Shown here: piece by piece, positions 1 through 30,927 of the stretch | Numbering within the stretch: the first letter of the stretch is position 1 | Layout of the letters: each line of letters opens with the position of its first letter | Sequence record: NC_049394.1 | Length of the DNA stretch: 30,927 nucleotides | Reading direction: 5' to 3' (one strand) | DNA from: Escherichia phage ESSI2_ev129 | The notes under the pieces: generated by a model | What the model was told of the DNA's origin: nothing | What the model saw: only the letters and a program-made list of their open reading frames with translations | The model's database searches: none | Program-made: the position numbers and the translations under genes

Positions 1-43
1 ACAGAGTAGATCGTCGGCAGCGTCAGATGTGTATAAGAGACAG
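1..43. other. Illumina Nextera adapter / Tn5 mosaic-end sequence (library artifact, not biological)
   Basis: Bases 3-43 read AGAGTAGA + TCGTCGGCAGCGTC + AGATGTGTATAAGAGACAG (index-like octamer, Nextera read-1 adapter, 19-bp mosaic end). The exact reverse complement is at 30879-30927. Confidence 0.9.
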
Positions 44-196
44 GTAGCGCCGTTTTTGTCTGCGAAAGATTTATTTTGTCTGTTCATCGCTGCGCCAGCG
101 CAGCGCCATGCGCACGATCTTTTATGTATGTTGCGTTGGGTTAATTTGTTGTCTGAAGTGCTGAGAATGCGTTCTGCTGCGTCTGAGGAAGGGTAT

Positions 197-219
197 AAAA
201 AAGCCCGCTTTATGCGGGC
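197..219 (-). terminator. Rho-independent terminator closing the minus-strand late operon
   Basis: GCCCGC(203-208)/GCGGGC(214-219) 6-bp GC stem with 5-nt loop, followed on the minus strand by a T6 run (plus-strand A-run 197-202). Lies 13 nt past the stop of the last late gene at 232. Confidence 0.55.
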
Positions 220-231
220 GTGTTGTCATGG

Positions 232-1935
232 TCAGGCAATTATACTCTGGTACTTGCTCCGGGTCTGCCCGGCTTTCGTCGCCGTCTGTGTAAACTCTGC
301 GGCATTGGTTGGAGTCCCAACGGTTGGGTGTGAATGGTTCGCACATTGCTGCGCCAGCTCTGCCAGTAAATCAATGGTATCCAGCATCATGGTCAGGGCG
401 TTGATGCTCTCACTGCCAATATGGACAGTTGCCCCCATGACCTGCTGACCGCCTGCGGCCACTGATTTACGCAGTGCGGCAATCTTCTCTGTCAGGCTTT
501 CGCCAACCTCCACGGCTACAGCACCGCCCACTTTAGTGGACTGCTGTCCTGCTATGTCCGTTTCTTCGTTTCCTTCAATACTGGCCAGCCTGTTACCTTT
601 CACCGCCTGGCTGTAATCACCGGCGCTTACCTGCTGGATGGCTCCGGCCAGCAGTGTGGCGGTTCCCAGTACTGTGGTTTTATCCGTGGCTTTCACCGTG
701 GTTTTACGGCTGACCAGTTCGCGCTGTTCCGTATCGGCTTTTACGGTTCGCGCCATCGATGTTTCACTGATGGTCTGATCGGTCTGCCTTACCCAGTCTC
801 CAGCCTGCGTCACCCTCTGGGATACTTCTTCCCGCTGCTGCTGCAATTGCTCACCGGGTTTAACGTCCGGCAGGCTGGTGCCATCCGGCAGCGTCTGCCT
901 GATAAAGGGTTTATCCGGTCTGCCTCCCGTGAATGCAACCTCAACCAGCGTCCCTTCTGGCGGAAACTGAAACATACCTGAATCATTCCCGGCCATCGGT
1001 ACCGGCAACGGCACCGCTGAATAAACAGGCGTCTGATTGTCTGGATTTCCGTCTGCGTCAAGCAGCTGCACGTCCACAGCGTAACGTGGCCGGAAAGGAT
1101 CGGCAAAGTTACCGCTTTTTACCGGCTCTGAATGCGCCACGACTCTGGCCATCTTTGGCAAATGAAGCCCGGATGCCAGTTCCGGGTAATGGCTTTCAAT
1201 CTGCCGTTGCGCCGGTGTTTTCTGCAAAGGTTTACCCGTTGCGCGGTTTCTCGGCGTCCATGTGATCGCCATCGTGTCATTCGTCAGGTGAACTTTAGTC
1301 ACGCGTTCACCGTTCATCTCCACCCCTGGCCGCATAGTCTGGATCACAGGTAATGTCACAGAGTTACCGCCAGCAGCCCCCTGGCTGAACTCTGACGGGA
1401 TTTCTACGGGACGACCGGCAAACAATGATTTTTCTGCGCCTCCGACGTAAAGCGAACCATCAGGCAACTGGTACCAGATGTAATCCTGGATGCCGAACGC
1501 CCTGCCCAGATTGTTCAGCAACTGATAGCCGGTACCGTTATGGGTGAAATGTGGGATAGGGGTATCGCTGTACTGTGCATCAGGCACACTGACCGTGATC
1601 CCGCTGTTTTCTTCCAGCCAGCCCGCAATTTCACGCAAAGTCGGGTGTTGAAACGAACATGGCCACATCCTTTCAAACACACCTACCAGCTCACGAATGA
1701 ACAGACGCTGAAAACCGTTTTCTGCGGGCTGCGATCGCTCCACATACCCCGTAAACCAGCGCAAAAGCAGATCGGTATACCCCACATCCAGCCGCACCAG
1801 TTTTCCGGTGTAATCGGTTGTTGTCTCTGCGGTGATGAAGCCCCGGCCGCAGCTGTTCAGCTCCAGTACCAGGCTGGCATCCACCAGGTGAACTTCATCC
1901 GTTGAAAGGTAAAGGCGTTTTACTGGTTTCATCAT
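232..1935 (-). CDS. Baseplate hub-spike fusion protein (gpV-like OB-fold and His-rich apex, about 290-aa N-terminal extension; VgrG-like architecture)
   Basis: 567-aa ORF. Central segment PVPMAGNDSGMFQFPPEGTLVEVAFTGGRPDKPFI resembles the P2 gpV/gp5 OB-fold; C-terminal ANHSHPTVGTPT resembles the gpV apex HxH motif. ATG at 1933-1935 overlaps the upstream stop by 1 nt. Last gene of the late operon. Confidence 0.55.
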   Translation of the reverse strand: MMKPVKRLYLSTDEVHLVDASLVLELNSCGRGFITAETTTDYTGKLVRLDVGYTDLLLRWFTGYVERSQPAENGFQRLFIRELVGVFERMWPCSFQHPTLREIAGWLEENSGITVSVPDAQYSDTPIPHFTHNGTGYQLLNNLGRAFGIQDYIWYQLPDGSLYVGGAEKSLFAGRPVEIPSEFSQGAAGGNSVTLPVIQTMRPGVEMNGERVTKVHLTNDTMAITWTPRNRATGKPLQKTPAQRQIESHYPELASGLHLPKMARVVAHSEPVKSGNFADPFRPRYAVDVQLLDADGNPDNQTPVYSAVPLPVPMAGNDSGMFQFPPEGTLVEVAFTGGRPDKPFIRQTLPDGTSLPDVKPGEQLQQQREEVSQRVTQAGDWVRQTDQTISETSMARTVKADTEQRELVSRKTTVKATDKTTVLGTATLLAGAIQQVSAGDYSQAVKGNRLASIEGNEETDIAGQQSTKVGGAVAVEVGESLTEKIAALRKSVAAGGQQVMGATVHIGSESINALTMMLDTIDLLAELAQQCANHSHPTVGTPTNAAEFTQTATKAGQTRSKYQSIIA

Positions 1936-2480
1936 TAACCCAAAGCATCATTGACGGGCTTCAGCACTTTGCGTTCAAACCACGTCAGTTTTTCTTCATC
2001 TTCTCCGGCAGACTGGCCACCGGACTGTCCCACACTACCGGCAGTCTGTTTTTTTGCGGTCGTCTTACCTGTTGCCCTGGCCTCTCGCTTTTCCTGCACG
2101 CTGATATGTTCCGCCAGTGTGAATGTCACCAGCCAGGCCATTTTCCCGTCCTGCTGGGGTGCATCCAGCATTCCGCTGAACGTTGCTTCACGAAAATTAA
2201 CAGCACGGGCAACTTCATGCGCCACGCGGTACTTCTGACGATTACCACTGGCATCGGTAGCACTGGCCAGCTCAAAAATACGCTTCAGTATTTCAGGCTG
2301 TTTAAAAGGTATTTCACCGCTGATCCGCAGTTCCTTTCCCTTTGCTCCCTGCTCTGATTTTGTTGTGGCACTGGTCTGGCCGGACTGATCTTTATCCTGA
2401 AATTGCTGTGAAACAGTCACCCGCATGTTTTTCAGTTGGATGGTTTCGCCATTAAGCGCCAGTGTCGGGATCGAAGTCAT
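1935..2480 (-). CDS. Hypothetical tail-module protein (possibly gpU-like), function unassigned
   Basis: 181-aa ORF, ATG at 2478-2480 preceded by AAAGGGAA Shine-Dalgarno; overlaps the upstream gene by 29 nt and the downstream start by 1 nt. No motif recognised. Confidence 0.45.
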   Translation of the reverse strand: MTSIPTLALNGETIQLKNMRVTVSQQFQDKDQSGQTSATTKSEQGAKGKELRISGEIPFKQPEILKRIFELASATDASGNRQKYRVAHEVARAVNFREATFSGMLDAPQQDGKMAWLVTFTLAEHISVQEKREARATGKTTAKKQTAGSVGQSGGQSAGEDEEKLTWFERKVLKPVNDALG

Positions 2481-3177
2481 GAATCATTCCCTTTATTCCA
2501 TCAAGATTATCGCCAACCAGCATCATGGCAGCTGTGTAAACGGCAGACTGCTGCGGAATGTCCTTCACCAGTTCCAGTAACGTGGTACCGGTGTCTCCGC
2601 TGGCAGTAAAAACCCACGCTCTGGCACTCTTCCCCTGTAAATCATTCAGGCCGCTGGCCACATCACTGATAAGCTGGTCACGTAGCTGCGTGAACTCGCC
2701 CAGCTGTTTTTTCAGCCCTTCGATATCAAACCCGGCACCCGCCGCCTTTTGTGCATGGCTGATTGCCGCAGCAGATAAAGCTGCCCTGCTGGTTGGTACA
2801 GACAGCGGAATGGACGCAGGTAACGCAGCGGCGGTTTTCGCAGGGATCTGCATCTTTTCAATAGCCAACGCTGCGGCGGATTGCGCCAGCCGTTTGACCT
2901 GCATGAATGCCGGGGCGGGGAAAATCCCGACCAGGTTATTCAGGCTGGCCATAAAGTTTTCCTGCGTCTGTCCGGTGACCATCATAATCACCACATCCGC
3001 ATTCCCCCCTGTTCCGGCCAGGCGTTCAGCAAGATAGCGAACGGCATTAACCGGGCTGAGATATGCCCCGTTCGCTGTCTGCTGTCCCAGCCCATAAATC
3101 CACGGATGCGCAGGGACGATCGAACAGTTCAGCGCAGCAACTGAATCCGTGAAGGCCAGACGTGCTTCACGCCACAT
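2452..3177 (-). CDS. Hypothetical protein downstream of the tail fibre assembly gene (structural or accessory, unassigned)
   Basis: Track ORF is 2452..3213; start refined to ATG 3175-3177 (MWREARL...), preceded by GGAGGTG with 7-nt spacing and 5 nt after the Tfa stop. 241 aa, Ala/Gly-rich, contains ASGDTGTTLLEL. No confident family match. Confidence 0.45.
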   Translation of the reverse strand: MWREARLAFTDSVAALNCSIVPAHPWIYGLGQQTANGAYLSPVNAVRYLAERLAGTGGNADVVIMMVTGQTQENFMASLNNLVGIFPAPAFMQVKRLAQSAAALAIEKMQIPAKTAAALPASIPLSVPTSRAALSAAAISHAQKAAGAGFDIEGLKKQLGEFTQLRDQLISDVASGLNDLQGKSARAWVFTASGDTGTTLLELVKDIPQQSAVYTAAMMLVGDNLDGIKGMIHDFDPDTGA

Positions 3178-3754
3178 TTCCAGGCACCTCCGGCCACACA
3201 ATTTCTGCCGCATCTTCCGGTTGAATACGATTCAGTAAAACGCGGTATTTTTTCCATGCGGTAAGCAGCAGTGCTTCTTCTTCGGTTGCCATGTCTAAAT
3301 CAACGGCATCCTGCAATGTGGCAATGGCGTCATTGGCCTGTTTAAGCAGGCTTTTCTTTTCGGCGTCTGCCTCGCTGACTAATGCAATTCGCATGGCCTC
3401 CGCATCATCCACCCACGCCTTACCATTCCATTTTTGCAAGGCATTAGCCGGTGCTGACGTGGTTGTCCCTTCCGGGTAAGCGCCTGGCTCGGTGATCACC
3501 AGTTCATTACCGTTTTCTGTATCAAACACCACCTCACCACGGTGATCCTCACGGGAAATCCATCTTTGCTTCTCTGAATCAAAAATCGCCACAAACCCCG
3601 CTTTGATTGCCGGTGGCTTTATCGTGGTGCAGTTAGCTGGCAGTCCGGTATGCGCAGGAATAAAAGCATCACCCGAACCAATAAATTCATTCGTATCGGA
3701 ACGCAGGTTATAAACAGTAACTGTTTGATCGGTTTCACTCATTTTAAAAGTCAT
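3167..3754 (-). CDS. Tail fibre assembly protein (Tfa / P2 gpG-like chaperone)
   Basis: 195 aa immediately downstream of the tail fibre with ATGA start/stop overlap at 3754; acidic C-terminal region (..LLLTAWKKYRVLLNRIQPEDAAEIVWPEVP) typical of the Tfa family. Confidence 0.75.
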   Translation of the reverse strand: MTFKMSETDQTVTVYNLRSDTNEFIGSGDAFIPAHTGLPANCTTIKPPAIKAGFVAIFDSEKQRWISREDHRGEVVFDTENGNELVITEPGAYPEGTTTSAPANALQKWNGKAWVDDAEAMRIALVSEADAEKKSLLKQANDAIATLQDAVDLDMATEEEALLLTAWKKYRVLLNRIQPEDAAEIVWPEVPGNVA

Positions 3755-5328
3755 TATGCGAGTCTCACTATGTAGTTAAATGCAATATTCTTAACGGTCG
3801 TTTCTGCGTTGCCCGACGCGGCGACGGTAATGGTGTGACTGTGTGCGCCAATGGCTACGGTATGAGAGTGAGCGCCAATACCTACGGTGTGATTATGTGC
3901 GCCAATGGCTACGGTGTGCGCGTGGTTTCCCGCCGAACTGGTTGCGGCTCGCCCCTGATCGCTACGTGGTACCCCCCAGTCACTACCACCTGATTGCACA
4001 TTCCCGCCATAACCAATGGTGTGCGTATGCGCTCCCGTGGTATTTGTCGTTTTCGTGCCATAGTCAAACGTAGTCGCCGTTTTAGTGCCGTAATCAAAGG
4101 ATGATGTTGGTTTTGTCCCCAAATCCGTACTGGATGCACTGGCGGTGTGGGCATGGGATTTATTGCCATCATCTTCATAGGAGAGAACTGCGCGACCGTC
4201 TGGTTTCCCTTTGATAGTCTGCCCACGCGCATCAGGAATTACGCCCGATGGATACGCGATTGCCAGTAAAGGATATGCAGCCTTATCAAAAGATTGTCCC
4301 TGCATAATTGCCCACCCTGCCGGTGGGATATCTGTTGACCACGGAAGCGGCACACCAACCGGCAGAACATCACTACGACTTAAAACGGCCAGTTCACCCA
4401 GATCCAGGCTTTTTCTTGCTTTTACCTTGTCGTTAACATCAGCAAGGTTTGCATCCTTACGCAAAAAATCACTGCTGGCCTGCTGTTCTCCCAGGCTACC
4501 TTTTGGCCGTAAATCCGTGATGTTGCCATCCACATCAATGCTGGCCACAGCAAACACATAATGCTGAACCCCGTTCTGAACATAATCAGCAAGATTTGCA
4601 GTCACCGTGATTTTGCTCTGCACATTCCAGACACTGGTCAATGTCCCTGTCCAGCACACATCCAGCCAGACTTTTACCGGCTTTGTCGTCACCGTAATAT
4701 TCTGATTCGCAGCCAGTGACGCACGCAATCCAGCCACATAACCCGTGCCTTTCGTGACAAAAAACTGATTGCCAGTTTTGGCTACCAGATAGCCGTTACC
4801 AAAAAACGCCGCCGCACCATAGATATCCATATTTTCCAGGCGCTGGCGCTCATCCATTCCGGCCATACGCGCAGTAAAATCAATCTGCCAGGTTTCAGCG
4901 GGTGTATTAATCCCGGTTTCCGTCTGTGCGCCGTTGTACTCCATCAGAAACGAGCGGGTCAGCACGTTCCCCTGTTGCCCTTCTTTTGTTTTCAGTTTCT
5001 GCTGTGATGGTGCATGGACAATCATTGCCAGCGTACCGCTGGCCTTATTGAGCAGACCGATCCAGTTAAAACTGAAATCACCCACATCTGCGCCCAGCAC
5101 TACGGAATAGACCACCCCGTTTTCATTCACCACACCGGTGCGGGTAACAGCCTGCCGGTGAACAATCTGTGCTGTCGGTGGCAACGCTTCATTGCGGTCA
5201 ACAGGTGTATCCGGGTTTAAATCCGGCACACTGGCAAAAACAAATTCGTCCAGTAGTACCGGTTCACCCGTTGCGCCCTGCTGTGCTTTCCAGTTTTCAA
5301 ACGCCAGCGTGATGGCTGTCTGTGACAT
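3754..5328 (-). CDS. Tail fibre protein with tail-collar domain and C-terminal His-x-His repeat tip
   Basis: 524 aa. Strong Shine-Dalgarno AAGGAGG upstream of ATG 5326-5328. Collar-like segment [33 protein letters not shown]-terminal repeats FDYGTKT x2 and (H-x-H-T-V/I) x5 (..[34 protein letters not shown]..), encoded by three 27-bp DNA repeats at 3841-3921. Confidence 0.8.
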
Positions 5329-5338
5329 AAAAACCTCC

Positions 5339-5926
5339 TTACAAACTCGCGCTGAATGTTGCGCTGCGGGCTTCCGTCCCTGCTAACGTCGCCGGGTAAA
5401 CCACATATTCCCCCTGATCCCACCCGGCCCGGATAACCAGGCTTTCAGACGTGATCACCTCAAACTGATAACGGCGGCATGTTCGCCCGTACTGGCGGAT
5501 TATCTGGATCAGCAGCTGCGTGTTGTCTGCAATCTGGCTGTCTGTAACCCGAACCAGAATCACATCCCAGTCGATATCCGGTTGCCGTTCTAACAGTTCC
5601 ACATAACCAATTCCCAGCCGTTCAAAGATATTGATAAACCCCTCTACTGAACCGGCATCCCGCGCATTCACGAAGGCAAAAGCCACGCGTTTGCGGAACA
5701 GGGTCAACGGTTCACCATCAAAGCGGGTGATATCCCGGTCATAAGCCAGCAGGTTCAGTAATGCCGGTGTACACGTCAGCGGATCAAACTGGTTCACTGG
5801 CCAGGTAACCCAGCCGTAAACCTCAGCCCAGAACCGCCGCGCCGTTTTCAGTAATTTCCCCGGTTCGCCTTTATTCATCCAGGAAGGCAAGACCATCCCG
5901 GCCAGCTTTTTCATGAACTCATTCAT
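5339..5926 (-). CDS. Baseplate/tail protein, P2 gpI-like
   Basis: 195 aa. Segment [25 protein letters not shown] resembles the conserved gpI motif (W.P.TCP..LLP.LA...D.WD). Position between the J-like gene and the fibre matches the P2 J-I-H order. Confidence 0.6.
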
Positions 5927-7103
5927 TCTCGATATTCACCGTCAGTGATTTCAGACGCGGCACGCTCAGTTCACTGGTAATGTCTCCCAGCGAAAATGTC
6001 AGTGATTCCGTCTGCGCAAAAGTTTTATGAATTTCCCGCCCCAGTTGCGAAAAGGAAAACCGCGAATATGGCCACGTCTTTCTGACGTCATAATCAGCAT
6101 TTTCACGAAAGGCACAGCGGATCATATTTTCAATGCCGCCTTTCAGCGTTTTCACTTCTTCGTCACTGAAGTTGTTCAGATTTTTGACATAAACCGTGAC
6201 GGCCAGATCGTGAAGCGTTTCCGGCATGGGGTAACACTGCATATCATCACCATGCCCGTGGTGCCCCAGCGTGTTGATATAGTCATTCACTGCATCCACG
6301 AACGGCGCTGATGCCACCCCACTGTCCAGTAATAAAAAGGCGTTGGCTGTTCCTGGCCCCCTCGGTGCTTCATGCTCAAAGAAAATCCGATCGATACTCA
6401 ACCCGGCAACACTGGCGATCATTGAGCGATAAACCGCATCAGTGTGGTAATTCCCCACCAGATTGAACTGATTGCGGCAACGCTCGCGCAGTTCATCATC
6501 ACTTTCCTCGTCAGCCCCCGGCACGGTCAGCCAGTTTTCCTCACTGGCCACGTGGCTGATACCACTGACCGCCACCGGCAGAATGCGGTAATATCCGGGC
6601 GCAAGGTTATATGCGCCCCCGGCGCCAGTGGCTTTCACCGGTAGCAATGCGCTGGCCGCACCGGAAGTGATCACCACATCCTCAGTGGTGGCCAGCTCAT
6701 ACACTCGCCCGTTAATGCGTTCTGTCTGGATAATCGTCCCGGCTTTGACCGTCACAACGGCCTTTGCATCTTCTTTGAAGAACCGAATCACCCCCTGTGC
6801 TGCGCTCGCCGGTTTTGCCGTGACGTTCACCGCCCAGGCCAGCAAACGCAACATGCTCCCACTGGCTGTGGCCACAAACATATTGGCCAGCACGGTTAAC
6901 ACCAGAACGTCTTTAAGCCACATCACCGGGGCGGTCACAATGGCGGTGATTAATCGCCAGAACGGTGACATGCGGGATGTATTGGTGATAATTCCCTCAT
7001 CTGCTGCAATCGCATTGAAGCGTTCCCGCACTTCGGCTTCCGTTACCGGCATACCGCTATCTTTCACCACTTCTTCAAAATCAACCTGCGGTTTTTCCGT
7101 CAT
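5919..7103 (-). CDS. Baseplate J-like protein (gp47/J family, tentative)
   Basis: Track ORF is 5919..7157; start refined to ATG 7101-7103 (MTEKPQ...), which forms an ATGA overlap with the upstream stop at 7100-7102. About 394 aa in the expected baseplate position; family call by position and size only. Confidence 0.5.
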   Translation of the reverse strand: MTEKPQVDFEEVVKDSGMPVTEAEVRERFNAIAADEGIITNTSRMSPFWRLITAIVTAPVMWLKDVLVLTVLANMFVATASGSMLRLLAWAVNVTAKPASAAQGVIRFFKEDAKAVVTVKAGTIIQTERINGRVYELATTEDVVITSGAASALLPVKATGAGGAYNLAPGYYRILPVAVSGISHVASEENWLTVPGADEESDDELRERCRNQFNLVGNYHTDAVYRSMIASVAGLSIDRIFFEHEAPRGPGTANAFLLLDSGVASAPFVDAVNDYINTLGHHGHGDDMQCYPMPETLHDLAVTVYVKNLNNFSDEEVKTLKGGIENMIRCAFRENADYDVRKTWPYSRFSFSQLGREIHKTFAQTESLTFSLGDITSELSVPRLKSLTVNIENE

Positions 7104-7429
7104 AAATCCACCTGCGCAGAGATCCCGCCAAAATCGTATGTACTCGCGGTTACCCACAGCCGCTTCTGACTCTCTTCACTGATTTCCACCGTACCCGGCA
7201 CAATGCGTTCATCATCTTCAATCAGTAATTCCATGCGGGTAAAAATATCCGCTCTCATTGTCGGACTACGTTCGGCAATTAATTCCGTCGCTAACCCACT
7301 TTCAATAATGGAATGAATAATGTCCTGCCCGATACTTTTTCGGTTATTACATAATTCAGGTTCATTACCGGTATTCAGAACAAAGTCACCGCCCTGAATC
7401 AGCAAATCGATATAAAGAACATCACTCAT
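7100..7429 (-). CDS. Small baseplate protein (gpW/gp25-like, tentative)
   Basis: Track ORF is 7100..7447; start refined to ATG 7427-7429 (MSDVLY...), giving an ATGA overlap with the tape-measure stop. 109 aa; segment SIGQDIIHSIIES is loosely W/gp25-like. Confidence 0.45.
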   Translation of the reverse strand: MSDVLYIDLLIQGGDFVLNTGNEPELCNNRKSIGQDIIHSIIESGLATELIAERSPTMRADIFTRMELLIEDDERIVPGTVEISEESQKRLWVTASTYDFGGISAQVDL

Positions 7430-9393
7430 GCGCCAAGCTCCTGCCATTCCATAAGCTGGGATGGCGAAAGTGCTTCTTTGGTATGGAAATGCACTTCACC
7501 AATTTTCCGGCTGTTATCGGTTACGGATTTACTGTTGCTGCTGATTGTTTTGCTGATACCACCTTTATCCACACCTTTTAAATCACCACCCGTTGACAGT
7601 GTATTTCCGGTTAATGGCTGCGTGGTTTCACTGGCCAGTGAAATATCCACGCCGGGAATTTTATTCAGTTTCTGAACAATCCAGTTCCACGACTTAAGAA
7701 ATCCCCCTTTGATTGACTTCCAGACATTATCAAACAGCGACATAATGCCGGAGGCCATCCCCTTTAATGCCTCAGACGGTGAAAATCCTGTCAGCAAAGA
7801 AATAAAGCTGTTCCATCCTTCACTGATATATTGCCAGGCTGAAGCAAAGATCCCCGCCAGCCATTTCACTACGGCGGCACATGTCTGGAAGGCTCCGGTA
7901 TTCATCACCGCTGCTTTTATCGTGTCCCAGTGCTTAACCAGCAGATAACAACCAGCAACCAGCAGCGCAATGGCACCAATCACAAGCAGAATCGGCCAGC
8001 TCATCAGGTTGATACCAATTCCGGCCATTATTGCGGCCATGCGTACCGCCAGTAACGCACCGCGCAAGAACTTCAGCGTGGTATTCCAGGCGATTACCGC
8101 TATTTGTGCCAGCCAGACAGTGGCCGTGTAGATTTTCGTAACCGCCGTTAACGCCACCCAAATCCCGCGCAATCCCATCATGATGAATCTGGATACCCCC
8201 ATCACGATATTGGCCACCGCACCCACGGCGGCAAAGCTCAGTAATGCCATCGACGCATAACCAATCACACGGGCAATGTTAGGAAATAACTGCATCCAGC
8301 GGGCAAAGGTCTGCCCCATATCAGCCAGGCGATTCAGAACCGGATACAGCACCGGGATCAACGTCAGTCCGATCACGGTCTGAATGGCTTTCAGAATTTG
8401 CACAAAGCGATCCCACGGCTTAACCATTTTTTGTGCCATTTCCTGGGTACGCTTCAGGCCGTCCGCGCCGCCCAGTTCGGTGATGTTCCGCTGAAGTAAC
8501 GCGACATTGCCGTAAAGCTGTTTAACCACTGCCGAACTGTCACCAAAGGCTGCATCCAGCTCCGCCTGGGCTTTCAGGTTCCCTTCAAGGCTTTTGCCAT
8601 ATTTGCCCTGCAACTTGATCAGCATTTCAGGCATGGACAGCATTTTGCCAGTAGAGTCAGTAAAGGACAGCCCCAGCTTTTTAGCGCCATCAATCGCACC
8701 GGTCATAAACCCTTCATAGGCGCTGCTGGCTTCCGTTCCCAGCGTCCGCTGAAGTTGCCCCAGCACGGCCAGCTGTTCATCCAGTCCCACGCCGTAGTTA
8801 GTCCCGACGCCGCGCGCACCTTCCATCAAATCCTTGATAGTGGCCATTTCTGTGCCAAAGGTTTTGCGCATATAAACCATCTTGCCCGCCAGTTGCTCGG
8901 CGAATTGAACCTTGCCCAGTCTGGTGGCATCGGCGGAAAAGTTACCGAACATCTGCCCCATAAATTCCGCCGTGTCCGCTGCTGTGGACTTGAGCGCAAA
9001 AGCCAGGGTATTGGCGACTTTCGTCACCTTCGGCAGTTCATTACCCGTCAGTCCGGCAATGGAAGCGTTAATATTTTCCGTGGATTTAACGAACTCCACC
9101 GCGCTGGCACCGTAGGTTGTACTGAAGCGCAGGGCATCACGCTGAACGGTCTTAAGCGCGGAATCATCAATCCCTTTTGCGGCGGCATCATTCAGCGCGT
9201 CATACATTTCAATTGCCGGTGATAACGCGCCCCTGATCGCCATTCCGACACCGGCCAGCGCCACCGCGCCGCCGCCAATCTGCATAAAGGCCGCTTTTGA
9301 TTTTTCCGCAAAGCCGGTGACGTTACCCTGCGCCTGTTTTAACGGGCGGGATAATTTATCAATCAGGCTTAATGTAAAATCTAATTGTTTCAT
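7426..9393 (-). CDS. Tail tape measure protein
   Basis: 655 aa, Ala/Gly/Leu-rich with a long central hydrophobic block (..IMGVSRFIMMGLRGIWVALTAV..ILLVIGAIALLVAGCYLLV..). Lies directly downstream of a chaperone gene with a frameshift site. ATG at 9391-9393. Confidence 0.85.
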   Translation of the reverse strand: MKQLDFTLSLIDKLSRPLKQAQGNVTGFAEKSKAAFMQIGGGAVALAGVGMAIRGALSPAIEMYDALNDAAAKGIDDSALKTVQRDALRFSTTYGASAVEFVKSTENINASIAGLTGNELPKVTKVANTLAFALKSTAADTAEFMGQMFGNFSADATRLGKVQFAEQLAGKMVYMRKTFGTEMATIKDLMEGARGVGTNYGVGLDEQLAVLGQLQRTLGTEASSAYEGFMTGAIDGAKKLGLSFTDSTGKMLSMPEMLIKLQGKYGKSLEGNLKAQAELDAAFGDSSAVVKQLYGNVALLQRNITELGGADGLKRTQEMAQKMVKPWDRFVQILKAIQTVIGLTLIPVLYPVLNRLADMGQTFARWMQLFPNIARVIGYASMALLSFAAVGAVANIVMGVSRFIMMGLRGIWVALTAVTKIYTATVWLAQIAVIAWNTTLKFLRGALLAVRMAAIMAGIGINLMSWPILLVIGAIALLVAGCYLLVKHWDTIKAAVMNTGAFQTCAAVVKWLAGIFASAWQYISEGWNSFISLLTGFSPSEALKGMASGIMSLFDNVWKSIKGGFLKSWNWIVQKLNKIPGVDISLASETTQPLTGNTLSTGGDLKGVDKGGISKTISSNSKSVTDNSRKIGEVHFHTKEALSPSQLMEWQELGA

Positions 9394-17296: not shown

Positions 17297-19072
17297 ATGG
17301 CTAAATACTCTGAAGAATTAAAAGGCGTTGTTCGCGCACTTTATCTGCGCCGCTATACGCCAAAGGAAATCGCATCTGAATTAAATCTGCCGAATGCGCG
17401 GATCGTTTACTACTGGGCGGAGAAATACAGCTGGGCGGATTTGCTCAGTTTTGAAAGCACAGAGGAAGCGATTGAACGCCGTTACCAGCTGCTGGCCAGC
17501 CGCGATAACAAAACAGATCTCGACCTAAAAGAAATGGACATGCTCATTGCTCATGCCACGAAACTGCGTGCGCAGAGTAATAAACACAAAGAGAAAATGG
17601 CCAGCGGTCAGAGTTCCGGGCAAGCAGCTGCGCGGGACAACAATGACGACGAACCGCGCAGCAAACGGAAGTACAGGAAAAACGATATTACCTCGCTGAC
17701 GCAGGAGGACTTTGACGCATGGGCTGAGGAACATCTTTTTGAATATCAGAAACACCTGCGCAATAACATTGGCCAGCTTGTAAGGAACATCCTGAAAAGC
17801 CGCCAGATCGGTGCGACCTGGTATTTTGCGTTTGAAGCGTTTGAAAACGCGGTGATGACCGGCGATCCGCAAATCTTTCTGTCAGCGTCAAAGGCTCAGG
17901 CTGAAGTGTTCCGGTCTTACATCGTGAATATTGCAGAGCAGTATTTCGGTATTACGCTGACCGGTAACCCGATCCGCTTAAGCAACGGCGCAGAACTGCG
18001 TTTTCTCTCCACCAACAAAAACACCGCCCAGTCCTACAGTGGCCACCTGTACTGTGACGAATATTTCTGGGTACCAAACTTTGCAAAACTTAACGAAGTG
18101 GCCAGCGCAATGGCCACGCATGACAAGTGGCGTACCACCTATTTTTCAACTCCATCGGCAAAAACGCACCAGGCGTACCCGTTCTGGACGGGCGATGAGT
18201 GGAAACAGGGCAGTAAAAAACGTGCGGCCATTAAGTTTCCTTCCTTTAACGAAATGCGTGACGGCGGGCGACTCTGCCCGGATGGGCAATGGCGCTACGT
18301 CATTACGATGGAAGATGCCATTGCGGGCGGTTTCAACCTGGCGAATATCGAGAAACTTCGCAACCGCTACAACGACGCCACTTTTAACATGCTCTATATG
18401 TGCGTGTTCGTTGACAGCAAAGATTCCGTTTTCAGCTTTTCCGACCTGGAAGCCTGCGGTGTTGAAATCGACACCTGGCAGGATCACAACCCTGATGCAG
18501 CGCGGCCATTCGGTGACAGGCCAGTCTGGGGCGGCTTTGACCCGGCTCGCAGCGGGGATTTGTCCTGTTTTGTCATCATCGCCCCGCCGATGCTCGCCGT
18601 GGAGAAGTTCCGCGTTCTGAAGGTGATTTACTGGAAAGGCATGAACTTCCGGTACCAGGCAAAACAGATCGAGCAGTTGTTCAAAAAATACAACTTCACT
18701 TATCTGGGTGTGGACGTTACCGGCATTGGCCAGGGTGTTTTTGACAACATTCAGCATTTTGCCATGCGCGTGGCCGTCCCTATTCGTTACGACCTGAACA
18801 CCAAAAATAAGCTGGTACTGAAAGCGGTGGACGTGGTGGAAAGCCAGCGTATTGAGTGGGATAAAAATTTGAAAGAGATCGCGGCCAGCTTTATGTCTGT
18901 GCGCCGAACCACCACACAAAGCGGCAACGCCATGACGTTTGTCGCTGACCGCAGCCAGGATACCGGCCACGCAGAGGCATTCTGGGCGATTACCCACGGT
19001 CTGCATAACGAACCCCTTAACTATGAAAACAAACCTAAATCCCGCTGGGGTGTAAGGAAAGAGGCAGCATGA
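17297..19072 (+). CDS. P: Terminase large (ATPase) subunit, P2 gpP-like
   Basis: 591 aa (P2 gpP is about 590 aa); ATG at 17297; divergent from O; stop overlaps the portal start (ATGA at 19069-19072). Confidence 0.85.
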   Translation: MAKYSEELKGVVRALYLRRYTPKEIASELNLPNARIVYYWAEKYSWADLLSFESTEEAIERRYQLLASRDNKTDLDLKEMDMLIAHATKLRAQSNKHKEKMASGQSSGQAAARDNNDDEPRSKRKYRKNDITSLTQEDFDAWAEEHLFEYQKHLRNNIGQLVRNILKSRQIGATWYFAFEAFENAVMTGDPQIFLSASKAQAEVFRSYIVNIAEQYFGITLTGNPIRLSNGAELRFLSTNKNTAQSYSGHLYCDEYFWVPNFAKLNEVASAMATHDKWRTTYFSTPSAKTHQAYPFWTGDEWKQGSKKRAAIKFPSFNEMRDGGRLCPDGQWRYVITMEDAIAGGFNLANIEKLRNRYNDATFNMLYMCVFVDSKDSVFSFSDLEACGVEIDTWQDHNPDAARPFGDRPVWGGFDPARSGDLSCFVIIAPPMLAVEKFRVLKVIYWKGMNFRYQAKQIEQLFKKYNFTYLGVDVTGIGQGVFDNIQHFAMRVAVPIRYDLNTKNKLVLKAVDVVESQRIEWDKNLKEIAASFMSVRRTTTQSGNAMTFVADRSQDTGHAEAFWAITHGLHNEPLNYENKPKSRWGVRKEAA

Positions 19073-20130
19073 GTAAAAAGAAACGCTTTGTTAAGCGCGA
19101 CCAGCGCGGCGACAAATCAAAAAAGATGAGCATTATCACTTTCGGCAAACCTGAACCTGTTCTGACTACCGGCACAGATTACCGTGATATCTGGTACGAC
19201 AATGCAGCCGATCACTTCACCCAGCCGATTGACCGACTGGCACTCGCGCAACTGATTAATCTTAACGGTCAGCACGGCGGCATCATTCACGCCCGTAAAA
19301 ACATGATTGTTTCAGACTACCAGGGGGGCGGGCTTATTCACGACCAACTGGAAGCAGCTGCGTTTGACTATATAACCTTTGGGGATATTGCGATTGCCAA
19401 AATTCGTAACGGCTGGGGTGACGTGATCGCACTTGAACCCTTGCCCGGTCTGTATATTCGCCGCCGCAAAGTCAGAGATAACGCCCTGGATAAGCCTGGT
19501 GACTACGTGGTGTTACAGGAAGGGGAACCGCAGGTATGGCCAGAAGAAGATATTATCTTCATCAAAATGTATGACCCGCAACAGCATATCTACGGACTGC
19601 CGGACTACATCGGCGGTGTGCATTCCGCGTTACTTAACAGTGAAGCGGTCATTTTCCGACGCCGCTATTACCACAACGGTGCGCACACAGGCGGTATTCT
19701 TTATACCCGCGATCCCAGCATGACGGACGAAATGGAGGAAGAAATTGAACAGCAGCTGCGTGACAGCAAAGGGATCGGTAACTTCTCCACCATCCTTGTA
19801 AACATTCCCGGTGGAGACGGCGACGCCATCAAATTCATTGAAATGGGGGATATTTCCGCAAAGGATGAATTTGCCAACATCAAGAACATCAGCGCCCAGG
19901 ACATTCTGAACGCTCACCGTTTCCCTGCCGGCCTCGCCGGTATTGTCCCACAGAACACTGCCGGACTGGGGGATGTTGAAAAGGCTGAACGCATTTACAA
20001 GAAAAGCGAAATAGCCCCCATCCAGCGCCGTTTCATGCTTGCCGTTAACAACGATCCCGAAATACCGGAAAGGCTACACCTTAACTTTGATTTAAGTTAC
20101 ACAGAATCAACGGATAAGGGTGCGGTATGA
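19069..20130 (+). CDS. Q: Portal protein, P2 gpQ-like
   Basis: 353 aa; AAGGAAAGAGG Shine-Dalgarno; translationally coupled to P. Order P-Q, divergent from O-N-M-L, is the P2 head-module layout. Confidence 0.85.
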   Translation: MSKKKRFVKRDQRGDKSKKMSIITFGKPEPVLTTGTDYRDIWYDNAADHFTQPIDRLALAQLINLNGQHGGIIHARKNMIVSDYQGGGLIHDQLEAAAFDYITFGDIAIAKIRNGWGDVIALEPLPGLYIRRRKVRDNALDKPGDYVVLQEGEPQVWPEEDIIFIKMYDPQQHIYGLPDYIGGVHSALLNSEAVIFRRRYYHNGAHTGGILYTRDPSMTDEMEEEIEQQLRDSKGIGNFSTILVNIPGGDGDAIKFIEMGDISAKDEFANIKNISAQDILNAHRFPAGLAGIVPQNTAGLGDVEKAERIYKKSEIAPIQRRFMLAVNNDPEIPERLHLNFDLSYTESTDKGAV

Positions 20131-20450
20131 GGCGAAACAGGCTAAAATCCAGGCATCATTTAACAGCTGGAGCATGGAATATGCGAGTTCTGAAAATCGA
20201 ATGCCCGGAATGCGGCTCAAAGGCTGTTATTCGTAAAACGAACAGAAAGCACCGGCAGATTGCTGATATTTACTGCGCCTGTTCAGATGTTGAGTGTGGC
20301 CATACGTTTGTTATGAATCTGACGTTCTCCCACACTCTTAGCCCCAGCGCTAAAACGGGTGATGCGATGGTGCAAAAAATACTGAATGCACTTTCACCCG
20401 ATCAGCGCCAGATGGCATTAGACCTACTGAAAGCGACTCCCGCCGCCTGA
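20127..20450 (+). CDS. Ogr/Delta-family zinc-finger late transcription activator
   Basis: Cys pattern CPEC-x19-YCACSDVECGHTF matches Ogr/Delta/186-B (CPxC...Y.C.C....C..TF). ATG 20127 overlaps the portal stop (ATGA); alternative start ATG 20181 with GGAG upstream gives an 89-aa product. Confidence 0.75.
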   Translation: MRRNRLKSRHHLTAGAWNMRVLKIECPECGSKAVIRKTNRKHRQIADIYCACSDVECGHTFVMNLTFSHTLSPSAKTGDAMVQKILNALSPDQRQMALDLLKATPAA

Positions 20451-20636
20451 AATGCCCCCATTACTGGGGGTTTTGTTTTCATACTCATCGAGCTTACTTT
20501 CCAGATCTGAAGTCAGTTCACTCAGCCAGGCAAGTGCTATGTCTTTCTCACAGCCGGTGCAATTACTTTTAGCTATAAGCCTTGTAAACAACGCAATCCG
20601 CTGCAATGCGATAGTTTCCAAAAACAAATCCTGCAC
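20424..20636 (-). CDS. Small ORF downstream of a LexA box (candidate SOS-induced antirepressor, Tum-like role; speculative)
   Basis: Track ORF is 20424..20684, but its ATG lies on the LexA box; preferred start GTG 20634-20636 (or ATG 20640-20642) with GGGAGG upstream. About 70 aa; 3' end overlaps the terminator hairpin, so the C-terminus is uncertain. Confidence 0.35.
   Translation of the reverse strand: MQDLFLETIALQRIALFTRLIAKSNCTGCEKDIALAWLSELTSDLESKLDEYENKTPSNGGISGGGSRFQ
20454..20479 (+). terminator. Rho-independent terminator after the P-Q-ogr operon
   Basis: G-CCCCC(20455-20459)-ATTACT-GGGGG(20466-20470) hairpin followed by TTTTGTTTT, 4 nt after the ogr-like stop. Confidence 0.7.
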
Positions 20637-20661
20637 AAGCATCCTCCCAAAAACAGAATAA

Positions 20662-20677
20662 CTGTATATAAACACAG
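20662..20677. promoter_or_regulatory. LexA (SOS) box
   Basis: CTGTATATAAACACAG is CTGT-N8-ACAG with an AT-rich spacer, flanked AA..TA, matching the LexA consensus TACTGTATATATATACAGTA. A TATACT -10-like hexamer overlaps its upstream half on the minus strand. Confidence 0.65.
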
Positions 20678-20757
20678 TATACATTTAAGCACAAAATGTG
20701 AAAGTGCTTTTTCCTGCCATCTACTGACAAATGAATGCCTTTCACATACTTACACCA

Positions 20758-22797
20758 CTACAACCACCCCGGCCACAGTTCCTGTAATGGCTCGTTTTGA
20801 GTCTCTTTAAGCCGCCCGTTGCGGTAAATCAGTGCGCCCTGACCAAATTTCAAACCACTCCCCCGCAGGAGAATGGCTATTTCTTCATCAGAACCATCAA
20901 AACCCCGACTGCGTAATTCCAGTTTTAACCGTCTGCGGGTTCCCCCCTCCGTACAGTTATTGACAGAACTCCAAGGGGCGGCGTTGCCGCCAGAAAAACC
21001 CGCCTCCGCTGGCGCTTCGGCCAGTTTCGCTACCTTCTGCCACTTCACCAAGCGCGTACATACCTCGGAATCTGGAACCAATGGAGAATAGACGCCCTGA
21101 ACACGCTGCACGTCCTCTGCGTATTCGTTTCCCTGTTCCGTAATTTCATAGGCCAGGCGAACAACCAGATCACGGCGGGGAACCAGTGCACCGCCCTGCG
21201 CCTGGGTATATGCAGCCCAGTCCCCGACATCAGCAGCGGCCAGAACCGCATCCATTCTGCGATCTGCCAGTACCTGATCCCGCAAACGACGCAGCTCACG
21301 CCAGACAGTTACCGGCGCACCACCAATCTGTTGAAACTGGCGAATACGCCAGCGTGAAGCCCACGCGGAAACGGACTTAGCCATATCACGCAGATTTTCG
21401 CCGGTTTCTTCGTCCTGCTCACCATCCAGCGCAAAACCATCAATATTTTTTGAAATGTATTTCGCGATGTAGCCCGTGGCCGAACCTTTGGCGGGATCGA
21501 TAGCTTCAACATGAAAACGCGCCTTCAGCGCCTTTTCAGATTGAAGTTCTTCAGAATCGGTAATTCTGGCGTGATAACAAAGAATATCGCGTACCGTGTC
21601 CACGTCCTGCGGACGCATAAAAAGCAACATATGCCAGTGCGGTGTCCCGTCATGGTGAGGCTCAACAACCCGAAACCCAAATACATGGATACCAGCACGC
21701 GAGATCGCTGCACGCGCTTTTGCCCATACGCCGCATAAATAGCGCTGGGTATCCTGCGGCGTACTTCCATCCCATTGCGATACAAAGCCACCTTTGCTGT
21801 GTACCGCATGGAAACGTGATGGTGCGGTGATGGTGTAAAACTCACCGGCCAGCCCTTCTTCATTTGCCATATCTTCAAACCCTCGCATTCTTACCATTAG
21901 CTCACAGCGACGGATCGCCGGATTTGCAACGCTGCGGTGTACCATGCTGTCCAGTGCAATGCGCAGCCCTTCATCATTCAGCAGATCAAACTTTTTAAAG
22001 AACTCCAGATTCCGCTTTTTCTGGTCTATCCATTCACCCAGTGTTTTGCGGGATACATAAGCGCTGGCCGCTTTTTGCACCTGCCCCACCGCGATGGCCA
22101 TGTGTTCGCGCTGCGTATCACGCGCACGTTTAAGACGCAGGTACCACCATTCCGGCGCCATCATGCGCAGTATCCCGGATTCCGCCTTACGCATTTCCAG
22201 TTGGCCTTCATTGGCCTCATGTTCAGCCCAGTACGGCGGCTGGTTATTCAGCATCAGGCAACATGCACAAAGATGTCGGTATGATTCCAGGGTGCGGCGA
22301 TACAGCTCTCTGGCGTCGTCAGTGCCGGAATCAAACTGTTCGGTGAAGTCATAAAGTGACTGGGAAATCCAGCCAGATACCTGGCCAGCCAGTTTTTTAA
22401 GATCAGGACGGTCTAGTGACGGCAAGCGCTCCAGCGACTTACCAAAAGGAAGATCAGCAGCATCAGCGGCCAGCGAGTAACGCGCAGCCACTTTTCGCAG
22501 ACGTGGCAATACACTCCCGCCGATGGTCTGGCGCAGGAATGTATTGGCACGGCGACGCCCGTCACGACCAGCAAAAAGCTTTTCATAGCGACGGCCAAAA
22601 TACCCGGCTAACCAGTCGGGTATCTCATGCAGGTACCGGGATCGCCATTCATAATCCTGCGGGTTTACAGCCCACAGGCGGCGTTCTGTGATTGTCGCGT
22701 CTGCCGGTGTACCAGGCGCAAAGGTTTCACGCCGCCAGGCATCGACGGCGTGATGTTGCCCCAGCTCTTGATGAAGGAAATCAGTATGCTCAGGCAT
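20758..22797 (-). CDS. A: Replication initiation protein (P2 gpA-like rolling-circle initiator/nickase)
   Basis: 679 aa; contains the tyrosine active-site-like segment SATGYIAKYISKNIDG characteristic of the gpA family; ATG 22795-22797 overlaps the upstream methyltransferase stop by 8 nt. Confidence 0.85.
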   Translation of the reverse strand: MPEHTDFLHQELGQHHAVDAWRRETFAPGTPADATITERRLWAVNPQDYEWRSRYLHEIPDWLAGYFGRRYEKLFAGRDGRRRANTFLRQTIGGSVLPRLRKVAARYSLAADAADLPFGKSLERLPSLDRPDLKKLAGQVSGWISQSLYDFTEQFDSGTDDARELYRRTLESYRHLCACCLMLNNQPPYWAEHEANEGQLEMRKAESGILRMMAPEWWYLRLKRARDTQREHMAIAVGQVQKAASAYVSRKTLGEWIDQKKRNLEFFKKFDLLNDEGLRIALDSMVHRSVANPAIRRCELMVRMRGFEDMANEEGLAGEFYTITAPSRFHAVHSKGGFVSQWDGSTPQDTQRYLCGVWAKARAAISRAGIHVFGFRVVEPHHDGTPHWHMLLFMRPQDVDTVRDILCYHARITDSEELQSEKALKARFHVEAIDPAKGSATGYIAKYISKNIDGFALDGEQDEETGENLRDMAKSVSAWASRWRIRQFQQIGGAPVTVWRELRRLRDQVLADRRMDAVLAAADVGDWAAYTQAQGGALVPRRDLVVRLAYEITEQGNEYAEDVQRVQGVYSPLVPDSEVCTRLVKWQKVAKLAEAPAEAGFSGGNAAPWSSVNNCTEGGTRRRLKLELRSRGFDGSDEEIAILLRGSGLKFGQGALIYRNGRLKETQNEPLQELWPGWL

Positions 22798-23800
22798 ACT
22801 GTCCCCCCATCAAGTAGGCTTTTATAAAAGCTGTCGCAGCTTCTGCATTCAGGGCGTTGCCATAGGTTCTAATTCGTCCCACTCTGGAGGAAGCCCCATT
22901 AACCAGAGGCTTAAGGCCGGATTTAATTGGCCTCCACTTTCCATCTCTGCACAGAAGCCAGTCAGCATCTTTCCAGAAGCCGTTAACCGCACCGGCCCCG
23001 CTATCTGAGCAACCACATCCAGCCTGTCTATCGACAGCTTGCCATTGCGAATCCTCCCCCCAGAATATCCGCCCTTGTGATCGCTCGCTGTTGGAGTCGG
23101 CCAGCCCGCTAACCTCGCCGCGCCGCCAAGCGTTGTACCTCGCTTCGGATGGTTTGCTGCCGCCCCCTCTCCTGAAATTTGATTGTTGTCCTGTGTAGTT
23201 GGAGTTGGCCACCCTGCAAGTTGAACCGCTGTTTGCAAGTTCAATCCCCCTTGACGGCCTGCATTGCTGGGATGTTTCCATGCATTCGCTGTCGGTGTTG
23301 GCCACCCAGTAAGTTCTGTCTCTGATATTCGGCGCACCGACGCTCGCAGCCGGAAACGCACACGCCCCGAAGGCATAGCCCATTGCTTCCATGTCAGCTT
23401 GTACAAGGTCGATCCAGTCGTTTGCGTGAGCACTCGCAGATTGCTCGCCAAAGATAACGAGAGGGCGGCGCTGCCCGACCAGCCAATGCATGGCGGGCCA
23501 TAAGTGCCGCTCATCAGCAAACCCTTTTCCTTTGCCTGCCGCGCTGAAAGGTTGGCATGGACATGATCCCGACCAGACTGGTTTATCTTCTGGCCATCCA
23601 GCACGGCGCAGGGCATATGACCAAACTCCAATCCCTGCAAAGAAATGGACTTGAGTGAATCCTCGCAAGTCGTCTGGATGGACATCTTCAATACTCCTTT
23701 CATCAACTTCACCGGCCATAATGCGACCGGCAGAAATATGCGTACGCAGTCGCTCTGCCGCAAACGGATCAATTTCGTTGTAATATGCGGAAGGTTTCAT
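22790..23800 (-). CDS. DNA (cytosine-5) methyltransferase, with a two-frame anomaly in its central region
   Basis: This frame carries motif I (FFAGIGVW), motif IV (GSCPCQPFSAAGKG), motifs VII-VIII (EAMGYAFG..GAPNIRDRTYWVA) and a motif-X-like C-terminus (YGNALNAEAATAFIKAYL). ATGA overlap with the Dam stop. A second same-strand frame (22849..23772) holds a triplicated LAGWPTPT module; see findings. Confidence 0.7.
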   Translation of the reverse strand: MKPSAYYNEIDPFAAERLRTHISAGRIMAGEVDERSIEDVHPDDLRGFTQVHFFAGIGVWSYALRRAGWPEDKPVWSGSCPCQPFSAAGKGKGFADERHLWPAMHWLVGQRRPLVIFGEQSASAHANDWIDLVQADMEAMGYAFGACAFPAASVGAPNIRDRTYWVANTDSECMETSQQCRPSRGIELANSGSTCRVANSNYTGQQSNFRRGGGSKPSEARYNAWRRGEVSGLADSNSERSQGRIFWGEDSQWQAVDRQAGCGCSDSGAGAVNGFWKDADWLLCRDGKWRPIKSGLKPLVNGASSRVGRIRTYGNALNAEAATAFIKAYLMGGQYA

Positions 23801-24648
23801 GCGCTGACCTCAACCGGAACAGGCCATTTAAGAATCAACTCTGCCGCCATTTTCGGGCTTGCAGCTGCCGCACCAACGCTACGCGGTGCATTCACCTGAA
23901 CAGCGTCAAACCCTGCATACAGGTAATGCACCATTTCCAAATCGCTGTTTGACGCGACCACCTTAATCCCACGTTCTGCCAGGCGTCGTAGCTTACGCGC
24001 CAACCGACCCTGATCCAGGTGCGAAAAACCGCGCTCATGGTAAGCGGTGAAATTGTCGGTATCAGTCAGATAAGGCGGATCACAGTAAACAACGTCACTC
24101 CCGCCCCGAACCAAATCGAGCGTTTCTGAATAGTGGGCAGTAATGAACGTTGCACGCTTCGCTTTTTCGGCAAAGGCGCGTATTTCATTGGCAGGGAAAT
24201 AAGGCTTCTTGTACTTACCGAACGGGACATTGAACTGACCACGGCGATTATACCGGCACAGGCCATTGAAGCAGTGCCGGTTCAGATACAGGAAACGCGC
24301 AGCATTTTCAATGGATTCAGAACCGGATTTACCGGACAGGTTGAAGGCATCCCGCACTGCGTAATAGAAAACTGCACGGTTTTCTTCATCGCCTAACGAA
24401 CCGGCAGTAAACAGGATCTCCAGCTCATTCAGCAGCGCATCAGTGTGATACGCCATCGCCTTATAAAGATTAACCAGATCAGGATTCACATCTGCGATCA
24501 GATACTCGTCATAATCCGTATTCATCATGACGGCGCAGGAACCTGCGAACGGTTCAACCAGGCGTTTACCTTCTGGAAGGTGCGGACGCAGCTTAGGCAT
24601 AAGGCGGGCTTTGCTGCCCACCCATTTAAGCGGAGTTTTAACGGCCAT
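23797..24648 (-). CDS. dam: DNA adenine (N6) methyltransferase, Dam family
   Basis: 283 aa. N-terminal [19 protein letters not shown] (AdoMet motif) and catalytic VYCDPPYL (DPPY). GGAGG Shine-Dalgarno 6 nt before ATG 24646-24648. Confidence 0.85.
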
Positions 24649-24967
24649 ATTGACCTCCGCCAGCTAACACCTCAGTGACACCGTTTGAAATGATGTATTC
24701 CAGCACTTCAAGCGGCGACAGTGAACAGATGGACAAAACCGCCCAGTTTTCAGTATCAGCGATAATTTCATTTACAGGCAAAACATGGGTGATAACCGCC
24801 GCCCACTCACGCCCGGTGTATTTCCCGTGCTTCCACTCACACAGTGAAAGAACATCACCGGTTTTGTACCCGCGATCGTTTTTTCGCAGTTCGGCCTTTT
24901 TCTGGCCAGCCACTACTGCATCAAGGTATTTCGGCGCAATCTTTATCGTGTGGATTTTGATTGTCAT
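24638..24967 (-). CDS. Small PUA/ASCH-like domain protein (DUF3850-type, tentative)
   Basis: 109 aa, ATGA overlap with the exonuclease stop, 11-nt overlap with the Dam start. Family recalled from N-terminal [40 protein letters not shown]; not verified. Confidence 0.4.
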
Positions 24968-25668
24968 TTTGCACCGCCTTCTGCAATAGCAAGGATCACA
25001 CCAAGCGTCAGATTGCAGTCATACAACGCTCTATGTGGTGCACCTTCTCCGGCATCAACCTTAAGCGCCGCCGCTGCATCCACAAGTCGTTTCCAGCGGG
25101 TTTTACGGCGTACAACATCCCATTCACCGTTATAATCTGCGTACAGCTGCATTACGCACTCAGGGGTGCGTATATCCTCATGCTGTTCATAATCCCCACC
25201 AGACTGGCGCAACATACGCGCATCAAATTTTGCGTTATATGCGACCCAGCCCTTACTTGTTAACTCCAATACTTTCGGCAGAATTTCCAACCATGATGGT
25301 GCATTAGCAACCATTTCATCCGTAATACCGTGAATTGCAGTTGCCGCTTCTGGAATAGGTTTCGATGGCTTGACCAGCGTATTAAGCAAAACGTAACCAG
25401 CACAGTCGATGATCGAAATTTCTACAATTTCATCATCAAATCCTAGTCCTGTGGTTTCTGTATCAAGAATGACAAAGCCCTTATCAATCCAGCGCTTTGC
25501 TATCTGCTGTTCAGTTTCCAGACGGTCGGAAAAATACAGAGACTGATCGGTGATCCTCCAACACTGGCGAATCACATCGCGCAACGAAGCCCCTTCTTTA
25601 GCTCTGGCACCAGAAACCACCCCACCCAAAATGGCCGAAAAAAGTTGATTGCGAGCGCTCAATTCCAT
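24964..25668 (-). CDS. 3'-5' exonuclease, DnaQ-like (DEDDh)
   Basis: Track start is a TTG; refined to ATG 25666-25668 (MELSARN...). Exo I motif ILDTETTGL, Exo II-like VAYNAKFD, Exo III HRALYDC. Confidence 0.8.
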
Positions 25669-25913
25669 GCCGCACCGCCTTTGCTGCAAATCACTGCGGC
25701 TTCTTCGCGGATTAACTCAACGATTTCCGCTGCGCTTAAACCTTCACTGGCTGCATGGGTGGCCAGCTTATCCAGACGGGTGGAACACAGATCAGCAGCT
25801 GCGGCTTTACCTTCCTGCGTGGCTTTGGTGAGCATGTCCTGCCACACGGAAAAGGCATACTCAATCCGATATTCGAATTGTTTTCTGGCAAAAATTTCTC
25901 TTTCTTTATTCAT
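25659..25913 (-). CDS. Hypothetical early protein
   Basis: 84 aa, ATG 25911-25913 with AAGGAA Shine-Dalgarno; overlaps the exonuclease start by 10 nt. No motif recognised. Confidence 0.5.
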   Translation of the reverse strand: MNKEREIFARKQFEYRIEYAFSVWQDMLTKATQEGKAAAADLCSTRLDKLATHAASEGLSAAEIVELIREEAAVICSKGGAAWN

Positions 25914-25980
25914 TTTCAGTTCCTTAAGGCAAAAGAATCCCCGGCCACTTGAACCGTGACCAAAAAATTCGGACAGTTAA

Positions 25981-26382
25981 TTAGTGAAAAGTGGGTTGTA
26001 CTGTGGCGGCTGAGTAGTTCGGTGCCGGAATCAGGTGCAGCTCATAGGTTGTCCGCCACCACTCCTGGATCATCGCTATTATCTCGCCAACACCCAGCGC
26101 CCCGGCTGTATAGAAAATTGCACGAATCCCCGCCAGCGCTTCTATCTGGGCTTCTTTGCTTTCCGCTTCGCGATACACGCAGCACCAGAAAGCGGCATTG
26201 ATCGCCAGCCAGTGACGCGGATTTGTCATGTGTTCAGTGTCATTGAAGAAGAACGGATGCAAAGCGATACGCCCATTTTTACTGGTGCTTTTCTCTGCAA
26301 ACGCTAATGCGTAGTTATGCGGGACGCCCCACACAGCCAGCTCTGCCCCCAACGATTTGCCCTCAACGGAAATAATGGTCAT
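25981..26382 (-). CDS. Hypothetical early protein
   Basis: 133 aa; ATG 26380-26382 overlaps the upstream stop by 1 nt. No motif recognised. Confidence 0.5.
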   Translation of the reverse strand: MTIISVEGKSLGAELAVWGVPHNYALAFAEKSTSKNGRIALHPFFFNDTEHMTNPRHWLAINAAFWCCVYREAESKEAQIEALAGIRAIFYTAGALGVGEIIAMIQEWWRTTYELHLIPAPNYSAATVQPTFH

Positions 26383-26810
26383 TAGTGATTCCCCTGTTGC
26401 TGGAACTTATGGACGATATGCGGCGCGATCACCATCTGCACCCCGCCACTGCTATAAATGGGATGTACTTTTTTGATCGGGCGGTTCGCGGTGCGCTTCG
26501 AAAAATCGCTGTCACGTAAACTGCCGAAACCTTCAAACGTTAACCGCGCCCGTGAAATGCCCTGGCGCAGTTGAATCATGTCCCGATAGCCCAGGCGTTC
26601 ATAAATCTCACGCCAGCAGCACTTACTTAAATGGGCTTTAAATGCCCCGGTACCAGATGTAACCGCAGCAGCATGAAGCACTACGCCGCGCCACTCCGGT
26701 GTTAAGTTGTCCCACCATTCAGCGGCCTCGCTGCTTTCGCTGAAGTATTTGCGGCGGATCTGTTTTAAATGCTCCAGCCCGCGCTTTTGCTGTTCCTGGC
26801 TAATCGCCAT
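26382..26810 (-). CDS. Hypothetical early protein
   Basis: 142 aa; ATG 26808-26810 preceded by a G-rich Shine-Dalgarno; overlaps the upstream ORF by 11 nt. No motif recognised. Confidence 0.5.
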   Translation of the reverse strand: MAISQEQQKRGLEHLKQIRRKYFSESSEAAEWWDNLTPEWRGVVLHAAAVTSGTGAFKAHLSKCCWREIYERLGYRDMIQLRQGISRARLTFEGFGSLRDSDFSKRTANRPIKKVHPIYSSGGVQMVIAPHIVHKFQQQGNH

Positions 26811-27027
26811 AGCGCCCCCCTATACATCCAACCAGGCGACGGGCTTTTGTAGACAAGAAACGCAAAACCGCCCCGCTTTTCATTCGAACAGGCTCATGCG
26901 CATTGAATTTATACGTGTGGCCTGGGTTCCAGCGCTGGCCGTTCGGCAGTTCTATCCAGCCCGTTGAACCACTCGGCAACTGCATGGCTGGTGATTCTTT
27001 TTTCAGGTAAGTGACAAACGCTTTCAT
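26800..27027 (-). CDS. Hypothetical early protein (position analogous to 186 fil/dhr-type genes)
   Basis: 75 aa; ATG 27025-27027 with GAGGGA Shine-Dalgarno, 9 nt after the CII stop. Confidence 0.5.
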   Translation of the reverse strand: MKAFVTYLKKESPAMQLPSGSTGWIELPNGQRWNPGHTYKFNAHEPVRMKSGAVLRFLSTKARRLVGCIGGRYGD

Positions 27028-27036
27028 GGTGTTCCC

Positions 27037-27540
27037 TCACATCAGGCCGGTGGCGTTGGTTGTGACCAGATCCACCGCAGCGGCCAGAACTGGCGCAGAG
27101 TGAATACGGCTTTCAACGGTATAAGCCAGCACGGATAAGCTACGGATTGCATCGCGGGCACGATCCAGAATTTGAGTACGGCGGGCGGCGGTCATATGGC
27201 CAGTTGATACGGCTTCCCCAGCAATCGCGCCCACACACGCAGTAGCGCTCAACGCGCAAAATTGCATGTTGGCTTCAGTGGCGTTATTGACTGGAACGGA
27301 GGGCAAGCAGTTAATCTGCCCCAGCATCCCATCAAGTAAACGAGCATCTTCCGTGTAATCGGTGATAGCCAGCAGCTCGTCACAGGTCAGGCGGTGCGGT
27401 TGAACCGGGTTCAACTTATTGCGCAGGATCTGCGGACGCATACCAACGGCAGCGGCCACATCTTCCAGATTGTGCGACAGCGCAAACGCTCGGCAAGCTG
27501 CATCAAAATGTGCATGTTTGGAAGTTTGGTAATCAAACAT
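27037..27540 (-). CDS. cII: Phage regulatory protein CII (186-type lysogeny establishment factor)
   Basis: Track start is a GTG; refined to ATG 27538-27540. N-terminus MFDYQTSKHAHFDAACRAFALSHN..LRNKLNPVQPHRLTCDELLAITDYTED parallels 186 CII; 167 aa. Confidence 0.75.
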   Translation of the reverse strand: MFDYQTSKHAHFDAACRAFALSHNLEDVAAAVGMRPQILRNKLNPVQPHRLTCDELLAITDYTEDARLLDGMLGQINCLPSVPVNNATEANMQFCALSATACVGAIAGEAVSTGHMTAARRTQILDRARDAIRSLSVLAYTVESRIHSAPVLAAAVDLVTTNATGLM

Positions 27541-27572
27541 AGTCAGCACCCTCTCTGCGTTTCAAAATCGAA

Positions 27573-27794
27573 TCAGTTAAGTACGATGTTGCAACCCGCG
27601 AGGGCGTCTATGGTCAGAGCCGCGATATTGATCATGACTTTTTCACGCCCCATATCTTTGCGAAGGCGGTGACGAGGCAAGCGGCCATCTTTCAACATCG
27701 CTTCAACGGTATCTTCTGGTAAACCAGTGAGTTCGATGTATTTCTCTTTTGAGATAGAAGGGACGGGTAGATTGATTGAAATGTTAGTGGTCAT
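27573..27794 (-). CDS. Apl/Cox-family excisionase-repressor (tentative)
   Basis: 73 aa, first gene of the leftward early operon, immediately upstream of cII and divergent from cI, as apl in 186 / cox in P2. GAGGAA Shine-Dalgarno. Confidence 0.55.
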   Translation of the reverse strand: MTTNISINLPVPSISKEKYIELTGLPEDTVEAMLKDGRLPRHRLRKDMGREKVMINIAALTIDALAGCNIVLN

Positions 27795-27929
27795 AGTGCA
27801 AGATTCCTCGTTTGGAAGTTAACCGTGGCTAGCGGTGTTAAAAGGTGAACAACCTGTTTTGGAATGTTCGCCTGCAAAATAACTTTCCAAATGCGAAGTG
27901 TCAACCAATAACTTTCCCAAGGCGGAATT
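27795..27929. promoter_or_regulatory. Immunity switch region between apl and cI, with candidate operator repeats
   Basis: 135-bp gap between divergent apl/cox-like and cI starts. Four copies of a 9-11-bp motif: TTGGAAGTT (27812-27820), TTGGAATGTT (27859-27868) and, inverted, AACTTTCCAA (27881-27890) and AACTTTCCCAA (27910-27920). Confidence 0.5.
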
Positions 27930-28550
27930 ATGGATCTCAAAAACGGAGGCCAGGCAGTTATAACCAGGCTCCTTGAAGCTTATGGATTTAAGACAAGGCA
28001 GGCTTTATGCGACCAATTGAAAGTATCAACAAGCACCATGGGAACGAGATGGATGCGTGATGTATTCCCAGCTGACTGGGTTATACAGTGCACAATCGAA
28101 ACTGGTGCATCAGTAGAATGGCTATCGTTCGGAACAGGCGAGAAATTTCCCAACGGAACCAGCAAAAACGCAAATGAGAATGAAGATTCCGCAAATGAGA
28201 ACTTGTTAGGTGATGTTGTTTCTGTTACCCGAAAAAAGGTAATAGATGGAAATTTATACGATTCTAATTTTTACATGCTCGACAAAGCCATGCTCCCATC
28301 CCACCTCAGCAAACCCATTATTATTGTGGATGATGATGTCAGCTACTTAGCCGAGCAGAAAAATGATGAATTAACAGACGGTACATGGCTTGTTGAAATT
28401 GAAGGGCAAGTGAGCATAAAAGAGCTAATACGCATTCCAGTAGGCAGGGTTCGTGTAACCTCAGTGCCTGGTAGCGCTAGTTTTGAGTGCGGTATTGATG
28501 ACTTAAAACCTATCGCAAAATGCCACTACTACCTGCTGACAGATGTTTGA
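27930..28550 (+). CDS. cI: CI-type immunity repressor (186 CI-like; no LexA-like autocleavage domain evident)
   Basis: 206 aa; N-terminal helix-turn-helix-like region (..QALCDQLKVSTSTMGTRWMRDVFPADWVIQ..); no Ala-Gly / Ser-Lys S24 peptidase motifs recognised; upstream of int on the same strand. Confidence 0.7.
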   Translation: MDLKNGGQAVITRLLEAYGFKTRQALCDQLKVSTSTMGTRWMRDVFPADWVIQCTIETGASVEWLSFGTGEKFPNGTSKNANENEDSANENLLGDVVSVTRKKVIDGNLYDSNFYMLDKAMLPSHLSKPIIIVDDDVSYLAEQKNDELTDGTWLVEIEGQVSIKELIRIPVGRVRVTSVPGSASFECGIDDLKPIAKCHYYLLTDV

Positions 28551-28627
28551 TCGAGAGTGAAACAAACATTGACACTGTATAAATAAACAGTAAATCATAC
28601 CCTATAGCAAGTAATAAGGGGTATTGA

Positions 28628-29677
28628 ATGGCTATTCGTAAACTTGAAACGGGTAAATGGCTCTGTGAATGCTACCCTTCCGGACGTTCTGGGCGCAGGG
28701 TACGAAAACAATTTGCAACCAAAGGTGAGGCAATGGCCTTTGAGCGCCACACAATGGATGAAGCCGCGTCTAAACCGTGGCTGGGGGATGTTGTTGATCG
28801 CCGCTCTTTAAAAGACATTGTAAACCTCTGGTATAAACTGCATGGCATATCTCTTACGGCTGGCGAACACGTATATGAAAAACTACTGCTGATCGTGGAC
28901 GCACTAGGAAACCCTCTGGCTACATCGCTAACCCCAAAAATGTTTGCTCATTACCGCGATAAACGCCTAACCGGAGAGATTTATTTCAGCGAAAAATGGA
29001 AGAATGGCGCTAGCCCTGTAACGGTTAATCTTGAGCAAAGTTATTTAAGCGGTGCCTTTAGTGAACTGATTCGCTTGGGCGAATGGCTTCAGCCAAACCC
29101 TCTTGAAAACATGCGAAAATTTACCATTGCTGAAAAGGAAATGGCCTGGCTGACACATGAACAGATTGCTGAACTTCTGTATGACTGCCAGCGTCAGAAC
29201 AAGCTGTTGACGCTGGTTGTGAAGATTTGCCTCAGTACAGGAGCAAGGTGGAGAGAGGCCGTCAATCTGACAAGGTCTCAGGTAACGAAGTACCGCATCA
29301 CTTTCACCAGAACGAAGGGAAAGAAAAACAGAAGCATCCCTATTAGCAAGGAGCTATATGAAGAGATCACCGTGCTGAAGGGGTTTAAGTTTTTTGATGA
29401 TTACTATTTTCAATTTGCATCAGTGATGGATAAAACTTCCATCATTCTGCCGCGAGGCCAGCTAACGCACGTTCTTCGCCACACCTTTGCTGCTCACTTT
29501 ATGATGTCCGGAGGAAACATACTCGCCCTTCAAAAAATACTGGGGCACCACGATATAAAAATGACTATGCGCTATGCCCACCTCGCGCCAGATCACCTTG
29601 AAACTGCGTTAAGGTTTAACCCCTTAGCTACTATGCAAAATGGCGACAAAATGGCGGCAGCGGTTGCCACTCCCTAA
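28628..29677 (+). CDS. int: Tyrosine integrase (P2/186 family)
   Basis: 349 aa. Catalytic signature ..HVLRHTFAAHF.. (H-x-x-R) and ..MRYAHLAPDH (Tyr) near the C-terminus; TGARWREAV region (Arg box). Confidence 0.85.
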   Translation: MAIRKLETGKWLCECYPSGRSGRRVRKQFATKGEAMAFERHTMDEAASKPWLGDVVDRRSLKDIVNLWYKLHGISLTAGEHVYEKLLLIVDALGNPLATSLTPKMFAHYRDKRLTGEIYFSEKWKNGASPVTVNLEQSYLSGAFSELIRLGEWLQPNPLENMRKFTIAEKEMAWLTHEQIAELLYDCQRQNKLLTLVVKICLSTGARWREAVNLTRSQVTKYRITFTRTKGKKNRSIPISKELYEEITVLKGFKFFDDYYFQFASVMDKTSIILPRGQLTHVLRHTFAAHFMMSGGNILALQKILGHHDIKMTMRYAHLAPDHLETALRFNPLATMQNGDKMAAAVATP

Positions 29678-29739
29678 CCTTTAATACTCCTAACTACTCT
29701 TTTAACTTATTGAGTTTAAAGCAAGTAATTGTTTTTCCT

Positions 29740-29768
29740 AACCCATTTATATAAATGGGTTTTTTGTT
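29740..29768 (+). terminator. Rho-independent terminator after int (perfect 22-bp palindrome)
   Basis: AACCCATTTAT|ATAAATGGGTT perfect inverted repeat (29740-29761) followed by TTTTTGTT. Confidence 0.6.
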
Positions 29769-29933
29769 GCCTGAATTTTTCAACCCATGAAATCAATAGA
29801 TTACACCAACCATTTCCCATGCTTGGCGACAAAGTGGCGACACAACTAAAGTCCCTCCTTCCCACAACGAAAACCATTGTCTAAAAATCGTATTGATTTA
29901 AAATCCCTTTTTTTCTTGTCAGGATGACTAATC

Positions 29934-30551
29934 ATGACTTCCTACGACCAACTTAAAGAATGTATCCGCCTTGAAGTCATCGGCCATGACAAATCCTTTT
30001 CATGGCGTAAAGCGTTACTTCGTACCCGGCGTAATCAGAAGAAGCACTTCCTGTTCTGGTGGCGCATCGCTTCATGGCTCTATGGCCAGAATAGTAAGTT
30101 CAAAAAACGCATTGCCCGCAGAATTGAAAACCGCCTCAAGTACCGGCACAGCGTTGATATTTCCCTCTCCTGCAAAATTGGCAAGGGTTTAAACATTGCT
30201 CATCTGAACGCAATTGTTATTACTGATAATTGCGTGATTGGTGATTTTGCCGACCTGAAGCAAGGCATCACCATAGGGTTACGCACAGACAGTGCCGACG
30301 CGATGATAGTCATTGGCGATCATGTTGATATTGGCTGTAACTCGTCCATTCTGGGCGGCAAGGTAACGATCGGTAATAATGTCACCATTGGGGCGCATTC
30401 ACTGGTACTTCAGAACATCCCCGACGACACCGTTTATAAAAACAAAATTATGCCGGTGTACACGTCAAAACTGCCACAGCAGGAAAATCAGCCTTTCGTC
30501 ACGGGTAATGCGACAAAGGAAGCGCCCCGTTCCGCAGAAGTAGCACTGTAA
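29934..30551 (+). CDS. Hexapeptide-repeat (left-handed beta-helix) acetyltransferase, serine-acetyltransferase/WcaB-like
   Basis: 205 aa; AGGA Shine-Dalgarno 9 nt before the ATG. Hexapeptide repeats ..ITDNCVIGDFADLKQGITIG..VIGDHVDIGCNSSILGGKVTIGNNVTIGAHSLV... Markedly AT-rich gene and flanks compared with the rest of the window. Confidence 0.7.
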   Translation: MTSYDQLKECIRLEVIGHDKSFSWRKALLRTRRNQKKHFLFWWRIASWLYGQNSKFKKRIARRIENRLKYRHSVDISLSCKIGKGLNIAHLNAIVITDNCVIGDFADLKQGITIGLRTDSADAMIVIGDHVDIGCNSSILGGKVTIGNNVTIGAHSLVLQNIPDDTVYKNKIMPVYTSKLPQQENQPFVTGNATKEAPRSAEVAL

Positions 30552-30878
30552 TTTCGATGTACAAATTTCAGTTGTGAAGATTTCATAAATTTACGCGCAG
30601 CCCGCGCCAGCACTTACAAGCGGGCTTCTCTCTATGATGTCAGGCTTCCCGTCCAACGATCCACAAATACCGCCTAAAATATAATTTTTCCTTTATATTC
30701 TGTAGGTTGCAACTTCACACCGATCCCTCACAGATCCTTTTTACTGAAAAAAAATGAAATTTCTTTCAATCATTTCAGTTTCTGTTCTCCGCAAAGCCGC
30801 CAGTAATGGCGCGATCTGGCGCTCTGGTTTGTAGAAAAATAAAACTGAAAAAATTTCCAGATCCAGAAACCGCAGGCG

Positions 30879-30927
30879 CTGTCTCTTATACACATCTGAC
30901 GCTGCCGACGATCTACTCTGTGTAGAT
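30879..30927. other. Illumina Nextera adapter read-through (library artifact)
   Basis: CTGTCTCTTATACACATCT + GACGCTGCCGACGA + TCTACTCT + GTGTAGAT; reverse complement of bases 1-43 plus six further adapter bases. Confidence 0.9.

Follow-up and report, generated by a model that had tools for sequence, protein, structure and literature searches.

Phages P2 and 186 use cos packaging, with 19-nt 5' cohesive ends and a gpP/gpM terminase. In P2 the cos site has the portal gene Q on one side and the replication/cargo region on the other. The window studied here, the whole 30,927-nt record NC_049394.1 of Escherichia phage ESSI2_ev129, resembles P2 and 186 in its homologous large (42% identical) and small (30%) terminase subunits, portal, capsid, scaffold, gpA and Ogr, and its switch is of the 186 CI/CII/Apl type. 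An assignment to the P2/186 type, as made in an earlier note on this DNA, holds at the protein level. It does not hold at the nucleotide level, since P2 covers 0.7% of the insert between the terminal adapters and cos is not beside the portal gene; the tail module is likewise not P2-like at this level. The genes of the window are as follows.

232-1935, minus: tail spike/baseplate hub protein, the last tail gene (gpV OB domain and gp5 C repeats; homologue annotation)
1935-14333, minus: tail, lysis and head-completion genes, collinear at 97% with annotated ev015 and prophage L026, the basis also for the calls marked (c)
3754-5328, minus: tail fibre (confirmed by PHROGs)
5919-7157, minus: baseplate J (c)
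7426-9393, minus: tape measure (c)
around 9825-10953, minus: lysis cassette (c)
11415-12542, minus: sheath (c)
13746-14333, minus: head completion (c)
14539-15243, minus: terminase small subunit, gpM-like (30% identical to P2 gpM)
15247-16284, minus: P2-family major capsid protein (homologue annotation)
16332-17171, minus: gpO-type scaffold (homologue annotation)
17297-19072, plus: terminase large subunit (42% identical to P2 gpP)
19069-20130, plus: portal (homologue annotation)
20127-20450, plus: Ogr/Delta zinc-finger late activator
20758-22797, minus: gpA replication endonuclease
22790-23800, minus: C5 cytosine methylase, absent from relatives
23797-24648, minus: Dam-type N6-adenine methylase
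27037-27549, minus: CII, CP76 family
27573-27794, minus: small Apl/Cox-like ORF, called from its position, by analogy
27930-28550, plus: 186-type CI repressor
28628-29677, plus: tyrosine integrase, 97% identical to a Kluyvera georgiana prophage integrase (contig NZ_LXEU01000085.1)
29934-30551, plus: hexapeptide-repeat (serine) O-acetyltransferase, a cargo gene (homologue annotation)

This is the full gene set at a 186-like genome size that the earlier note had described. It includes P2-type packaging, head and replication genes and a 186-type switch, and host flanks are lacking; the earlier note had also recognised no tRNA, and ARAGORN found none in the window.

The ICTV line for a genus is 70% nucleotide similarity or more across the genome. 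The window passes this line with Escherichia phages ESSI2_ev040 (90% coverage at 95.6% identity) and ESSI2_ev015 (87% at 94.8%), while identity multiplied by coverage is about 86%, under the 95% species line. Its P2-family capsid, gpO scaffold, gpP/gpM terminase, gpQ portal, gpA and Ogr form the gene set of Peduoviridae/Quadragintavirus, to which both phages belong (Mathieu et al. 2020, PMC6969025). Gene order, genome start and adapter contamination at the cos core are the same in all three, but the window has the extra C5 cytosine methylase (22790-23800), a different exonuclease region and more copies of a 45-nt His-rich repeat, and combines CI/Int of the ev040 type with an acetyltransferase of the ev015 type upstream of cos. 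Cronobacter phage ESSI-2 (Seongnamvirus) is collinear with the window and aligns to 75% of the insert at about 74% identity, but lacks the cargo acetyltransferase. The insert is the genome, in virion form, of an ESSI-2-like phage of the Peduoviridae (Quadragintavirus), and the window as a whole is a known phage type plus a sequencing artefact.

Terminal adapters and the probable cos core, split between the ends

The features of the window ends, and the attP region near them, are listed here.

1-43, plus: Nextera i5 adapter remnant, comprising AC (P5 end), index AGAGTAGA (3-10) and read-1 primer plus Tn5 mosaic end (11-43)
44-50, plus: right part of the cos core, GTAGCGC, positions 13-19 of GGCGGGTGCGGTGTAGCGC; probable left physical end region of the virion DNA
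51-80, plus: conserved flank right of cos, CGTTTTTGTCTGCGAAAGATTTATTTTGTC (conservation profiles)
about 29642-29842, plus: attP, intact (homology to prophage junctions; limits taken from a genome scan)
30699-30874, plus: conserved flank left of cos, with A/T-rich blocks TTTCAATC..TTTCAG, GTAGAAAAATAAAACTGAAAAA and GATCCAGAAACCGCA (conservation profiles)
30875-30878, plus: left part of the cos core, GGCG, positions 1-4; the following 8 nt, GGTGCGGT, are missing from the window
30879-30927, minus: i5 adapter as its reverse complement (the read-2 read-through form), with 6 extra P5 bases

The same i5 adapter stands at both ends in inverted orientation. Positions 11-43 read TCGTCGGCAGCGTCAGATGTGTATAAGAGACAG, directly preceded by AC and the index, and 30879-30927 are the exact reverse complement of ATCTACAC-AGAGTAGA-TCGTCGGCAGCGTCAGATGTGTATAAGAGACAG. 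We take these sequences to be the Illumina Nextera read-1/i5 adapter with its i5 index. The 19-nt mosaic end AGATGTGTATAAGAGACAG after TCGTCGGCAGCGTC, the 8-nt i5 index and the P5 tail are the marks of Nextera (Tn5) contamination, and P5 and i7 adapter parts quoted as clip sequences (PMC6969025) corroborate part of this identity. In the whole window the mosaic end occurs at these two sites only, so the insert is 44-30878 (30,835 bp); the relatives have no adapter at this position, where prophages read GGTGCGGT. The earlier note was therefore right that the termini are technical, with identical inverted Illumina adapters, and right about the limits of the insert. A 58-nt terminal inverted repeat was considered and rejected, as matches beyond the adapter are at chance level (8/15). 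A scan of IMG/VR for adapter-cos junctions gave 0 matches, so the window itself is absent from that collection.

What the adapters interrupt is a 19-nt core, GGCGGGTGCGGTGTAGCGC, that bridges both window ends, unchanged, in more than 90 prophages and metagenome contigs, and of which the window lacks only the middle 8 nt. In the E. coli prophages L002 and L026 the right end of the window continues into its left end, reading GAAACCGCAGGCG, then GGTGCGGT, then GTAGCGCCGTTTTTG. The same junction is found in 19/19 IMG/VR prophage loci and in 72 related metagenome contigs; in both sets the core is invariant wherever the search pattern left it free, and the flanks vary. The metagenome figure comes from 117 matches, of which 45 were left out, mostly unrelated chance matches to the 19-mer but including 8 related sequences (single-base core variants and the remnants L169 and L211). 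These two remnants retain nothing but the counterpart of the left flank at 30699-30874, a stretch that may hold binding sites for terminase or a host factor. In Yersinia phage vB_YenM_324 the core is retained as CAGGCGGGTGCGGTGTAGYGCCGTTT though the flanks are only about 73% identical; a literature search found no paper on this phage or on cos in ESSI-2-like genera.

All three public sister assemblies (ev015, ev040 and ev239) also break inside the core, with adapter at each break. That of ev015 starts with adapter, carrying a different index, followed by GTAGCGCC, and ends in GGCGGGTGC. In ev239 the end reads GGCGGGGGC, then i7 adapter, then poly-A, and its start is chimeric, with the join at core position 5. 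In ev040, which carries the same i5 index as the window, 42 nt of adapter are embedded between GGCGGGTGC and GTGTAGCGCC. The ends vary in position among the four assemblies, the right ends at core positions 4, 9, 9 and 9 and the left ends at 13, 13, 11 and 5. The window and its sisters are probably from one laboratory and pipeline and so are not fully independent. The ESSI-2 record, from another laboratory, starts GCGGGTGCGGTGTAG in the same core and has the same 15 nt at its end, as the P2 record likewise carries its annotated 19-nt cos at both ends. Seen in contigs rather than reads, and so only indirectly, the ends of the four Nextera assemblies and of the ESSI-2 record all fall within 19 nt, as expected of one fixed virion DNA end.

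This shared break point, together with the prophage junctions, makes it very probable that the contig ends are cohesive (cos) ends capped by untrimmed adapter. The DNA would have come from a virus-particle extract of a temperate ESSI-2-like phage, passed through a Tn5 (Nextera) library into a SPAdes-type contig. A P2-type terminase would cut at cos to give unit-length linear packaged DNA with fixed ends. With no library fragments spanning those ends, assembly would stop in the cos core from both sides and the central 8 nt, GGTGCGGT, would be lost; to judge from the contigs, junction-spanning reads are probably absent. The sole extension remaining in the assembly graph would be the adapter on short-insert read-2 read-through reads, and the i5 adapter would survive if these were clipped from TGTAGATCTCGG onward only. 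In the source study (PMC6969025) the DNA came from particles precipitated with PEG and treated with DNase, and the clipping of read 2 began only at TGTAGATCTCGG. Such clipping leaves exactly the adapter part found at 1-43 untrimmed and, combined with read-through, would place the inverted i5 adapter at both ends. The split of cos across the contig ends and the loss of its centre also explain why the earlier note recognised no cos. It is true that the window contains no P2 cos 19-mer at up to 3 mismatches, but a cos is there, divided between the two ends. The ESSI-2 15-mer, allowed up to 3 mismatches, has one match, at 14263-14277, which is at chance level.

Other origins of the contig ends

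The earlier note had the contig as a circularly permuted genome broken arbitrarily between the acetyltransferase (29934-30551) and the last tail gene (232-1935, minus). The position is correct, and the complete gene content, the intact attP and the joining of the window ends in prophages would all suit an excised circular or headful genome opened at random, with adapter added by chance. We nevertheless consider such an origin extremely unlikely. Out of about 30.8 kb, the break falls in all four assemblies in one stretch of 19 nt, a core that is invariant in prophages and in which the ESSI-2 record ends as well, and the terminase belongs to the P2 cos type. A headful genome has ends that vary from molecule to molecule, so that its assemblies close into circles with a terminal overlap and open anywhere; here the insert ends have no direct overlap (their longest common word is 8 nt), and 8 bases are missing where a k-mer overlap would be expected. 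In favour of a local dropout, in which the G+C-rich core of circular or concatemeric DNA was left uncovered by Tn5/PCR bias or over-clipping and the assembly broke there, all the Nextera assemblies may share one pipeline and Tn5 shows sequence bias. The core also contains TGTAG, with which the read-2 clip sequence begins, but a 5-nt match is far under the Trimmomatic simple-clip threshold. Adapter junctions inside the core show that it is a place where fragments begin and end, the ESSI-2 record of another laboratory has its ends there too, and the reads, of at least 200 nt (MINLEN 200, PMC6969025), are too long for 19 nt of G+C-rich sequence to interrupt their assembly. Dropout is thus very unlikely.

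Close relatives are common as prophages, and the window might have been cut as an integrated prophage from a bacterial assembly, with ends at attL/attR or in host DNA. This is scarcely credible and is refuted by the arrangement at attP. An integrated prophage would have its integrase at one end, the whole phage between attL and attR, and host genes beyond them. In prophage L026 the integrase and cargo genes are at opposite ends, adjoining mntS and mntR, with host chromosome separating them, whereas in the window integrase, attP and cargo gene are contiguous, the two genes being 256 bp apart with both attP arms there. Moreover, the window ends join each other and not host DNA, and host genes are absent from the window. 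Within attP, two direct copies of GGCGACAAARTGGCGRCA (29642-29659 and 29825-29842), putative Int arm sites, flank a block at 29741-29780 consisting of a hairpin and TTTTTTGTTGCCTGAA, where the integrase-side homology to prophage junctions stops. No tRNA was found at the prophage junctions. Two guides to the attP core were rejected: the L026 integrase is of another type, with core TATAATATAGC between mntR and mntS, and E. coli integrases 88% identical to that of the window diverge before the stop codon.

The evidence thus supports the insert as a complete phage genome minus 8 nt, in excised or virion form. The contig should be trimmed of its adapters, have GGTGCGGT restored and retain its natural cos-to-cos orientation; it should not be handled as a circle opened at random. 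Three RefSeq phage genomes contain this artefact too, one with 42 nt of adapter inside, and it can distort comparisons and decisions on where a genome starts.

Placement of the probable cos site and its proposed overhang

With the contig ends read as cos ends, a cos site is located for a widespread group of enterobacterial P2-family prophages, and its placement differs from that in P2. Its neighbours are the tail spike gene on one side and, on the other, the cargo region downstream of attP; in P2 and 186, by contrast, cos adjoins the portal gene Q, which here is at 19069-20130. The gaps around ogr, of 73 bp and 0 bp, leave no room for cos there. The core is G+C-rich and begins GGCG like that of P2, but it matches the P2 cos at only 11/19 positions; this and the placement away from the portal gene are points against reading it as cos. 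The placement matters for predicting the virion genome map and the host genes that adjoin cos in an integrated prophage.

The contig ends bound the overhang, which should include at least core positions 5-9 and lie within about positions 1-19. By analogy with P2, it would be a 5' extension of about 19 nt, GGCGGGTGCGGTGTAGCGC; it would be 15 nt if the ESSI-2 terminal redundancy is read literally. This 15-nt redundancy differs from the 19 nt of P2, a further point against the cos reading, as is the variation in end positions among the assemblies.

Phage termini are reported to be lost in Nextera (transposase) libraries (PhageTerm, PMC5557969). The present case is similar, with a contig that runs no further than the physical ends and lacks terminal sequence, but here the loss is only 3-8 nt and the adapter junctions are within the cos core, which points to Tn5 action on cos ends that were annealed and nicked. 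The cos ends would have annealed during library making, and Tn5 would have inserted into the nicked duplex. It is a tentative and rather doubtful proposal that ESSI-2-like Peduoviridae (Quadragintavirus, Seongnamvirus, Evevirus and Tresduoquattuorvirus) share a cos at the tail/attP junction with the 19-nt 5' overhang GGCGGGTGCGGTGTAGCGC, and that Tn5 prefers the nicks of annealed cos ends. If it were so, cos nicks could be placed with single-base precision from Nextera data, which are usually deemed of no use for termini. Given nicks at 0|1 and 19|20, the right ends at core position 9 (three of the four assemblies) and the left end at 11 would each be offset by exactly one Tn5 stagger of 9 bp.

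Contig ends and the core that joins them

Positions 1-43 of the window read AC-AGAGTAGA-TCGTCGGCAGCGTC-AGATGTGTATAAGAGACAG, and the reverse complement of this string plus six extra P5-tail bases forms 30879-30927. This is the same adapter in inverted orientation at both ends, as the earlier note had observed; it is the Nextera read-1/i5 adapter, with AGAGTAGA as the i5 index. A repeat finder returns the pair as the longest inverted repeat of the window, and its continuation 15 nt into the insert matches no better than chance (8 of 15 positions). Because the Tn5 mosaic end occurs in the window solely at the two ends, the insert is 44-30878 (30,835 bp), the bounds first proposed.

A query combining the right and left ends matches E. 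coli chromosomes as a single piece, the prophage junction reading ...GAAACCGCAGGCG-GGTGCGGT-GTAGCGCCGTTTTTG; the window ends are thus contiguous but for 8 missing bases. The same 8 bases are found in 19 of 19 IMG/VR prophage loci recovered with a left-end 21-mer, and all 72 related metagenome contigs recovered with a right-end 19-mer continue GGTGCGGTGTAG, six more metagenome relatives differing by a single base. Where the search pattern left the core free, it is invariant in both sets, whereas the sequence at a distance of 20-60 nt varies. Yersinia phage vB_YenM_324 has the core too, CAGGCGGGTGCGGTGTAGYGCCGTTT, within flanks that are ~73% identical; there, as in the window, it lies between the baseplate/spike gene and cargo genes.

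The core is numbered G1 G2 C3 G4 G5 G6 T7 G8 C9 G10 G11 T12 G13 T14 A15 G16 C17 G18 C19, and the window and three public sister assemblies all break inside it.

Ends of the four assemblies within the core
Window: right end G4, then adapter; left end adapter, then G13
ev015 (RefSeq): right end C9; left end adapter with a different index (GCGTAAGA), then G13
ev239: right end C9, then i7 adapter and poly-A; left end G5, joined to a second copy (117 nt) of the tail-fibre region at 5096-5212
ev040: right end C9; left end G11

The record of Cronobacter phage ESSI-2, from a different laboratory, ends there too: it starts GCGGGTGCGGTGTAG and has the identical 15 nt at its end, just as the P2 record has its annotated 19-nt cos at either end. 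Judged from these sequences, the contig break is cos and not an arbitrary point. The genome had been thought likely to be circularly permuted, and no cos site had been recognised. It is not circularly permuted: the insert ends do not overlap (longest common word 8 nt), and the sister assemblies break in the same core. The cos core is present, split over both window ends. The window is therefore the near-complete genome, short of 8 nt, of a phage of a known genus, in its natural cos-to-cos orientation and capped by untrimmed adapter.

The sister records carry Nextera adapter as well, at NC_049395.1 (ev015) 1-48, NC_049393.1 (ev040) 29624-29665 and the last ~75 nt of NC_049392.1 (ev239), positions 1-117 of the latter being the chimeric duplicate. 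The ev040 stretch, 42 nt of adapter with i5 index AGAGTAGA, lies within the genome at cos, where it connects the two ends, a join that evidently belongs to the "manual completions based on overlapping contig ends" of the source study (PMC6969025).

Immediately to the right of cos, at 83-115, a GCGCCAGCGCAGCGCC-type 12-nt unit differs in copy number from an E. coli prophage (L002, 21015-21065), in which CAGCGCCAGCGC is repeated. In two metagenome contigs (OKVL01001871.1 and a second) a chromosomal remnant, near IS1, T6SS Hcp and Ntox44 genes, preserves no more than ~180 nt of the flank left of cos; phage homology ends exactly after core T12, between GGCGGGTGCGGT and AATG..., and the remnant may be a scar of cos cleavage within an integrated prophage.

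Origin of the caps and the form of the cos ends

Mathieu et al. isolated four ESSI-2-like coliphages, precipitated the particles with PEG, treated them with DNase, extracted their DNA and used SPAdes for assembly; read 1 was clipped with the full i7 Nextera sequence, read 2 solely from TGTAGATCTCGG... onward (PMC6969025). This scheme leaves CTGTCTCTTATACACATCTGACGCTGCCGACGA and the index in short-insert read-2 reads, and both window ends are capped by exactly CTGTCTCTTATACACATCTGACGCTGCCGACGA plus index. In the genome interior such reads are outcompeted by the true continuation, whereas at a physical DNA end they are the sole continuation available. Loss of termini from Nextera libraries, reported in the PhageTerm paper (PMC5557969), agrees with the 3-8 nt missing here.

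Some fragments have an end within the core, which requires that Tn5 attacked a duplex there; the cohesive ends had therefore probably annealed without being ligated. With nicks in both strands, annealed ends of this kind would yield no amplifiable fragment across them, and none of the observed ends (right 4, 9, 9, 9; left 13, 13, 11, 5) conflicts with nicks at positions 1 and 19 or beyond them. With the 9-bp Tn5 stagger, right end C9 would pair with a top-strand nick between 0 and 1, and left end G11 with a bottom-strand nick between 19 and 20. On this thin evidence, a P2-like 19-nt overhang, GGCGGGTGCGGTGTAGCGC, might fit C9 and G11 if Tn5 favours pre-existing nicks. That reading leaves positions 4, 5 and 13 unexplained, and the ESSI-2 record, with its 15-nt redundancy, is at odds with it. 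Of the 19 positions of the candidate core, 11 match P2 cos, and the window contains no P2-type cos that is closer.

Gene content and relatives

Among public phage records the insert is closest to ev040 (95.6% identity over 90% of the insert) and ev015 (94.8%, 87%), both classed in Peduoviridae, genus Quadragintavirus, followed by ev239 (82%, 60%) and ESSI-2 (74%, 75%). Its order is collinear with that of annotated relatives:

First block, minus strand: tail spike, tail fibre, baseplate, tape measure, lysis cassette, sheath, head completion, TerS, capsid, scaffold
Second block, plus strand: TerL, portal, Ogr
Third block, minus strand: gpA, two methylases, exonuclease, CII, Apl/Cox-like ORF
Last block, plus strand: CI, Int, hexapeptide acetyltransferase

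The P2/186-type gene set and 186-like size claimed earlier hold at the protein level, with Pfam support for gpA, Ogr, CP76-type CII, 186-type CI, Int, Dam, C5 methylase, RNase T-type exonuclease and hexapeptide transferase, and with TerL 42% identical to P2 gpP and TerS 30% to gpM, but not at the nucleotide level, where P2 covers just 0.7% of the insert. A search of the window found no tRNA genes, as had been noted. Similarity to ev040 is ~86%, under the species line. Three of the four published isolates are present in the phage collection, and the window, which shares its i5 index with ev040, may be the unreleased fourth isolate of the Mathieu et al. set.

A C5 cytosine DNA methylase at 22790-23800 (minus strand), adjoining the Dam-type methylase, is an extra gene that ev015, ev040 and the related E. 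coli prophage L026 lack. At 14296-14532 (minus strand), between the head-completion gene and the small terminase subunit, a His-rich ORF without a PHROG match is made up of 4.1 tandem copies of a 45-nt unit (98% matches) that encodes GAHTHTVGAHSHSLG. Its copy number differs: the product has 78 aa in the window, 33 aa in L026 and 65 aa in ev015, where it is annotated 'L33'. The ORF accounts for the sole gap in an otherwise 97% identical window/ev015 alignment. A 27-nt tandem repeat (3.2 copies) at 3832-3918 (minus strand), in the C-terminal part of the tail fibre (3754-5328), encodes a Gly-Ala-His-x-His-Thr-Val-type motif of the same kind, which suggests a shared, putatively metal-binding HxH repeat.

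The excised form, attP and the position of cos

The chromosome of E. coli MFDS1019527 carries a close relative, inserted between mntR and mntS in the order attL, AAA ATPase, acetyltransferase, tail ... portal, Ogr, gpA ... CI, Int, attR. Int and the acetyltransferase, at opposite ends of that prophage, are 256 bp apart in the window (29677 to 29934), which contains no host gene; the excised form proposed earlier is thus borne out. When genomes were scanned with the window's Int, prophages turned up in Kluyvera (97% identical Int), Escherichia sp., Enterobacter, Citrobacter and others. Homology between these prophages and the window passes the int stop codon and stops at ~29779-29806, the aligned junctions sharing ...AACCCATTTAYATAAATGGGTTTTTTGTTGCCTG in every sequence, with differing host DNA beyond. 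The window has exactly two copies of an 18-nt motif, GGCGACAAARTGGCGRCA (29642-29659 and 29825-29842; chance expectation none), one on either side of the divergence point; the distal copy is also in ev040 and absent from the prophage junctions. The two copies probably serve as Int arm sites in an intact attP.

The P2 map places cos between the portal gene Q and the replication/cargo region, and attP between ogr and int. In the window, by contrast, Q, Ogr and gpA are packed together (gaps 0 and 73 bp), and attP and cos both lie in the integrase/tail-gene junction with cargo between them. The packaging machinery is P2-like, but cos does not occupy its defining P2 map position.

Cargo genes flank cos on both sides in this phage group. 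Comparing 29934-30878 of the window with 29666-30597 of ev040, an acetyltransferase gene is found between attP and cos in the former, as in ev015, whereas in ev040 one lies on the other side, between cos and the tail spike gene; additional cargo includes the AAA ATPase in L026 and an abortive-infection gene in ev040. Downstream of int (about 7180-7330 in the two loci), prophages of Kluyvera georgiana and Citrobacter pasteurii with the window-type Int lie upstream of the same short-chain-dehydrogenase-like host gene, with no tRNA at the prophage-host junction. The nearest integrase is that of Kluyvera (97%), E. coli reaching at best 88%, in keeping with the published proposal that other genera are the source of these coliphages.

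Follow-up and report, generated by a model that had tools for sequence, protein, structure and literature searches.

The last late gene of Escherichia phage ESSI2_ev129 very probably codes for the piercing device at the center of an HP1-type contractile tail, with hub and spike in one polypeptide. The DNA analysed, here called the window (NC_049394.1, 30.9 kb), corresponds to approximately a whole temperate phage genome; its bases 8-3300 share 97.9% identity with Escherichia phage ESSI2_ev015 (Peduoviridae, Quadragintavirus), and the gene order of that record is the order of the window ORFs. An earlier note on this DNA had suggested that hub and spike functions are fused in the protein. This suggestion held up on a hub fold in a predicted model, on OB-fold and beta-helix homology, and on the lack of another candidate among the tail genes scanned. 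The idea is correct and has already been printed for an ortholog, as a footnote in the 2023 ACA1/ACA2 paper gives the HP1 gpD and gpV homologs as fused (PMC10612066 Table S1), and the arrangement is conserved across the HP1 lineage.

The product of the gene, which begins MMKPVK in the ORF list, is matched by the PHROG 2258 'baseplate protein' profile (E 2.5e-276; ORF residues 2-567 against profile positions 1-544/544), and this end-to-end profile match indicates that it is a member of the HP1 orf35 family. The database holds 1220 homologs, the best 120 of which are full-length. In tblastn searches with the protein, gp01 of ESSI2_ev015 was 99% identical, Haemophilus phage HP1 orf35 was 40% identical over its entire length, and Vibrio phage K139 orf39 and phiO18P gp46 were 35% and 39% identical. 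Over their full length, the listed orthologs (HP1 and HP2 orf35, K139 orf39, Kappa KP45, phiO18P gp46) share 34.6-40.9% identity with it. Judged by sequence, the ORF is a genuine gene and the ortholog of HP1 orf35. Public records of the family carry generic or wrong names such as 'baseplate protein' and 'hypothetical protein', and related records are mislabeled 'head completion protein' or 'nucleoid DNA-binding protein'.

All late genes of the window lie on the minus strand. They begin with the head genes, R- and S-like tail-completion genes, the sheath (DUF2586) and the tube (HP1 Orf24 family), and continue with holin, endolysin and spanins, the tail chaperone and the tape measure, followed by the genes listed in Table 1. 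This order is that of HP1 (orf27 to orf35) and K139, unlike that of P2, and the succession of fibre, fibre assembly, orf33, orf34 and then orf35 as last late gene is shared with HP1, K139, phiO18P and SI7. The ATG of the ORF35-like gene overlaps the TAA of its ORF34-like neighbor (TAATG). The GC-rich hairpin and T-run shortly past its stop codon make it the last gene of the late operon, in agreement with the earlier note's placement of it as the final late gene, and the annotated terminator T39 of K139 sits at the equivalent place.

Table 1. Features of the ORF35-like gene and of its surroundings, in window coordinates.
Feature	Position	Strand	Residues or size	Remarks
Rho-independent terminator-like hairpin	203..219	minus		GCCCGC-ATAAA-GCGGGC + T6; 13 nt past the ORF35-like stop
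ORF35-like hub-spike fusion gene	232..1935	minus	567 aa	stop codon 232-234; ORF list, PHROG, homologs
Predicted helical segment, HxH and C-terminal tail	235..411	minus	509-567	putative metal-binding apex
HxH	328-336	minus	H534, H536	
gp5-type triple-stranded beta-helix region	412..699	minus	413-508	T4 gp5, Pfam, profile
N-terminal helix and OB-fold of spike	880..1209	minus	243-352	limits 243/352 inferred by P2 gpV collinearity
Conserved OB motif	901-978	minus	320-345	
Poorly conserved linker, hub to spike	1210..1251	minus	229-242	
Predicted minimal baseplate hub domain	1252..1935	minus	1-228	gp27/gp44/gpD fold
ORF34-like gene	1935..2480	minus	181 aa	predicted tube-initiator class (gpU equivalent)
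ORF33-like gene	2452..3213	minus	241-253 aa	PHROG 1677, unknown function
Fibre-assembly gene	3167-3754	minus		
Fibre gene	3754-5328	minus		
Tail_P2_I gene	5339-5926	minus		
Baseplate_J gene	5919-7157	minus		
W-like DUF2590 gene	7100-7447	minus		directly follows tape measure; same order in HP1, K139, yong1
Tape-measure gene	7426-9393	minus		

Two further features of the window were observed. The C-terminal ~70 residues of the fibre hold four tandem G-x-H-x-H-T-V/I repeats, which in sequence resemble the metal-binding HxH repeats at other phage fibre tips; the Pfam Phage_fiber repeat sits elsewhere in the fibre, at residues 387-400. The left end of the window (1-42) is an Illumina Nextera adapter, not phage DNA. 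It reads, on the minus strand, CTGTCTCTTATACACATCT-GACGCTGCCGACGA-TCTACTCT-GT, corresponding to the mosaic end, the read-1 adapter and the reverse-complemented i5 index (AGAGTAGA). Matches to the same 35-39 adapter bases occur at the ends of phage records that are otherwise unrelated (Acinetobacter, Vibrio, Listeria, lambda), and the adapter creates a spurious 'MYKRQ...' ORF at 29-448.

The N-terminal part of the protein was recognized as a hub by fold comparison only. Pfam returned no match for residues 1-292 at E values up to 10, including the gpD family Phage_GPD (PF05954), and a family profile of the N-domain found nothing in the PDB at the sequence level. The structural evidence comes from a monomer prediction of the N-domain followed by fold comparison, in which the tabulated hits (both table values in brackets) were the Cyanophage A-1(L) hub (18.9, 221), the MuSo2 43-kDa protein (18.9, 217), a Neisseria Mu-like tail protein (18.0, 216), the AlgoCIS spike (17.6, 220), Mu gp44 (17.6, 219), E217 gp41 (17.1, 221), E. 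coli VgrG c3393 (16.7, 212), the Pyocin R2 hub (15.3, 218), Afp8 (13.7, 201) and the Pam3 hub of 229 aa (11.0, 184). An independent Foldseek search with the model retrieved the same hub set (E 2e-12 to 1e-7, TMq 0.6-0.69). Structure prediction, which the earlier note had proposed as a check on its hub assignment, thus yields a model that matches gp27/gp44-type hubs, and residues 1-228 are predicted to fold as a hub of the gp27/gp44/gpD type. The Foldseek alignments, at 300-377 columns, are longer than the 245-residue query, and therefore most of the hubs retrieved carry segments absent from this minimal hub. At 228 aa, where most of the aligned hubs (Mu gp44, P2 gpD) have 287-387 aa, the domain is ~60-160 residues shorter, so another protein, for example ORF33, may supply some hub functions.

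The first reading of the sequence had made the N-terminal domain too long, at about 290 aa; it comprises ~228 aa, followed by a 14-residue linker (the TPRNRATGKPLQKTPA region) and a C-terminal part from Q243. In the alignment, the hub part closes with ..MAITW(226)TP and the C-terminal part opens with QRQIESHYPEL at residue 243; across the linker pLDDT falls to 55-72 and the alignment is variable or gapped. The boundary was placed at 228/243 because stand-alone relatives of either half end or start there. Among representatives of clusters at 50% identity, 724 relatives turned up, and the best 150 of these 724 were sorted by local BLAST. Fifteen, of 415-612 aa, are fused, with both halves covered (at least residues 2-334); 12, of 226-244 aa, cover only the N-terminal part (residues 2-226); 59, of ~276-403 aa, cover only the C-terminal part, from residues 243-262; and the other 64 are fragments.

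Split relatives show how little separates the two forms. Adjacent, overlapping genes encode hub and spike separately in Pseudomonas phage phi3, Pseudoalteromonas phage ACA1 and Vibrio phage yong1, and the spike ATG is formed in the -1 frame by xxA-TGG at the conserved Trp codon that ends the hub (yong1 9666, phi3 3187, ACA1 3127; window counterpart 1258-1263). At the window junction, the same ACA-TGG-ACG is read through in frame, and an indel of one base at the Trp codon would turn the split form into the fused one or the reverse. Crude NJ trees of each module, rooted at the midpoint and carrying no support values, separate fused from split proteins with few exceptions, which tentatively points to one event of fusion or fission. 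Because the spike gene lies in the -1 frame in all three split relatives examined (phi3, ACA1, yong1), programmed -1 frameshifting was considered as a way of joining their two products. It was dropped in favor of an ordinary ATG/stop overlap, as none of the three junctions has a slippery heptamer. In phi3 (NC_030940), the 232-aa hub ORF at 2504-3202 is unannotated and overlaps the annotated 'Gp5 domain-containing' spike gene at 3187-4158, and the ACA1 authors report the same omission of the hub gene in phage C5a (PMC10612066). In yong1, the spike is followed by a gene of its own for 65 aa (10339-10536), which is annotated 'baseplate assembly protein V', and the match of the yong1 spike to the window protein ends at residue 409, so the distal spike seems to have been exchanged or split off in that lineage.

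Homology is detectable by sequence in the C-terminal part. Both motifs named in the earlier note are found in the 567-aa ORF, the OB-fold motif GMFQFPPEGTLVEVAFTGGRPDKPFI at residues 320-345 and ANHSHPTVGTPT at residues 532-543, the latter yielding H534 and H536; the P2 gpV C-terminus quoted there for comparison (..HTHKHPGDSGGTTGSPL) is likewise correct against the gpV sequence. Pfam Phage_base_V (PF04717) matched residues 309-345 with E 1e-4 and 22.9 bits, just short of the gathering cut-off of 23.8, and the same family is precomputed for one close homolog, P0104. Gp5_C scored 22.5 bits against a cut-off of 20.4, and Gp5_trimer_C also matched. Searching the PDB with the single sequence aligned residues 413-508 with T4 gp5 481-576 (E 4e-7) and residues 292-355 with residues 418-483 of the VgrG 6sjl (E 0.004). 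A family profile built from 30 diverged stand-alone C-part proteins matched the VgrG OB-fold (VgrG residues 411-457, E 5e-8 to 4e-6), gave one unbroken match to VgrG 416-605 from OB-fold through helix, and also matched the T4 gp5 helix (E 3e-5). The two histidines and the Pro next to them are each at least 90% conserved in the 30 stand-alone spikes and are also visible in fused relatives.

Together, these matches indicate that residues 243-567 are a gpV/gp5-type spike with OB-fold, beta-helix and HxH. Against the VgrG family models TIGR03361 and TIGR01646, the protein scored 15.1 and 16.4 bits, with cut-offs of 186 and 122, which marks it by these scores as VgrG-like in architecture and outside the VgrG family proper. 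In the P2 gpV structure, the HxH apex binds iron. By likeness to P2 gpV and Mu gp45, the HxH segment would have a metal-binding role; the Mu gp45 spike structure (PMC11915804) was used for this apex analogy. The segment ahead of the HxH looks helical from its sequence, unlike that of gpV.

No second candidate for hub or spike turned up among the tail genes scanned. The tape-measure and W-like genes overlap directly with no gene between them, which bears out the earlier observation that no stand-alone spike gene precedes the W-like gene. Nineteen late-region proteins scanned with Pfam and PHROG gave no other Phage_base_V, gp5 or hub/D signal, and the separate gpV homolog elsewhere that had been named as evidence against the fusion was not among them; a gpX-type LysM protein was also absent from the late proteins scanned. 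When 13 P2 late proteins were compared with the window by tblastn, V, D, U, X, W, J, I, FI and FII gave nothing, and only the tape measure (gpT) and gpL were detectable. The tail module is thus too diverged from P2 for BLAST, and the absence of gpV from that search is uninformative. P2 sheath, tube, W, J, I, U, D, V and X all had E > 0.1 against the window, though both phages are Peduoviridae. In hhalign, the family profiles gave non-significant matches to single P2 sequences: probability 1.4% for gpD, E 0.34 for gpV, with the best match on the OB motif (gpV 52-81), and no significant match of the ORF34 family to gpU. Single-sequence templates are weak, so these results are no argument against homology to gpV, gpD or gpU.

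The two genes upstream add to the picture of the tail tip. The predicted structure of ORF34 has a tube-like beta-barrel N-domain and a C-terminal helical extension, and on this model it is of the tube-initiator class (P2 gpU / pyocin PA0626 / Pam3 gp17); its ACA1 counterpart, gp47, was given as an uncertain gpU (PMC10612066). ORF33 is kept across HP1-type phages at 18-50% identity, and neither single-sequence nor profile searches of Pfam, NCBIfam and the PDB found relatives for it. Mass spectrometry found its ACA1 homolog in virions (PMC10612066), and ORF33 may be a plug or BH1a-type filler between hub and wedge. The same study identified ACA1 gp48 by HHpred as a gpD homolog, the 'cell puncturing device mounting domain', and gp49 as gpV by HHpred to 3QR8, and found both in virions by mass spectrometry (PMC10612066).

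Solved simple baseplates, those of Pam3 (PMC9942802) and Mu (PMC11915804), suggest how such a device could work. Three ORF35 copies would form a trimer whose hub domains make a pseudo-sixfold ring. [quoted passage not shown] The three spike parts would intertwine into a needle, at whose tip six histidines would probably hold a stiffening metal ion, and upon sheath contraction the tube would push the needle through the outer membrane. Their covalent link obliges hub and spike to come off the tube tip together, like VgrG, and by this analogy the whole trimer is probably expelled.

Alternative accounts of the long ORF and of its short hub have to be set against this reading. That it is an artefact, with adjacent hub and spike genes merged by a frameshift error of sequencing or assembly, might be entertained given that the split relatives have their C gene in the -1 frame and that the adapter at the contig end marks raw assembly output. 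We consider this next to impossible, as homologs of 558-581 aa with 100% query coverage occur in hundreds of independent genomes and phages, including Salmonella, Citrobacter, Enterobacter, Cronobacter, HP1, HP2, K139 and phiO18P. Additionally, the junction is in frame with a linker of conserved length, and the window's -1 frame past the Trp codon stops after 9 codons. The earlier note had itself offered an alternative, in which the N-domain is an added enzymatic or receptor-binding module; on that view the module would sit on a gpV-type spike, and the true hub would have to be sought in a different protein. The lack of a Pfam family for residues 1-292, a domain shorter than classical hubs and an ORF33 without assignment could all be accommodated by such a module; the fold search, however, speaks against it so directly that we reject it as the note framed it and regard it as highly improbable in general.

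The length of the hub bears on two further proposals, both of which accept the fusion. In one, ORF33 provides in trans the C-terminal hub domain of ~100 residues that is missing here and that in Mu gp44 grips spike and tape measure, giving a lineage-specific two-protein hub. This would fit the 228-aa domain beside hubs of mostly 287-387 aa, the extra segments of the Foldseek targets, the conservation and synteny of ORF33 and its presence in ACA1 virions, and the need of simple myophage baseplates for a protein of plug or BH1a type that sits between hub and wedge (PMC11915804). Yet Pam3 has a working hub of 229 residues, an ORF33 homolog is apparently missing from yong1 between fibre and ORF34, and ORF33 gives no fold or sequence match in Pfam, NCBIfam or the PDB; we find the proposal quite unlikely. 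Slightly less so, though still doubtful, is a three-protein HP1-type tip in which ORF35 is a minimal hub and spike, ORF34 the initiator, and ORF33 a replacement for the LysM/gpX protein and for the spike-gripping hub domain. ORF34 would there bring a C-terminal helix and a charged, disordered tail; ORF33 would be an unrecognized lineage-specific virion protein. If true, no natural phage example of a one-piece tip in the VgrG style would be simpler.

The preferred reading, a hub and spike in one ORF35 polypeptide, supplies a tail-tip parts list (ORF34 initiator, ORF35 hub and spike) for widespread temperate phages of Enterobacteriaceae, Pasteurellaceae, Vibrio and Aeromonas. It also brings out that a simple shift of frame at a single codon can make the difference between fused and split hub and spike among close relatives, and the fused and split relatives constitute a natural experiment on whether hub and spike must separate during infection. 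General understanding is unchanged, since T6SS and eCIS already provide well-known hub-spikes in one piece and the HP1 fusion is in print.

Among known systems, the closest is HP1 orf35 (UniProt P51739) with its orthologs in HP2, K139, Kappa and phiO18P, which have the same fused hub and spike in the same last-late position and differ from the window protein only by sequence divergence and its enterobacterial host; there is no experimental structure for HP1 orf35 or these listed orthologs. The same two modules occur in the same order and genomic position, but split, in ACA1 (gp48 and gp49), yong1 (gp46 and gp47) and phi3. T6SS VgrG and the eCIS spikes (Afp8, Pvc8, AlgoCIS Alg8) share the one-piece design, but VgrG-type hub modules carry extra segments compared with the ~228 aa found here. 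VgrG has a PAAR-docking blunt end where the window protein would have a helix and HxH, and it belongs to a secretion system rather than to a DNA-injecting phage tail. In P2, hub (gpD, 387 aa) and spike (gpV, 211 aa) are two proteins from separate operons, gpV in V-W-J-I-H-G and gpD in FI-FII-E-T-U-D; neither has significant sequence similarity to the window protein by hhalign or tblastn, and gpD is ~160 aa longer than the hub domain. Mu encodes its hub (gp44) and spike (gp45) in adjacent separate genes, and gp44 has an additional flexible C-terminal domain that grips spike and tape measure. Cyanophage Pam3, of an unrelated lineage, keeps its 229-aa hub (gp19) separate from its spike (gp20).

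Follow-up and report, generated by a model that had tools for sequence, protein, structure and literature searches.

What do the histidine repeats at the end of this tail fibre do? They crowd the C-terminal region of a fibre gene in the window analysed here, the whole 30,927-nucleotide stretch of Escherichia phage ESSI2_ev129 (NC_049394.1), and a first-pass annotation took them for the receptor-contacting tip, with a repeat number that might vary and a sequence that might be exchanged with a second histidine-rich gene in the same window. The gene product, we conclude, is very probably the receptor-binding tail fibre, with a T4 gp37-type tip, of a temperate phage of the P2-like kind (Peduoviridae, Evevirus-like); in this tip the repeats would form the stem of a needle and a short variable loop would meet the receptor.

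The fibre gene and its repeats

The features discussed are listed below by window position; the needle parts are named after the T4 alignment described in the next section.

3167..3754 (-), tail fibre assembly chaperone gene (Tfa/gp38-type), 195 aa, directly following the fibre gene
3754..5328 (-), tail fibre gene, 524 aa and a stop codon, from the ORF list
3757..3807 (-), C-terminal return strand, aa 508-524 (17 residues), predicted to rejoin the collar
3808..3930 (-), needle stem, ascending arm, aa 467-507, aligned to T4 960-1009
3832..3918 (no strand given), 27-bp tandem array, 3.2 copies with 78% matches by Tandem Repeats Finder, within the ascending arm
3931..4014 (-), head/tip loop, aa 439-466 (28 residues), aligned to T4 tip subdomain 932-959
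4015..4158 (-), needle stem, descending arm, aa 391-438, aligned to T4 882-931
4159..4368 (-), collar domain, aa 321-390, Pfam Collar PF07484 (E 4.7e-10), equivalent to T4 gp37 D10
4855..5322 (-), N-terminal baseplate-attachment domain, aa 3-158, Pfam PF12571 (E 2.5e-32)
14296..14532 (-), HxH mini-gene, 78 aa with nine HxH; 45-bp array of 4.1 copies at 14321-14505, 98% identity

The fibre ORF matches the Pfam families Phage_tail_fib, Collar and Phage_fiber and falls into PHROG tail fibre families, with phrog_8239 spanning aa 1-291. It is syntenic with the tail fibre gene of Escherichia phage ESSI2_ev239 (Peduoviridae, Evevirus), to which it is 95.6% identical in nucleotides. Upstream lie Baseplate_J and Tail_P2_I genes, giving the order baseplate J, gpI-like, fibre, Tfa. 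The chaperone ORF is recognized by Pfam Caudo_TAP (E 2e-33) and by phrog_105, tail fiber assembly. Its identity to T4 gp38 is only 26% (E 1e-19).

The protein appears to be a mosaic of two parts, a lineage-specific attachment and shaft portion (aa 1 to ~320) and a tip of the T4 gp37 / Ur-lambda Stf type (aa 321-524). The N-terminal attachment part is peculiar to the P2-like lineage, and its identity in ev239 and in a prophage of E. coli 1919D3 is ∼98–99%. The tip begins with the collar, matched by PF07484 at aa 325-372 with 39.7 bits against a cut-off of 24, and the needle follows. The composition profile across the gene shows no distinct step in GC where the two parts join.

Six HxH motifs are present, at aa 392 (SHAHTA), 434 (AHTHTI), 469 (NHAHTV), 478 (AHNHTV), 487 (AHSHTV) and 496 (AHSHTI), and aa 381-524 hold 12 of the 15 histidines of the whole protein. 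In 100,000 protein shuffles the mean number of HxH was 0.40 and the maximum five, so that none had six. The descending arm consists of four 10-residue stretches followed by GAHTHT, and contains HxH no. 1, three 10-aa D(L/Y)GTK units and HxH no. 2. The ascending arm reads GNHAHTVAI, GAHNHTVGI, GAHSHTVAI, GAHSHTITV and AASGN, with HxH nos. 3–6.

The motifs named in the first-pass annotation are thus largely where it put them. FDYGTKT does occur twice (FDYGTK at aa 411 and 421, window 4078-4098 and 4048-4068), as part of the D(L/Y)GTK units. The count of five HxHT(V/I) units is right, but leaves out the sixth HxH at aa 392. The derivation of all five from the 27-bp array holds for the four tandem 9-aa units (aa 467-502, DNA 3823-3930) and fails for the unit at aa 434, which is on the other arm, 35 aa further upstream.

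Homology to the T4 gp37 needle

PDB entry 2XGF is the crystallised receptor-binding tip of phage T4 gp37. A phmmer search of PDB sequences places fibre aa 321-524 on 2XGF residues 28-242 (E 1.5e-69), with the collar starting at chain residue 28, and BLASTP finds 131 of 217 positions identical (60%, E 1e-77). Because the crystallised tip is matched at 60% identity and the gene is accompanied by a Tfa/gp38-type chaperone gene, the link to the T4 iron-binding needle, first drawn from the motif, is one of direct homology and goes beyond motif resemblance.

The likeness runs over ∼204 aa: collar, needle, head and return strand come in the same order, the HxH motifs stand at homologous positions, and a chaperone gene of the gp38/Tfa type follows the fibre gene. 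Of the six HxH, five are aligned opposite the T4 iron-binding residues H883, H966, H980, H989 and H998, and HxH no. 2 stands opposite H929/H931, which are essential in T4. Two HxH are on the descending arm and four on the ascending arm. T4 has seven, the difference being the H915 site, missing here, where the H915/H917 unit of T4 gives way to the third D(L/Y)GTK unit. T4 also has, after the first HxH of its ascending arm, a 5-aa insertion that is missing from the ev129 fibre, whose four ascending units therefore all repeat in strict tandem every 9 aa. The sequences of the head loops are unrelated, and the tip is carried by a 320-aa P2-like N-terminal part rather than by the 784-aa distal half-fibre of T4.

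The T4 needle holds seven irons, is inserted into the collar and bears the tip subdomain 932-959 (PMC6957217), at which small head the chain turns back to return to the collar (PMC6957217, PMC12609058); since the chain doubles back, the needle has six strands (PMC12609058). T4 residues 1010-1026 are part of D10 (PMC6957217), and the last 13 residues of the ev129 fibre are the same as those of T4 gp37. This T4-identical C-terminus, together with the hypervariable loop described below, agrees with a chain that reverses at a variable head and brings its C-terminus back to the collar. The idea that the HxH repeats and the C-terminus are the part touching the receptor must accordingly be given up, as the HxH repeats correspond to the stem.

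If the fibre folds as its T4 homologue does in the crystal, three chains would make up a collar, followed by an antiparallel needle of six strands. Every chain would run down through aa 391-438, form a small receptor-contacting head at aa 439-466, run up through aa 467-507 and end in the collar. Each HxH motif would aim two histidines at the threefold axis, and two histidines from each of three chains make six ligands for one metal ion, which in T4 is Fe2+. Six HxH per chain predict six collinear metal sites, against seven in T4, and the metal could be one other than iron. From the repeat sequences we deduce that the 10-aa D(L/Y)GTK units probably sit beside the 9-aa GxHxHTVxI ascending units, one per layer, and such a pairing implies that the two kinds of repeat change number together.

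An AF2 monomer model of aa 321-524, built from a 56-sequence alignment, is of low confidence (pLDDT 56.5, pTM 0.21) and was used for strand positions only. These positions, themselves of low confidence, fit one long antiparallel hairpin (i+j ∼259 in domain numbering), and the T4 domain boundaries give an equal register.

Folding of the fibre would depend on the Tfa/gp38-type chaperone encoded next to it. In phage Mu, Tfa is said to remain bound to the fibre tip, and the ev129 Tfa may contribute to receptor binding.

Variation in the head loop, the arms and the mini-gene

Aligned across 56 homologues, the head loop is the sole hypervariable segment, with a mean pairwise identity of 0.20 as against 0.67–0.89 for the other segments; the C-terminal return strand reaches 0.89, and the HxH histidines and surrounding glycines are invariant. 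The ev129 loop is common only to ev239 and a few E. coli prophages, and in the otherwise ∼98% identical E. coli 1919D3 fibre it has been replaced wholesale. On this pattern aa 439-466 are predicted to be the receptor-contacting part, and host specificity would come mainly from this loop. The conserved HxH-coding stems that flank it could act as recombination anchors.

The lengths of the two arms are coupled. We sorted 233 parsed homologues into needle classes by descending and ascending span, and in 231 of them an extra 9-aa ascending HxH unit is matched by an extra 10-aa descending unit; in the remaining two, at least one HxH motif has been lost. None of the 233 has an ascending-arm change without a matching descending-arm change. 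The classes form a simple series, (32,18), (42,27), (52,36), (62,45) and (72,54), and a T4-type series, (46,32) and (55-56,41). Needles across the family carry five to nine HxH, most commonly six, as in ev129. Between the orthologous fibres P0016 and P0118, whose head loops are identical, the sole differences are an indel of 20 aa in the descending arm and one of 18 aa in the ascending arm. Repeat number therefore does vary, as had been proposed, but at the level of the family; a change in the 27-bp array alone is never seen. The expected variation among close relatives did not appear either: in ∼33 of them (E. coli genomes and phage records) copy number is constant and the genes are all 1575–1578 bp, and the one compared in detail differs by its replaced head loop.

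These observations bear on a reading in which the 27-bp array is a slippage-prone contingency locus, gaining and losing HxH units to resize the tip and shift host range. The tandem array is genuine, and its units 1 and 3 have a 20-nt exact run in common (3842-3861 and 3896-3915, 54 bp apart). The family-wide range in HxH number, and the P0016 and P0118 pair, two units apart on each arm behind the same head loop, can be counted in its favour as well. We nevertheless think it improbable. The fibre units are old and diverged, 74–87% identical to one another, whereas those of the mini-gene array are 98% identical and its product comes in variants of 32–82 aa, as would be expected of a contingency locus. 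Length differences of a multiple of 27 bp are absent among the ∼33 close relatives, and divergence at this range is located in the head loop. A single slippage event, moreover, would lengthen or shorten one arm only; with no unmatched arm change among 233 homologues, the resulting unbalanced needle is presumably non-functional. That the histidine-rich region is instead a flexible low-complexity linker or generic metal-scavenging tract, with neither a defined fold nor a receptor role, is hardly credible. Its composition (G, A, H, T, V) is indeed of low complexity and the monomer model is poor there, but low monomer confidence is expected of an intertwined trimer. The region is 60% identical to a needle that is ordered in the crystal, its HxH histidines and nearby glycines do not vary among the 56 homologues, and strict 9-aa and 10-aa periods with coupled arms are the signature of a folded repeat.

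The remaining alternative, that the fibre repeats and the mini-gene exchange DNA by gene conversion or recombination, one locus serving as sequence reservoir for the other, concerns the mini-gene itself. Its existence and its protein motif are as first described. The mini-protein matches Pfam PF03335 (Phage_fiber) with 29.8 bits against a cut-off of 20, in five stretches, and a 33-aa relative scores 20.4 bits; PGAP labels the long versions 'phage tail protein', the fibre matches PF03335 too, and the two arrays are the only tandem repeats that Tandem Repeats Finder reports in the window. Exchange between them is all the same very unlikely. The best DNA match between the loci is 20 of 25 nt (E ∼9 against the window), a level reached by chance matches elsewhere; the choice of synonymous codons is consistently different (GGT GCA CAT in the mini-gene, GGC GCN CAC in the fibre); the units are of 7 and 8 aa in the one and 9 aa in the other; and the mini-gene is entirely missing from prophages whose fibre is 95% identical.

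Having no collar, head or attachment domain, the mini-protein is not a tail fibre, and its PF03335 match denotes motif membership only. The mini-gene is an independent, optional cargo gene between the gpM and gpL head genes, outside the fibre. Its copy number is variable among relatives, the DNA at its ends hardly differs among all 10 variants, and ev239 has an unrelated 63-aa gene in the same slot. A word-index homologue search with the mini-protein returned one relative only, of 47 aa, and no family for it was found in NCBIfam or PHROGs. A single-sequence model (pLDDT 60.6) gave nothing at E < 0.5 in a Foldseek search of the PDB, where the top rows were generic beta-solenoids and not informative. 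A promoter and terminator scan around the gene gave nothing above shuffle expectation.

Relation to known fibres and significance

Phage P2 reportedly has a gpH/gpG-type module of fibre and chaperone, and fibre tips are said to have been exchanged horizontally among unrelated phages. The ev129 module resembles it in the order of baseplate J, gpI-like, fibre and Tfa genes and in having a mosaic fibre whose tip is common to unrelated phages; its N-terminal domain, of the PF12571 type, may set it apart from P2 gpH.

The tip belongs to a family that is already published, the T4/lambda-type receptor-binding proteins of Magaziner & Salmond 2022, found in >200 phages and homologous to T4 gp37 only in the last ∼215 aa (PMC9659904). 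The ev129 fibre is a further member. Its counterparts, among them Ur-lambda Stf and Citrobacter PhiNP ORF6, of which the latter has been shown by experiment to be the receptor-binding protein (PMC9659904), are alike in limiting the homology to that stretch and in diverging mainly within the specificity region. Members occur widely among the temperate phages that infect E. coli, Salmonella, Citrobacter and Klebsiella; the ev129 copy differs in being mounted on an Evevirus-type P2-like fibre. The LPS Glc-II receptor is a feature of PhiNP. The long and short tail fibre tips of the Felixounavirus Bas63 likewise have a collar, a six-stranded di-histidine needle and a head (PMC12609058), with partial similarity of ∼40–50% over domain aa 82-190. 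The authors of that work, comparing three fibres, already suggested that HxH number scales with needle length (PMC12609058); the matched two-arm rule rests here on 233 sequences.

One broader idea, which we offer tentatively and consider rather unlikely, is that the HxH unit is a portable, self-assembling metal-zipper module whose copy number evolves in two ways, through paired indels in the fibre needle and as a stand-alone mini-protein. If so, host range could also evolve through the length of the needle, a second parameter that would not depend on the head loop and would change only by matched indels (+10 aa on the descending arm, +9 aa on the ascending), often by two layers together, possibly so as to get at receptors that lie beneath shallower or deeper surface layers. 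The module would also have been released as a rapidly expanding mini-protein of 32–82 aa in the gpM-gpL cargo slot, which could exist free as a metal-bound trimer of beta-structure and have a separate function.

Current understanding of T4-type needle fibres is unchanged by these results. For annotation, the ev129 fibre can be confidently labelled a T4 gp37/Stf-type receptor-binding protein, with its putative host-range determinant narrowed to ∼28 residues, aa 439-466. Where fibres are to be engineered, the matched-arm rule is a concrete constraint: head loops should be swappable between the conserved HxH stems, and the needle should be resized only by a paired 10-aa descending and 9-aa ascending unit.

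The fibre and its needle

The genes considered here are:
3167..3754, minus strand: Tfa, a Caudo_TAP tail fibre assembly (chaperone) gene
3754..5328, minus strand: the tail fibre gene, encoding a 524-aa protein
14296..14532, minus strand: the HxH mini-gene, encoding 78 aa

Upstream of the fibre gene lie Baseplate_J and a P2 gpI-like gene; downstream of it lies the Caudo_TAP gene (Pfam), whose product is homologous to T4 gp38 (26% identity, E 1e-19). A 253-aa ORF (2452-3213, minus strand) starts inside the 3′ end of Tfa, with ∼47 bp overlap; in phage ESSI2_ev239 its counterparts, which follow the fibre module, carry no annotation beyond ‘hypothetical’. Within the fibre protein, Pfam assigns aa 3-158 to Phage_tail_fib (the N-terminal domain, E 2.5e-32) and aa 325-372 to Collar, and a single Phage_fiber repeat falls on the first HxH.

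Residues 321-524 match the T4 gp37 receptor-binding tip (crystal structure 2XGF) with E 1.5e-69 and 60% identity (131/217), the final 13 residues being the same. The T4 needle (D11, residues 882-1009) is an insert within the collar (D10, 811-881 and 1010-1026) and comprises a stem (882-931 and 960-1009) and a tip subdomain (932-959); seven iron atoms lie along its length, and H929/H931 are essential (PMC6957217). The chain reverses at the head, forming a six-stranded antiparallel needle (PMC12609058, PMC9659904). Transferring the T4 boundaries onto the window protein makes the HxH repeats builders of the stem; by analogy with T4, the distal part that contacts the receptor is not the C-terminus but the loop joining HxH no. 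2 to no. 3. The likeness to the gp37 tip proposed in the first-pass annotation is borne out as homology, but its placing of the contacting tip in the C-terminal HxH array is not.

Segments of the window fibre, from transferred T4 domain boundaries, with mean pairwise identity in an alignment of 56 sequences
Collar: aa 321-390; 0.74
Descending arm: aa 391-438; 0.68
Head loop: aa 439-466; 0.20
Ascending arm: aa 467-507; 0.67
Return strand: aa 508-524; 0.89

The fibre has six HxH motifs (aa 392, 434, 469, 478, 487 and 496); five read HxHT(V/I), the number first reported, and the sixth is additional. In 100,000 shuffles of the protein the mean was 0.40 HxH, and six was never reached. The 27-bp array said to encode all five (TRF: 3832-3918, 3.2 copies, 78% matches; unit-to-unit identity 74-87%) codes only for the four tandem units of aa 467-502 and does not include the HxHT at aa 434. 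The FDYGTK duplication is confirmed, with copies at aa 411 and 421. T4 gp37 has seven needle HxH (883, 915, 929, 966, 980, 989 and 998), and in place of its 915 unit, GGHTHSGSGS, the window fibre has a third D(L/Y)GTK unit. From its six HxH we predict six metal sites per trimer.

The HxH mini-gene and its insertion slot

Besides the fibre array, the only tandem repeat found by TRF in the whole window is at 14321-14505 (45-bp x 4.1, 98% identity), in the mini-gene. The mini-protein, with nine HxH and 19 His, is almost all HxH units, (HTHTVGA HSHSLGGA) x 4. It matches Pfam PF03335 in five stretches (29.8 bits, cut-off 20), and no PHROG or NCBIfam family matches it; a Foldseek search of the PDB with its single-sequence structure model (pLDDT 60.6) yielded no hit below E 0.5. 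The exact protein occurs in one NCBI chromosome (CP057617.1), so the window is most probably a P2-like prophage from an enterobacterial genome. HxH versions have 32, 33, 47, 53, 61, 68, 78 or 82 aa, varying in copy number between invariant ends, MKESHLQG and HTHTFNTE. Its proposed link to the fibre holds as a common protein motif (PF03335) but is not supported as sequence exchange: the best DNA match is 20/25 nt (E ∼9), comparable to chance matches elsewhere, and codon choice in the mini-gene is unlike that in the fibre. RefSeq/PGAP labels longer HxH mini-proteins ‘phage tail protein’ (NZ_CP063503.1 and NZ_OZ547246.1; loci L003 and L005), a name that evidently stems from nothing but the repeat motif and that probably misleads, as the gene is located among head genes and carries no fibre domain.

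The mini-gene is a clean cassette, directly after the stop codon of gpM (terminase small subunit) and before gpL (head completion), with its ribosome-binding site within the final gpM codons. This slot is empty in many Escherichia coli prophages, some with a 95% identical fibre, and in ev239, ev015 and ev040 it is occupied by an unrelated gene of 63-65 aa, to which the label ‘L33’ is given (phrog_8618). In these P2-like prophages it is a cargo slot with three states, empty, HxH mini-gene or 63-65-aa gene (window 14290-14540; loci L001, L002-L007 and L019 of relatives), with a precise insertion boundary immediately past the gpM stop codon. The ∼95-bp non-coding stretch from slot to gpL start (∼14200-14295) is conserved in all relatives, ev239 included despite its different flanking cargo (alignment A3).

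Matched lengths of the two arms

The descending arm has a 10-aa period, four such units being followed by GAHTHT; the ascending arm has a 9-aa period (GNHAHTVAI, GAHNHTVGI, GAHSHTVAI, GAHSHTITV). FDYGTK units and HxH units are partners. We parsed 233 homologues, drawn from the best 120 of 1171 matches (90% clusters) and the best 150 representatives listed of 1636 (50% identity, E up to 0.001), taking for each arm the span from first to last HxH. Spans fell into discrete classes, with one 10-aa descending unit added per added 9-aa ascending HxH unit and 5 to 9 HxH in total per needle.

Span classes (descending,ascending) among 233 homologues
Simple series
(32,18): n=42
(42,27), class of the window fibre: n=116
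(52,36): n=14
(62,45): n=2
(72,54): n=2
T4-type series
(46,32): n=46
(44,30): n=1
(55-56,41): n=8
One or more HxH motifs lost: n=2

The orthologous fibres P0016 and P0118, from syntenic contigs, have identical head loops; their sole differences are indels of 20 aa in the descending arm and 18 aa in the ascending arm. In this example descending units 2/4 and 3/5 share 87% and 80% DNA identity, the mark of an old two-unit duplication. These prophage fibres, with nine and seven HxH, lie on Logan contigs (L016:732-1796 and L018:1501-2451) in like contexts: Phage_Wedge1, fibre, Caudo_TAP, acyltransferase.

T4 domain boundaries give an antiparallel register of i + j ∼899, which would put D-unit 3 next to ascending HxH no. 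4, D-unit 2 next to no. 5 and D-unit 1 next to no. 6; strand positions in a low-confidence AF2 monomer model agree (i + j ∼259, domain numbering). Such layers of paired D-units and ascending HxH would explain why a change in a single arm was never seen among the parsed homologues.

Head loop replacement and the fibre family

The fibre gene has 95.6% DNA identity to that of ev239 (Peduoviridae, Evevirus) and to prophages of ∼27 complete E. coli genomes. The window, ev239 and E. coli 1919D3 prophage fibres are ∼98% identical except in the 1919D3 loop, aa 438-466, which is wholly different. Repeat-number variation had been suggested to alter host range. Array units 1 and 3 have a 20-nt exact run in common, making a 54-bp deletion mechanistically possible, and this would leave the arms unbalanced. 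Comparison across ∼33 close relatives gave no 27-bp length difference, every gene being 1575-1578 bp. Given the loop swap and the lack of 27-bp length differences, host-range change in this lineage appears to proceed by head-loop replacement, not repeat slippage.

The HxH iron sites of gp37 were reportedly established by Bartual in 2010. The window fibre belongs to an already known family: this tip is established as widespread in enterobacterial phages, T-even and lambdoid ones among them (584 phage records by tblastn; PMC9659904), and scaling of HxH number with needle length has already been raised (PMC12609058). To this we add, modestly, a strict matched-arm rule across 233 sequences, a naturally occurring pair of fibres with matched indels of two layers and an unchanged head, and delineation of the head loop as a swapped cassette.

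Follow-up and report, generated by a model that had tools for sequence, protein, structure and literature searches.

The stretch of DNA analysed here (the window; 30,927 nucleotides of Escherichia phage ESSI2_ev129, NC_049394.1) is about 97% identical (over query) to Escherichia phages ESSI2_ev015 and ESSI2_ev040, both Peduoviridae genomes. It encodes homologs of gpO, gpP, gpQ and gpA, which identifies the source as a P2-family phage, and we consider this phage to be, in all likelihood, a temperate member of the ESSI-2-like (Quadragintavirus-type) group. The part of the window treated below contains the following features:

17171–17176, minus strand: −10-like AATAAT, presumed late promoter of the O...tail operon; (A/G)ATTATT(G/A)C in relatives
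17219–17241, no strand: candidate operator, a perfect dyad TTCGG-N13-CCGAA centred at 17230, in the divergent O/P late control region
17284–17289, plus strand: −10-like CATAAT, presumed P-Q(-ogr) late promoter, with no −35 match; GGCATAAT conserved across relatives
17297–19072, plus strand: terminase large subunit (gpP); Pfam Terminase_6N, Terminase_6C, Terminase_5
19069–20130, plus strand: portal protein (gpQ); Pfam Phage_portal, 99.7% identity to the ESSI2_ev015 portal
20120–20125, plus strand: candidate −35 region GTGCGG within the last portal codons, with an invariant TG
20127–20180, plus strand: optional 18-codon N-terminal extension MRRNRLKSRHHLTAGAWN, an open frame with its ATG on the portal stop
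20141–20148, plus strand: candidate extended −10 G-n-TAAAAT (TAAAAT at 20143–20148), a conserved block
20169–20172, plus strand: Shine-Dalgarno GGAG for the 20181 start, GGA nearly invariant at −12 to −10
20181–20450, plus strand: Ogr/Delta-type zinc-finger late activator (ogr), conserved 89-aa form; Pfam PF04606, PHROG 603, onset of period-3 variation
20424–20642, minus strand: convergent 72-aa open reading frame, candidate Tum/TumA-like SOS antirepressor; PHROG 698
20454–20479, plus strand: intrinsic terminator, a 7-bp GC-rich stem plus TTTGTTTT, end of the ogr transcript and of P-Q read-through
20661–20676, no strand: LexA box CTGTATATAAACACAG, upstream of the 72-aa open reading frame
20758–22797, minus strand: replication initiator gpA, convergent with ogr; Pfam Phage_GPA, E=1e-104

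The open reading frame at 20127–20450 (plus strand, 107 aa) is present as the initial annotation had described it, including the quoted residues CPEC...YCACSDVECGHTF, and its assignment to the Ogr/Delta zinc-finger family is borne out by two profile matches and the zinc motif. Residues 25–71 of the long form match Pfam Ogr_Delta (PF04606) over model positions 1–47 of 47, with E=9.2e-20 and 70.8 bits at a gathering score of 26.3, and the product also matches PHROG 603 ("transcriptional regulator", E=2e-40). In the numbering of the 89-aa form, the zinc motif reads C8-X2-C11-X22-C34-X4-C39, with the finger encoded at about 20202–20297. The motif C-X2-C-X22-C-X4-C is that of P2 Ogr (PMC3931495), and the four cysteines are invariant in an alignment that takes in P2 Ogr. 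A single small domain of 89 aa, encoded by a P2-family phage, likewise fits the Ogr/Delta family. A PDB sequence search returned no solved structure of any relative.

The closest counterparts are the activators of ESSI-2, K139 (Orf13), phiO18P, Smhb1 and HP1/HP2, which are zinc-finger proteins of the same type, 83–92 aa long and starting with MR(V). The HP1/K139-type activators share the C-terminal pattern HTLSPSAKT...L.PEQRQ..L with the window protein; identity to it is 48–94% for enterobacterial, Vibrio and Aeromonas members and 36% for HP2. We regard the product as a C4 zinc-finger protein of the HP1/K139 subclade and as the probable activator of late transcription. The remark that it is longer than P2 Ogr is right insofar as P2 Ogr has 72 aa, but 83–91 aa is the norm for the clade, with a conserved C-terminal segment, 89 aa falls within that norm, and the figure of 107 aa depends on an unproven start. 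The B protein of coliphage 186 and Delta of satellite P4, the sole phage-encoded late activators of these elements (PMC3931495), belong to the same Pfam family; P4 Delta differs from the single-domain window protein in being a tandem duplication of about 166 aa.

Nine of the ten related phages inspected have the gene order terminase, portal, ogr, terminator and convergent rep, which recurs in 38/53 bacterial loci. A post-portal ogr is present in Quadragintavirus, Seongnamvirus, Evevirus, Tresduoquattuorvirus and Irrigatiovirus, as well as in Longwoodvirus K139, Hpunavirus HP2, Bielevirus phiO18P and Phitrevirus phi3, and in HP1/K139-type phages the gene converges on the rep region as it does here. 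K139 differs in that an additional gene, orf14, separates Q from orf13. An activator gene after the portal gene has been described for K139 and Smhb1 (PMC8537503). The 3' end of the P-Q late operon is therefore the standard place of ogr in the HP1/K139 subclade, a described subgroup, and the suggestion that the location is unusual is not upheld. The contrast drawn with P2 is nevertheless accurate, since P2 ogr adjoins attP/int and the gene here adjoins rep. For this phage group, gene, family and map position are already known from RefSeq and from publications. HP1, HP2 and Pseudomonas phi3 differ from the window in that their Ogr homolog, though present, is unannotated.

A single intrinsic terminator closes the unit, with a stem-loop at 20454–20471 followed by TTTGTTTT. 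No other convincing plus-strand terminator was found from 17297 to 20450, so none separates Q from ogr, and transcripts from the P promoter should reach ogr by read-through for this reason. The idea that read-through from an Ogr-dependent P-Q operon would create a positive feedback loop, which needs a separate promoter to start it, is sound. As a special arrangement, however, it does not stand, because in P2, too, ogr closes a late operon and the two have a common terminator, labelled "for ogr transcript and F operon" in the P2 record.

The gene was said to have two possible starts, an ATGA overlap with the portal stop and an ATG 54 nt later with its own GGAG, and both exist. The first ATG (20127–20129) overlaps the portal stop TGA (20128–20130), and the in-frame ATG at 20181 lies 8 nt from the GGAG at 20169–20172 and yields 89 aa. 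Public annotations of the gene disagree between 89 and 106 or 107 aa. Judged by the pattern of conservation, which was measured as column entropy over 31 unique relatives, ogr is most likely translated from 20181. The coding sequence from this ATG is very strongly constrained (0.29/0.09/1.11), the conserved, well-spaced GGAG serves it, and the distant homologs in K139 and phiO18P have the corresponding MR(V) as their N-terminus, in K139 even with orf14 intervening. In HP2 and phi3, too, the homolog begins at the matching position.

A 107-aa protein, made from the 20127 ATG by termination-reinitiation coupling on P-Q mRNA, could still be the true product, or a second one made late, and we see this as a possibility of distinctly lower probability. 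Upstream of 20181 the ogr frame has no stop in 38/38 unique relatives (the other frames have 97 and 15), a count that overstates the evidence because the relatives are not independent; only 26% of shuffled sequences stay open. In 43/45 loci an upstream start codon shares bases with the portal stop or directly adjoins it, as ATGA, TAATG or TGATG, and within the main groups the distance from portal stop to ATG changes by multiples of three (50, 53, 56). The extension peptide is always basic (net charge +2 to +7) and shows a weak third-position excess of variation (0.90/0.81/1.24), and the long form is annotated by PGAP and in some RefSeq phage records. Against these points, the amino acids of the extension are poorly conserved, and the conserved columns of the spacer are nucleotide motifs that lack periodicity. 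Since the 20127 ATG lies between the proposed −35 and −10 elements, the 107-aa form could be encoded only by read-through transcripts. It is conceivable, if rather doubtful, that both isoforms are made, 89 aa from the promoter embedded in the portal end and 107 aa with a basic tail from P-Q read-through; if so, the activator of the feedback phase would differ chemically from that of the start-up phase.

The requirement for a separate start-up promoter had been argued correctly, but the statement that it was not identified no longer applies, as ogr appears to have a small conserved candidate promoter of its own at 20120–20148, with the extended −10 placed in the 50-nt spacer after the portal gene. 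In 41/41 portal-linked enterobacterial loci checked, G-n-TAAAAT stands at exactly −38 from the 20181 ATG, and this placement of the hexamer holds at portal-stop distances of 35, 46, 50 or 53 nt. Among the 31 unique relatives, the invariant columns are TG at −60/−59, G at −40, TAAAAT at −38 to −33, A at −26 and GGAG at −12 to −9; within TAAAAT only position −34 varies slightly, and the flanking columns are variable. These invariant blocks are non-periodic; variation with period 3 sets in only from the 20181 ATG onwards. One base of the invariant TG (20121–20122) is the wobble base of a Gly codon that varies at its other two positions, and the TG lies 17 nt upstream of the −10 element. Column −39, which is variable, is consistent with the "n" of an extended −10, and transcription is predicted to start at about A20155.

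The annotated promoter of P2 ogr (TTGTTT-17 nt-TAAAAT) has the same −10 hexamer and spacer, and its −10 lies 34 nt from the ATG, compared with 32 nt here. Moreover, promoter-like sequence precedes ogr in every clade relative inspected, including TTGATATAAT in HP2 and the annotated P13 in K139. The candidate −35 matches the sigma-70 consensus poorly (2/6), and a simple sigma-70 scan of 16900–21000 gave no match, so that the promoter may be very weak or need an extra factor. The null scan is in itself uninformative, as its thresholds would also miss the P2 ogr promoter, whose −35 matches at 3/6.

The poor −35, the negative scan and the lack of a terminator between Q and ogr would all agree with a gene that lacks its own promoter and depends solely on activator-dependent P-Q read-through, started by basal leakage of the late promoter. 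We find this quite unlikely in view of the constant distance of G-n-TAAAAT and the upstream TG from the ATG in diverged relatives, of the identity in −10 hexamer and spacing to a P2 promoter that would itself fail the scan, and of the corresponding sequences that precede the HP2 and K139 genes. In the open upstream frame, the TAAAAT block additionally reads as L/V/I-K codons, and its conservation could stem partly from coding. That it is purely coding, or some other signal related to packaging or cos (P2 cos lies just beyond Q), is very improbable: the position of the block follows the ogr ATG, not the portal stop, HP1-type cos is reported beside attP and not after the portal gene (PMC2771037), and the variable "n", the final T of TAAAAT, invariant although it opens a variable codon (S, Y, F or L), and the TAAACT of one relative (L058), which retains T1, A2 and T6, fit a −10 element better than a peptide.

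Coliphage 186 B is directly repressed by CI. When the motif of the switch region at 27811–27920 was used as a query, no CI-operator-like site (TTTGGAAnGTT) was found near ogr, and there is accordingly no evidence for direct CI repression in the style of 186, from which the window differs in this respect. In relatives from Vibrio and Aeromonas, K139 and phiO18P among them, and in the Aliivibrio relatives, a LexA box immediately precedes the activator gene; the window has none in this place. Nothing identified in our analysis accounts for silencing of ogr in the lysogen.

At the other end of the operon, the perfect dyad at 17219–17241 is flanked by two −10-like hexamers, each 56.5 bp from its centre, ATTATT at 17171–17176 mirroring the hexamer at 17284–17289. 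The dyad is kept as TTCGG(A/T)TA...TA(A/T)CCGAA in the O/P control region of all relatives, including K139, HP2 and the E. coli members. Tail-only clusters of Xenorhabdus that encode an Ogr homolog have the dyad too, ahead of their first tail gene, and the spacing from dyad to GCAATAAT there is the same as in the window. As is typical of Ogr/Delta-type late promoters, the presumed ones here have no −35 match and have an upstream dyad-symmetric element; the dyad centre is predicted at about −66 rather than −55. The window contains no second exact copy, and matches with up to two mismatches are no commoner than expected by chance. A single dyad points to one late control region, as in K139, where the annotation shows only a divergent pair of late promoters and a single long late operon. 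TGT-N12-ACA, the late element of P2, 186 and P4, was rejected as the operator: its three matches in the window are all intragenic (7.6 expected), and it is absent from intergenic regions, including the O/P control region. Given its conservation and symmetric placement, the activator probably binds the candidate dyad.

Taken together, we favour as the likely scheme that the presumed weak sigma-70 promoter of ogr (20120–20125/20141–20148) would start expression, giving RNA from about 20155 and translation from 20181. Late in infection, ogr would also be reached by read-through from the activator-dependent P promoter, and both kinds of transcript would end at 20454–20479. Ogr, bound to TTCGG-N13-CCGAA midway between the divergent promoters, would switch on the P-Q and O-to-tail operons, and activation of P-Q would in turn reinforce Ogr synthesis.

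By analogy, expression of ogr in the window is most likely the P2 design moved to another late operon. P2 ogr is reportedly transcribed from Pogr at intermediate times and later co-transcribed with FETUD (the P2 transcription facts used here derive from the P2 RefSeq annotation and from background literature). Each gene is the last of a late operon and uses that operon's terminator, and the gap before it holds an annotated promoter in P2 and a candidate one here. The host operon differs, being the tail operon F-E-T-U-D by attP/int in P2 and the packaging operon P-Q by rep in the window. The late promoters of P2 are four and have TGT-N12-ACA; the window has one bidirectional region with TTCGG-N13-CCGAA. 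The proteins share the zinc finger but are only 22–28% identical, and the window protein has about 17 extra C-terminal residues.

The observation behind the initial annotation is confirmed, but its claim of anything unusual in position, feedback layout or length is not supported, and the locus has little importance beyond annotation hygiene. What the analysis offers is a concrete, if candidate, promoter and start-codon call for a gene with conflicting public annotations. In addition, TTCGG-N13-CCGAA is a candidate operator for HP1/K139-type activators, unlike the textbook TGT-N12-ACA of P2, and also marks tail-only, tailocin-like clusters in Xenorhabdus.

The sequence around ogr adds some context outside the gene proper. 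An Rfam scan of 19900–20800 gave a chance-level match only. The convergent 72-aa open reading frame on the minus strand (20424–20642) overlaps the final 27 nt of ogr; K139 orf12 was considered as its counterpart and rejected, as a comparison gave no similarity. Its homolog is Fels-2 STM2728, which is located between gpA and a DinI/TumB-like gene. About 30 relatives match the window in having a LexA box in this location, at +461 to +497 counted from the ogr ATG.

The window is a temperate phage genome of the P2 family (Peduoviridae). Its 3.9 kb around ogr share 96.7% identity with Escherichia phages ESSI2_ev015 and ESSI2_ev040 (genus Quadragintavirus), with Cronobacter phage ESSI-2 more distantly related; the two coliphages come from infant faecal samples (PMC6969025).

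Gene order around ogr
Start about 17135, minus strand: capsid scaffold gpO
17297-19072, plus strand: terminase large subunit gpP
19069-20130, plus strand: portal gpQ
20127-20450, plus strand: ogr ORF
20454-20471: stem-loop of an intrinsic terminator, plus TTTGTTTT, directly after ogr
20642-20424, minus strand: 72-aa ORF, convergent with ogr
22797-20758, minus strand: replication initiator gpA

The Ogr/Delta zinc-finger identity proposed in the initial annotation was borne out by Pfam Ogr_Delta (E=9e-20, far over threshold) and PHROG 603 (E=2e-40). Both of its start codons are present, the first ATG (20127) overlapping the portal stop as ATGA and the second, in-frame ATG (20181) lying 8 nt past a GGAG. 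The four cysteines (C8-X2-C11-X22-C34-X4-C39, short-form numbering) reproduce the C-X2-C-X22-C-X4-C zinc motif described for P2 Ogr (PMC3931495); an alignment with P2 Ogr among its members shows no change at any of them. The length, which had seemed unusual, is ordinary among clade members (83-92 aa), whose conserved C-terminal segment (HTLSPSAKT...L.PEQRQ..L) P2 Ogr lacks. In 28 complete E. coli genomes, the RefSeq label is 'ogr/Delta-like zinc finger family protein', adjoining the portal gene. One contig assigned to a 'MAG: Bacillota bacterium' bin (JAEWTL010000126.1) encodes Ogr at 100% and the portal at 99% identity, and is almost certainly a misbinned contig from an enterobacterial prophage; a re-search did not confirm a Promethearchaeota MAG match (28% identity, E=1e-4).

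The map position had likewise been taken as odd, but it is the standard place within a described subgroup. A homolog lies directly 3' of the portal gene, converging on the replication region, in all inspected relatives except the Burkholderia Tigrvirus group, those with the portal-linked homolog including ESSI2_ev015, ESSI-2, ev239, Yersinia YenM_324, Salmonella SI7, Vibrio K139, Haemophilus HP2, Aeromonas phiO18P and Pseudomonas phi3. Unlike the window, Burkholderia phiE202 has a P2-like arrangement. Among 53 bacterial genome loci with a close relative, the portal gene ended 35-56 nt upstream of the homolog in 38 and lay within about 2 kb in two more. In HP1-type phages, cos adjoins attP rather than following the portal gene (PMC2771037). 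We conclude that ogr, correctly spotted at the outset, is an ordinary gene in an ordinary place for this phage lineage. In HP2, an intact Ogr/Delta-like ORF (3477/3498-3755 of its locus), preceded by TTGATATAAT, directly follows the portal gene and is missing from the record's annotation; unannotated tblastn matches occupy the same place in HP1 (U24159 10447-10635) and phi3 (about 3492-3755 of the locus).

The initial annotation had also raised a positive feedback loop that, were ogr expressed by read-through only, would need a separate start-up promoter. The reasoning is sound, but the design is no oddity. The P2 record annotates one terminator 'for ogr transcript and F operon', so P2 ogr, too, closes an Ogr-dependent late operon and has a small promoter of its own in front of it. 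P2 ogr is reported to be transcribed from Pogr at an intermediate time and, later on, together with FETUD (Birkeland et al. 1991, J Bacteriol 173:6927). As no convincing terminator was found between P, Q and ogr in the window, the two-input scheme of P2 (own promoter plus read-through) would be expected, with only the late operon carrying ogr differing. In our analysis, the regulatory puzzle is the known P2 solution, and the start-up promoter now has a conserved candidate.

This candidate emerged from an alignment of the portal-ogr junction in 31 unique relatives without an indel in this stretch. From the 20181 ATG on, the columns vary with a strict codon period (mean entropy 0.29, 0.09 and 1.11 at codon positions 1, 2 and 3), whereas over the 54 nt 5' of it conservation is blockwise and non-periodic.

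Conserved blocks at the junction (positions counted upstream from the 20181 ATG)
-60/-59: TG
Portal stop
-40: G
-38 to -33: TAAAAT, with slight variation at -34 only
-26: A
-12 to -9: GGAG

Read as a sigma-70 promoter, these blocks would supply a -35 element xTGxxx (20120-20125), a 17-nt spacer and an extended -10 element G-n-TAAAAT (20141-20148), in which n is the most variable column of the region; transcription would likely start at the conserved purine 20155, 7 nt downstream of the -10 element. At -60, the invariant T occupies the third position of a portal Gly codon that varies at its first two, the likewise invariant last T of TAAAAT begins a codon for S, Y, F or L, and TAAAAT lies exactly at -38 from the ATG in 41 of 41 portal-linked enterobacterial loci checked, even with the portal stop 35, 46 or 53 nt away rather than 50. 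These features point to nucleotide-level rather than protein-level constraint. The annotated P2 ogr promoter (TTGTTT-17 nt-TAAAAT), ending 34 nt from its ATG compared with 32 nt in the window, has an identical -10 hexamer, spacing and geometry. A generic promoter scan gave no match at the candidate site, and P2's ogr promoter would escape it too; no CI-operator-like site was found near ogr.

A longer isoform may also be made, by translational coupling from read-through mRNA only. The 18 upstream codons are open in all 38 unique relatives (against 97 and 15 stops in the two alternative frames), the frame stays open in only 26% of shuffled sequences, and 43 of 45 loci have a start codon overlapping or abutting the portal stop, in three configurations; the extension peptide is basic in all cases, with a weak excess of third-position variation. 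However, codon-type periodicity sets in at the 20181 ATG, the GGAG serves that start, the K139 and phiO18P homologs begin MR(V), and the transcript proposed from the candidate promoter could not include the 20127 ATG. These features mark the 89-aa form as the conserved product, and we consider the longer isoform rather unlikely. Annotated lengths disagree: 89 aa (ESSI2_ev015, ev239), 106 aa (ESSI-2, YenM_324) and 107 aa (E. coli 300709).

None of the window's control regions contains the P2 consensus TGT-N12-ACA. The O/P intergenic region (161 bp) holds one perfect dyad, TTCGG-N13-CCGAA (17219-17241), its single occurrence in the window, exactly equidistant (56.5 bp) from the two conserved hexamers on either side.

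-10-like hexamers flanking the dyad
17284-17289: CATAAT, without a -35 match
17176-17171, opposite strand: AATAAT, without a -35 match

The dyad is kept in all relatives, K139 and HP2 included; the K139 annotation, too, shows no late promoters but these two divergent ones, and a single long late operon. In several Xenorhabdus genomes, the Ogr homolog adjoins host genes rather than a portal gene, and the same dyad, about 42 nt ahead of a GCAATAAT hexamer, is found 5' of a gpR tail gene. Persistence of dyad and Ogr homolog in loci with no portal independently supports an activator target, and we infer that TTCGG-N13-CCGAA is likely bound by the Ogr protein. Ogr neighbours in these Xenorhabdus loci (L049-L052, L057) are an MFS transporter, a GNAT and two Vap-like genes; L049 carries Ogr at 3501-3770, the dyad at 5527-5550 and a gpR-like tail-completion gene at 5597-6379. 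The loci look like tail-only, tailocin-type clusters that have kept activator and operator. In the window, just 7 nt separate the conserved CATAAT from the terminase ATG (17297), and a Shine-Dalgarno sequence is absent from 17284-17299, so the P-Q mRNA may be leaderless in this group; the leader is longer in the Xenorhabdus relatives.

No LexA box was found upstream of ogr in the window, whereas one lies 54-73 nt upstream of the homolog in Vibrio, Aliivibrio and Aeromonas relatives (K139, about 3938-3953; phiO18P, about 3431-3446; also relative loci L061 and L062), which suggests that the SOS response directly controls the late activator in that branch. A second LexA box of K139 lies near its orf12 promoter. 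In the window, a near-consensus LexA box (20661-20676, CTGTATATAAACACAG), found at the matching relative position in about 30 relatives, precedes the convergent 72-aa ORF, which overlaps the last 27 nt of ogr and passes through its terminator hairpin. This ORF is homologous to Fels-2 STM2728, which sits between gpA and a DinI/TumB-like gene. Given the LexA box and this homology and placement, it probably encodes an SOS antirepressor of the Tum/TumA type; RNA made from it would be antisense to ogr.

Flanked by rep on one side and a Dam-type methylase gene (23797-24648) on the other is a C-5 cytosine methyltransferase gene (22790-23800, minus strand). ESSI2_ev015 has one methyltransferase only at this place, and its nucleotide similarity to the window ends at ~22758; the C-5 gene looks like swapped or inserted cargo.

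Follow-up and report, generated by a model that had tools for sequence, protein, structure and literature searches.

The locus analyzed here raises the question of how a prophage with a CI repressor that lacks a self-cleavage domain could respond to DNA damage, and whether its SOS operon could consist of a single small gene. The window, i.e. the whole stretch of 30,927 nt from Escherichia phage ESSI2_ev129 (NC_049394.1), is a P2/186-like (Peduoviridae) prophage, and the region around the small open reading frame (ORF) in question is 97% identical to Escherichia phage ESSI2_ev040 of the genus Quadragintavirus. [quoted passage not shown] The analysis presented below indicates that the SOS operon of this prophage has probably been reduced to one gene, which would encode a LexA-controlled short Tum antirepressor of the 186-type CI.

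Tum of 186 is reported to bind CI and to prevent operator binding (Shearwin et al. 1998, as cited in PMC3121763). It comprises an antirepressor fused to DinI, and the gene is split in Fels-2 and PSP3 (PMC3121763), with the antirepressor activity of PSP3 located in the upstream gene (personal communication cited in PMC3121763). In DuoHS, in-frame deletion of tum (ECHS_RS04495) and a lexA(Ind-) allele each abolish mitomycin C induction (PMC12055606). Small LexA-controlled proteins encoded outside the immunity region, including GfoA and GftA of the Gifsy phages and AntC of N15, inactivate repressors that do not cleave themselves, and some such antirepressors (as reported for some of the Gifsy ones) act on non-cognate repressors (PMC3121763). 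The module of the window follows the same logic, whereas the repressor families differ.

Gene order around the small ORF

The genes of the window that are considered in this study are listed below.

17297-19072, plus strand: terminase P
19069-20130, plus strand: portal Q
20181-20450, plus strand: ogr/Delta-like late activator gene (Pfam Ogr_Delta, 9e-20; annotated in ESSI2_ev040)
20424-20636, stop codon included, minus strand: candidate short tum-type antirepressor gene, 70 aa, GTG start (phrog_698, 7e-18)
20758-22797, minus strand: replication gene A
Between gene A and cII in gene order: early genes
27037-27549, minus strand: cII
27573-27794, minus strand: apl/cox
27930-28550, plus strand: 186-type CI repressor, presumed target of the antirepressor (Pfam Phage_CI_repr, 6e-25; Phage_CI_C, 3e-29)
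28628-29677, plus strand: int

The small ORF is located directly downstream of gene A on the same (minus) strand and outside the immunity region, and the order of gene A followed by a tum-type gene is common to 186, Fels-2, DuoHS, PSP3 and one Klebsiella phage. What follows the tum-type gene differs among them. A separate DinI (TumB-like) gene stands directly downstream in Fels-2 and DuoHS, as a DinI gene also does in the Klebsiella phage, whereas the window has no DinI gene and its ORF continues as a 15-residue tail through the ogr terminator. In 186 itself a DinI-like C-terminal half forms part of the 146-aa Tum, and orf97 is the next gene. The arrangement is split in PSP3: a TumA of 60 aa, with the annotation 'UV induction of prophage', is encoded after gene A, and the DinI gene tumB is retained.

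A predicted LexA operator and p95-like promoter

The following signals were assigned to the small ORF.

20697-20702, minus strand: -35 hexamer TTCACA of a p95-like promoter, the same hexamer as the annotated -35 of 186 p95 (assigned from sequence only)
20674-20679, minus strand: -10 hexamer TACTGT, inside the LexA operator, matching the annotated -10 of 186 p95 in hexamer and position
20660-20679: predicted LexA operator (SOS box), with the core CTGT-N8-ACAG at 20662-20677, CTGTATATAAACACAG
20643-20648, minus strand: Shine-Dalgarno sequence GGGAGG, separated from the GTG at 20636 by 6 nt

The 20-mer at 20660-20679 deviates from the E. coli consensus TACTGTATATATATACAGTA at 3 of 20 positions. 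A match of such quality was obtained in none of 100 dinucleotide-preserving shuffles, compared with two in the window, and the pattern CTGT-N8-ACAG occurs twice in the window against an expectation of 0.35. The approximate heterology index was 1.4 for this box, 2.9 for a box before int and 11.4 for the next best 20-mer of the window, values which are indicative only, being derived from an approximate matrix of E. coli LexA sites. In each of the 40 related loci (one from a genome collection and 39 from viral contigs) CTGT-N8-ACAG stands at a constant distance from the start codon, and this core, the Shine-Dalgarno sequence and the start codon itself are all retained amid drifting flanks. In an alignment of 15 sequences, comprising 14 representatives and 186, CTGT...TATACAGT is invariant, and the spacer of the box and its upstream flank vary freely. 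The near-consensus LexA box of the first-pass annotation is thus confirmed as a strong, non-random predicted operator over the tum-type promoter. Its distance from the ORF, formerly given as about 26-40 nt, is 26-41 nt when measured from the GTG at 20636. At this promoter a single LexA box is present in the window and its close relatives, whereas two overlapping LexA-like boxes with a 15-nt offset are present at the tum promoters of DuoHS (locus L046, 19559-19593) and Fels-2 (locus L045, 25854-25888).

On the minus strand the signals are arranged as TTCACA (20702-20697), a 17-nt spacer, TACTGT (20679-20674), GGGAGG (20648-20643), an ATG (20642) and the GTG (20636). The experimentally defined p95-tum region of 186 shows the same layout, i.e. 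TTCACA, 18 nt, TACTGT inside the LexA site, GGAGG and GTG, the spacer being one of 17 nt in the window. TTCACA-like hexamers are kept in the relatives and TACTGT in most of them. A different hexamer, TATACT (20681-20676), had been proposed as the -10 element; it does overlap the box, but it is not kept in the relatives, and TACTGT, common to 186 p95 and most relatives, takes its place. No promoter was reported at this operator by a generic sigma-70 scan that requires at least four of six positions in each hexamer, because TACTGT matches at three of six positions only. The GGGAGG sequence named earlier as the Shine-Dalgarno element holds, as GGAGG-like motifs recur across the aligned relatives with two invariant G positions.

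Extent, selection and predicted structure of the small ORF

In most relatives GGAGG is followed after 5-6 nt by GTG or ATG and then CAG-GAT, mostly without an upstream ATG. From this pattern the start was placed at the GTG at 20636, giving a 70-aa product that begins MQDLF. At least 90% of the aligned sequences share the start region (T)GCAGGA, and one base of the first codons is invariant. An 86-aa version with an ATG start, as annotated in ESSI2_ev040, was rejected as too long, for its start is placed upstream of the operator, and its match to the family profiles begins only at residue 17.

Codons 2-55 are under strong purifying selection, with dN/dS of 0.03-0.16 (median about 0.11). The tail (residues 56-70; 20424-20471) gave a dN/dS of about 1.6 with a very low dS, and corresponds to the plus-strand terminator hairpin (20454-20471) and the last ogr codons read in antisense, so that its conserved 'GG.SGGGS.FQ' pattern reflects constraint on the opposite strand, not a functional peptide motif. 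An AlphaFold2 model built with the family alignment (mean pLDDT 83) has helices at residues 2-23 and 28-55, a conserved Cys in the loop between them and a disordered tail (56-70). The functional unit is thus a core of 55 residues, with two predicted helices, comparable with the 62-aa proteins of Fels-2 and DuoHS. Foldseek comparison of the model with the PDB returned generic helical hairpins only, none at an E value of 0.001 or better.

Homology to the antirepressor part of Tum

Searches of the PHROGs assigned the ORF to phrog_698 (7e-18) and phrog_8554 (3e-7), both of 'unknown function', and the N-terminal 44 residues of 186 Tum were found to match the same two families (1e-11 and 2e-5, respectively). 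An exhaustive profile search recovered 83 representative homologues at E below 1e-3, nearly all of 55-75 residues, and a profile of 57 family sequences aligned with residues 4-46 of 186 Tum with an hhalign probability of 95% (E 3.9e-8). The invariant Trp37 of the family is Leu in 186 Tum. Since pairwise BLASTP of the ORF gave no alignment with 186 Tum, the homology to it is at the level of profiles only; nor was any obtained with PSP3 TumA, the similarity of which to the family is marginal (hhalign probability 12%, E 0.002, same register). Two closer relatives are DuoHS tum (ECHS_RS04495 of E. coli HS) and STM2728 of Fels-2, each of 62 aa and each 51% identical to the ORF over 53 residues (residues 1-53; E 1e-18 and 2e-18, respectively). 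Both resemble the window in the position of the gene after gene A, in having LexA box(es) on the promoter and in their 186-type CI partner.

Judged by these profile and sequence matches, the product of the small ORF is truly homologous to the antirepressor portion of Tum. It had been described as a candidate antirepressor much shorter than 186 Tum; the matches to DuoHS tum, STM2728 and the 186 Tum profile support the candidacy, but the protein does not represent a new kind, as the short form was already known. The ORF is that short or split form (TumA-like, as in Fels-2, PSP3 and DuoHS) without a DinI partner, previously unannotated in this phage group.

The full-length architecture of 186 Tum (antirepressor plus DinI) is absent, the next gene being the convergent ogr; the ORF has no DinI match, and tblastn with the whole 186 Tum found nothing in the window or the 40 related loci. 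No significant match or model for the ORF was found in Pfam or NCBIfam, and no named antirepressor family was returned by the family, profile and homologue searches with it. A subthreshold Pfam hit to zf_C2HC_14 (E 0.02; 15 bits, cutoff 25) was discarded, as C28 is the only Cys that is invariant in close relatives and none is invariant family-wide. The ORF is hypothetical or unannotated in public records, and the same applies to E. coli, in which the tum-type gene is rare (23 of 5426 complete genomes).

The CI repressor and its pairing with the small protein

That CI lacks S24 autocleavage motifs, like 186 CI, had been noted from the sequence, and the domain searches bear this out: the protein has the Pfam domains Phage_CI_repr and Phage_CI_C, the same two as 186 CI, and no match to Peptidase_S24 at E values up to 0.1. 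Window CI is 29% identical to 186 CI and 42% identical to DuoHS CI, and all 36 relatives that cover the immunity region have a 186-type CI. Because such a CI is without a self-cleavage domain, some antirepressor is required.

The small-protein cluster of the window, the core of which is at least 85% identical among its members, occurs alongside nine CI clusters whose mutual identity is 29-75%, and a second small-protein cluster occurs alongside six. No co-variation between the small protein and CI was detected (Mantel r 0.10). As a cognate antirepressor would be expected to co-vary with its repressor, this counts against a strictly cognate one; either a conserved CI surface is recognised with broad specificity or the two proteins are paired less strictly than the model supposes. 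A near-identical protein that occurs with at least nine CI immunity types would, as a generalist, have to recognise a conserved surface of the 186-type CI. The N-terminal helix-turn-helix domain is the best conserved part across CI types.

In the related loci (L003-L041), CI lies about 5-7.6 kb upstream of the small ORF, and the immunity region and the tum-like gene have been shuffled independently.

Overlap with the ogr terminator

20454-20480, plus strand: intrinsic terminator for P-Q-ogr transcription, embedded in the codons for the tail of the small protein

The small ORF is convergent with the ogr-like gene and overlaps its 3' end by 27 nt. The terminator, which has textbook features on the plus strand, consists of a seven-pair G+C-rich stem (hairpin 20454-20471) with TTTTGTTTT after it; in the minus-strand direction the hairpin leads into CAUUUCAGG, not a U-tract, and only weak terminator-like sites lie beyond. 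The earlier statement that the small ORF converges on the P-Q-ogr terminator is therefore correct, and the ORF in fact runs through the hairpin. To reach the stop codon, its mRNA has to extend through the hairpin and over 27 nt of ogr, so that some antisense transcription into ogr is unavoidable once the gene is transcribed. That SOS would drive antisense transcription into ogr, as also suggested in the first-pass annotation, is plausible from this arrangement.

A second LexA box upstream of int

28569-28598, plus strand: second candidate SOS promoter, with TTGACA (28569), LexA box CTGTATAAATAAACAG (28575-28590) and AATCAT (28593-28598)

This strong box, outside the interval of the first-pass annotation, lies between a perfect TTGACA and a weak -10 hexamer, about 30 nt upstream of the int start codon at 28628. 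Nine loci with the same int type all carry the proximal part ACATTGACACTGT unchanged, amid diverging flanks; at the distal half-site eight of them have ACAGT and one (L025) has CCAGT. DuoHS likewise has a similar box ahead of int, and none was found before int in 186 or Fels-2. The arrangement suggests that the supply of integrase may be SOS-controlled. A limited literature search found no description of such an SOS-controlled int promoter.

Proposed mechanism and alternative explanations

From the operator, its conservation and the homology to Tum we infer LexA binding, SOS-dependent transcription and an interaction of the small protein with CI. Host LexA, when bound in the lysogen to the operator at 20660-20679, would cover the -10 hexamer TACTGT, so that the gene would be silent. 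After DNA damage, activated RecA would promote self-cleavage of LexA and the promoter would fire, yielding the 70-residue protein with its predicted two-helix hairpin in the first 55 residues. By homology with Tum of 186, DuoHS and Fels-2, this protein would bind the 186-type CI and stop its binding to DNA, and with CI off, the early lytic promoter would be free for the production of Apl/Cox, CII and the replication functions. The second LexA-controlled promoter, before int, would probably supply integrase for excision at the same time.

The least probable of the competing explanations, and a highly improbable one, is that the LexA-like palindrome is an AT-rich motif that arose by chance or that the small ORF is no real gene. 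The blank promoter scan at the operator and the hypothetical or unannotated status of the ORF in public records would fit such an explanation, but it is refuted by conservation, as CTGT-N8-ACAG persists in 40 of 40 loci despite diverged flanks; the failure of all 100 shuffles to match, the 83 representative homologues at E below 1e-3 and the purifying selection on the core also speak against it. The ORF being a gene, its promoter might still have an antisense RNA as its main output, which would run across the terminator into ogr and Q and let SOS tune the late genes, the peptide being secondary. The obligatory passage of the transcript through the hairpin and 27 nt of ogr, the lack of a good minus-strand terminator for several hundred nt beyond and the retention of the convergent ogr overlap across the clade can all be cited in its favor. 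However, the core codons are under strong purifying selection (dN/dS about 0.11), and Fels-2, DuoHS and Klebsiella phages encode the same protein where no convergent ogr is present and a DinI gene comes next. Antisense effects may be an added consequence, but they cannot explain a conserved protein, and we consider this explanation very unlikely.

More weight, although it too is unlikely, was given to the proposal that the gene is LexA-controlled and its product is not an antirepressor, so that it would modulate the SOS response, replication or cell division while induction takes another route. The occurrence of a near-identical protein with many CI immunity types and without co-variation is in line with this proposal, as is the fact that the DuoHS deletion phenotype does not by itself show CI binding. 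On the other side, the ORF is homologous to the very part of Tum that carries the antirepressor, deletion of the DuoHS homologue abolishes induction (PMC12055606), and a CI without a self-cleavage domain requires some antirepressor, for which the window offers no other LexA-controlled candidate except the int promoter. The short Tum antirepressor remains the preferred explanation on these grounds.

An extension of the antirepressor model, which we put forward tentatively and consider doubtful as it stands, is that the short Tum of this clade is a generalist antirepressor and that SOS would control derepression, excision and possibly the timing of late genes through three inputs. These would be the short Tum itself, the conserved LexA-controlled int promoter and the tum mRNA, which is necessarily antisense to the ogr terminator. 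If the protein were indeed a generalist, one SOS-induced prophage could cross-induce heteroimmune 186-like neighbours.

Implications for related phages and prophages

These results assign a probable function to a gene listed as 'hypothetical' or of 'unknown function' in ESSI-2-like (Quadragintavirus) phages and prophages and in the PHROG families 698 and 8554, and the assignment reaches RefSeq genomes of E. coli, Salmonella, Citrobacter and Klebsiella. Prophages that carry the short tum-type gene are predicted to be SOS-inducible. A minimal Tum module of 55 residues and two helices, without DinI, is also defined, which makes the short Tum a convenient subject for mapping the recognition between Tum and CI. 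The mixed pairing with CI types and the LexA box before int provide leads on cross-induction and on the coupling of excision to SOS, respectively.

Other features of the window

In P2 and 186, cos is located between Q and the SOS-operon end of the genome. A search of the whole window for a cos site of the P2 or 186 type yielded no convincing match. As ogr and the small ORF fill the corresponding interval (20130-20760), this clade would have its packaging site elsewhere or one unlike that of P2. Rfam and tRNA scans returned no matches.

An extra gene of 336 aa (22790-23800, minus strand) is present between gene A and a Dam-type methylase, apparently without a counterpart in the ESSI2_ev040 annotation. 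A 307-aa ORF without a Pfam match (22849-23772) occupies nearly the same span on the same strand in another frame. The 336-aa gene itself has a partial match to C5-cytosine methyltransferases (Pfam DNA_methylase, 1.5e-11), which covers profile positions 66-167 only.

Follow-up and report, generated by a model that had tools for sequence, protein, structure and literature searches.

In Escherichia phage ESSI2_ev129, a single locus very probably encodes a two-subunit C5-cytosine DNA methyltransferase, the two chains of which, alpha and beta, are read from overlapping genes on the same strand. The window, i.e. the whole stretch of DNA that was analysed (NC_049394.1, 30,927 nucleotides), carries on its minus strand, where all the features given below lie, an open reading frame of 336 aa at 22790-23800 (frame A), which encodes the catalytic subunit alpha (protein P0127, annotated 'dcm'). 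A second open frame of 307 codons (frame B, 22849-23772), offset by +1 nt, lies entirely inside the first and contains the nested beta gene. Since this second gene is nested in the other frame, two polypeptides probably make up the enzyme. The initial annotation had noticed both open frames, at exactly these coordinates, and had offered three explanations for them, namely a pseudogene with two frameshift mutations, a recoded enzyme and a nested overlapping gene; only the last one stands after the comparisons presented here.

Frame A is flanked by dam (PF02086) and by the phage replication gene A (PF05840), and the same flanks are found in its relatives. The coupling to both neighbours proposed at the outset is borne out by the ORF coordinates, which give an overlap of 4 nt with dam (23797-23800) and of 8 nt with gene A (22790-22797). 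With dam and gene A as neighbours, neither the window nor the relatives have a partner endonuclease beside the methyltransferase gene, which is an orphan phage methyltransferase and not half of a Type II restriction-modification pair.

According to Pfam, a profile search of PDB sequences and hhalign, alpha carries recognisable C5-methyltransferase motifs I, IV, VI and VIII. Residues 77-174 match PF00145 (E = 1.5e-11, 44.8 bits vs a cut-off of 22), the PDB profile search retrieves M.HhaI residues 72-174 (E = 5e-15), and hhalign aligns alpha to M.HhaI residues 5-174 (E = 3e-13, probability 97.9%), skipping residues 34-70 between motifs I and IV. The catalytic core is modelled confidently by AF2 and matches M.HhaI, M.HaeIII and DNMT2. 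From the N-terminus, described as motif II/III-like, the parts are a motif II-like segment (YYNEIDPFAAERLRTHI, 23735-23785, pLDDT ~90), motif I (FFAGIG, 23627-23644; sequence, PDB profile search and hhalign), motif IV with the catalytic Cys (PCQPFS, 23543-23560; Pfam, sequence and PDB profile search), motif VI (FGEQS, counterpart of ENV, 23438-23452; sequence, PDB profile search and hhalign) and motif VIII (PNIRDRTYWVA, 23300-23332; sequence, PDB profile search and codon-position entropy). Motifs I, IV and VIII had already been assigned to this frame, as had a motif X-like C-terminus. The latter assignment also holds: the box at 22811-22864 (YGNALNAEAATAFIKAYL) is conserved as YGNA[ILV]..A..FI, shows the wobble pattern of frame A (entropy at the wobble position 1.31 bits), has frame-B changes that are the shadow of synonymous ones in frame A, and falls in a predicted helix (residues 304-334, pLDDT 69-88). 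Motif X gives no significant profile match, and hhalign leaves it unaligned. The linker that precedes it (residues 172-271, 22988-23287) is unconstrained, predicted to be disordered (pLDDT 22-27) and stop-free; it displays no consensus among 116 homologs and is what the DNA of the beta cassettes yields when read in frame A.

In frame B, the cassettes are opened by three 18-bp copies of GWPTPT: GGGTGGCCAACACCGACA at 23290-23307 (cassette type 'B'), GGGTGGCCAACTCCAACT at 23197-23214 (type 'I') and GGCTGGCCGACTCCAACA at 23089-23106 (the near-universal type 'A', ...DHKGGYSGGRIRNGKLSIDRLDVVAQ). The triplication had been described as differing by synonymous changes only, and this is exact, all five variable sites being synonymous frame-B third positions. 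The overlap of the first copy with motif VIII of alpha is likewise confirmed (23307-23290 vs 23332-23300). Cassette orders are shuffled among loci (B-A-C, A-F, D-A, B-E-A), that of the window being B-I-A. Near the end of beta, a putative motif IX (LWLMGLPPEW, 22879-22908) belongs to a stretch, QLNPxxSxWLMGLPPEW, that codon-position entropy places under frame-B selection. The box has no Pfam or PDB profile match, and hhalign puts it on M.HhaI 273-291 (motif IX) with a weak match (E = 0.28); its initial reading as motif IX would fit this position and the frame-B wobble pattern. The calls of motifs IX and X are suggested by pattern, conservation and predicted structure, not by a significant profile match.

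Frame B as a whole matches no Pfam family and nothing in the profile search of PDB sequences, and beta alone is modelled by AF2 with low confidence (mean pLDDT 54.6, pTM 0.24). The absence of a profile match, the location of all catalytic motifs in alpha and the fact that some records name the ORF only 'Mte8-like' or 'hypothetical' would fit a genuine overprinted gene whose product has nothing to do with the methyltransferase, the enzyme then consisting of alpha alone. This is improbable, for the stretch of alpha from motif VIII to its C-terminal region is neither conserved nor ordered in any segment, so that alpha offers no candidate for a target-recognition domain (TRD). Beta, in turn, ends in a box positionally aligned with motif IX of M.HhaI (E = 0.28) and occurs only inside such methyltransferase genes, never elsewhere, in 69 of 69 analysable loci. 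Moreover, both chains are required in M.EcoHK31I (PMC2836561).

The A/B/A layout, with motifs I, IV, VIII and X in frame A and WxTP and the IX-like box in frame B, is found in 65 of 76 related viral loci, and the distance from the start of motif IX to that of the motif X-like box is invariably 44 nt. A canonical single-frame chain (TRD, IX, X) is rejected on these grounds, the frames being different. Intact single-frame homologs, collinear and lacking the GWPTPT peptide, which the initial annotation had set against its own proposal, were not found among these loci, nor do motifs IV, VIII, WxTP, IX and X occur together in any of 332 classified family proteins. As the order of the motifs suggests a single ancestral frame, a pseudogene with two compensating frameshifts, or an assembly artefact, might be invoked; yet dozens of independent, diverged loci share the layout, with purifying selection and stop avoidance in both frames, and at the level of sequence comparison these data refute an explanation to which next to no probability can be given. 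Homologous frame-B ORFs amount to 1201 matches and 21,777 cluster representatives, and frame B is present in the PHROG families phrog_31772 and phrog_1008. What is new is that the family is very large, that beta is missing from RefSeq-type annotation and that the conserved cassettes are in beta, not in alpha.

Selection on the two frames changes along the gene. The N-terminal part, motif VIII and motif X are under constraint in frame A only (entropy of third positions ~1.3 bits), the cassettes and motif IX in frame B only (b3 = 1.32 bits); in the cassette region amino-acid identity is 0.76 in frame B vs 0.38 in frame A. By codon-position entropy, both frames are constrained in two segments. 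The first one (23341-23473) encodes motifs VI-VII in alpha (NDWIDLVQADMEAMGYAFG...) and, in beta, a helix and a beta-hairpin (SAALSLSLASNL...GSTLYKLTWK..MPSGR....LRAS), the best-predicted stretch of the AF2 model of beta (pLDDT 72-85). Here, alpha wobble entropy drops from 1.32 to 0.89 bits, the alpha wobble T is invariant where beta requires Leu, and beta 'TW' is spelt ACN-TGG, with N at 1.75 bits. The second segment (22909-22995; beta VRLTASGKMLTGFCAEMESGGQLNPALS, alpha VNGFWKDADWLLCRDGKWRPIKSGLKPL) has low entropy at all three codon positions (0.55-0.74 bits), the invariant beta wobble bases being exactly the first bases of the conserved alpha W, D, W, D and P.

These segments bear on programmed ribosomal frameshifting, whereby a +1 shift after motif VIII and a -1 shift after motif IX would produce one canonical chain (I-VIII, TRD, IX, X), or a single +1 shift an alpha(N)-beta fusion. 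The conserved pieces do follow the canonical motif order along the DNA, and databases contain natural proteins with A fused in frame to B, but their junctions are scattered, many of them at G-runs. No slippery or shift site is conserved, both junctions varying at all three codon positions. Constraint on frame B sets in ~140 nt upstream of motif VIII, and that on frame A 87 nt upstream of motif IX; since the constraint of each frame reaches past the junctions, both frames appear to be read through the same DNA, and PPEW in frame B and SRVGR in frame A indeed share the same bases. Frame A, moreover, continues for ~170 codons and is kept stop-free, which a shifted product would not need, and beta of M.EcoHK31I initiates independently (PMC2836561). 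Frameshifting is thus quite unlikely, and the recoded enzyme of the initial annotation falls on the missing conserved shift site, the two dual-constraint segments and a frame A that is open throughout. Frameshift genes of the prfB, dnaX and phage tail G/GT type, in which a single frame would be selected at any point and the zero frame would end soon after the shift site, were rejected as models on the same three points.

The nested gene leaves its mark on the linker of alpha, the sole requirement of which is to have no stop codon. Frame-A stops in the cassette region are absent from 68 of 68 loci, vs 2.25 expected per locus from synonymous-codon shuffles of the frame-B-coded region, and the third frame has 4.5. 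The window has none vs 5.0 expected (P of none = 0.000 in 1000 shuffles), so that the openness of its frame A exceeds chance. Of 69 loci, all have a frame A that reads through, and 67 have a frame B that is open from at least -269 nt, counted from motif VIII; judged by the +1-frame stop density of flanking genes, the open -345..-150 segment taken alone has P = 0.11.

A G8 tract is borne by Klebsiella-type relatives; G7 and G9 versions of it also occur among the loci, and databases contain fusion proteins of the G7, G10 and G13 types. The window ORF has no long homopolymer tract, its runs reaching G5-G6 at most (23250-23246, 23167-23163, 23061-23056). One could see in such runs a phase variation in which indels switch the gene between the overlapped state and an active alpha(N)-beta(C) fusion. 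Most loci, however, are in the overlapped state (9 of 11 with a G-tract, 65 of 76 overall), a fusion would be left without motif X and without beta's N-terminal module, stretches of 5-6 G are short for efficient slippage, and homopolymer sequencing error accounts for part of the variation; the chances of this switch are very slim.

As for its expression, beta is most likely translated from its own Shine-Dalgarno (SD) sequence and ATG at 23699-23683. The internal AAGGAG (23694-23699), made of the alpha codons GAA-AGG-AGT (Glu-Arg-Ser), is followed 8 nt later by the ATG at 23685-23683, a predicted start signal (AAGGAG-N8-ATG) that would open a CDS of 278 aa (22849-23685, stop at 22849-22851; MSIQTT...MATP). 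The GGAG-forming Arg/Ser codons are present in 24 loci with a usable ATG 8 nt downstream and absent from 36 loci using another ATG, SD and ATG co-varying across loci and clades; from 23685 onward, frame B is depleted of stops. The first ~70 residues of beta from this ATG bear no frame-B constraint and are predicted to be disordered, and the family as a whole has no one position at which a start codon is conserved. An alternative ATG at 23512-23514, preceded by AAGGAAAAGGG, would give 221 aa. The -188/-185/-182 start cluster bears AAGGA(G) in many loci and is the only option in two of them (L032 and L038), where frame B meets a stop further upstream. A second alternative, the ATG of MPSGR (23374-23376), would give 175 aa.

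Set beside its published description, the E. coli enzyme M.EcoHK31I (YGGCCR), a C5-methyltransferase of natural alpha/beta composition (Lee, Kam & Shaw 1995, as related in PMC2836561 and PMC3404938), appears to be of the same type as the present locus by layout and motif placement; its name was borne by none of the database matches. Its beta is encoded within the alpha gene in the other frame, both chains are needed and the N-terminal ~42 residues of beta are necessary to associate with alpha (PMC2836561; PMC3404938); beta also has its own, multiple internal Met starts (PMC2836561). That association region would fit the conserved helix and hairpin of the window beta, and here, too, a large ORF has motifs I-VIII together with X, while a small ORF is nested in the other frame. 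The differences are that the window gene, located in an early operon of a phage, is an orphan with no partner endonuclease, and that the literature places the TRD in alpha, whereas here a conserved cassette-like variable region is found only in beta, the 'variable region' of alpha being an unconstrained disordered linker. The M.EcoHK31I chains measure 309 aa (alpha) and 176 aa (beta), close to the 309-aa alpha of K1ind3 and to the 175-aa product from the ATG at 23376.

M.AquI, another natural two-polypeptide C5-methyltransferase, is divided within the variable region, consecutive genes encoding a large subunit with motifs I-VIII and a small one with IX and X (PMC3404938). A split of this kind is rejected here: motif X stays in frame A, on the large subunit, the frame-B tail being only its shadow, and the small subunit is encoded within the large gene, in the +1 frame. 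Multispecific phage C5-methyltransferases of the SPR/phi3T type have exchangeable tandem TRDs between motifs VIII and IX, in a single chain and a single frame. The cassettes of the window family are likewise modular and shuffled among loci, but they lie in the nested frame of a putative two-chain enzyme. In small viruses, overprinted genes make two proteins from the same DNA, with less synonymous variation where both are constrained (PMC8227390). The window locus shows the same dual reading and the same reduction, yet it belongs to a dsDNA tailed phage with no extreme genome-size pressure, its overlap is mostly 'asymmetric', one frame being constrained and the other merely kept open, and both products are probably parts of one enzyme.

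From the above I infer that beta is translated and forms a heterodimer with alpha, and assign to the parts the following roles. Alpha would provide the catalytic AdoMet-binding large domain (I, IV, VI, VIII) and the C-terminal motif X-like helix, its halves connected by a disordered linker of ~100 residues. Beta, started from its own SD and ATG in the +1 frame, with further internal starts possible, would dock onto alpha via its N-terminal helix and hairpin, read the DNA with its three WxTP-initiated cassettes and carry the motif IX-like box in its C-terminal part. Upon association, the two would make an active orphan methyltransferase, expressed in the early dam-dcm-A operon of a P2-like phage and presumably protecting phage DNA from restriction. 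A more tentative proposal, plausible but by no means secure, is that the recognition part of the family, and by extension that of M.EcoHK31I, consists of the exchangeable WxTP cassettes of the unannotated beta and not of alpha, the alpha-frame DNA serving as a sequence-free, stop-free spacer. If so, specificity evolves by cassette swaps in one frame, the other needing only to stay open, and specificity predictions based on alpha alone are systematically blind to the beta cassettes.

The A/B/A layout is very common in phages and mostly unannotated. RefSeq-type records give alpha only, and others label the nested ORF 'Mte8-like' or 'hypothetical'. Phage N15 gene 58 and the 'C-specific methylase' plus 'Mte8-like protein' of K1ind1/K1ind3 are of the same gene type and layout; the K1ind3 record annotates both ORFs, the methylase (309 aa) and the nested +1 'Mte8-like protein', and in these records the nested ORF stands with no stated function or subunit relationship. 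As standard annotation lists alpha only, the subunit that probably determines the methylated sequence is missing from thousands of "DNA cytosine methyltransferase" entries of phages and prophages. Target prediction, motif-to-gene matching and enzyme cloning in methylome work would need both frames. Since M.EcoHK31I has served as a platform in targeted methylation, use could be made of a large natural collection of alpha/beta pairs in which the cassettes are shuffled. For the study of gene evolution, two kinds of overlap coexist in one gene, dual constraint on the one hand and a constrained frame paired with a stop-avoiding frame on the other.

Many database entries are chimeric A-to-B fusions originating from indels; such in-frame fusion proteins make up 78 of the top 120 database matches, with scattered junctions, often at G-runs. 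They could hint at another expression mode. One locus (L034) has an insertion upstream of motif VIII that encodes an HNH-like domain in frame B, frame A being still open.

The two open frames at the methyltransferase locus of this P2-like phage are, with good probability, a nested same-strand overlapping gene pair encoding two subunits of a single C5-methyltransferase, here called alpha and beta. The frame-A ORF, alpha (22790-23800, minus strand; 336 aa, with PF00145 at residues 77-174), whose product is annotated 'dcm' in the identical protein of Escherichia phage ESSI2_ev129, overlaps dam (23797-24648, minus; PF02086) by 4 nt and replication gene A (20758-22797, minus; PF05840) by 8 nt. Frame B, offset from it by +1 nt, is open from 23772 to 22849 on the same strand. 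The positions that the initial annotation gave for this second frame and for the three 18-bp GWPTPT elements in it are exact, and the five differences among the copies do all fall on frame-B third positions and are all synonymous. Upstream of dam the operon holds ORFs of 109 aa (24638-24967, minus) and 241 aa (24964-25689, minus), and in a Klebsiella relative the corresponding operon starts with an annotated 3'-5' exoribonuclease. Consecutive genes overlap by a few bases, which suggests that translation is coupled throughout the early operon. In complete E. coli genomes the exact gene is rare: megablast returned 2 partial matches only.

The arrangement, namely motifs I-VIII in frame A, WxTP repeats and a motif IX-like box in frame B, and a motif X-like box again in frame A, recurs in three homologs of phage or prophage origin that were detected by similarity of their DNA (Salmonella phages SI7 and 65FD and a Klebsiella element). 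In these homologs the annotated frame encodes the N-terminal motifs, then a region of low complexity and '...VNGFWxDADWLxCRDGxWRP...YGNAxN..AA.FI.AY', and the +1 frame is open, with WxTP repeats and 'GPARLTASGEMLTG...GGQLNPxxSRWLMGLPPEW'. With a frame-B peptide as query, 80 viral-contig loci were retrieved, 76 of them analysable. In 65 of the 76, motifs I, IV and VIII and the YGNA box share frame A, frame B holds both the IX-like box and the WxTP repeats, and the start of the YGNA box lies precisely 44 nt past 'RWLMGLP'; four loci (L019, L022, L049 and L068) are indel variants. Neither the pseudogene nor the assembly indel entertained earlier fits a layout common to 65 of 76 viral loci; the finding is real, being neither an artefact nor a private pseudogene.

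Which frame is under selection can be read from the column entropy per codon position (a1-a3 and b1-b3 for frames A and B) computed on ungapped alignments of 63-65 unique sequences anchored at motif VIII or motif IX. Between the gene start and a point some 150 nt before motif VIII the signal is purely that of frame A (third position 1.32 bits, positions 1 and 2 at 0.5-0.6); from -141 to -9 the periodicity is lost and both frames are constrained (a3 0.89, a1 0.74); and motif VIII (GAPHIRQR) belongs to frame A again (a3 1.32). From the first GWPTP onward, and through the near-universal cassette WPTPxxxDxKGGYQGGRIRNGKLSTDxLDVxAQ, the pattern is purely that of frame B (b1 0.60, b2 0.38, b3 1.32). 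The 87 nt before motif IX are constrained in both frames, all three positions being low (0.55-0.74), motif IX itself is in frame B, and from +36 after its start (YGNAI...AA.FI.AY) pure frame A returns (a3 1.31). Within the first overlap, alpha codons CCT, TTT and GTT keep their wobble T without variation precisely at the places where a frame-B Leu needs it, and the frame-B 'TW' is written ACN-TGG, its N having 1.75 bits; in the second, the invariant frame-B wobble bases are the first bases of the conserved alpha residues W, D, W, D and P. The end of frame B at motif X (TATP, TAMP, MATR...) varies only by changes synonymous in frame A. Amino-acid identity in the cassette region is 0.76 for frame B and 0.38 for frame A, against 0.40 for the non-coding third frame, and frame A is therefore no better kept there than non-coding sequence. 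It follows from the entropy pattern that two segments are truly dual-coding and that elsewhere the information is carried by a single frame.

Frame A is nevertheless kept open: in 69 of 69 unique loci it runs uninterrupted from ahead of motif I to beyond motif X, over distances between motifs VIII and IX of 223 to 697 nt. When the synonymous codons of the frame-B-coded cassette region were shuffled, 2.25 frame-A stops per locus were expected (mean probability of none 0.18), and 5.0 in the window, for which 0 of 1000 shuffles were stop-free. The observed number is 0 in 68 of 68 loci, with 4.5 per locus in the third frame; in the universal cassette (56 segments of 39 codons) the counts are 0 and 82, respectively. 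Given also its low identity, frame A in the cassette region is thus without sequence constraint yet selected for openness, and the alpha chain is predicted to be made as a single piece. Frame B is likewise open upstream: counted from motif VIII, the open stretch begins at -347 to -404 nt in most loci and reaches back to -269 nt or beyond in 67 of 69, across a part of alpha without frame-B sequence constraint. Stops in the +1 frame of flanking genes occur at 0.034 per codon (0.043 in this phage); at the flanking-gene density an open frame-B run of 66 codons has P = 0.11, and it is present in 66 of 68 loci.

How frame B is reached by the ribosome could be explained by a frameshift after motif VIII, which is contradicted by locus L034. 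There frame B carries an inserted HNH-like domain (...SLDRIDPQSGYVYSNVRVVCHGVNSAMGDW...), located between alpha motifs VI and VII, hence upstream of motif VIII, and must therefore be read from upstream of that motif; frame A (L034:851-2458, alpha of 535 aa) remains stop-free and of low complexity across the insert, and frame B (L034:936-2429) gives a beta of 497 aa. A Cys/His-rich HNH-like segment (...HVHHKNRN...VLCVECHRAEH...) also follows motif IX in the database protein P0447 (525 aa). No conserved slippery site occurs at either junction (-165 to -145 from motif VIII; +33 to +44 from motif IX), where the columns vary at all three codon positions. The literature searched contained no relevant report of frameshifting in a DNA methyltransferase: a paper on a P2-like Burkholderia phage covers that of tail E/E' only, and the sole methyltransferase case in the Atkins review is the yeast tRNA MTase ABP140.

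Frame B is probably translated from its own Shine-Dalgarno sequence and ATG. In almost every locus a frame-B ATG at -353 or -341 is preceded by a Shine-Dalgarno-like sequence, and the two covary: in 24 loci the Arg-Ser codons AGG/CGG-AGT/AGC place GGAG 8 nt before a usable ATG, in 36 they read CGC-TCA, no usable ATG is present there and one lies 12 nt downstream after GAGGA, and 8 loci are discordant. In the window, AAGGAG (23699-23694, minus) stands 8 nt before the ATG at 23685, for a putative beta of 278 aa; alternative ATGs at 23514 and 23376 (minus) would give 221 and 175 aa. In the N15 lineage (L032, L038) a stop interrupts frame B at -269, and the sole start with a Shine-Dalgarno sequence is a GGAGG/AAGGAG cluster at -188/-185.

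The variable region of beta consists of consecutive cassettes, roughly 30-40 residues long, that start with WxTP and end with L[AST]G. Cassette 'A' is present in 52 of 63 unique loci and the others are shuffled, as in B-A-C (8 loci), A-F (7), D-A (5) and B-E-A (5). The order in the window is B-I-A; thus, of the 'triplicated LAGWPTPT module' proposed at first, the three copies are real; each opens a different cassette, and they did not arise by a recent triplication.

As to structure, alpha matches M.HhaI residues 72-174 at E = 5e-15 and residues 5-174 with a probability of 97.9% in hhalign, and its AF2 model (116 homologs) has M.HhaI, M.HaeIII and DNMT2 as best PDB matches. The model is confident over residues 1-80 and 100-170 (pLDDT about 90), low in the linker (172-275; pLDDT 22-27) and mostly at 69-88 in the C-terminal helix 304-334. 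A motif II/III-like stretch (YYNEIDPFAA...GEVDERSIEDVHPDDL; 23735-23785, minus), over which pLDDT is also about 90, precedes motif I (FFAGIG; 23627-23644, minus), and hhalign passes from motif I directly to motif IV, skipping M.HhaI residues 34-70; the AdoMet-binding half of alpha may be permuted. The N-terminal YYNEID...LRNLI was also considered as a permuted motif X, and by hhalign it resembles instead motifs II-III placed before motif I. Beta alone is poorly predicted, with a mean pLDDT of 54.6, its best part being a helix and beta-hairpin (residues 70-117; pLDDT 72-85) that corresponds exactly to the first dual-coding segment.

Beta, to which peptides such as LAGWPTPTASDHK and LSIDRLDVVAQIAGPVR would be specific, has no match in Pfam, frame B has none in NCBIfam, and a PDB profile search with the beta alignment gave nothing even at E = 10. 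Natural A-to-B fusion proteins match Pfam in motifs IV-VIII only, and motifs IX and X are therefore unconfirmed by Pfam. By hhalign, 'QLNPAHSRWLMGLPPEWD' falls on M.HhaI 273-291 (motif IX) at a non-significant E = 0.28. The assignments of motifs IX and X are therefore pattern-level, based on conservation, position and literature precedent.

The architecture is already known from M.EcoHK31I, a natural heterodimer in which activity is lost when the beta start codons (Met1, Met17, Met26) are silently removed and is regained with beta in trans, and in which beta lacking some 42 residues at its N-terminus associates less strongly with alpha (PMC2836561; PMC3404938). The likeness lies in the overlapping-gene layout, compared with the published description; unlike M.EcoHK31I, this phage gene is an orphan that lacks a partner endonuclease, and the only conserved variable-region modules reside in beta, not alpha. 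It also differs from M.AquI, which is divided into motifs I-VIII and IX-X. I infer that beta is expressed and pairs with alpha in a heterodimer, and likewise what the parts do; the conserved N-terminal helix-hairpin of beta would be a natural candidate for the element associating with alpha. What appears to be little recognised is the size of the family, the missing annotation of beta, the putative recognition cassettes in it, the stop-free but unconstrained alpha linker and the two truly dual-coded segments.

Among clusters at 50% identity, the beta profile retrieves 21,777 representatives, of which 6,090 have E <= 1e-30, and beta is encoded in 215 phage records, among them N15 (gene 58), K1-specific Kagunaviruses, and Klebsiella, Burkholderia and Rhodobacter phages. 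The same alpha/beta overlap is found in gene 58 of N15, a well-studied linear-plasmid prophage (match at NC_001901.1 45144-45461). In PHROGs alpha is phrog_363 and beta phrog_31772 plus phrog_1008. Alpha alone is annotated in the inspected records, including one RefSeq (PGAP) E. coli chromosome, the exception being K1ind3 (GU196281.1), with a 'putative C-specific methylase' (L085:906-1835; 309 aa) and a nested +1 'putative Mte8-like protein' (L085:994-1791; 265 aa); functional data on 'Mte8', a propagated annotation label, were not found in the literature searched.

In-frame A-to-B fusions make up 78 of the best 120 matches (P0121-P0240) to a chimeric A+B+A query, and none of those best matches combines motifs IV and VIII, WxTP, IX and X. 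Their junctions are scattered, many at poly-G runs including those of 'KGGYQGG', others before motif VIII (P0217) or after motif VI (P0144), and P0166 is A-B-A. The annotation 'DNA cytosine methyltransferase' stands on many of these proteins, so the public protein sets of the alpha/beta family are contaminated with indel chimeras. In Klebsiella-type relatives a G8 tract (CAACCGACA-G8-TAAACCT) lies inside a beta cassette, at L003:2902-2925, and is a hot spot either of phase variation or of homopolymer sequencing error. The same site is found in L022, L028, L036, L037, L047, L052, L053, L057, L058 and L068, with G7 in L022 and G9 in L068, and P0129-P0145 are alpha(N)-beta(C) fusions of G7, G10 or G13 type.

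Follow-up and report, generated by a model that had tools for sequence, protein, structure and literature searches.

The window analysed here, a stretch of 30,927 nucleotides (NC_049394.1), is the full genome of the 186-like Escherichia phage ESSI2_ev129. On its minus strand, an exonuclease, a DUF3850/ASCH protein, a Dam-family methyltransferase, a C5-methyltransferase (alpha) and gpA follow one another with start/stop overlaps of 4, 11, 4 and 8 nt (Table 1). A sequence-only reading had proposed this five-ORF chain, and its positions and overlaps proved exact, while family HMM matches agreed with the identities given to all five proteins. The exonuclease scored 73.7 bits for PF00929 (cutoff 24), and the acidic and His residues of Exo I-III are present in its translation within DTETTG, YNAKFD and HRALYD. 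Its start is probably the ATG at 25668 and not the TTG at 25689 of the mechanical ORF (24964-25689); E. coli EC101 has a homologue annotated at 705 nt. For the DUF3850/ASCH protein, scores were 81.1 bits for PF12961 (cutoff 22.9) and 25.1 bits for PF04266 (cutoff 21.2), and a function as modified-base reader would be pure speculation. The Dam protein, with 226.8 bits for PF02086 (cutoff 22) and 272.6 bits for TIGR00571 (cutoff 114.85), has intact KWVGSK, EPFAGS, NGLCRYN..FNVPFG and DPPY (CDPPYL) motifs and scores 262.9 against the E. coli Dam equivalog, short of its cutoff of 441. The chain is also one gene longer upstream, where a 10-nt overlap joins a DUF2732 gene to the exonuclease ATG, in agreement with the annotation of a related prophage.

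Table 1. Features of the early region and of the overlapping alpha and beta frames in ESSI2_ev129.
Feature	Coordinates	Strand	Evidence and remarks
Candidate early lytic promoter of the operon, sigma-70-like	27876..27904	-	TTGACA-17-TATTTT, 10/12
DUF2732 protein	25659..25913	-	PF10809, 6.2e-11; adjoins exonuclease, upstream
DEDDh 3'-5' exonuclease (RNase_T family), 234 aa	24964..25668	-	PF00929, 3.3e-20
DUF3850/ASCH (PUA-like) protein, 109 aa	24638..24967	-	PF12961, 6.9e-23; PF04266, 3e-05; phrog_986
Dam-family N6-adenine DNA methyltransferase, 283 aa	23797..24648	-	PF02086 (MethyltransfD12), 4.9e-67; TIGR00571 dam, 4.1e-81
Alpha, C5-cytosine methyltransferase chain, 336 aa	22790..23800	-	PF00145 (DNA_methylase), 1.5e-11; phrog_363 end to end
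Alpha linker, aa 172-273	22982..23287	-	Predicted disordered, pLDDT 22-30; dN/dS 0.94 (0.75-1.19)
Beta Shine-Dalgarno, AAAGGAG	23694..23700	-	8 nt before beta ATG; formed by alpha Arg (AGG) and Ser (AGT) codons
Beta ORF, 278 aa	22849..23685	-	+1 frame, wholly inside alpha gene; phrog_1008, phrog_31772
Beta repeat region, three GWPTPT modules, beta aa 128-198	23092..23304	-	Beta dN/dS 0.28 (0.22-0.37)
Beta C-terminal QLNPALSLWLMGLPPEWDE	22873..22929	-	Resembles C5-methyltransferase motif IX; near-invariant columns
Hairpin, 8-bp, CAGTATGC-CTGA-GCATACTG	22782..22801	-	gpA ATG in stem; alpha TGA stop across loop and 3' stem
gpA, replication initiator endonuclease, 679 aa	20758..22797	-	PF05840 (Phage_GPA), 1.2e-104; start overlaps alpha stop by 8 nt

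The earlier proposal of a single, tightly coupled early operon was borne out by an overlap at every junction and by one strong sigma-70-like site, the only such site found upstream of the operon. This site lies 5' of two ORFs, one apl-like (27573-27794) and one CII-like (27037-27549), and the interior of the operon yielded neither a convincing promoter nor a convincing terminator. The operon genes are located downstream of apl/cII and opposite a CI-like repressor, in a gene order that matches an E. coli 186-like prophage, and the region is best explained as the distal portion of a 186-like phage's early lytic operon. Translational coupling of alpha to gpA may be mediated by the hairpin that spans the stop of the former and the ATG of the latter; equivalents of different sequence are present in Salmonella phage SI7 and in a Klebsiella element.

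Comparison with coliphage 186-like prophages revealed the same order (CI / apl / cII / fil ... DUF2732 / exonuclease / DUF3850 / Dam / gpA) and the same overlaps, with 94.8% nucleotide identity to E. coli prophages over the exonuclease-DUF3850-Dam block. The arrangement itself is ordinary, because E. coli 186-like prophages carry this block as standard and because Dam and C5 genes before gpA are already annotated in SI7 and the Klebsiella element, where the C5 gene likewise immediately precedes gpA and overlaps it by 8 nt. In the 186-like prophages Dam abuts gpA, whereas in ESSI2_ev129 a cassette of ~1 kb that holds alpha and a second frame, beta, is inserted between them.

Alpha is identical (100%) to the product annotated as "dcm" in ESSI2_ev129, and its catalytic motifs are conserved. 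Motif I (FFAGIGVW, aa 53-60), motif IV with the catalytic cysteine (SCPCQPFS, aa 79-86), motif VI (FGEQS, in which the Glu is retained and Gln-Ser replaces Asn-Val) and motif VIII (IRDRTYWV, which supplies RxR as RDR) are invariant across homologues and align with FAGLGG, GFPCQAFS, MENV and KRERIYMI of M.HhaI, respectively. In motif X (YGNAL, aa 313-317), G314, N315 and A316 are invariant, and a helix is predicted over residues 304-335. The sequence-only reading had named degeneracy or inactivity of the DPPY and PCQ proteins as grounds against it; this objection does not apply, as the catalytic motifs of the two enzymes are intact. In the AF2 model of alpha, pLDDT was ~90 over residues 1-170 and ~25 over 172-273, and GNA sits on a C-terminal helix; the top Foldseek matches of this model were M.HhaI, M.HaeIII and DNMT2 (E down to 4e-7). 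As modelled, alpha thus has the catalytic fold of a C5-methyltransferase with a variable region that is not folded. Pfam and hhalign alignments end after motif VIII, and in the stretch from motif VIII to motif X, AF2, Pfam and hhalign detected neither a structured target-recognition domain nor motif IX.

The C5-methyltransferase called earlier therefore stands with respect to its catalytic motifs (I-VIII and X) but not as one gene, since a second ORF, beta, is embedded in its +1 frame. This frame extends over 22849-23772 when read from a TTG, with the shorter form in Table 1 beginning at an ATG formed by the alpha Asp39-Val40 codons (GAT GTC). The start signals of beta leave a mark on alpha codon usage: at the beta Shine-Dalgarno, the Arg-Ser codons of alpha are biased towards GGAG, with Arg as AGG in 59% of loci versus 9% overall and Ser as AGY in 82% versus 47% overall, while at the beta start the Asp codon is GAT in 93 of 101 loci versus 41% overall. 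An ATG lies ≤8 codons from the aligned beta start in all 112 of 112 loci. The beta translation includes the peptide LAGWPTPTASDHK, and its WPTP modules, which number from 1 to 6 per gene among relatives, are a candidate target-recognition part. Its C-terminus (QLNPALSLWLMGLPPEW) gave the only hhalign match of beta to M.HhaI, which falls on residues 273-291 (motif IX) and is not significant (E = 0.45), and the beta stop codon lies directly on the alpha YGNA motif. Beta had no matches in Pfam, NCBIfam and PDB sequence searches, and AF2, given a shallow alignment, did not model it with confidence (mean pLDDT 32), as would also be expected of a subunit that needs its partner in order to fold. The PGAP annotation covers alpha only, meaning that beta was missed by standard annotation.

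To evaluate conservation, we assembled 164 related loci, of which 80, from different bacterial species, were chosen through frame A (alpha) and 84 through frame B (beta). Both frames were open in 162 of the 164, and the remaining two had a stop in the alpha linker. Frame B was open for 225 to 384 codons in all 80 loci chosen through frame A, compared with a third-frame median of 49 codons, and frame A was open in 83 of the 84 loci chosen through frame B. The hosts belong to the Alpha-, Beta- and Gammaproteobacteria, and beta-like sequence was found in 11,301 cluster representatives. We then estimated dN/dS in an OLGenie-style analysis of four regions with bootstrap and a control frame. Across the regions, values were 0.80, 0.36, 0.28 and 0.34 for beta, 0.07, 0.25, 0.94 and 0.64 for alpha, and 1.07 to 1.74 for the control frame, placing ~230 residues of beta under purifying selection (dN/dS ~0.3). 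Alpha-synonymous divergence dropped from 0.61 to 0.17 where beta turns conserved. Codon-position variability followed the A-type pattern up to beta aa 43, was low at all positions over aa 44-123, was B-type over aa 124-223 and was low thereafter. In region 2 the beta frame was open in 114 of 114 loci versus 18% expected. The alpha linker is neutral in amino-acid sequence, yet its frame was open in 113 of 114 loci versus 5% expected, and the alpha segment before motif X was moderately conserved (the 0.64 above). These results indicated that each frame is conserved and kept open, that purifying selection acts on each in a frame-specific manner, and that the beta start signal is selected.

On these data we consider it probable that the cassette encodes a heterodimeric C5 methyltransferase of the M.EcoHK31I type, with a beta subunit that has gone unannotated. 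Three other readings were weighed against it. The best of them, which we regard as unlikely but worth serious attention, takes alpha as a complete, self-sufficient orphan C5-methyltransferase and beta as a real but separate overprinted protein, such as a regulator, an anti-defence factor or a DNA-binding accessory. Alpha does hold every catalytic motif, and its conserved segment ahead of motif X might stand in for motif IX, in which case alpha would be self-sufficient; a separate beta would also agree with the lack of significant similarity to known domains and with a predicted unstructured state, which is typical of overprinted proteins. Against this, the variable region of alpha, where target recognition would be expected, is disordered and neutral, beta accompanies alpha in 164 of 164 loci, and the motif IX-like end of beta is exactly the element that alpha is without. 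Moreover, the sole characterised enzyme of this gene layout requires both chains (PMC2836561).

Programmed frameshifting could instead yield one canonical methyltransferase, with ribosomes reading motifs I-VIII in alpha, shifting +1 to the WPTP modules and motif IX and returning for motif X. Such an A-B-A reading gives the canonical order of I-VIII, variable region, IX and X, the YWVA/GWPTP junction is identical conserved DNA in both frames, and the beta stop overlies YGNA. We nevertheless judge it very improbable, given that beta is selected and open for ~80 codons 5' of the supposed shift site (region 2 above) and has a selected Shine-Dalgarno and ATG of its own. An open alpha linker of neutral sequence would be pointless if ribosomes left the frame, neither junction shows a slippery motif or a zero-frame stop, and two efficient shifts per gene would be unprecedented. 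The last reading, in which the +1 ORF does not code for protein and arises from base composition or from constraint on alpha, and the locus is a tandem Dam and Dcm-like anti-restriction module, can draw on the chance shadow ORFs of this 55% G+C DNA (for example a 286-aa antisense ORF inside the terminase gene) and on the PGAP annotation, but it has next to no chance of being right, being contradicted by a third frame that was never open across the 164 loci, a control-frame dN/dS ≥1 versus ~0.3 for beta, a most variable codon position that moves to the beta third position mid-gene, an openness of beta far beyond that in synonymous resampling of alpha, and the number of cluster representatives with beta-like sequence.

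The heterodimer that we favour has precedents among two-polypeptide C5-methyltransferases. M.EcoHK31I (Lee, Kam & Shaw 1995) belongs to an E. coli restriction-modification system and is specific for YGGCCR; motifs I-VIII and X reside on its alpha chain and motif IX on its beta chain, activity requires the two together, and the predicted target-recognition domain was placed in alpha, not beta (PMC2836561, PMC3404938). Judged by the published description, the ESSI2_ev129 cassette shares with it a beta ORF wholly within the alpha ORF in another reading frame, two putatively separate polypeptides, both needed in M.EcoHK31I, and an N-terminal part of beta that is the least critical in both. It differs in being an orphan phage gene in a replication operon with no restriction-modification pair, and in having its only conserved variable-region sequence, the WPTP modules, on beta. 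The beta chain of M.EcoHK31I has 176 aa, and that of ESSI2_ev129 is larger at 278 aa. In M.AquI, also made of two polypeptides, the small chain holds motifs IX and X and half of the variable region (PMC3404938). The likeness here is that of a natural split C5-methyltransferase with a large chain carrying motifs I-VIII and a small chain completing the enzyme, whereas in ESSI2_ev129 motif X is on alpha and beta is nested in alpha in another frame. The small-chain gene of M.AquI lies after the large one and is not known to be nested within it.

The same layout recurs among phages. The embedded +1 ORF (phrog_1008) was confirmed in SI7, N15 gene 58, Rhodobacter phage RcSalem gp22 and K1G ORF30/31, is also found in Seifer, and occurs in Xanthomonas phage PhiXhv-28 with both ORFs annotated. 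Frame-B matches inside annotated methyltransferase genes extend to epsilon15 and, in total, to ~220 phage records, as matches whose frame was unchecked. The orphan "DNA cytosine methyltransferases" of phrog_363 (N15 gene 58, epsilon15, K1G ORF31, SI7 and RcSalem gp22) are of the same family and show no essential difference; the ESSI2_ev129 copy carries three WPTP modules, its variable region does not resemble that of its nearest relatives, and its nucleotide similarity to SI7 ends after motif VIII.

Downstream of the conserved exonuclease-DUF3850-Dam block lies the inserted C5 cassette, which would be translationally coupled to replication gene A, and under the heterodimer model one dual-coding stretch of mRNA would give two proteins. 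Alpha would consist of a catalytic domain and a motif X helix connected by a disordered tether of ~100 residues. We infer that beta is translated, initiating inside alpha from its own Shine-Dalgarno and ATG, and that it would provide the missing parts of alpha, namely a conserved N-terminal segment, tandem WPTP modules for recognition of the DNA target and a motif IX-like C-terminus. The two chains would then assemble into a single active enzyme, as experiments have demonstrated for M.EcoHK31I. Working alongside Dam, this enzyme may methylate phage DNA during lytic replication and so protect it from restriction, which would agree with the anti-restriction role suggested earlier. A new methylation pattern in the lysogen, also anticipated by the sequence-only reading, appears unlikely; methylation of replicating phage DNA is the likelier output, given the position of the genes in the early lytic operon, opposite the CI-like repressor.

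The main point of interest in the early operon is an unannotated gene, beta, embedded in the C5-methyltransferase gene, alpha. On the same strand as the C5 gene and nearly co-extensive with it, the +1 frame holds an ORF of 307 codons, which from ATG 23685 encodes a 278-aa protein with three GWPTPT repeats, the segment STLYKLTWKQWAMPSGRVRFRLRAS and the C-terminus GGQLNPALSLWLMGLPPEWD. The alpha frame falls into PHROGs family phrog_363 and the beta frame into phrog_1008 and phrog_31772. Alpha is present in the protein collection at 100% identity, as 'dcm' of Escherichia phage ESSI2_ev129, and the exact beta sequence was not found there, its best match being 76% identical; sequence and profile searches of beta against Pfam, NCBIfam and PDB returned no match. 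Because PGAP-type pipelines and the source record annotate only alpha, a whole subunit is missing from the annotation of a very common phage methyltransferase family. With its embedded beta, the locus is probably of the kind of M.EcoHK31I, a two-chain C5 methyltransferase whose beta gene is nested within its alpha gene, and is apparently one representative of a very large family built in the same way.

The two-frame layout was also found in Salmonella phages SI7 and 65FD, a Klebsiella element and Xanthomonas phage PhiXhv-28; in the last, the two ORFs had both been labelled methyltransferases by its authors. Relative to the annotated methyltransferase, beta likewise occupies the +1 frame in N15 gene 58, RcSalem gp22, Seifer and K1G, the last with both ORFs annotated, and tblastn with beta gave matches in 220 phage records. 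A word-indexed search yielded >5,700 proteins, with no Pfam domain on any of the 120 beta matches listed, while an exhaustive search recovered 11,301 cluster representatives at E <= 1e-3 and 1,640 at E <= 1e-30, many of them matching from the protein's first residues; counted at 50% identity, the family comprises at least 11,000 clusters. Of the 84 viral loci retrieved via beta, 83 kept alpha open over its full length, and the third frame was open in none. Retrieval via alpha, a less biased test, gave 80 loci from 80 bacterial species, with beta open in every one (median 312 codons, minimum 225); in the third frame the median was 49 codons.

Just two of 164 loci, from Consotaella salsifontis (L163) and an IMG/VR contig (L034), have alpha interrupted by an in-frame stop, each time within a neutral linker (alpha aa 172-273), with the conserved alpha C-terminus in frame beyond it and beta intact; pseudogenes, sequencing errors and tolerated breaks are all conceivable explanations. 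Searching plasmids by tblastn for a beta copy beside a restriction enzyme returned phage-like elements only. Partial copies were seen in Citrobacter amalonaticus plasmids (matches H121 and H122; beta aa 12-133 only, no annotated gene) and in Dunaliella viridis virus SI2 (locus L169, 1398-1802), where the +1 frame of a 135-aa 'cytosine methylase' CDS matches the beta C-terminus only. They may be remnants or minimal cassette variants.

The start of beta is conserved as well. All 112 non-redundant loci have an ATG within 8 codons of the aligned beta start, and in about 80% of them this ATG arises from the conserved Glu-Asp-Val of alpha, with a GGAG 8 nt upstream arising from alpha Arg-Ser. Codon choice in alpha is skewed at these sites: the Asp at the beta start is GAT in 93 of 101 loci (41% elsewhere), and at the beta Shine-Dalgarno the Arg is AGG in 59% (9% elsewhere) and the Ser AGY in 82% (47% elsewhere). 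In the window, the signal AAAGGAG-N8-ATG is the best Shine-Dalgarno of the entire chain. The start signal and the skewed alpha codons point to independent initiation of beta and disfavour programmed frameshifting, which would join the two frames in one chain. An artificial alpha-beta-alpha hybrid did not separate frameshifting from two chains, as its PF00145 match still ended at motif VIII, but frameshifting was rejected on several grounds, among them the conserved start signal of beta, the selection on beta ahead of the supposed shift site and the openness of the alpha linker.

Amino-acid selection acts on beta and on alpha in different places. Codon variability was analysed in 165 genes aligned by beta codons, and dN/dS was estimated for four regions by an OLGenie-style method with bootstrapping over codons (intervals in brackets) and the third frame as control. 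Along beta aa 1-43, variability was maximal at the alpha third position (0.27-0.37 vs about 0.05-0.1), with dN/dS of 0.80 (0.44-1.59) for beta and 0.07 for alpha. Variability was low at all three codon positions along beta aa 44-123, where dN/dS was 0.36 (0.19-0.61) for beta and 0.25 for alpha. It was then maximal at the beta third position along beta aa 124-223 (0.43-0.57), with dN/dS of 0.28 (0.22-0.37) for beta and 0.94 (0.75-1.19) for alpha, and low again past aa 223, the values for beta aa 224-275 being 0.34 (0.22-0.58) and 0.64, respectively. At the onset of beta conservation, alpha-synonymous divergence dropped from 0.61 to 0.17. In synonymous-resampling simulations, the alpha linker was expected to be open in 5% and region 2 of beta in 18%; they were open in 113 and 114, respectively, of 114 non-redundant loci, far above expectation, and therefore both frames are read through. 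That beta is a chance ORF was rejected, since the third frame is never open and control-frame dN/dS ranged from 1.07 to 1.74. Elsewhere in the window, a 286-codon ORF antisense within the gene for the 591-aa terminase is probably a chance shadow ORF.

AlphaFold2 modelled alpha residues 1-170 at a pLDDT of about 90 and residues 172-273 at about 25, followed by a C-terminal helix with GNA, and Foldseek with this model placed M.HhaI and M.HaeIII at the top. Profile alignment of alpha to M.HhaI covered motifs I and IV-VIII and none beyond. For beta, a 58-sequence alignment gave no confident model (pLDDT 32), and hhalign of its profile against M.HhaI paired only beta 253-271 with HhaI 273-291 (motif IX), which was not significant (E = 0.45). 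The motif order of alpha looks permuted, with II and III before I: in the stretch of aa 1-40 (23681-23800), YYNEIDPFAAE resembles motif II and SIEDV motif III, both N-terminal of FFAGIG, and this motif I lies only about 25 residues ahead of PCQ (aa 50-85 region). The alpha model has a strand-helix-strand at residues 5-33, ahead of the motif I strand, and hhalign of alpha with M.HhaI required a 35-residue gap where M.HhaI has motifs II-III; a BLASTP comparison of the alpha N-terminus with M.HhaI, seeking motifs II and III ahead of motif I, found a chance match only.

The beta of the window is larger than that of M.EcoHK31I. The cassette has the same architecture as M.EcoHK31I, a likeness drawn from the published description, and unlike M.EcoHK31I it encodes an orphan phage enzyme. 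As far as the published accounts drawn on here describe it, M.EcoHK31I needs both chains, and silent loss of the beta start codons abolishes activity (PMC2836561, PMC3404938); these accounts place its predicted target-recognition domain in alpha, whereas in the window the sole conserved variable-region sequence is in beta. Because the variable region of alpha is disordered and neutral and conserved sequence is found only in beta, we infer beta to be the site of target recognition. Tentatively, DNA recognition could be encoded wholly by beta, in an array of WPTP repeats that varies from 1 to 6 in number, leaving the alpha linker a passenger whose sole need is openness. In the literature searched on overlapping or dual-coding phage methyltransferases, N15 gene 58 and epsilon15, the N15/epsilon15/P2-like family is nowhere called two-subunit.

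The sequence-only reading had placed the C5 gene in a five-gene minus-strand chain of exonuclease, DUF3850/ASCH, Dam, C5-methyltransferase and gpA, with start/stop overlaps of 4, 11, 4 and 8 nt. ORF coordinates bear out this order and return the same overlaps, each gene assignment is backed by Pfam, PHROG and NCBIfam, and family motifs are present in Dam (KWVGSK, EPFAGS, DPPY) and in the C5 protein (FxGxG, PCQ, the GEQ form of ENV with its Glu retained, RxR, GN). DUF2732 is one further member upstream, overlapping the exonuclease by 10 nt. A literature search on DUF3850 function gave no lead. The sequence-only view of the chain as a single coupled operon is reasonable: a promoter-like site lies upstream, a scan of the chain interior for promoters gave nothing convincing, and a hairpin lies at the gpA start. 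As this hairpin encloses both the gpA ATG and the C5 stop, it fits translational coupling into gpA. Equivalents occur in SI7 (locus L001, about 4800-4850) and the Klebsiella element (locus L002, about 3850-3900), with predicted energies in 55-56-nt windows of -18.5 (window), -23.6 (SI7) and -19.2 kcal/mol (Klebsiella element); because the hairpin is kept while the stem sequences differ, a conserved coupling structure is suggested.

Features of the two-frame C5 locus, its gene chain and other parts of the window
Feature	Coordinates	Strand	Remark
Exonuclease	24964-25689	-	ORF; likely ATG 25668
DUF3850/ASCH	24638-24967	-	ORF
Dam	23797-24648	-	ORF
C5-methyltransferase (alpha)	22790-23800	-	ORF
+1-frame ORF containing beta	22849-23772	-	307 codons
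gpA	20758-22797	-	ORF
Hairpin	22782-22801	-	encloses gpA ATG and C5 gene stop; equivalents in SI7 and Klebsiella element
Promoter-like site	27904-27876	-	strong, 10/12 match; upstream of apl/cII-like genes
186-type switch region	27037-28550		
CI-like repressor	27930-28550	+	faces apl-like and CII-like genes
apl-like gene	27573-27794	-	switch region
CII-like gene	27037-27549	-	switch region
Terminase	17297-19072	+	591 aa
Antisense ORF	18146-19006	-	286 codons; probably chance

The gene content of the window is 186-like, of the P2 group (Ogr-type zinc finger, portal, terminase, gpA, CII-like protein, CI-like repressor). Its exonuclease-DUF3850-Dam block is 94.8% identical to E. coli prophage blocks, and since gpA directly follows Dam in one such prophage, the C5 cassette is read as an insertion of about 1 kb. 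The order Dam ... C5, gpA was already annotated in SI7 and the Klebsiella element, where the gpA overlap is also 8 nt, and nucleotide similarity to SI7 is restricted to the first half of the C5 gene. For phages of this group, the arrangement first described is an ordinary one. In the sister phages ESSI2_ev040 and ev015, an 89.7% match is confined to the exonuclease end, DUF3850 and Dam, and the alpha/beta cassette is absent at the corresponding position.

On the proposed mechanism, an early lytic transcript would be translated as a coupled chain, with ribosomes making alpha from 23800 and, separately, beta from 23685. Alpha would supply the large catalytic domain, whose two parts are held together by a linker needing only openness, and beta the small domain, composed of WPTP modules and motif IX. 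Together they would assemble into an active C5-methyltransferase that, with Dam, modifies replicating phage DNA, while termination of alpha would open the hairpin over the gpA start. Conservation, selection, the start signals and the alpha fold are shown by the analysis; translation of beta, its assembly with alpha, its recognition role and the biological role are parts of the proposal. The scheme refines the earlier picture of an anti-restriction module: alongside Dam the phage would carry a C5 enzyme of two subunits, each methyltransferase being expressed together with the replication initiator, and doubly methylated progeny DNA is predicted. The altered lysogen methylome proposed from the sequence is doubtful, because the methyltransferase genes belong to a lytic operon.

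Spanning 837 nt in a dsDNA phage, the locus offers natural same-strand dual coding in unusually clean form, useful for studying the encoding of two proteins by a single sequence, and the passage of selection from frame to frame along the gene suits it to testing methods of overlapping-gene detection. Codon-optimising or otherwise recoding alpha would destroy beta, and the enzyme might then wrongly be judged dead. If recognition is indeed wholly beta-encoded, recoded or codon-optimised alpha genes would yield inactive enzyme for thousands of phage proteins annotated as 'Dcm-like', and the textbook account of M.EcoHK31I, which puts the target-recognition domain in alpha, might have to be revised likewise. 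One frame would then gain and lose modules, and specificity, perhaps multi-specificity, would evolve in this way while the other frame drifts.

Follow-up and report, generated by a model that had tools for sequence, protein, structure and literature searches.

In phage 186 the early lytic genes are arranged in the order cII–fil–dhr–tR1–CP79, and in phage P2 in the order cox–orf78–B–terminator–orf80; the last gene of both series, CP79 or orf80, encodes a DUF2732 protein. The 186 record states that overexpression of fil blocks cell division. The P2 record annotates B as an essential replication protein; its product (gpB; PF26815, phrog_235) is a DnaB-binding helicase loader and has been counted among the bacterial helicase loaders (PMC12661323, citing Odegrip et al. 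2000).

The window, by which we mean the whole stretch of 30,927 nucleotides analysed here from Escherichia phage ESSI2_ev129 (NC_049394.1), is a Peduoviridae prophage that has 97% DNA identity and an identical gene order to Escherichia phage ESSI2_ev040. Pfam searches confirmed replication protein A and a 186-type CI repressor, and the phage is 186-like (CI/Apl/cII-regulated). The part of its early region considered here comprises the following features, listed in the order of transcription.

27037..27549, minus strand: cII, the lysogeny-establishment activator and upstream boundary (Pfam Phage_CP76, E = 1.1e-46; phrog_101)
26800..27027, minus strand: ORF1, 75 amino acids, assigned to the Fil family (Pfam PF10893; phrog_7623, phrog_816)
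26382..26810, minus strand: ORF2, 142 amino acids, predicted short gpB-like protein (phrog_33841; remote homology to P2 B)
25981..26382, minus strand: ORF3, 133 amino acids, candidate partner of short gpB-like genes (phrog_3935)
25928..25966, minus strand: terminator-like hairpin (pattern scan; conservation in relatives)
25659..25913, minus strand: ORF4, 84 amino acids, assigned to DUF2732 (Pfam PF10809; phrog_128)
24964..25668, minus strand: DnaQ-like 3'-5' exonuclease, the downstream boundary (Pfam RNase_T, E = 3.3e-20)

A first-pass annotation had described four ORFs of these lengths between cII and the exonuclease, each with its own ATG and Shine–Dalgarno sequence, as part of the early lytic operon. 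Its coordinates were exact, and its account of the start signals and of operon membership is borne out. The ORF listing and the sequence place all four ORFs on the minus strand with ATG starts, which are preceded by the Shine–Dalgarno-like motifs GAGGGA (ORF1, 5 nt before the ATG), GGGGGG (ORF2, 4 nt), AGGGGA (ORF3, 7 nt) and AAGGAA (ORF4, 6 nt). ORF1 starts 9 nt past the cII stop. Overlaps of 1–11 nt had been described throughout the block; these exist between ORF1 and ORF2 (11 nt) and between the ORF2 stop and the ORF3 start (1 nt, TAATG), but none exists between ORF3 and ORF4, where a 67-nt spacer contains the conserved hairpin. ORF4 overlaps the exonuclease gene by 10 nt, provided that the latter starts at the ATG at position 25668.

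The window phage and 186 have CI, an Apl/Cox-like protein and cII in common, with Fil encoded directly past cII, and in both a terminator or terminator-like element is followed by a DUF2732 gene and then by a DnaQ-like exonuclease (50% identity between the window protein and 186 CP81). The difference lies in the slot that in 186 holds dhr (66 amino acids) and in the window phage holds ORF2 and ORF3. Phage 186 has neither a B-like gene nor ORF3, yet it replicates, and it reportedly depends on host dnaC. The same four-gene block occurs in Yersinia phage vB_YenM_324 (gp06–gp09), Cronobacter phage ESSI-2 and Escherichia phages ESSI2_ev040 and ev015. In vB_YenM_324, fil is followed by a gene of the ORF2 family, an ORF3 homologue (50% identity to that of the window), a DUF2732 gene and then directly by A, without the exonuclease, ASCH and methylase cassette. 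The blocks of the other three phages differ from the window in sequence only, and their ORF2 and ORF3 are labelled hypothetical. Searches of the literature on 186 fil and dhr and on vB_YenM_324 returned nothing useful.

No recognisable motif had been noted in any of the four ORFs, which is incorrect for two of them, ORF1 and ORF4. ORF1 matches Pfam PF10893 (Phage_186_Fil; E = 5.7e-10, 39.2 bits, gathering cut-off 25) over residues 1–37 only, as well as two PHROGs families (phrog_7623 and phrog_816) labelled ‘cell division inhibitor’. BLASTP gave 39% identity to residues 7–36 of 186 Fil, and conservation between the two proteins is limited to the N-terminal ~37 residues. The ORF1 product is small and basic (pI 10.3) and is encoded directly 3' of cII in the early lytic operon, as in 186; its homologues in RefSeq are named ‘phage filamentation protein Fil family protein’. 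By sequence similarity, ORF1 is a member of the Fil family, and we regard it as a putative cell-division inhibitor by analogy with 186.

ORF4 matches Pfam PF10809 (E = 6.2e-11, 42.6 bits, gathering cut-off 25) and phrog_128, and has 39% identity to P2 Orf80 (BLASTP, E = 3e-7) and 29% identity to 186 CP79 (E = 4e-5). It lies past the early terminator-like hairpin, as CP79 and Orf80 lie past their terminators. Family and position together identify ORF4 as a DUF2732 protein and as the probable counterpart of 186 CP79 and P2 Orf80. Its function is probably dispensable; the 186 record annotates CP79 as non-essential. BLASTP comparisons of the four ORFs with P2 Orf78, Orf81, Orf82 and Orf83 and with 186 CP80 and CP82 were negative.

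ORF2, which RefSeq labels hypothetical, encodes a basic protein (pI 9.9). It had no match in Pfam or NCBIfam, and in PHROGs it matched only phrog_33841, to which no function is assigned; the Pfam copy that we searched does not contain PF26815, the gpB family, and P2 B itself gave no match in it. An AF2 model (mean pLDDT 65; core, 75–81) predicts a helical core at residues ~20–103 and a low-confidence tail at residues 104–142 that carries a conserved MVIAP motif. A Foldseek search of BFVD with this low-confidence model found nothing. Searches of the PDB with single sequences and profiles of ORF2, ORF3 and gpB had no hit below E = 0.1 and found no solved structure for any of the three families. 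Direct comparison of ORF2 with a gpB HMM yielded 0.0 bits, and alignment of the close ORF2 family with gpB by hhalign was not significant (E = 0.064, 0.9% probability).

A link to gpB emerged only once divergent members of the family, encoded upstream of distant ORF3 homologues, had been gathered, and it passes through two intermediate families. The ORF2-family HMM scores 53 bits on vB_YenM_324 gp07, which its depositor labelled ‘replication protein GpB’. This protein matches phrog_5349 (E = 8e-6) and phrog_14551 (E = 1.4e-5), and P2 gpB matches the same two families (E = 1.7e-5 and 1.2e-11, respectively). In hhalign comparisons, the clade of the window aligned with Yersinia-type proteins (99.7% probability, E = 2e-25), the Yersinia-type proteins with the family of Vibrio phage PV94 gp08 (97.7%, E = 1.7e-12), and short B-like proteins of 93–130 amino acids with gpB (97.6%, E = 3e-12). 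The merged short B-like families aligned with gpB residues 15–104 (97.1%, E = 7e-11). Each step of the chain has a probability of 96–99.7%, whereas controls with reversed alignments and unrelated neighbouring families gave at most 2.4% (E ≥ 0.02).

Through these intermediates, ORF2 residues ~20–103 correspond to gpB residues ~15–104, a shared core of about 85 residues with the motif W/Y-x-x-L-x4-R-G/L-hydrophobic3-H-A, a helix ending in R-x-G-I/F, and then D-F. Invariant residues of ORF2 are W33, D34, R41, G42 and H46, together with the MVIAP tail. The alignment does not extend beyond about residue 104 of gpB. ORF2 lacks the gpB C-terminal domain (residues ~105–166), its tail is unrelated, and it is the shorter protein (142 versus 166 amino acids). 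The operon position is also that of P2 gene B, past a small basic gene of the orf78/Fil type and before a terminator and a DUF2732 gene. By this chain of profile comparisons, ORF2 is remotely homologous to P2 replication protein B in the N-terminal core of the latter, and by analogy with B we predict that ORF2 binds or loads the DnaB helicase. The first-pass annotation had called for a homology search and had held that confident homology to characterised replication accessory proteins would refute its suggestion of host-shutoff or anti-defence roles; homology of this kind, though remote, is what the search returned for ORF2.

ORF3 matches phrog_3935, a family of unknown function that includes Vibrio phage PV94 gp10 and vB_YenM_324 gp08, over its full length (E = 1.1e-51), and has no match in Pfam, NCBIfam or PADLOC. 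The protein is mildly acidic (pI 6.0). A confident fold prediction has a small beta-alpha-alpha-beta-beta unit at the N terminus and a helical bundle after it, and we found no informative structural match to this fold. Residues W58, W66, E81, R87, W108 and W109 are invariant. A B-like gene lies upstream in about 180 of the 219 loci with an ORF3 homologue, and ORF3 usually follows the short B-like gene directly and is translationally coupled to it: in 75 loci the stop of the B-like gene shares 1 nt with the start of ORF3, and in nearly all loci the distance between the two does not exceed 13 nt. Conversely, of 35 loci collected by way of a short B-like gene, 34 contain ORF3, and the remaining locus ends at a contig edge. 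Loci with a long, P2-type gpB never contain ORF3 (0 of 160, 27 of which have cII). P2-type phages do without ORF3, whereas ORF2 is always accompanied by it. This complementary distribution could simply reflect lineage.

In 36 Vibrio loci, ORF3 is preceded by a different family, X3, which occupies the B slot; hhalign detected no similarity between X3 and B, and we do not count it as a B-like protein. ORF3 was likewise considered as a counterpart of the gpB C-terminal domain and rejected as such on sequence, as the two have no similarity (hhalign of ORF3 against gpB, not significant).

The hairpin in the spacer between ORF3 and ORF4 has the stem GGCCAC-loop-GTGGCC in relatives; the window has GGTCAC, which creates one G–U pair. 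The stem can be extended by U–G pairs and is then followed by UUCUUUUGCC. The hairpin is kept across relatives, with changes in the loop and G–U wobbles in the stem. It lies 15–43 nt past the ORF3 stop, and its position is that of the annotated tR1 of 186 and of the putative terminator of P2. A pattern scan of the region found no more sites of this type than in shuffled sequences, and the RNA fold is no more stable than that of shuffled sequence (z = 0.22). We describe the hairpin as intrinsic-terminator-like, and conservation and position suggest that it may act as a terminator.

All four ORFs are genes under purifying selection. Median pairwise dN/dS values against homologues (dS > 0.15) are 0.14 for ORF1, 0.09 for ORF2, 0.09 for ORF3 and 0.24 for ORF4, compared with 0.095 for cII; ORF4, the least constrained of the four, has a mosaic N terminus. 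Of the 80 closest viral loci, essentially all those that reach far enough have the order cII–Fil–ORF2–ORF3–DUF2732; in one the DUF2732 gene is undetectable. The four genes are constant across relatives, whereas the downstream genes for the exonuclease, ASCH/DUF3850, Dam and C5 methylase vary; most related loci lack the exonuclease, the first gene of this variable accessory cassette. Across some 80 close and 140 distant loci, the four genes are an invariant core rather than variable cargo.

With moderate confidence, we interpret the block as a conserved early lytic core that comprises Fil, the gpB-like ORF2, the coupled ORF3, the terminator-like hairpin and the DUF2732 gene. In such a core, the small basic Fil protein would hold back division of the host cell in the lytic phase. 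ORF2, as a shortened and highly diverged homologue of P2 B, would bind host DnaB as B does and help to load it on the strand that is displaced once the origin has been nicked by the A protein, and lagging-strand synthesis could then start without host DnaC. ORF3, the translationally coupled product, would act together with ORF2 as an accessory subunit, and might replace the C-terminal domain that is present in the long P2-type B and absent from the short B-like proteins. The hairpin would take the place that tR1 has in 186, ahead of the DUF2732 gene. Lambda P, SPP1 G39P and T4 gp59 are small, non-AAA+ proteins by which phages take over the replicative helicase of the host; the likeness to them is one of functional analogy only. 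P2 mutants with an amber mutation in B accumulate single-stranded DNA. A plasmid whose replication is driven by P2 A reportedly does not require B.

A more specific proposal, which we put forward tentatively and consider possible rather than probable, is that ORF3 (phrog_3935) is an obligate co-factor of short gpB-type proteins and that ORF2 and ORF3 form a split, two-subunit DnaB loader in which ORF3 would supply the role of the C-terminal domain of the long P2 B. If so, Peduoviridae of Enterobacterales and Vibrionaceae would have a new family of accessory proteins for helicase loaders, and the P2 B class of loaders, for which no structure has been solved, would gain a minimal core of ~85 residues and a new partner protein. 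Should ORF2 load DnaB with ORF3, there would be 186-like phages that are independent of host DnaC, unlike 186 itself.

Because ORF2 and ORF3 lie exactly where 186 has dhr, flanked by fil and a tR1-like terminator, one or both might instead be host-takeover proteins that replace 186 Dhr and depress host replication, for example by sequestering DnaB. DnaB-binding proteins of the B or lambda P type are reportedly able to inactivate the helicase, lambda P depresses DNA synthesis of the host, and ORF3 has no assignable function. We nonetheless think this unlikely. The comparison with the 186 host-takeover genes made in the first pass applies to fil but not to dhr, for which the window has no homologue: none of the four ORFs matched Dhr better than E = 0.97 (BLASTP), and none matched phrog_6069, the Dhr family. 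Moreover, the relatives of ORF2 are homologous to a replication protein that is essential in P2, and the pair is strictly conserved beside replication genes under selection as strong as that on cII. A takeover role of this kind overlaps the conserved-core interpretation rather than opposing it.

It is highly improbable, in our judgement, that ORF2, ORF3 or ORF4 are anti-defence proteins that inhibit host immune systems, as had been suggested. In favour of such a role, they are small early genes without assigned function that are expressed ahead of replication, the ORF3 fold has no informative match, and ORF4 is the least constrained and has a mosaic N terminus. However, none of them carries a defence or anti-defence label (PADLOC-DB at E ≤ 0.1, Pfam, NCBIfam and PHROGs), they belong to an invariant core under strong purifying selection, and ORF2 is related to a replication protein; the methyltransferases of the variable downstream cassette are likelier anti-restriction cargo. 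Less probable still is a role of ORF3 as a regulator of early transcription, for instance through antitermination or DNA binding at the downstream hairpin and with no direct part in replication: its N-terminal beta-alpha-alpha-beta-beta unit might serve as a small module for nucleic-acid binding, the conserved hairpin lies just past its stop and the 186 record has the terminators of the region anti-terminated in lytic growth, but the mildly acidic protein matched no helix-turn-helix, winged-helix or antiterminator family or fold, Vibrio relatives are arranged differently, with other genes or A directly past ORF3, and 186 has tR1 without ORF3.

On the conserved-core interpretation, what appeared to be four mystery early genes, possibly for anti-defence, are largely explained: the block is mostly ordinary rather than a novel anti-defence set, because its genes are known or distantly related early genes, and a usable annotation becomes available for ORF2. 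The prophage region is present in 32 of 5,426 complete E. coli genomes and also occurs in many genomes of Salmonella, Citrobacter, Enterobacter and Klebsiella.

The window is a P2/186-like (Peduoviridae) prophage, with genes in the order integrase, 186-type CI repressor, Cox/Apl-like gene, cII, ORF1–ORF4, exonuclease, DUF3850/ASCH, Dam, C5 methylase and replication protein A (Pfam Phage_GPA, E 1e-104). As the first-pass annotation had it, four small early ORFs lie between cII (Pfam Phage_CP76, E 1e-46) and a DnaQ-like exonuclease (RNase_T, E 3e-20), exactly where that annotation had placed them:

ORF1, 26800-27027, minus strand, 75 aa, assigned to the Fil family
ORF2, 26382-26810, minus strand, 142 aa, short remote relative of P2 replication protein B (gpB)
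ORF3, 25981-26382, minus strand, 133 aa, phrog_3935
ORF4, 25659-25913, minus strand, 84 aa, DUF2732

All four begin with ATG and have a purine-rich motif 4-7 nt upstream of the start, in keeping with the Shine–Dalgarno sequences claimed for them. The proposed 1-11-nt overlaps hold for ORF1/ORF2 (11 nt), ORF2/ORF3 (1 nt, TAATG) and ORF4/exonuclease (10 nt, given an exonuclease start at ATG 25668), but a spacer of 67 nt parts ORF3 from ORF4. Median dN/dS, calculated only from homologues with dS > 0.15, is 0.14, 0.09, 0.09 and 0.24 for ORF1 to ORF4, and 0.095 for cII. All four ORFs are genuine genes.

Over 2 kb, the region shares 97% identity with that of Escherichia phage ESSI2_ev040 and 82-94% with those of ESSI2_ev015, a Salmonella phage and E. 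coli chromosomal copies; 32 of 5,426 complete E. coli genomes carry it, each as a single chromosomal copy. The order cII, Fil, ORF2, ORF3, DUF2732 is kept in essentially all close loci of sufficient extent, and the presence of the exonuclease, DUF3850, Dam and C5-methylase genes is variable. In the reference annotations, the early operon of 186 reads cII, fil, dhr, tR1, CP79 (DUF2732), CP80 and CP81 (exonuclease), and that of P2 reads cox, orf78, B, terminator and orf80 (DUF2732). Fil, a gpB-like protein of reduced length, its genomic partner ORF3, an inferred terminator and a DUF2732 gene make up the block, which forms the conserved centre of a Peduoviridae early operon of ordinary type.

Sequence searches assign ORF1 to the Fil family: it passes the Pfam Phage_186_Fil threshold (39.2 bits against 25), matches a PHROG family labelled ‘cell division inhibitor’ and shares 39% identity with 186 Fil across residues 7-36; its homologues are already named Fil-family proteins in RefSeq. 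Conservation is confined to the N-terminal half, and the C-terminal half (window 26800-26900) varies in sequence and length, giving proteins of 75 aa in the window and ESSI2_ev040, 67 aa in Yersinia phage vB_YenM_324 and 57 aa in E. coli EH09-18-41 and E. coli prophages. An overlap with the start of ORF2 is seen for the longer form alone; the shorter ones terminate in a basic RRxWW...LMGL tail rich in tryptophan.

ORF2 belongs to phrog_33841 and to a family found only in Enterobacteriaceae, as 105 clusters that are all labelled hypothetical, and has no match in Pfam, NCBIfam, PADLOC or the PDB. Its AlphaFold2 model is helical and of low confidence (mean pLDDT 65), with a core at residues 28-93 (pLDDT ~75-81) and a poorly predicted tail. 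The first clue to a relationship with gpB was a tblastn match to vB_YenM_324, in which the order is cII, fil, gp07 (‘replication protein GpB’), gp08, DUF2732 and A; gp08 is 50% identical to ORF3. The gp07 protein scores 53 bits with the ORF2-family HMM and matches phrog_33841 (E 1e-8), phrog_5349 (E 8e-6) and phrog_14551 (E 1.4e-5). P2 B itself (phrog_235) matches phrog_14551 (E 1e-11), phrog_602 (E 1e-9) and phrog_5349 (E 2e-5), and Vibrio phage PV94 gp08, a phrog_5349 member, also matches phrog_235 (E 3e-4).

We collected the genes that precede distant ORF3 homologues at 219 viral loci, aligned them and compared the families using local hhalign. The window clade matches short B-like proteins of the Yersinia/Serratia type (99.7% probability, E 2e-25), which match both the Vibrio gp08 family (97.7%, E 1.7e-12) and ‘minimal’ B-like proteins of 93-130 aa (95.8%, E 8e-9); the minimal proteins in turn match P2 gpB (97.6%, E 3e-12). 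Merged, the short B-like families match gpB residues 15-104 over 83 columns (97.1%, E 7e-11), and controls (reversed alignments and three unrelated neighbouring families) gave ≤2.4% probability and E ≥ 0.02. Compared directly with gpB, ORF2 and its close family gave no link, so ORF2 is better described as a member of a gpB-like superfamily than of the gpB family proper. Profile comparison through intermediate families identifies ORF2 as a remote homologue of P2 B that is missing the gpB C-terminal domain. P2 B is a recognized, structurally uncharacterized helicase loader (PMC12661323).

ORF3 belongs to a narrow family (35 clusters when 1.84 billion representative proteins were searched exhaustively with a profile) and has a confident AlphaFold2 model (pLDDT 85, pTM 0.82), in which a small N-terminal beta-alpha-alpha-beta-beta unit precedes a helical bundle. 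In genomic context it consistently accompanies short B-like genes. A B-like gene lies upstream of the ORF3 homologue in about 180 of 219 loci, directly adjoining it in enteric loci and one or two genes away in some Vibrio loci; the B-like stop shares 1 nt with the ORF3 start in 75 loci, and nearly all loci keep the two within 13 nt of each other. Of 35 loci that were located independently through a short B-like gene, 34 carry ORF3 and the remaining one is cut short by the contig end. ORF3 is absent from all 160 loci with a long P2-type gpB (27 of them with cII), and was not found in the early region of P2 or 186. ORF2 is basic (pI 9.9) and ORF3 mildly acidic (pI 6.0).

Shared descent is an alternative explanation of the ORF3 distribution. 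The genomic pattern points, short of proof, to a physical or functional partnership of ORF2 and ORF3, which might compensate for the missing B C-terminal domain. P2 B reportedly binds DnaB and replaces DnaC in lytic replication, according to the original work of Odegrip et al. in 2000. The ORF2–ORF3 module, the most interesting remainder of the block, is a possible, if rather doubtful, split helicase loader.

P2 orf81 (phrog_265, labelled ‘replication initiation protein’) occurs in 114 of the 160 long-gpB loci (L225-L384) and in just 1 of the 219 ORF3-bearing loci, and is thus a second gene with a distribution complementary to that of ORF3. In 36 Vibrio loci with an ORF3 homologue, the B slot is filled by X3, an unrelated 136-aa family without detected gpB similarity, which may have replaced the loader without being homologous to it. 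X3 is one of several extra gene families that Vibrio P2-like phages have between cII and the ORF3 homologue (loci L159-L224 and L007); another, G9 (phrog_5843), is acidic and coiled-coil-like (PV94 gp09, L007:4309-4785).

Within the ORF3–ORF4 spacer is a hairpin, followed by UUCUUUUGCC, that takes the form GGCCAC-N5-7-GTGGCC in relatives; the window version has one G-U pair and is extendable by U-G pairs. It occupies the position of 186 tR1 and of the putative P2 terminator, and is conserved among relatives, in which its loop changes and G-U wobbles occur. Simple scans did not place the hairpin above background, so a terminator function is suggested by its position and conservation.

ORF4 passes the DUF2732 threshold (42.6 bits against 25) and is 39% identical to P2 Orf80 and 29% to 186 CP79, which is labelled non-essential in the 186 record. 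Its first ~26 residues (MNKEREIFARKQ..., window 25836-25913) are unrelated to those of its nearest phages (MHMTRQDLPATK..., ESSI2_ev040 and E. coli EH09-18-41), to which the remainder is 95% identical. Both versions recur in related loci, which indicates a recombination junction inside the gene.

The first-pass annotation had likened the block to the host-takeover genes fil and dhr of 186 and proposed its members as host-shutoff or anti-defence candidates. The analogy stands for Fil, a host-takeover function, but no dhr homologue was found; we saw no signs of anti-defence in the four genes, and one of them, ORF2, is homologous to a characterized replication accessory protein, P2 B, the sort of finding that the first-pass annotation had itself named as refuting its proposal. 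Its interpretation is therefore supported in part. A likelier site for any anti-restriction or anti-defence cargo is the interval from DUF2732 to A (22790-25689, minus strand), a variable accessory cassette of exonuclease, DUF3850/ASCH, Dam and C5 cytosine methylase. Most close relatives have Dam alone in this cassette, a few have the exonuclease and/or DUF3850, and only ~1-3 related loci have the C5 methylase. Wholly within the C5-methylase gene (22790-23800, 336 aa), a TTG-initiated 307-aa ORF in another frame (22849-23772, minus strand) contains three GWPTPT motifs and had no match in a Pfam search; a repeated segment in the variable region of the methylase probably gives rise to it as a shadow ORF. 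Just past the integrase, in low-GC DNA (about 0.43), a hexapeptide-repeat acyltransferase gene (29934-30551, plus strand), whose equivalent in ESSI2_ev040 is annotated as serine acetyltransferase, resembles a lysogenic-conversion moron located at the end of the prophage.

Follow-up and report, generated by a model that had tools for sequence, protein, structure and literature searches.

The lysis/lysogeny switch of phage 186 is the closest described counterpart of the region considered here. In the 186 sequence record, three CI sites lie over the lytic promoter pR beside the cI start, the interval between pR and the lysogenic promoter pL holds seven Apl sites, the pL −35 element falls inside apl, and two further sites, FL and FR, are distal, about 300 bp away on either side. 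According to the wheel model of 186 CI, operators at pR are phased by two helical turns, and engagement at three turns has been proposed, though not shown, for 186 CI wrapping ~180 bp instead of 147 bp (PMC3675496). A second group of described switches is that of P2, W-phi and P2 Hy dis, heteroimmune relatives in which operator sequence and spacing vary while the face-to-face arrangement of the promoters is kept (PMC1904268). Sites for recombination directionality factors take another form, as direct repeats 10–11 bp apart, at least three adjacent ones being needed (PMC7498355).

Here we describe the corresponding region of Escherichia phage ESSI2_ev129, on whose switch our literature search found no paper; the window analysed is the whole 30,927-nucleotide stretch (NC_049394.1). 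A first-pass annotation had pointed to four short repeats between the divergent apl/cox-like and cI starts and had proposed them as binding sites for CI and/or Apl/Cox, with a specificity distinct from that of 186. Our comparisons indicate that repeats 2, 3 and 4 are most likely the strong half-sites of three imperfect ~20 bp CI operators that would block the predicted lytic promoter.

A 186-type switch region

The window is a 186-like prophage placed in the Peduoviridae, genus Quadragintavirus, and shares 99.5% identity with Escherichia phage ESSI2_ev040. The cI and apl-like genes diverge from an intergenic gap of 135 bp (27795–27929; apl-like start codon, complement of 27792–27794; cI ATG, 27930), with int after cI and, in the other direction, a leftward operon encoding a Cox-like 73-aa protein, a CII of the 186 type and a homologue of Fil. 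The neighbouring genes are homologous to cII, fil and int of 186, and the switch that had been located here at first pass is indeed that of a 186-type phage. The CI protein carries both domains of the 186 CI family (Pfam Phage_CI_repr, PF07022, 6e-25; Phage_CI_C, PF16452, 2.7e-29) and matches the 186 CI structure 2FJR at 8.6e-24 (phmmer); a Pfam search with the apl/cox-like product gave no match. Among 5,426 complete E. coli genomes, a single one, LR-51, contains a relative of the immunity region (80% identity), its CI N-terminal domain being 90% identical to that of the window, and a search of genome contigs with the window CI returned no confirmed relative.

Two points of annotation concern CI homologues. 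The RefSeq repressor of ESSI2_ev040 (L002/L034; NC_049393 26650–27147) is given as 165 aa from the internal Met42, a version that lacks the helix-turn-helix and makes the intergenic gap look longer than it is; alignment with 186 CI and the LR-51 annotation both back the full 206-aa cI reading frame. Other CI homologues, 292 aa long and annotated simply as CI (L028 2501–3379, L021–L033, L041–L045 and the Klebsiella phage matches H8–H12), have two tandem N-terminal helix-turn-helix domains followed by a single C-terminal domain, the first-domain tblastn segment being 73% identical to the window CI and the second more divergent (…NRLMEAYGFKTRQELADHLNVSKSTMANRYLRD…).

Candidate operators and promoters

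All four repeats were confirmed by reading the sequence, with start-to-start spacings of 47, 22 and 29 bp (Table 1). The 9–11 bp repeat did not hold up as the binding unit, which appears instead to be an imperfect palindrome of ~20 bp, each reported repeat being its strong half. Repeats 2–4 form the well-matched halves of imperfect 20–21 bp palindromes centred at ~27858 (O_b), 27890.5 (O_c) and ~27919.5 (O_d). At the equivalent of 27881–27900, E. coli LR-51 has AACTTTCCATTTGGAAAGTG, which contains the perfect palindrome ACTTTCCA-TT-TGGAAAGT; repeat 3 can therefore be taken as the strong left half of a 20-bp operator, and O_b and O_d were placed by the same frame. Palindrome scores across the whole window rank O_c first (18.8) and O_d second, an order that is partly circular because the scoring matrix was built from these sites. 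Such inverted repeats fit a helix-turn-helix dimer, with O_c imperfect in the window and O_b (which reads AACAACC...GGAATGTT) and O_d each consisting of one strong half plus symmetric outer bases. That O_b and O_d each have a single good half was counted against the operator reading, and O_d has its right half on the cI ribosome-binding region, so that part of its symmetry could be incidental.

Table 1. Coordinates of genes, predicted promoters, repeats and candidate sites in and around the switch region (window numbering)
Feature	Position	Strand	Sequence or product	Remarks and basis
CII binding site	27513–27539		ATGTTTG-N13-CAAACAT	Start of cII; same inverted repeat at the same place in 186, annotated there as the CII site
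apl/cox-like gene	27573–27794	−	73 aa	phrog_575 'Cox-like excisionase and repressor', 6.7e-23
pL, predicted lysogenic promoter	27776–27804	+	−35 TTGAAA (27776–27781), 17 bp, −10 CAAGAT (27799–27804)	Homology to 186
Repeat 1	27812–27820	+	TTGGAAGTT	Sequence
Candidate Apl array	27814–27853	−	GTTGTTCACC TTTTAACACC GCTAGCCACG GTTAACTTCC	Four 10-bp direct repeats; by eye, low confidence
O_b, candidate operator	27848–27868		AACAACCTGTTTTGGAATGTT	Right half is repeat 2; comparative and sequence
Repeat 2	27859–27868		TTGGAATGTT	Sequence
pR, predicted lytic promoter	27876–27904	−	−35 TTGACA (27904–27899), 17-bp spacer, −10 TATTTT (27881–27876)	Promoter scan, 10/12 consensus
Repeat 3	27881–27890		AACTTTCCAA	Sequence
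O_c, candidate operator	27881–27900		AACTTTCCAAATGCGAAGTG	Left half is repeat 3; fills the 17-bp pR spacer
Repeat 4	27910–27920		AACTTTCCCAA	Sequence
O_d, candidate operator	27910–27929		AACTTTCCCAAGGCGGAATT	Left half is repeat 4; between the pR −35 and the cI start codon, which it abuts
cI, immunity repressor	27930–28550	+	206 aa	Pfam, phmmer
Weak FL-like candidate	28143–28162		AAATTTCCCAACGGAACCAG, core TTTCC-N4-GGAAC	cI linker-coding region, 262 bp from O_c

Together, the three candidate operators overlap the predicted pR from about −60 to +22 (promoter scan and alignment with 186), O_b covering ~+2 to +22, over the start, and O_c aligning with the central pR operator of 186. The pR prediction is the best promoter-like site between 27400 and 28300 in the promoter scan, and its position matches that of the annotated 186 pR. 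The predicted pL falls under the threshold of the same scan and aligns with the annotated 186 pL (TTGCGA-17-CATGAT). The two promoters are convergent, with predicted start sites ~59 bp apart; the corresponding distance in 186 is 62 bp.

In the arrangement we propose, a 186-family CI, with its N-terminal helix-turn-helix and C-terminal oligomerisation domain, would bind O_b, O_c and O_d cooperatively and occlude RNA polymerase at pR, which would silence the apl–cII early lytic operon; by analogy with 186, CI at pR may also relieve interference on the weak convergent pL, the source of cI and int (PMC3675496). What the analysis shows is the sequences, how they lie around a consensus promoter, the family of the protein and the covariation with CI; that CI binds and does so cooperatively, where transcription starts and how interference works are inferred. 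To judge from sequence comparison, the operator set is most likely real and predictable, an ordinary feature of a new immunity type.

Comparison across related switch loci

The decisive support for the repeats as functional sites is comparative and does not come from the sequence of the gap alone. Besides the window, the comparison took in LR-51, 17 IMG/VR contigs and 6 metagenome contigs, 25 related switch loci in all. These fall into four groups; the pR −35 element, the three operator positions and their spacing are kept in all of them, and the half-sites differ: AACTTTCC in group 1, which includes the window, CTCTTC / TTCTC in group 2, AACTCCA in group 3 and ATTCCG in group 4. At the O_b position, group 3 has AACTCCA in the left half (ACTCC at −79) and group 4 the full palindrome ATTCC-N6-GGAAT; at the O_c position, groups other than that of the window have CTCTTC-N6-GAAGAG, or TGGAGTT in the right half; and at O_d, where TTTCCC is invariant in group 1, the others have TTTTCTC, AACTCCA or CATTCCC. 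In eight of the nine group-3 loci scanned, ACTCC is confined, over ±700 bp, to −79, −37 and −17 from the cI ATG, which are the O_b, O_c and O_d positions (the exception, L016, has two further copies inside cI). The side that carries the strong half varies, O_c having it on the left in group 1 and on the right in group 3, as is expected for a dimer site. Within group 1, most substitutions affect the four bases at the centre of O_c (AAAT to ATTT) or lie at outer positions.

Across these loci, with four half-site types at fixed positions and a visible cassette boundary, operator sequence covaries with the CI DNA-binding domain. Pairwise identity of the operator segment tracked that of the CI N-terminal domain (Spearman 0.88, versus 0.36 for Apl), figures that are descriptive and not a formal test or probability, since the loci are related to each other. 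Relative to group 1, the group 3 CI carries K31G, V32A and G38S in or around the predicted recognition helix. That helix (STSTMGTRWMRD) is the same in groups 1 and 2 and nearly the same in group 4 (SSSTMGTRWMRD), although the half-sites of these groups differ, which was counted against the operator reading; given the common helix, groups 1 and 2 may be homoimmune. A sliding comparison of the window with one group-3-type locus carrying AACTCCA (L009) showed 98–100% identity over apl and the start of cII (27398–27797), 40–55% over the operators (27837–27916), about 70% in cI and 90–100% from 28557 onward, in int. The operators and cI thus appear to form an exchangeable immunity cassette with a specificity different from that of 186.

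Repeat 1 and copies outside the operators

The place of repeat 1 in the array is doubtful. It lies at about +1 of the predicted pL, at the left edge of the swapped cassette, and, apart from the window, occurs in just four loci, its closest relatives (L004, L020, L035 and L036). Other group-1 loci have TTGAGCGTT, TTGGGTATT, TTGTGCTTT or TTGTGTATT at its position, so that phages of one and the same CI specificity do not all keep it. We considered whether all four repeats are CI sites, repeat 1 being an extra operator over the pL start that would serve negative autoregulation in one sub-lineage, in the manner of the weak contacts of CI over pL in 186. With its upstream partner (AGATTCCTCGTTTGGAAGTT), repeat 1 has the fifth palindrome score within ±750 bp, it sits inside the segment that differs between immunity types, and 186 CI protects ~60 bp over pL (PMC3675496). 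It is absent, however, from L003 and L005–L007, which have the same specificity, and the left half of its palindrome is the conserved apl ribosome-binding sequence; moreover, at 47.5 bp, or ~4.5 turns, from O_b, it would face the opposite side of the DNA. We regard a fourth operator as unlikely; repeat 1 is either a lineage-specific weak CI site, to which we give the same low probability, or a chance occurrence.

Beyond the four repeats there are two near-copies not listed at first pass, TTGGAAGTT at 27518–27526 and TTGGGAAATTT at 28143–28153 on the minus strand. The former was tried as an FR-like CI site and rejected: it lies in the spacer of a CII site shared with 186 and is identical in group-3 phages with a different CI, and is thus not a CI site. 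The latter falls in the weak FL-like candidate, within which TTTCCCAACGGAAC (28146–28159) is one of only two window matches, at one mismatch or fewer, to TTTCC-N4-GGAAA. Although FL of 186 likewise lies in the linker-coding part of cI, FL- or FR-like sites are not demonstrable in the window: the candidate is not conserved in LR-51 and is weakened in L004 and L020, and the FL-like candidates at 28143–28162 and +255 are confounded by conserved coding sequences (FPNG and SANENLL).

A search for further copies had also been suggested, for example near the ogr-like gene, where one does exist (20496–20513, ACTTTCCAGATCTGAAGT, a 15/18 match to O_c, 3′ of the Ogr/Delta gene), but its association with this CI type did not stand. 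The copy is present in at least 10 IMG/VR relatives not recovered with the window CI type and is absent from L086, the sole group-1 contig matchable for this comparison; it was rejected as a CI-type-linked site and is probably a coincidence inside coding sequence. The search for operator-like copies gave a further match at 19801, in the portal gene.

A separate copy, TTGAAATGTT at 27776–27785, has one mismatch to repeat 2, and in L005 and L006 the O_b half-site has this very sequence. The copy lies across the predicted pL −35 within the first apl codons and is conserved in all groups, so the coding sequence or the promoter probably accounts for it.

Chance, excisionase and RNA explanations

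That the repeats arose by chance or from base composition in an AT-rich intergenic region, with no binding function, is in our assessment very improbable, even though short repeats are common and the gap taken by itself is suggestive and not compelling. The hexamer TTGGAA/TTCCAA occurs seven times in the 30.9-kb window, three of the seven copies lying inside the 135-bp gap, and repeats 3 and 4, 29 bp apart, share the exact 11-bp direct repeat AATAACTTTCC. Of 20,000 sequences made by first-order Markov shuffling of the gap, 1.8% had a 7-mer at least three times (either strand, non-overlapping), 0.7% an exact direct repeat of 11 bp or more and 0.12% both, a joint probability of ~0.001. A 7-mer also occurs three times within 135 bp at ~15 other places in the window, so that the gap sequence alone is only moderately beyond chance. 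In addition, TTGGAAGTT with one mismatch or fewer is less frequent window-wide than expected, and coincidence seems to account for repeat 1 as well as for the copies at 27518 and 20496. For repeats 2–4, chance would not lead one to expect their conservation within group 1 despite 8–16% divergence, nor the position-specific swap to other repeated half-sites in heteroimmune relatives.

More improbable still is a role of the repeats as sites for the Apl/Cox-like excisionase-repressor, which would act from the interval between pR and pL to repress both. Such a role has some appeal from position, in that 186 has seven Apl sites between pR and pL (186 record; PMC7498355), the location of the Apl and Cox arrays of 186 and P2 within the same type of switch; window repeats 1 and 2 fall in that interval, the first of them sharing bases with the final unit of a possible array of 10-bp period. 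Repeats 3 and 4, however, lie within and upstream of pR, outside the interval, and, unlike the 186 Apl and P2 Cox arrays of ~6 bp direct repeats at 10–11 bp spacing, the four repeats are 47, 22 and 29 bp apart in both orientations, with no run of at least three direct repeats at one-turn intervals and no covariation with Apl. In L009, L011–14 and L037, Apl is 100% identical to that of the window, yet the operator segment is 54% identical and AACTCCA replaces AACTTTCC; the sites are not kept wherever the same Apl occurs. Since an identical Apl coexists with AACTCCA repeats and the form is unlike that of directionality-factor sites, the repeats are better read as CI elements than as Apl/Cox elements. 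Of the two roles offered at first pass, that of CI is therefore retained, with three of the four repeats behaving, in sequence terms, as CI operator elements, and that of Apl/Cox is set aside.

A different stretch between pR and pL is a low-confidence candidate for an Apl array (Table 1). Its core, AACCGT..GCTAGCGGTG, is conserved across CI groups with a common Apl, and Tandem Repeats Finder found nothing in 27700–28000. Overlapping this candidate array, between pL and O_b, is a conserved dyad, AACCG-TGGCTAG-CGGTG (27821–27837), present in groups 1–3; in group 4 (L019) it reads AAGCCG-TGGCAAT-CGGCTT, with both arms changed and the symmetry kept.

Control of cI translation by RNA hairpins in the pL leader, each joining one of repeats 1 and 2 to one of repeats 3 and 4, is likewise very improbable: repeat 4 adjoins the cI ribosome-binding site, the minimum-free-energy fold of 27811–27945 pairs repeat 1 with repeat 3 and the inverted orientation recurs in other groups, but that fold does not stand out (z = −1.43, with 15 of 200 shuffled sequences folding equally well), there is no Rfam match, O_c is itself a local palindrome exactly in the promoter spacer, and the strong halves of O_b and O_c lie on opposite sides in groups 1 and 3, which fits a dimer site and not a conserved stem.

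Relation to the 186 and P2 systems

As CI operators, the candidate sites can be set beside those of 186. The repressor family is the same, and the gene order, int–cI and then divergent apl–cII–fil, is common to both phages; in both, three inverted-repeat operators lie over pR, the central one in the −35/−10 spacer and the outermost abutting the cI start, and a weak convergent pL has its −35 inside apl. The half-sites differ (AACTTTCCA in the window versus ATTCAC-N5-GTGAAT and TCTCCCAATTGAGAGA in 186), and the window Apl has no sequence relation to 186 Apl. A specificity distinct from that of 186, as suggested at first pass, is borne out by the operator motifs, each of which is missing from the other's switch: the window switch region has no 186 A-type site (ATTCAC-N5-GTGAAT), whole-window counts of which are at chance level, and the 186 switch has no operator of the window type. 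Heteroimmunity with 186 is predicted from this mutual absence.

Operator spacing sets the two further apart. Centres in the window are separated by 32 and 29 bp, about three turns, versus two turns at 186 pR (PMC3675496); spacing is 28–33 bp in all groups, and this departure from the two-turn phasing of 186 pR was counted against the operator reading. A precedent for the window spacing is the pair of sites 32 bp apart that 186 CI binds at pB (PMC3675496). We raise only tentatively, as an unlikely arrangement, a wheel of CI dimers in this clade that engages pR operators phased by three turns (28–33 bp), unlike the two-turn 186; alternatively, the clade CI may have a different oligomeric state. 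If the three-turn wheel were true, the clade would be a natural test case for the 186 CI wrapping model.

The likeness to P2 is slighter. The C operators of P2, W-phi and P2 Hy dis are two direct repeats at Pe, and repeats 3 and 4 of the window do form a direct repeat, but the window sites are palindromic and not simple direct repeats of the P2 C type, and the repressor is a two-domain, 206-aa CI of 186 type and not a 99-aa protein of the P2 C type.

The mechanism itself is textbook, and what is new is an uncharacterised immunity specificity within the 186 CI family. The analysis supplies a likely operator set and promoter layout for an uncharacterised immunity type among 186-like (Peduoviridae) E. 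coli prophages, and the three sister types with a swapped cI–operator cassette form a comparison set with testable half-sites for heteroimmunity work. Natural variants with three-turn operator phasing also become available for the 186 CI wheel model.

Other features of the window

No homologue of 186 B was detectable in the window by tblastn; a gene for an Ogr/Delta zinc-finger late activator was recovered through Pfam instead (20181–20450). It immediately follows the portal gene, whereas 186 B adjoins the attachment site, and a hairpin and T-run terminator lies 3′ of it at ~20455–20480. Both window ends carry the Nextera mosaic-end adapter AGATGTGTATAAGAGACAG (25–43, plus strand; 30879–30897, minus strand), which at the right end runs on as CTGTCTCTTATACACATCTGACGCTGCCGACGA; the contig ends are thus untrimmed adapter read-through and not biological sequence.

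Just past int, three copies of CCTAAC (29673–29745) lie between two sequences resembling the arms bound by 186-type Int, ATGGCGACAAAATGGCGGCA (29640–29659) and TTGGCGACAAAGTGGCGACA (29823–29842), and the layout suggests either an intact attP-type arrangement or an att junction; the window contains no tRNA that we could find. The only gene 3′ of int in the window encodes a hexapeptide-repeat acetyltransferase-like protein (29934–30551). In ESSI2_ev040 (NC_049393, compared over 28468–29286), an extra abortive-infection family gene lies between int and the acetyltransferase-like gene, so that the cargo at the int end varies between these phages.

Follow-up and report, generated by a model that had tools for sequence, protein, structure and literature searches.

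Where does phage ESSI2_ev129 recombine with the chromosome of its host, and what is the function of the short repeat that lies at the 3' end of its integrase gene and recurs downstream of it? We addressed these questions in the whole genome record (NC_049394.1; 30,927 nucleotides, hereafter the window), to which all positions refer. By gene content and Pfam domains, ESSI2_ev129 is a P2/186-like phage (Peduoviridae), and it carries a CII-like gene in addition to the repressor, integrase and other features collected in Table 1. Both ends of the record consist of Nextera transposase adapter (1-43, ...TCGTCGGCAGCGTCAGATGTGTATAAGAGACAG, and 30880-30927, CTGTCTCTTATACACATCTGACGCTGCCGACGA...), which is untrimmed library sequence in the assembly and not phage DNA, and which gives spurious matches to many unrelated phage records. 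Since the adapter is found at both ends, the record is an assembly of the virion or excised form, in which an intact attP is expected.

Table 1. Features of the ESSI2_ev129 attachment region and of the genes around it (positions in the window)
Feature	Position	Strand	Details
Cox/Apl-like gene	27573-27794		73 aa, divergent; presumed recombination directionality factor (RDF)
CI-type repressor	27930-28550		Pfam Phage_CI_repr + Phage_CI_C
int	28628..29677	+	ORF; tyrosine integrase of 349 aa, 186-type; Pfam Int_N + Phage_integrase
Int-proximal arm pair	29641..29659	+	TGGCGACA 29641-29648, TGGCGGCA 29652-29659; -114/-103 from core start
IHF-like site, proximal arm to core	29703..29715	-	TAACTTATTGAGT, reverse complement of WATCAANNNNTTR at 12/13
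Hairpin	29740..29761	+	AACCCATTT-ATAT-AAATGGGTT then TTTTGTT; 9-bp stem; terminator scan
att common core	29755..29768	+	ATGGGTTTTTTGTT, 14 bp; identical to attB; last 11 nt of rybB + 3 nt
IHF-like site, distal arm	29791..29803	+	AATCAATAGATTA, 13/13 match to WATCAANNNNTTR; not conserved in ev040
Int-distal arm pair	29824..29842	+	TGGCGACA 29824-29831, TGGCGACA 29835-29842; non-coding; +69/+80 from core start
Hexapeptide acetyltransferase moron	29934-30551		just right of the att region

The initial annotation had described a 19-25-bp element within the last int codons that recurs 180 bp downstream, with 17 of 19 matches in its core, and had proposed the two copies as candidate attP or Int arm sites. 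Both strings are present, ATGCAAAATGGCGACAAAATGGCGGCA at 29633-29659 (the first copy starts at 29633, not at 29634) and ATGCTTGGCGACAAAGTGGCGACA at 29819-29842. The gap-free repeat is 19 nt long, with 17 matches as claimed (TGGCGACAAAATGGCGGCA at 29641-29659 versus TGGCGACAAAGTGGCGACA at 29824-29842) and 183 bp from start to start. It is not, however, one element of 19-25 bp: each copy consists of two direct TGGCGRCA units 11 bp apart, with all four units on the plus strand, and the functional unit is a site of 8-11 bp that occurs twice per arm. In extended form, the four units of ev129 read AAATGGCGACA, AAATGGCGGCA, CTTGGCGACA and AAGTGGCGACA. The location within int holds, as the proximal pair occupies codons 338-344 of 349 and encodes G-D-K-M/V-A-A. 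An 'ATGC' prefix shared by the two longer strings can only be aligned if 3 nt are skipped, and it is not conserved among relatives; it is coincidental and lies outside the element. We also considered an inverted third arm-like copy, GTTGCCACT (29663-29671), which resembles the inverted extra copy of the 186 distal arm, and rejected it; most relatives read GGTTGGCAT at this place. The exact octamer TGGCGRCA occurs seven times in the whole genome (3.9 expected), and four of these seven occurrences are in the two pairs. The paired pattern TGGCGRCANNNTGGCGRCA, allowing up to one mismatch, is found at these two places only in ev129 and in none of 100 dinucleotide-preserving shuffles.

Between the two pairs lies a 14-bp block that matches the 3' end of rybB in E. 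coli K-12 at every position, so the expectation that the attachment site would be found in this neighbourhood was borne out. At the empty K-12 site the sequence is ...GGTTGATGGGTTTTTTGTTATCTAAAAC (in a longer reading ...GGTTGATGGGTTTTTTGTTATCTAAAACTTATC), and the annotated sRNA gene rybB ends within its T-run. Beyond the core, partial similarity to attB continues in patches for ~12 bp, to about 29780. Among 5,426 complete E. coli genomes we found no exact ev129 lysogen (the best int match was 88%), and the junctions were therefore taken from relatives. In E. coli 300709, ybjL and host sequence on the rybB side extend to ...GGTTCAAGGTTGATGGGTTTTTTGTT and are followed by DNA with 96.8% identity to ev129 29755-30280; on the rcdA side, ~17 kb off, the sequence after a related int gene (88% identity) is ...CCCATTTATATAAATGGGTTTTTTGTT, beyond which comes host DNA toward rcdA. 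Both junctions of this prophage thus change between host and phage inside the ATGGGTTTTTTGTT block. Mapping of att by comparing occupied chromosomes (the prophages of relatives) with an empty one (K-12) places the core between the repeats, and these sequence comparisons identify rybB, a host sRNA gene, as the integration target, at its 3' end. Integration would leave rybB and its terminator intact, since the final bases of this gene are also present in the core. If the core assignment is correct, a K-12 lysogen would be expected to have the junctions rybB...ATGGGTTTTTTGTT|GCCTGAATTTTTC and ...AAATGGGTTTTTTGTT|ATCTAAAAC.

Two other candidates in this region were discarded. A tRNA gene as the att target was ruled out by the finding of no tRNA or tmRNA gene in the ev129 genome, and the inverted repeat ATGGGTT...AACCCAT (29755-29761 and 29783-29789), considered as a pair of core-type sites, is not kept in ev040. 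Among the prophages, the junction in E. coli EcPF15 (L007, 2601-2640) reads ATGGGTTTTTTGTTGCCTGAAATTTATCTACTACC, with the phage-type GCCTGAA kept after the 14-bp block and host sequence thereafter, whereas the junction in L006 goes straight to host ATCTAAAA after the block. This would be explained by a longer, imperfect core (~27 bp) in which the point of exchange varies, or by an alteration of the host site by an earlier phage. The rybB locus, between ybjL and rcdA, is already known as a site of P2-like phages, being occupied by the 'Rybb' prophages of E. coli B, W and Crooks (PMC3032704), and it has been listed as defence-island hotspot #29 (PMC10121019).

The interval between the copies has a G+C content of 34%, compared to 51.5% genome-wide, in agreement with the AT-rich stretch noted earlier, and it does contain the palindrome that had been taken for the int terminator. 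That description is incomplete: the hairpin (fold -9.6 kcal/mol, z = -2.6) serves the whole lysogenic (cI-int) operon as intrinsic terminator, and with its right arm it extends into the att core. Sites for the host factor IHF, with consensus WATCAANNNNTTR, would also be expected in the arms of an attP of this kind. Four relatives (L007, L014, L024 and L004) have a perfect TAACTYATTGATT in place of the IHF-like site at 29703-29715, and in 186 an IHF footprint lies between arm sites and core, as this site does, suggesting that the ev129 sequence may be an IHF site. For the site in the distal arm, 29791-29803, the same assignment is made only tentatively. A further IHF-like pair, TATTGAGTTTAAA and TATTGATTTAAAA (29708-29720 and 29891-29903), shows a spacing of 183 bp, each member following an arm pair by 67 bp. 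The second member lies past the distal sites, shortly before the start of the acetyltransferase gene. The recurrence may be due to chance or be the trace of an old duplication.

To which protein do the four units belong? Two types of arm site have been distinguished, with the consensus tgccGCCActt for the 186 type and tgTGGaCa for the P2 type, and residues in the N-terminal domain of Int have been proposed as discriminators, W/E/Y versus Y/D/R (Nilsson et al., 2011; PMC3448106). In addition, the GenBank record of 186 (NC_001317) lists predicted Int arm-type sequences with the consensus YAYCGCCAYTY, three to the left and two to the right of attP. Read as reverse complements, tgccGCCActt and YAYCGCCAYTY become aagTGGCggca and RARTGGCGRTR, respectively. 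The ev129 units match both, and the consensus that we derived from 19 distinct sites of ev129 and its relatives, aARTGGCGRCA, differs from RARTGGCGRTR at a single position. The integrase points the same way. Over 339 aa it shares 54% identity with 186 Int, and within the N-terminal ~55 aa, which presumably form the arm-binding domain, it has W11/E14/Y16 as does 186 Int, compared to Y11/D14/R16 in P2 Int. The P2 integrase goes together with pairs of TGTGGACA in both arms, also with an 11-bp period, and all four were recovered in P2 as a control; the same search of ev129 29600-29935, with up to one mismatch, gave no hit on either strand, and thus the att region of ev129 does not belong to the P2 type. 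Taken together with the position of the core, these comparisons suggest that the four TGGCGRCA units are very probably arm-type sites for the N-terminal domain of a 186-type Int, two per arm and flanking the attP core.

A different unit was seen in ESSI2_ev015 (L003), which has an integrase 46% identical to that of ev129, a core in the 3' end of a tRNA gene and the same acetyltransferase moron. Its layout is again two plus two with an 11-bp period (~2640-2668 and 2868-2895), one pair lying within the last int codons and the other in the distal arm, and the unit is TGYCCCCT. The residues at the discriminating positions of its Int N-terminus are W/D/Y. This phage may represent a third class of arm-site specificity beyond the two of Nilsson et al. 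(2011).

If the units are arm sites, both their sequence and their distance from the core would be expected to persist in related phages. Wherever a core could be recognised in a relative (14 loci in all), the proximal pair was at -114/-103. All four offsets, -114/-103 and +69/+80, recur in ev129, ev040, Klebsiella phage KP12 and the IMG/VR contigs L024 and L093, as well as in two E. coli prophage ends (L002 and L005). Between the core and the distal pair the DNA of ev129, ev040 and KP12 is non-homologous, but the sites themselves, and how far they lie from the core, are conserved. A few relatives deviate: in L014 a single distal site can be recognised, and the distal pair of L028 is at +34/+45. 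The same two-plus-two arrangement, or a larger one, is also present in the distant 186-type phages SEN1 and PHB48, whose integrases are ~54% identical. Lastly, the overlap with int allows the constraint on DNA to be separated from that on protein. We compared 45 distinct int 3' ends with 75-94% identity to ev129. None of the seven third-codon positions within the motif varies in this set, whereas of the 79 in the 237 nt upstream only 6 are invariant (Fisher p = 3e-7), bearing in mind that the set was anchored on the motif with up to three mismatches and is thus slightly biased toward conservation. Third positions that are frozen in the motif while their neighbours vary point to the DNA, and not the encoded peptide, as the level of constraint. 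Two genomes, 186 and the 300709 prophage, have an extra ORF after int; the sites are retained beyond it, where they are non-coding.

The extra ORF encodes a small glycine-rich repeat protein, of the type GPGGG-LYT... in 300709 (L004, 2521-3160) and of the GTYVGG type in 186 (Orf69; L013, 558-809). In 300709 it cuts off the C-terminal tail of Int, leaving the former tail codons non-coding.

Could the sites instead bind the RDF (the Cox/Apl-like protein) or CI? In this group of phages, RDF operators are direct repeats one helical turn apart within attP (PMC7498355), and the period of 11 bp observed here would fit such operators. P2-like RDFs, however, also bind between the early promoters, and there is no TGGCGRY unit in the cI/apl switch region (27795-27929) of ev129; the absence of the motif from this region argues against operators for the repressor or the excisionase. 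A k-mer comparison of the switch region with the proximal arm revealed no convincing set of RDF operators; a weak TAACT repeat occurs at 29691 and 29703 in the proximal arm and at 27880 and 27909 in the switch region. Moreover, the sites of 186 Apl are a separate set of five repeats, confined to one arm and distinct from the GGCG-type arm sites, whereas the ev129 motif is on both arms. Finally, the type of motif tracks the type of the Int N-terminus, and the ev129 RDF shows no BLAST similarity to 186 Apl even though the motif is that of 186. Binding of the RDF or CI in place of Int is therefore very unlikely.

It might also be argued that the repeat has no function at the DNA level, being a by-product of coding or the leftover of a ~183-bp duplication. 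The proximal copy does encode part of Int, and the second short IHF-like repeat described above is likewise spaced by 183 bp. When the motif is left out, 34% of in-register positions are identical at offset 183, compared to 26 ± 4% at other offsets, a difference of ~2 sd. A by-product of coding does not, however, account for a distal copy that is non-coding, for sites that lie outside int in 186 and 300709, or for synonymous positions that are all frozen in the motif when 73 of 79 vary upstream. Nor would a decaying duplication keep both the sequence and the offset of the distal sites in distal arms that are otherwise unrelated. We consider this explanation scarcely credible. Chance similarity in an AT-rich intergenic region can be dismissed as extremely improbable, since, common as two-copy short repeats are and unenriched as the single octamers are genome-wide, the pair was absent from all shuffles, is found again with offsets unchanged in many independent relatives and fits a published consensus.

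Integrase arm sites thus remain by far the best account of the repeats, as the initial annotation had suggested, with the position of the core, the match to the 186 consensus, the kept offsets and the frozen third-codon positions all pointing to it. That Int is the protein bound, and that IHF bends the DNA, would follow by analogy with the paradigm of 186, P2 and lambda. By this analogy, a heterobivalent Int would place its core-binding and catalytic domains at ATGGGTTTTTTGTT and its N-terminal domain on the arm sites, and IHF would bend the DNA at the AT-rich sites between arms and core, allowing Int to bridge the two. The resulting intasome would recombine attP with attB at the 3' end of rybB, with strand exchange taking place inside the 14-bp block common to rybB. 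Since the proximal pair is written into the last int codons, the tail of the integrase (…NGDKMAA…) would be largely a by-product of the DNA sites.

The overlap of the proximal sites with int codons raises the question of whether it has a regulatory role as well. By binding its own 3' codons, or the corresponding stretch of its mRNA, Int could regulate its own synthesis; alternatively, its binding could tie intasome formation to the point where int transcription stops, at the terminator that reaches into the core. The int gene of P2 is reportedly subject to post-transcriptional autoregulation. If the same were true here, the Int tail GDK[MV]A[AT] would be an overprinted peptide dictated by a DNA or RNA operator. 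We regard such a role as unlikely, and the frozen synonymous positions are fully explained by arm-site function alone.

The type of site, the architecture and the rybB target have all been described before, and current understanding is unchanged by our results. They do permit a precise annotation of attP, comprising the core, two pairs of arm sites, a likely IHF site and the terminator, with rybB as the target. Such an annotation could be used in calling prophage boundaries, and the Int/att pair could serve as a genetic tool. The arm sites that overlie int codons also provide a small example of constraint at the DNA level overriding codon freedom.

Among the nearest known counterparts is coliphage 186 (Eganvirus ev186), with which ev129 shares a heterobivalent tyrosine Int, AT-rich arms with IHF sites (putative ones in ev129) and RARTGGCGRYR direct pairs or triplets with an 11-bp period, located on both sides of the core and in the same orientation relative to int. 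In both phages the cI-int operon reads toward attP and the terminator of this lysogenic operon lies inside attP. Written in the direction of int, the 186 sites are AGAATGGCGATAAAGTGGCGGTAGAAATGGCGAAT on the int side and CGAGTGGCGATAGAATGGCGGTGGA on the far side. The two phages differ in their targets, the core of 186 being the 3' end of tRNA-Ile (ileY) and that of ev129 the 3' end of rybB, and in the number of sites, 186 having 3 + 2 plus one inverted copy and ev129 2 + 2. Unit position 10 is T in 186 and C in ev129, orf69 separates int from the sites in 186 whereas the proximal pair of ev129 is inside int codons, and the RDF of ev129 is unrelated in sequence to Apl. The attP of P2 is built like that of ev129: downstream of int, each arm has a direct repeat of two units with an 11-bp period, and the core lies between the arms. 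Unlike ev129, P2 uses the motif TGTGGACA (tgTGGaCa) and an Int of the Y/D/R rather than the W/E/Y type, and the two integrases are only about 39% identical.

The 'Rybb' prophages mentioned above use the same locus, and int of ev129 is matched at ~76% nucleotide identity by its counterparts in BL21, E. coli C and others. Those prophages are resident and often defective, whereas ev129 is an excised or virion form with an intact attP and a different moron, the acetyltransferase. The DNA to the right of the core is a point of cargo exchange (29773-29911, then 29934-30551), where only the two arm sites are kept across variants: ev129 has the acetyltransferase directly, ev040 an abortive-infection gene and then the acetyltransferase, and KP12 and others go straight to ogr. 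A further close relative is ESSI2_ev040 (Quadragintavirus ev040, NC_049393), whose Int protein is 100% identical and which has the same proximal arm, core and distal offsets. Its DNA is 99.7% identical up to ev129 29773 (...ATGGGTTTTTTGTTGCCTG) and unrelated beyond this point except for the arm sites, with the abortive-infection gene that precedes its acetyltransferase setting it apart from ev129.
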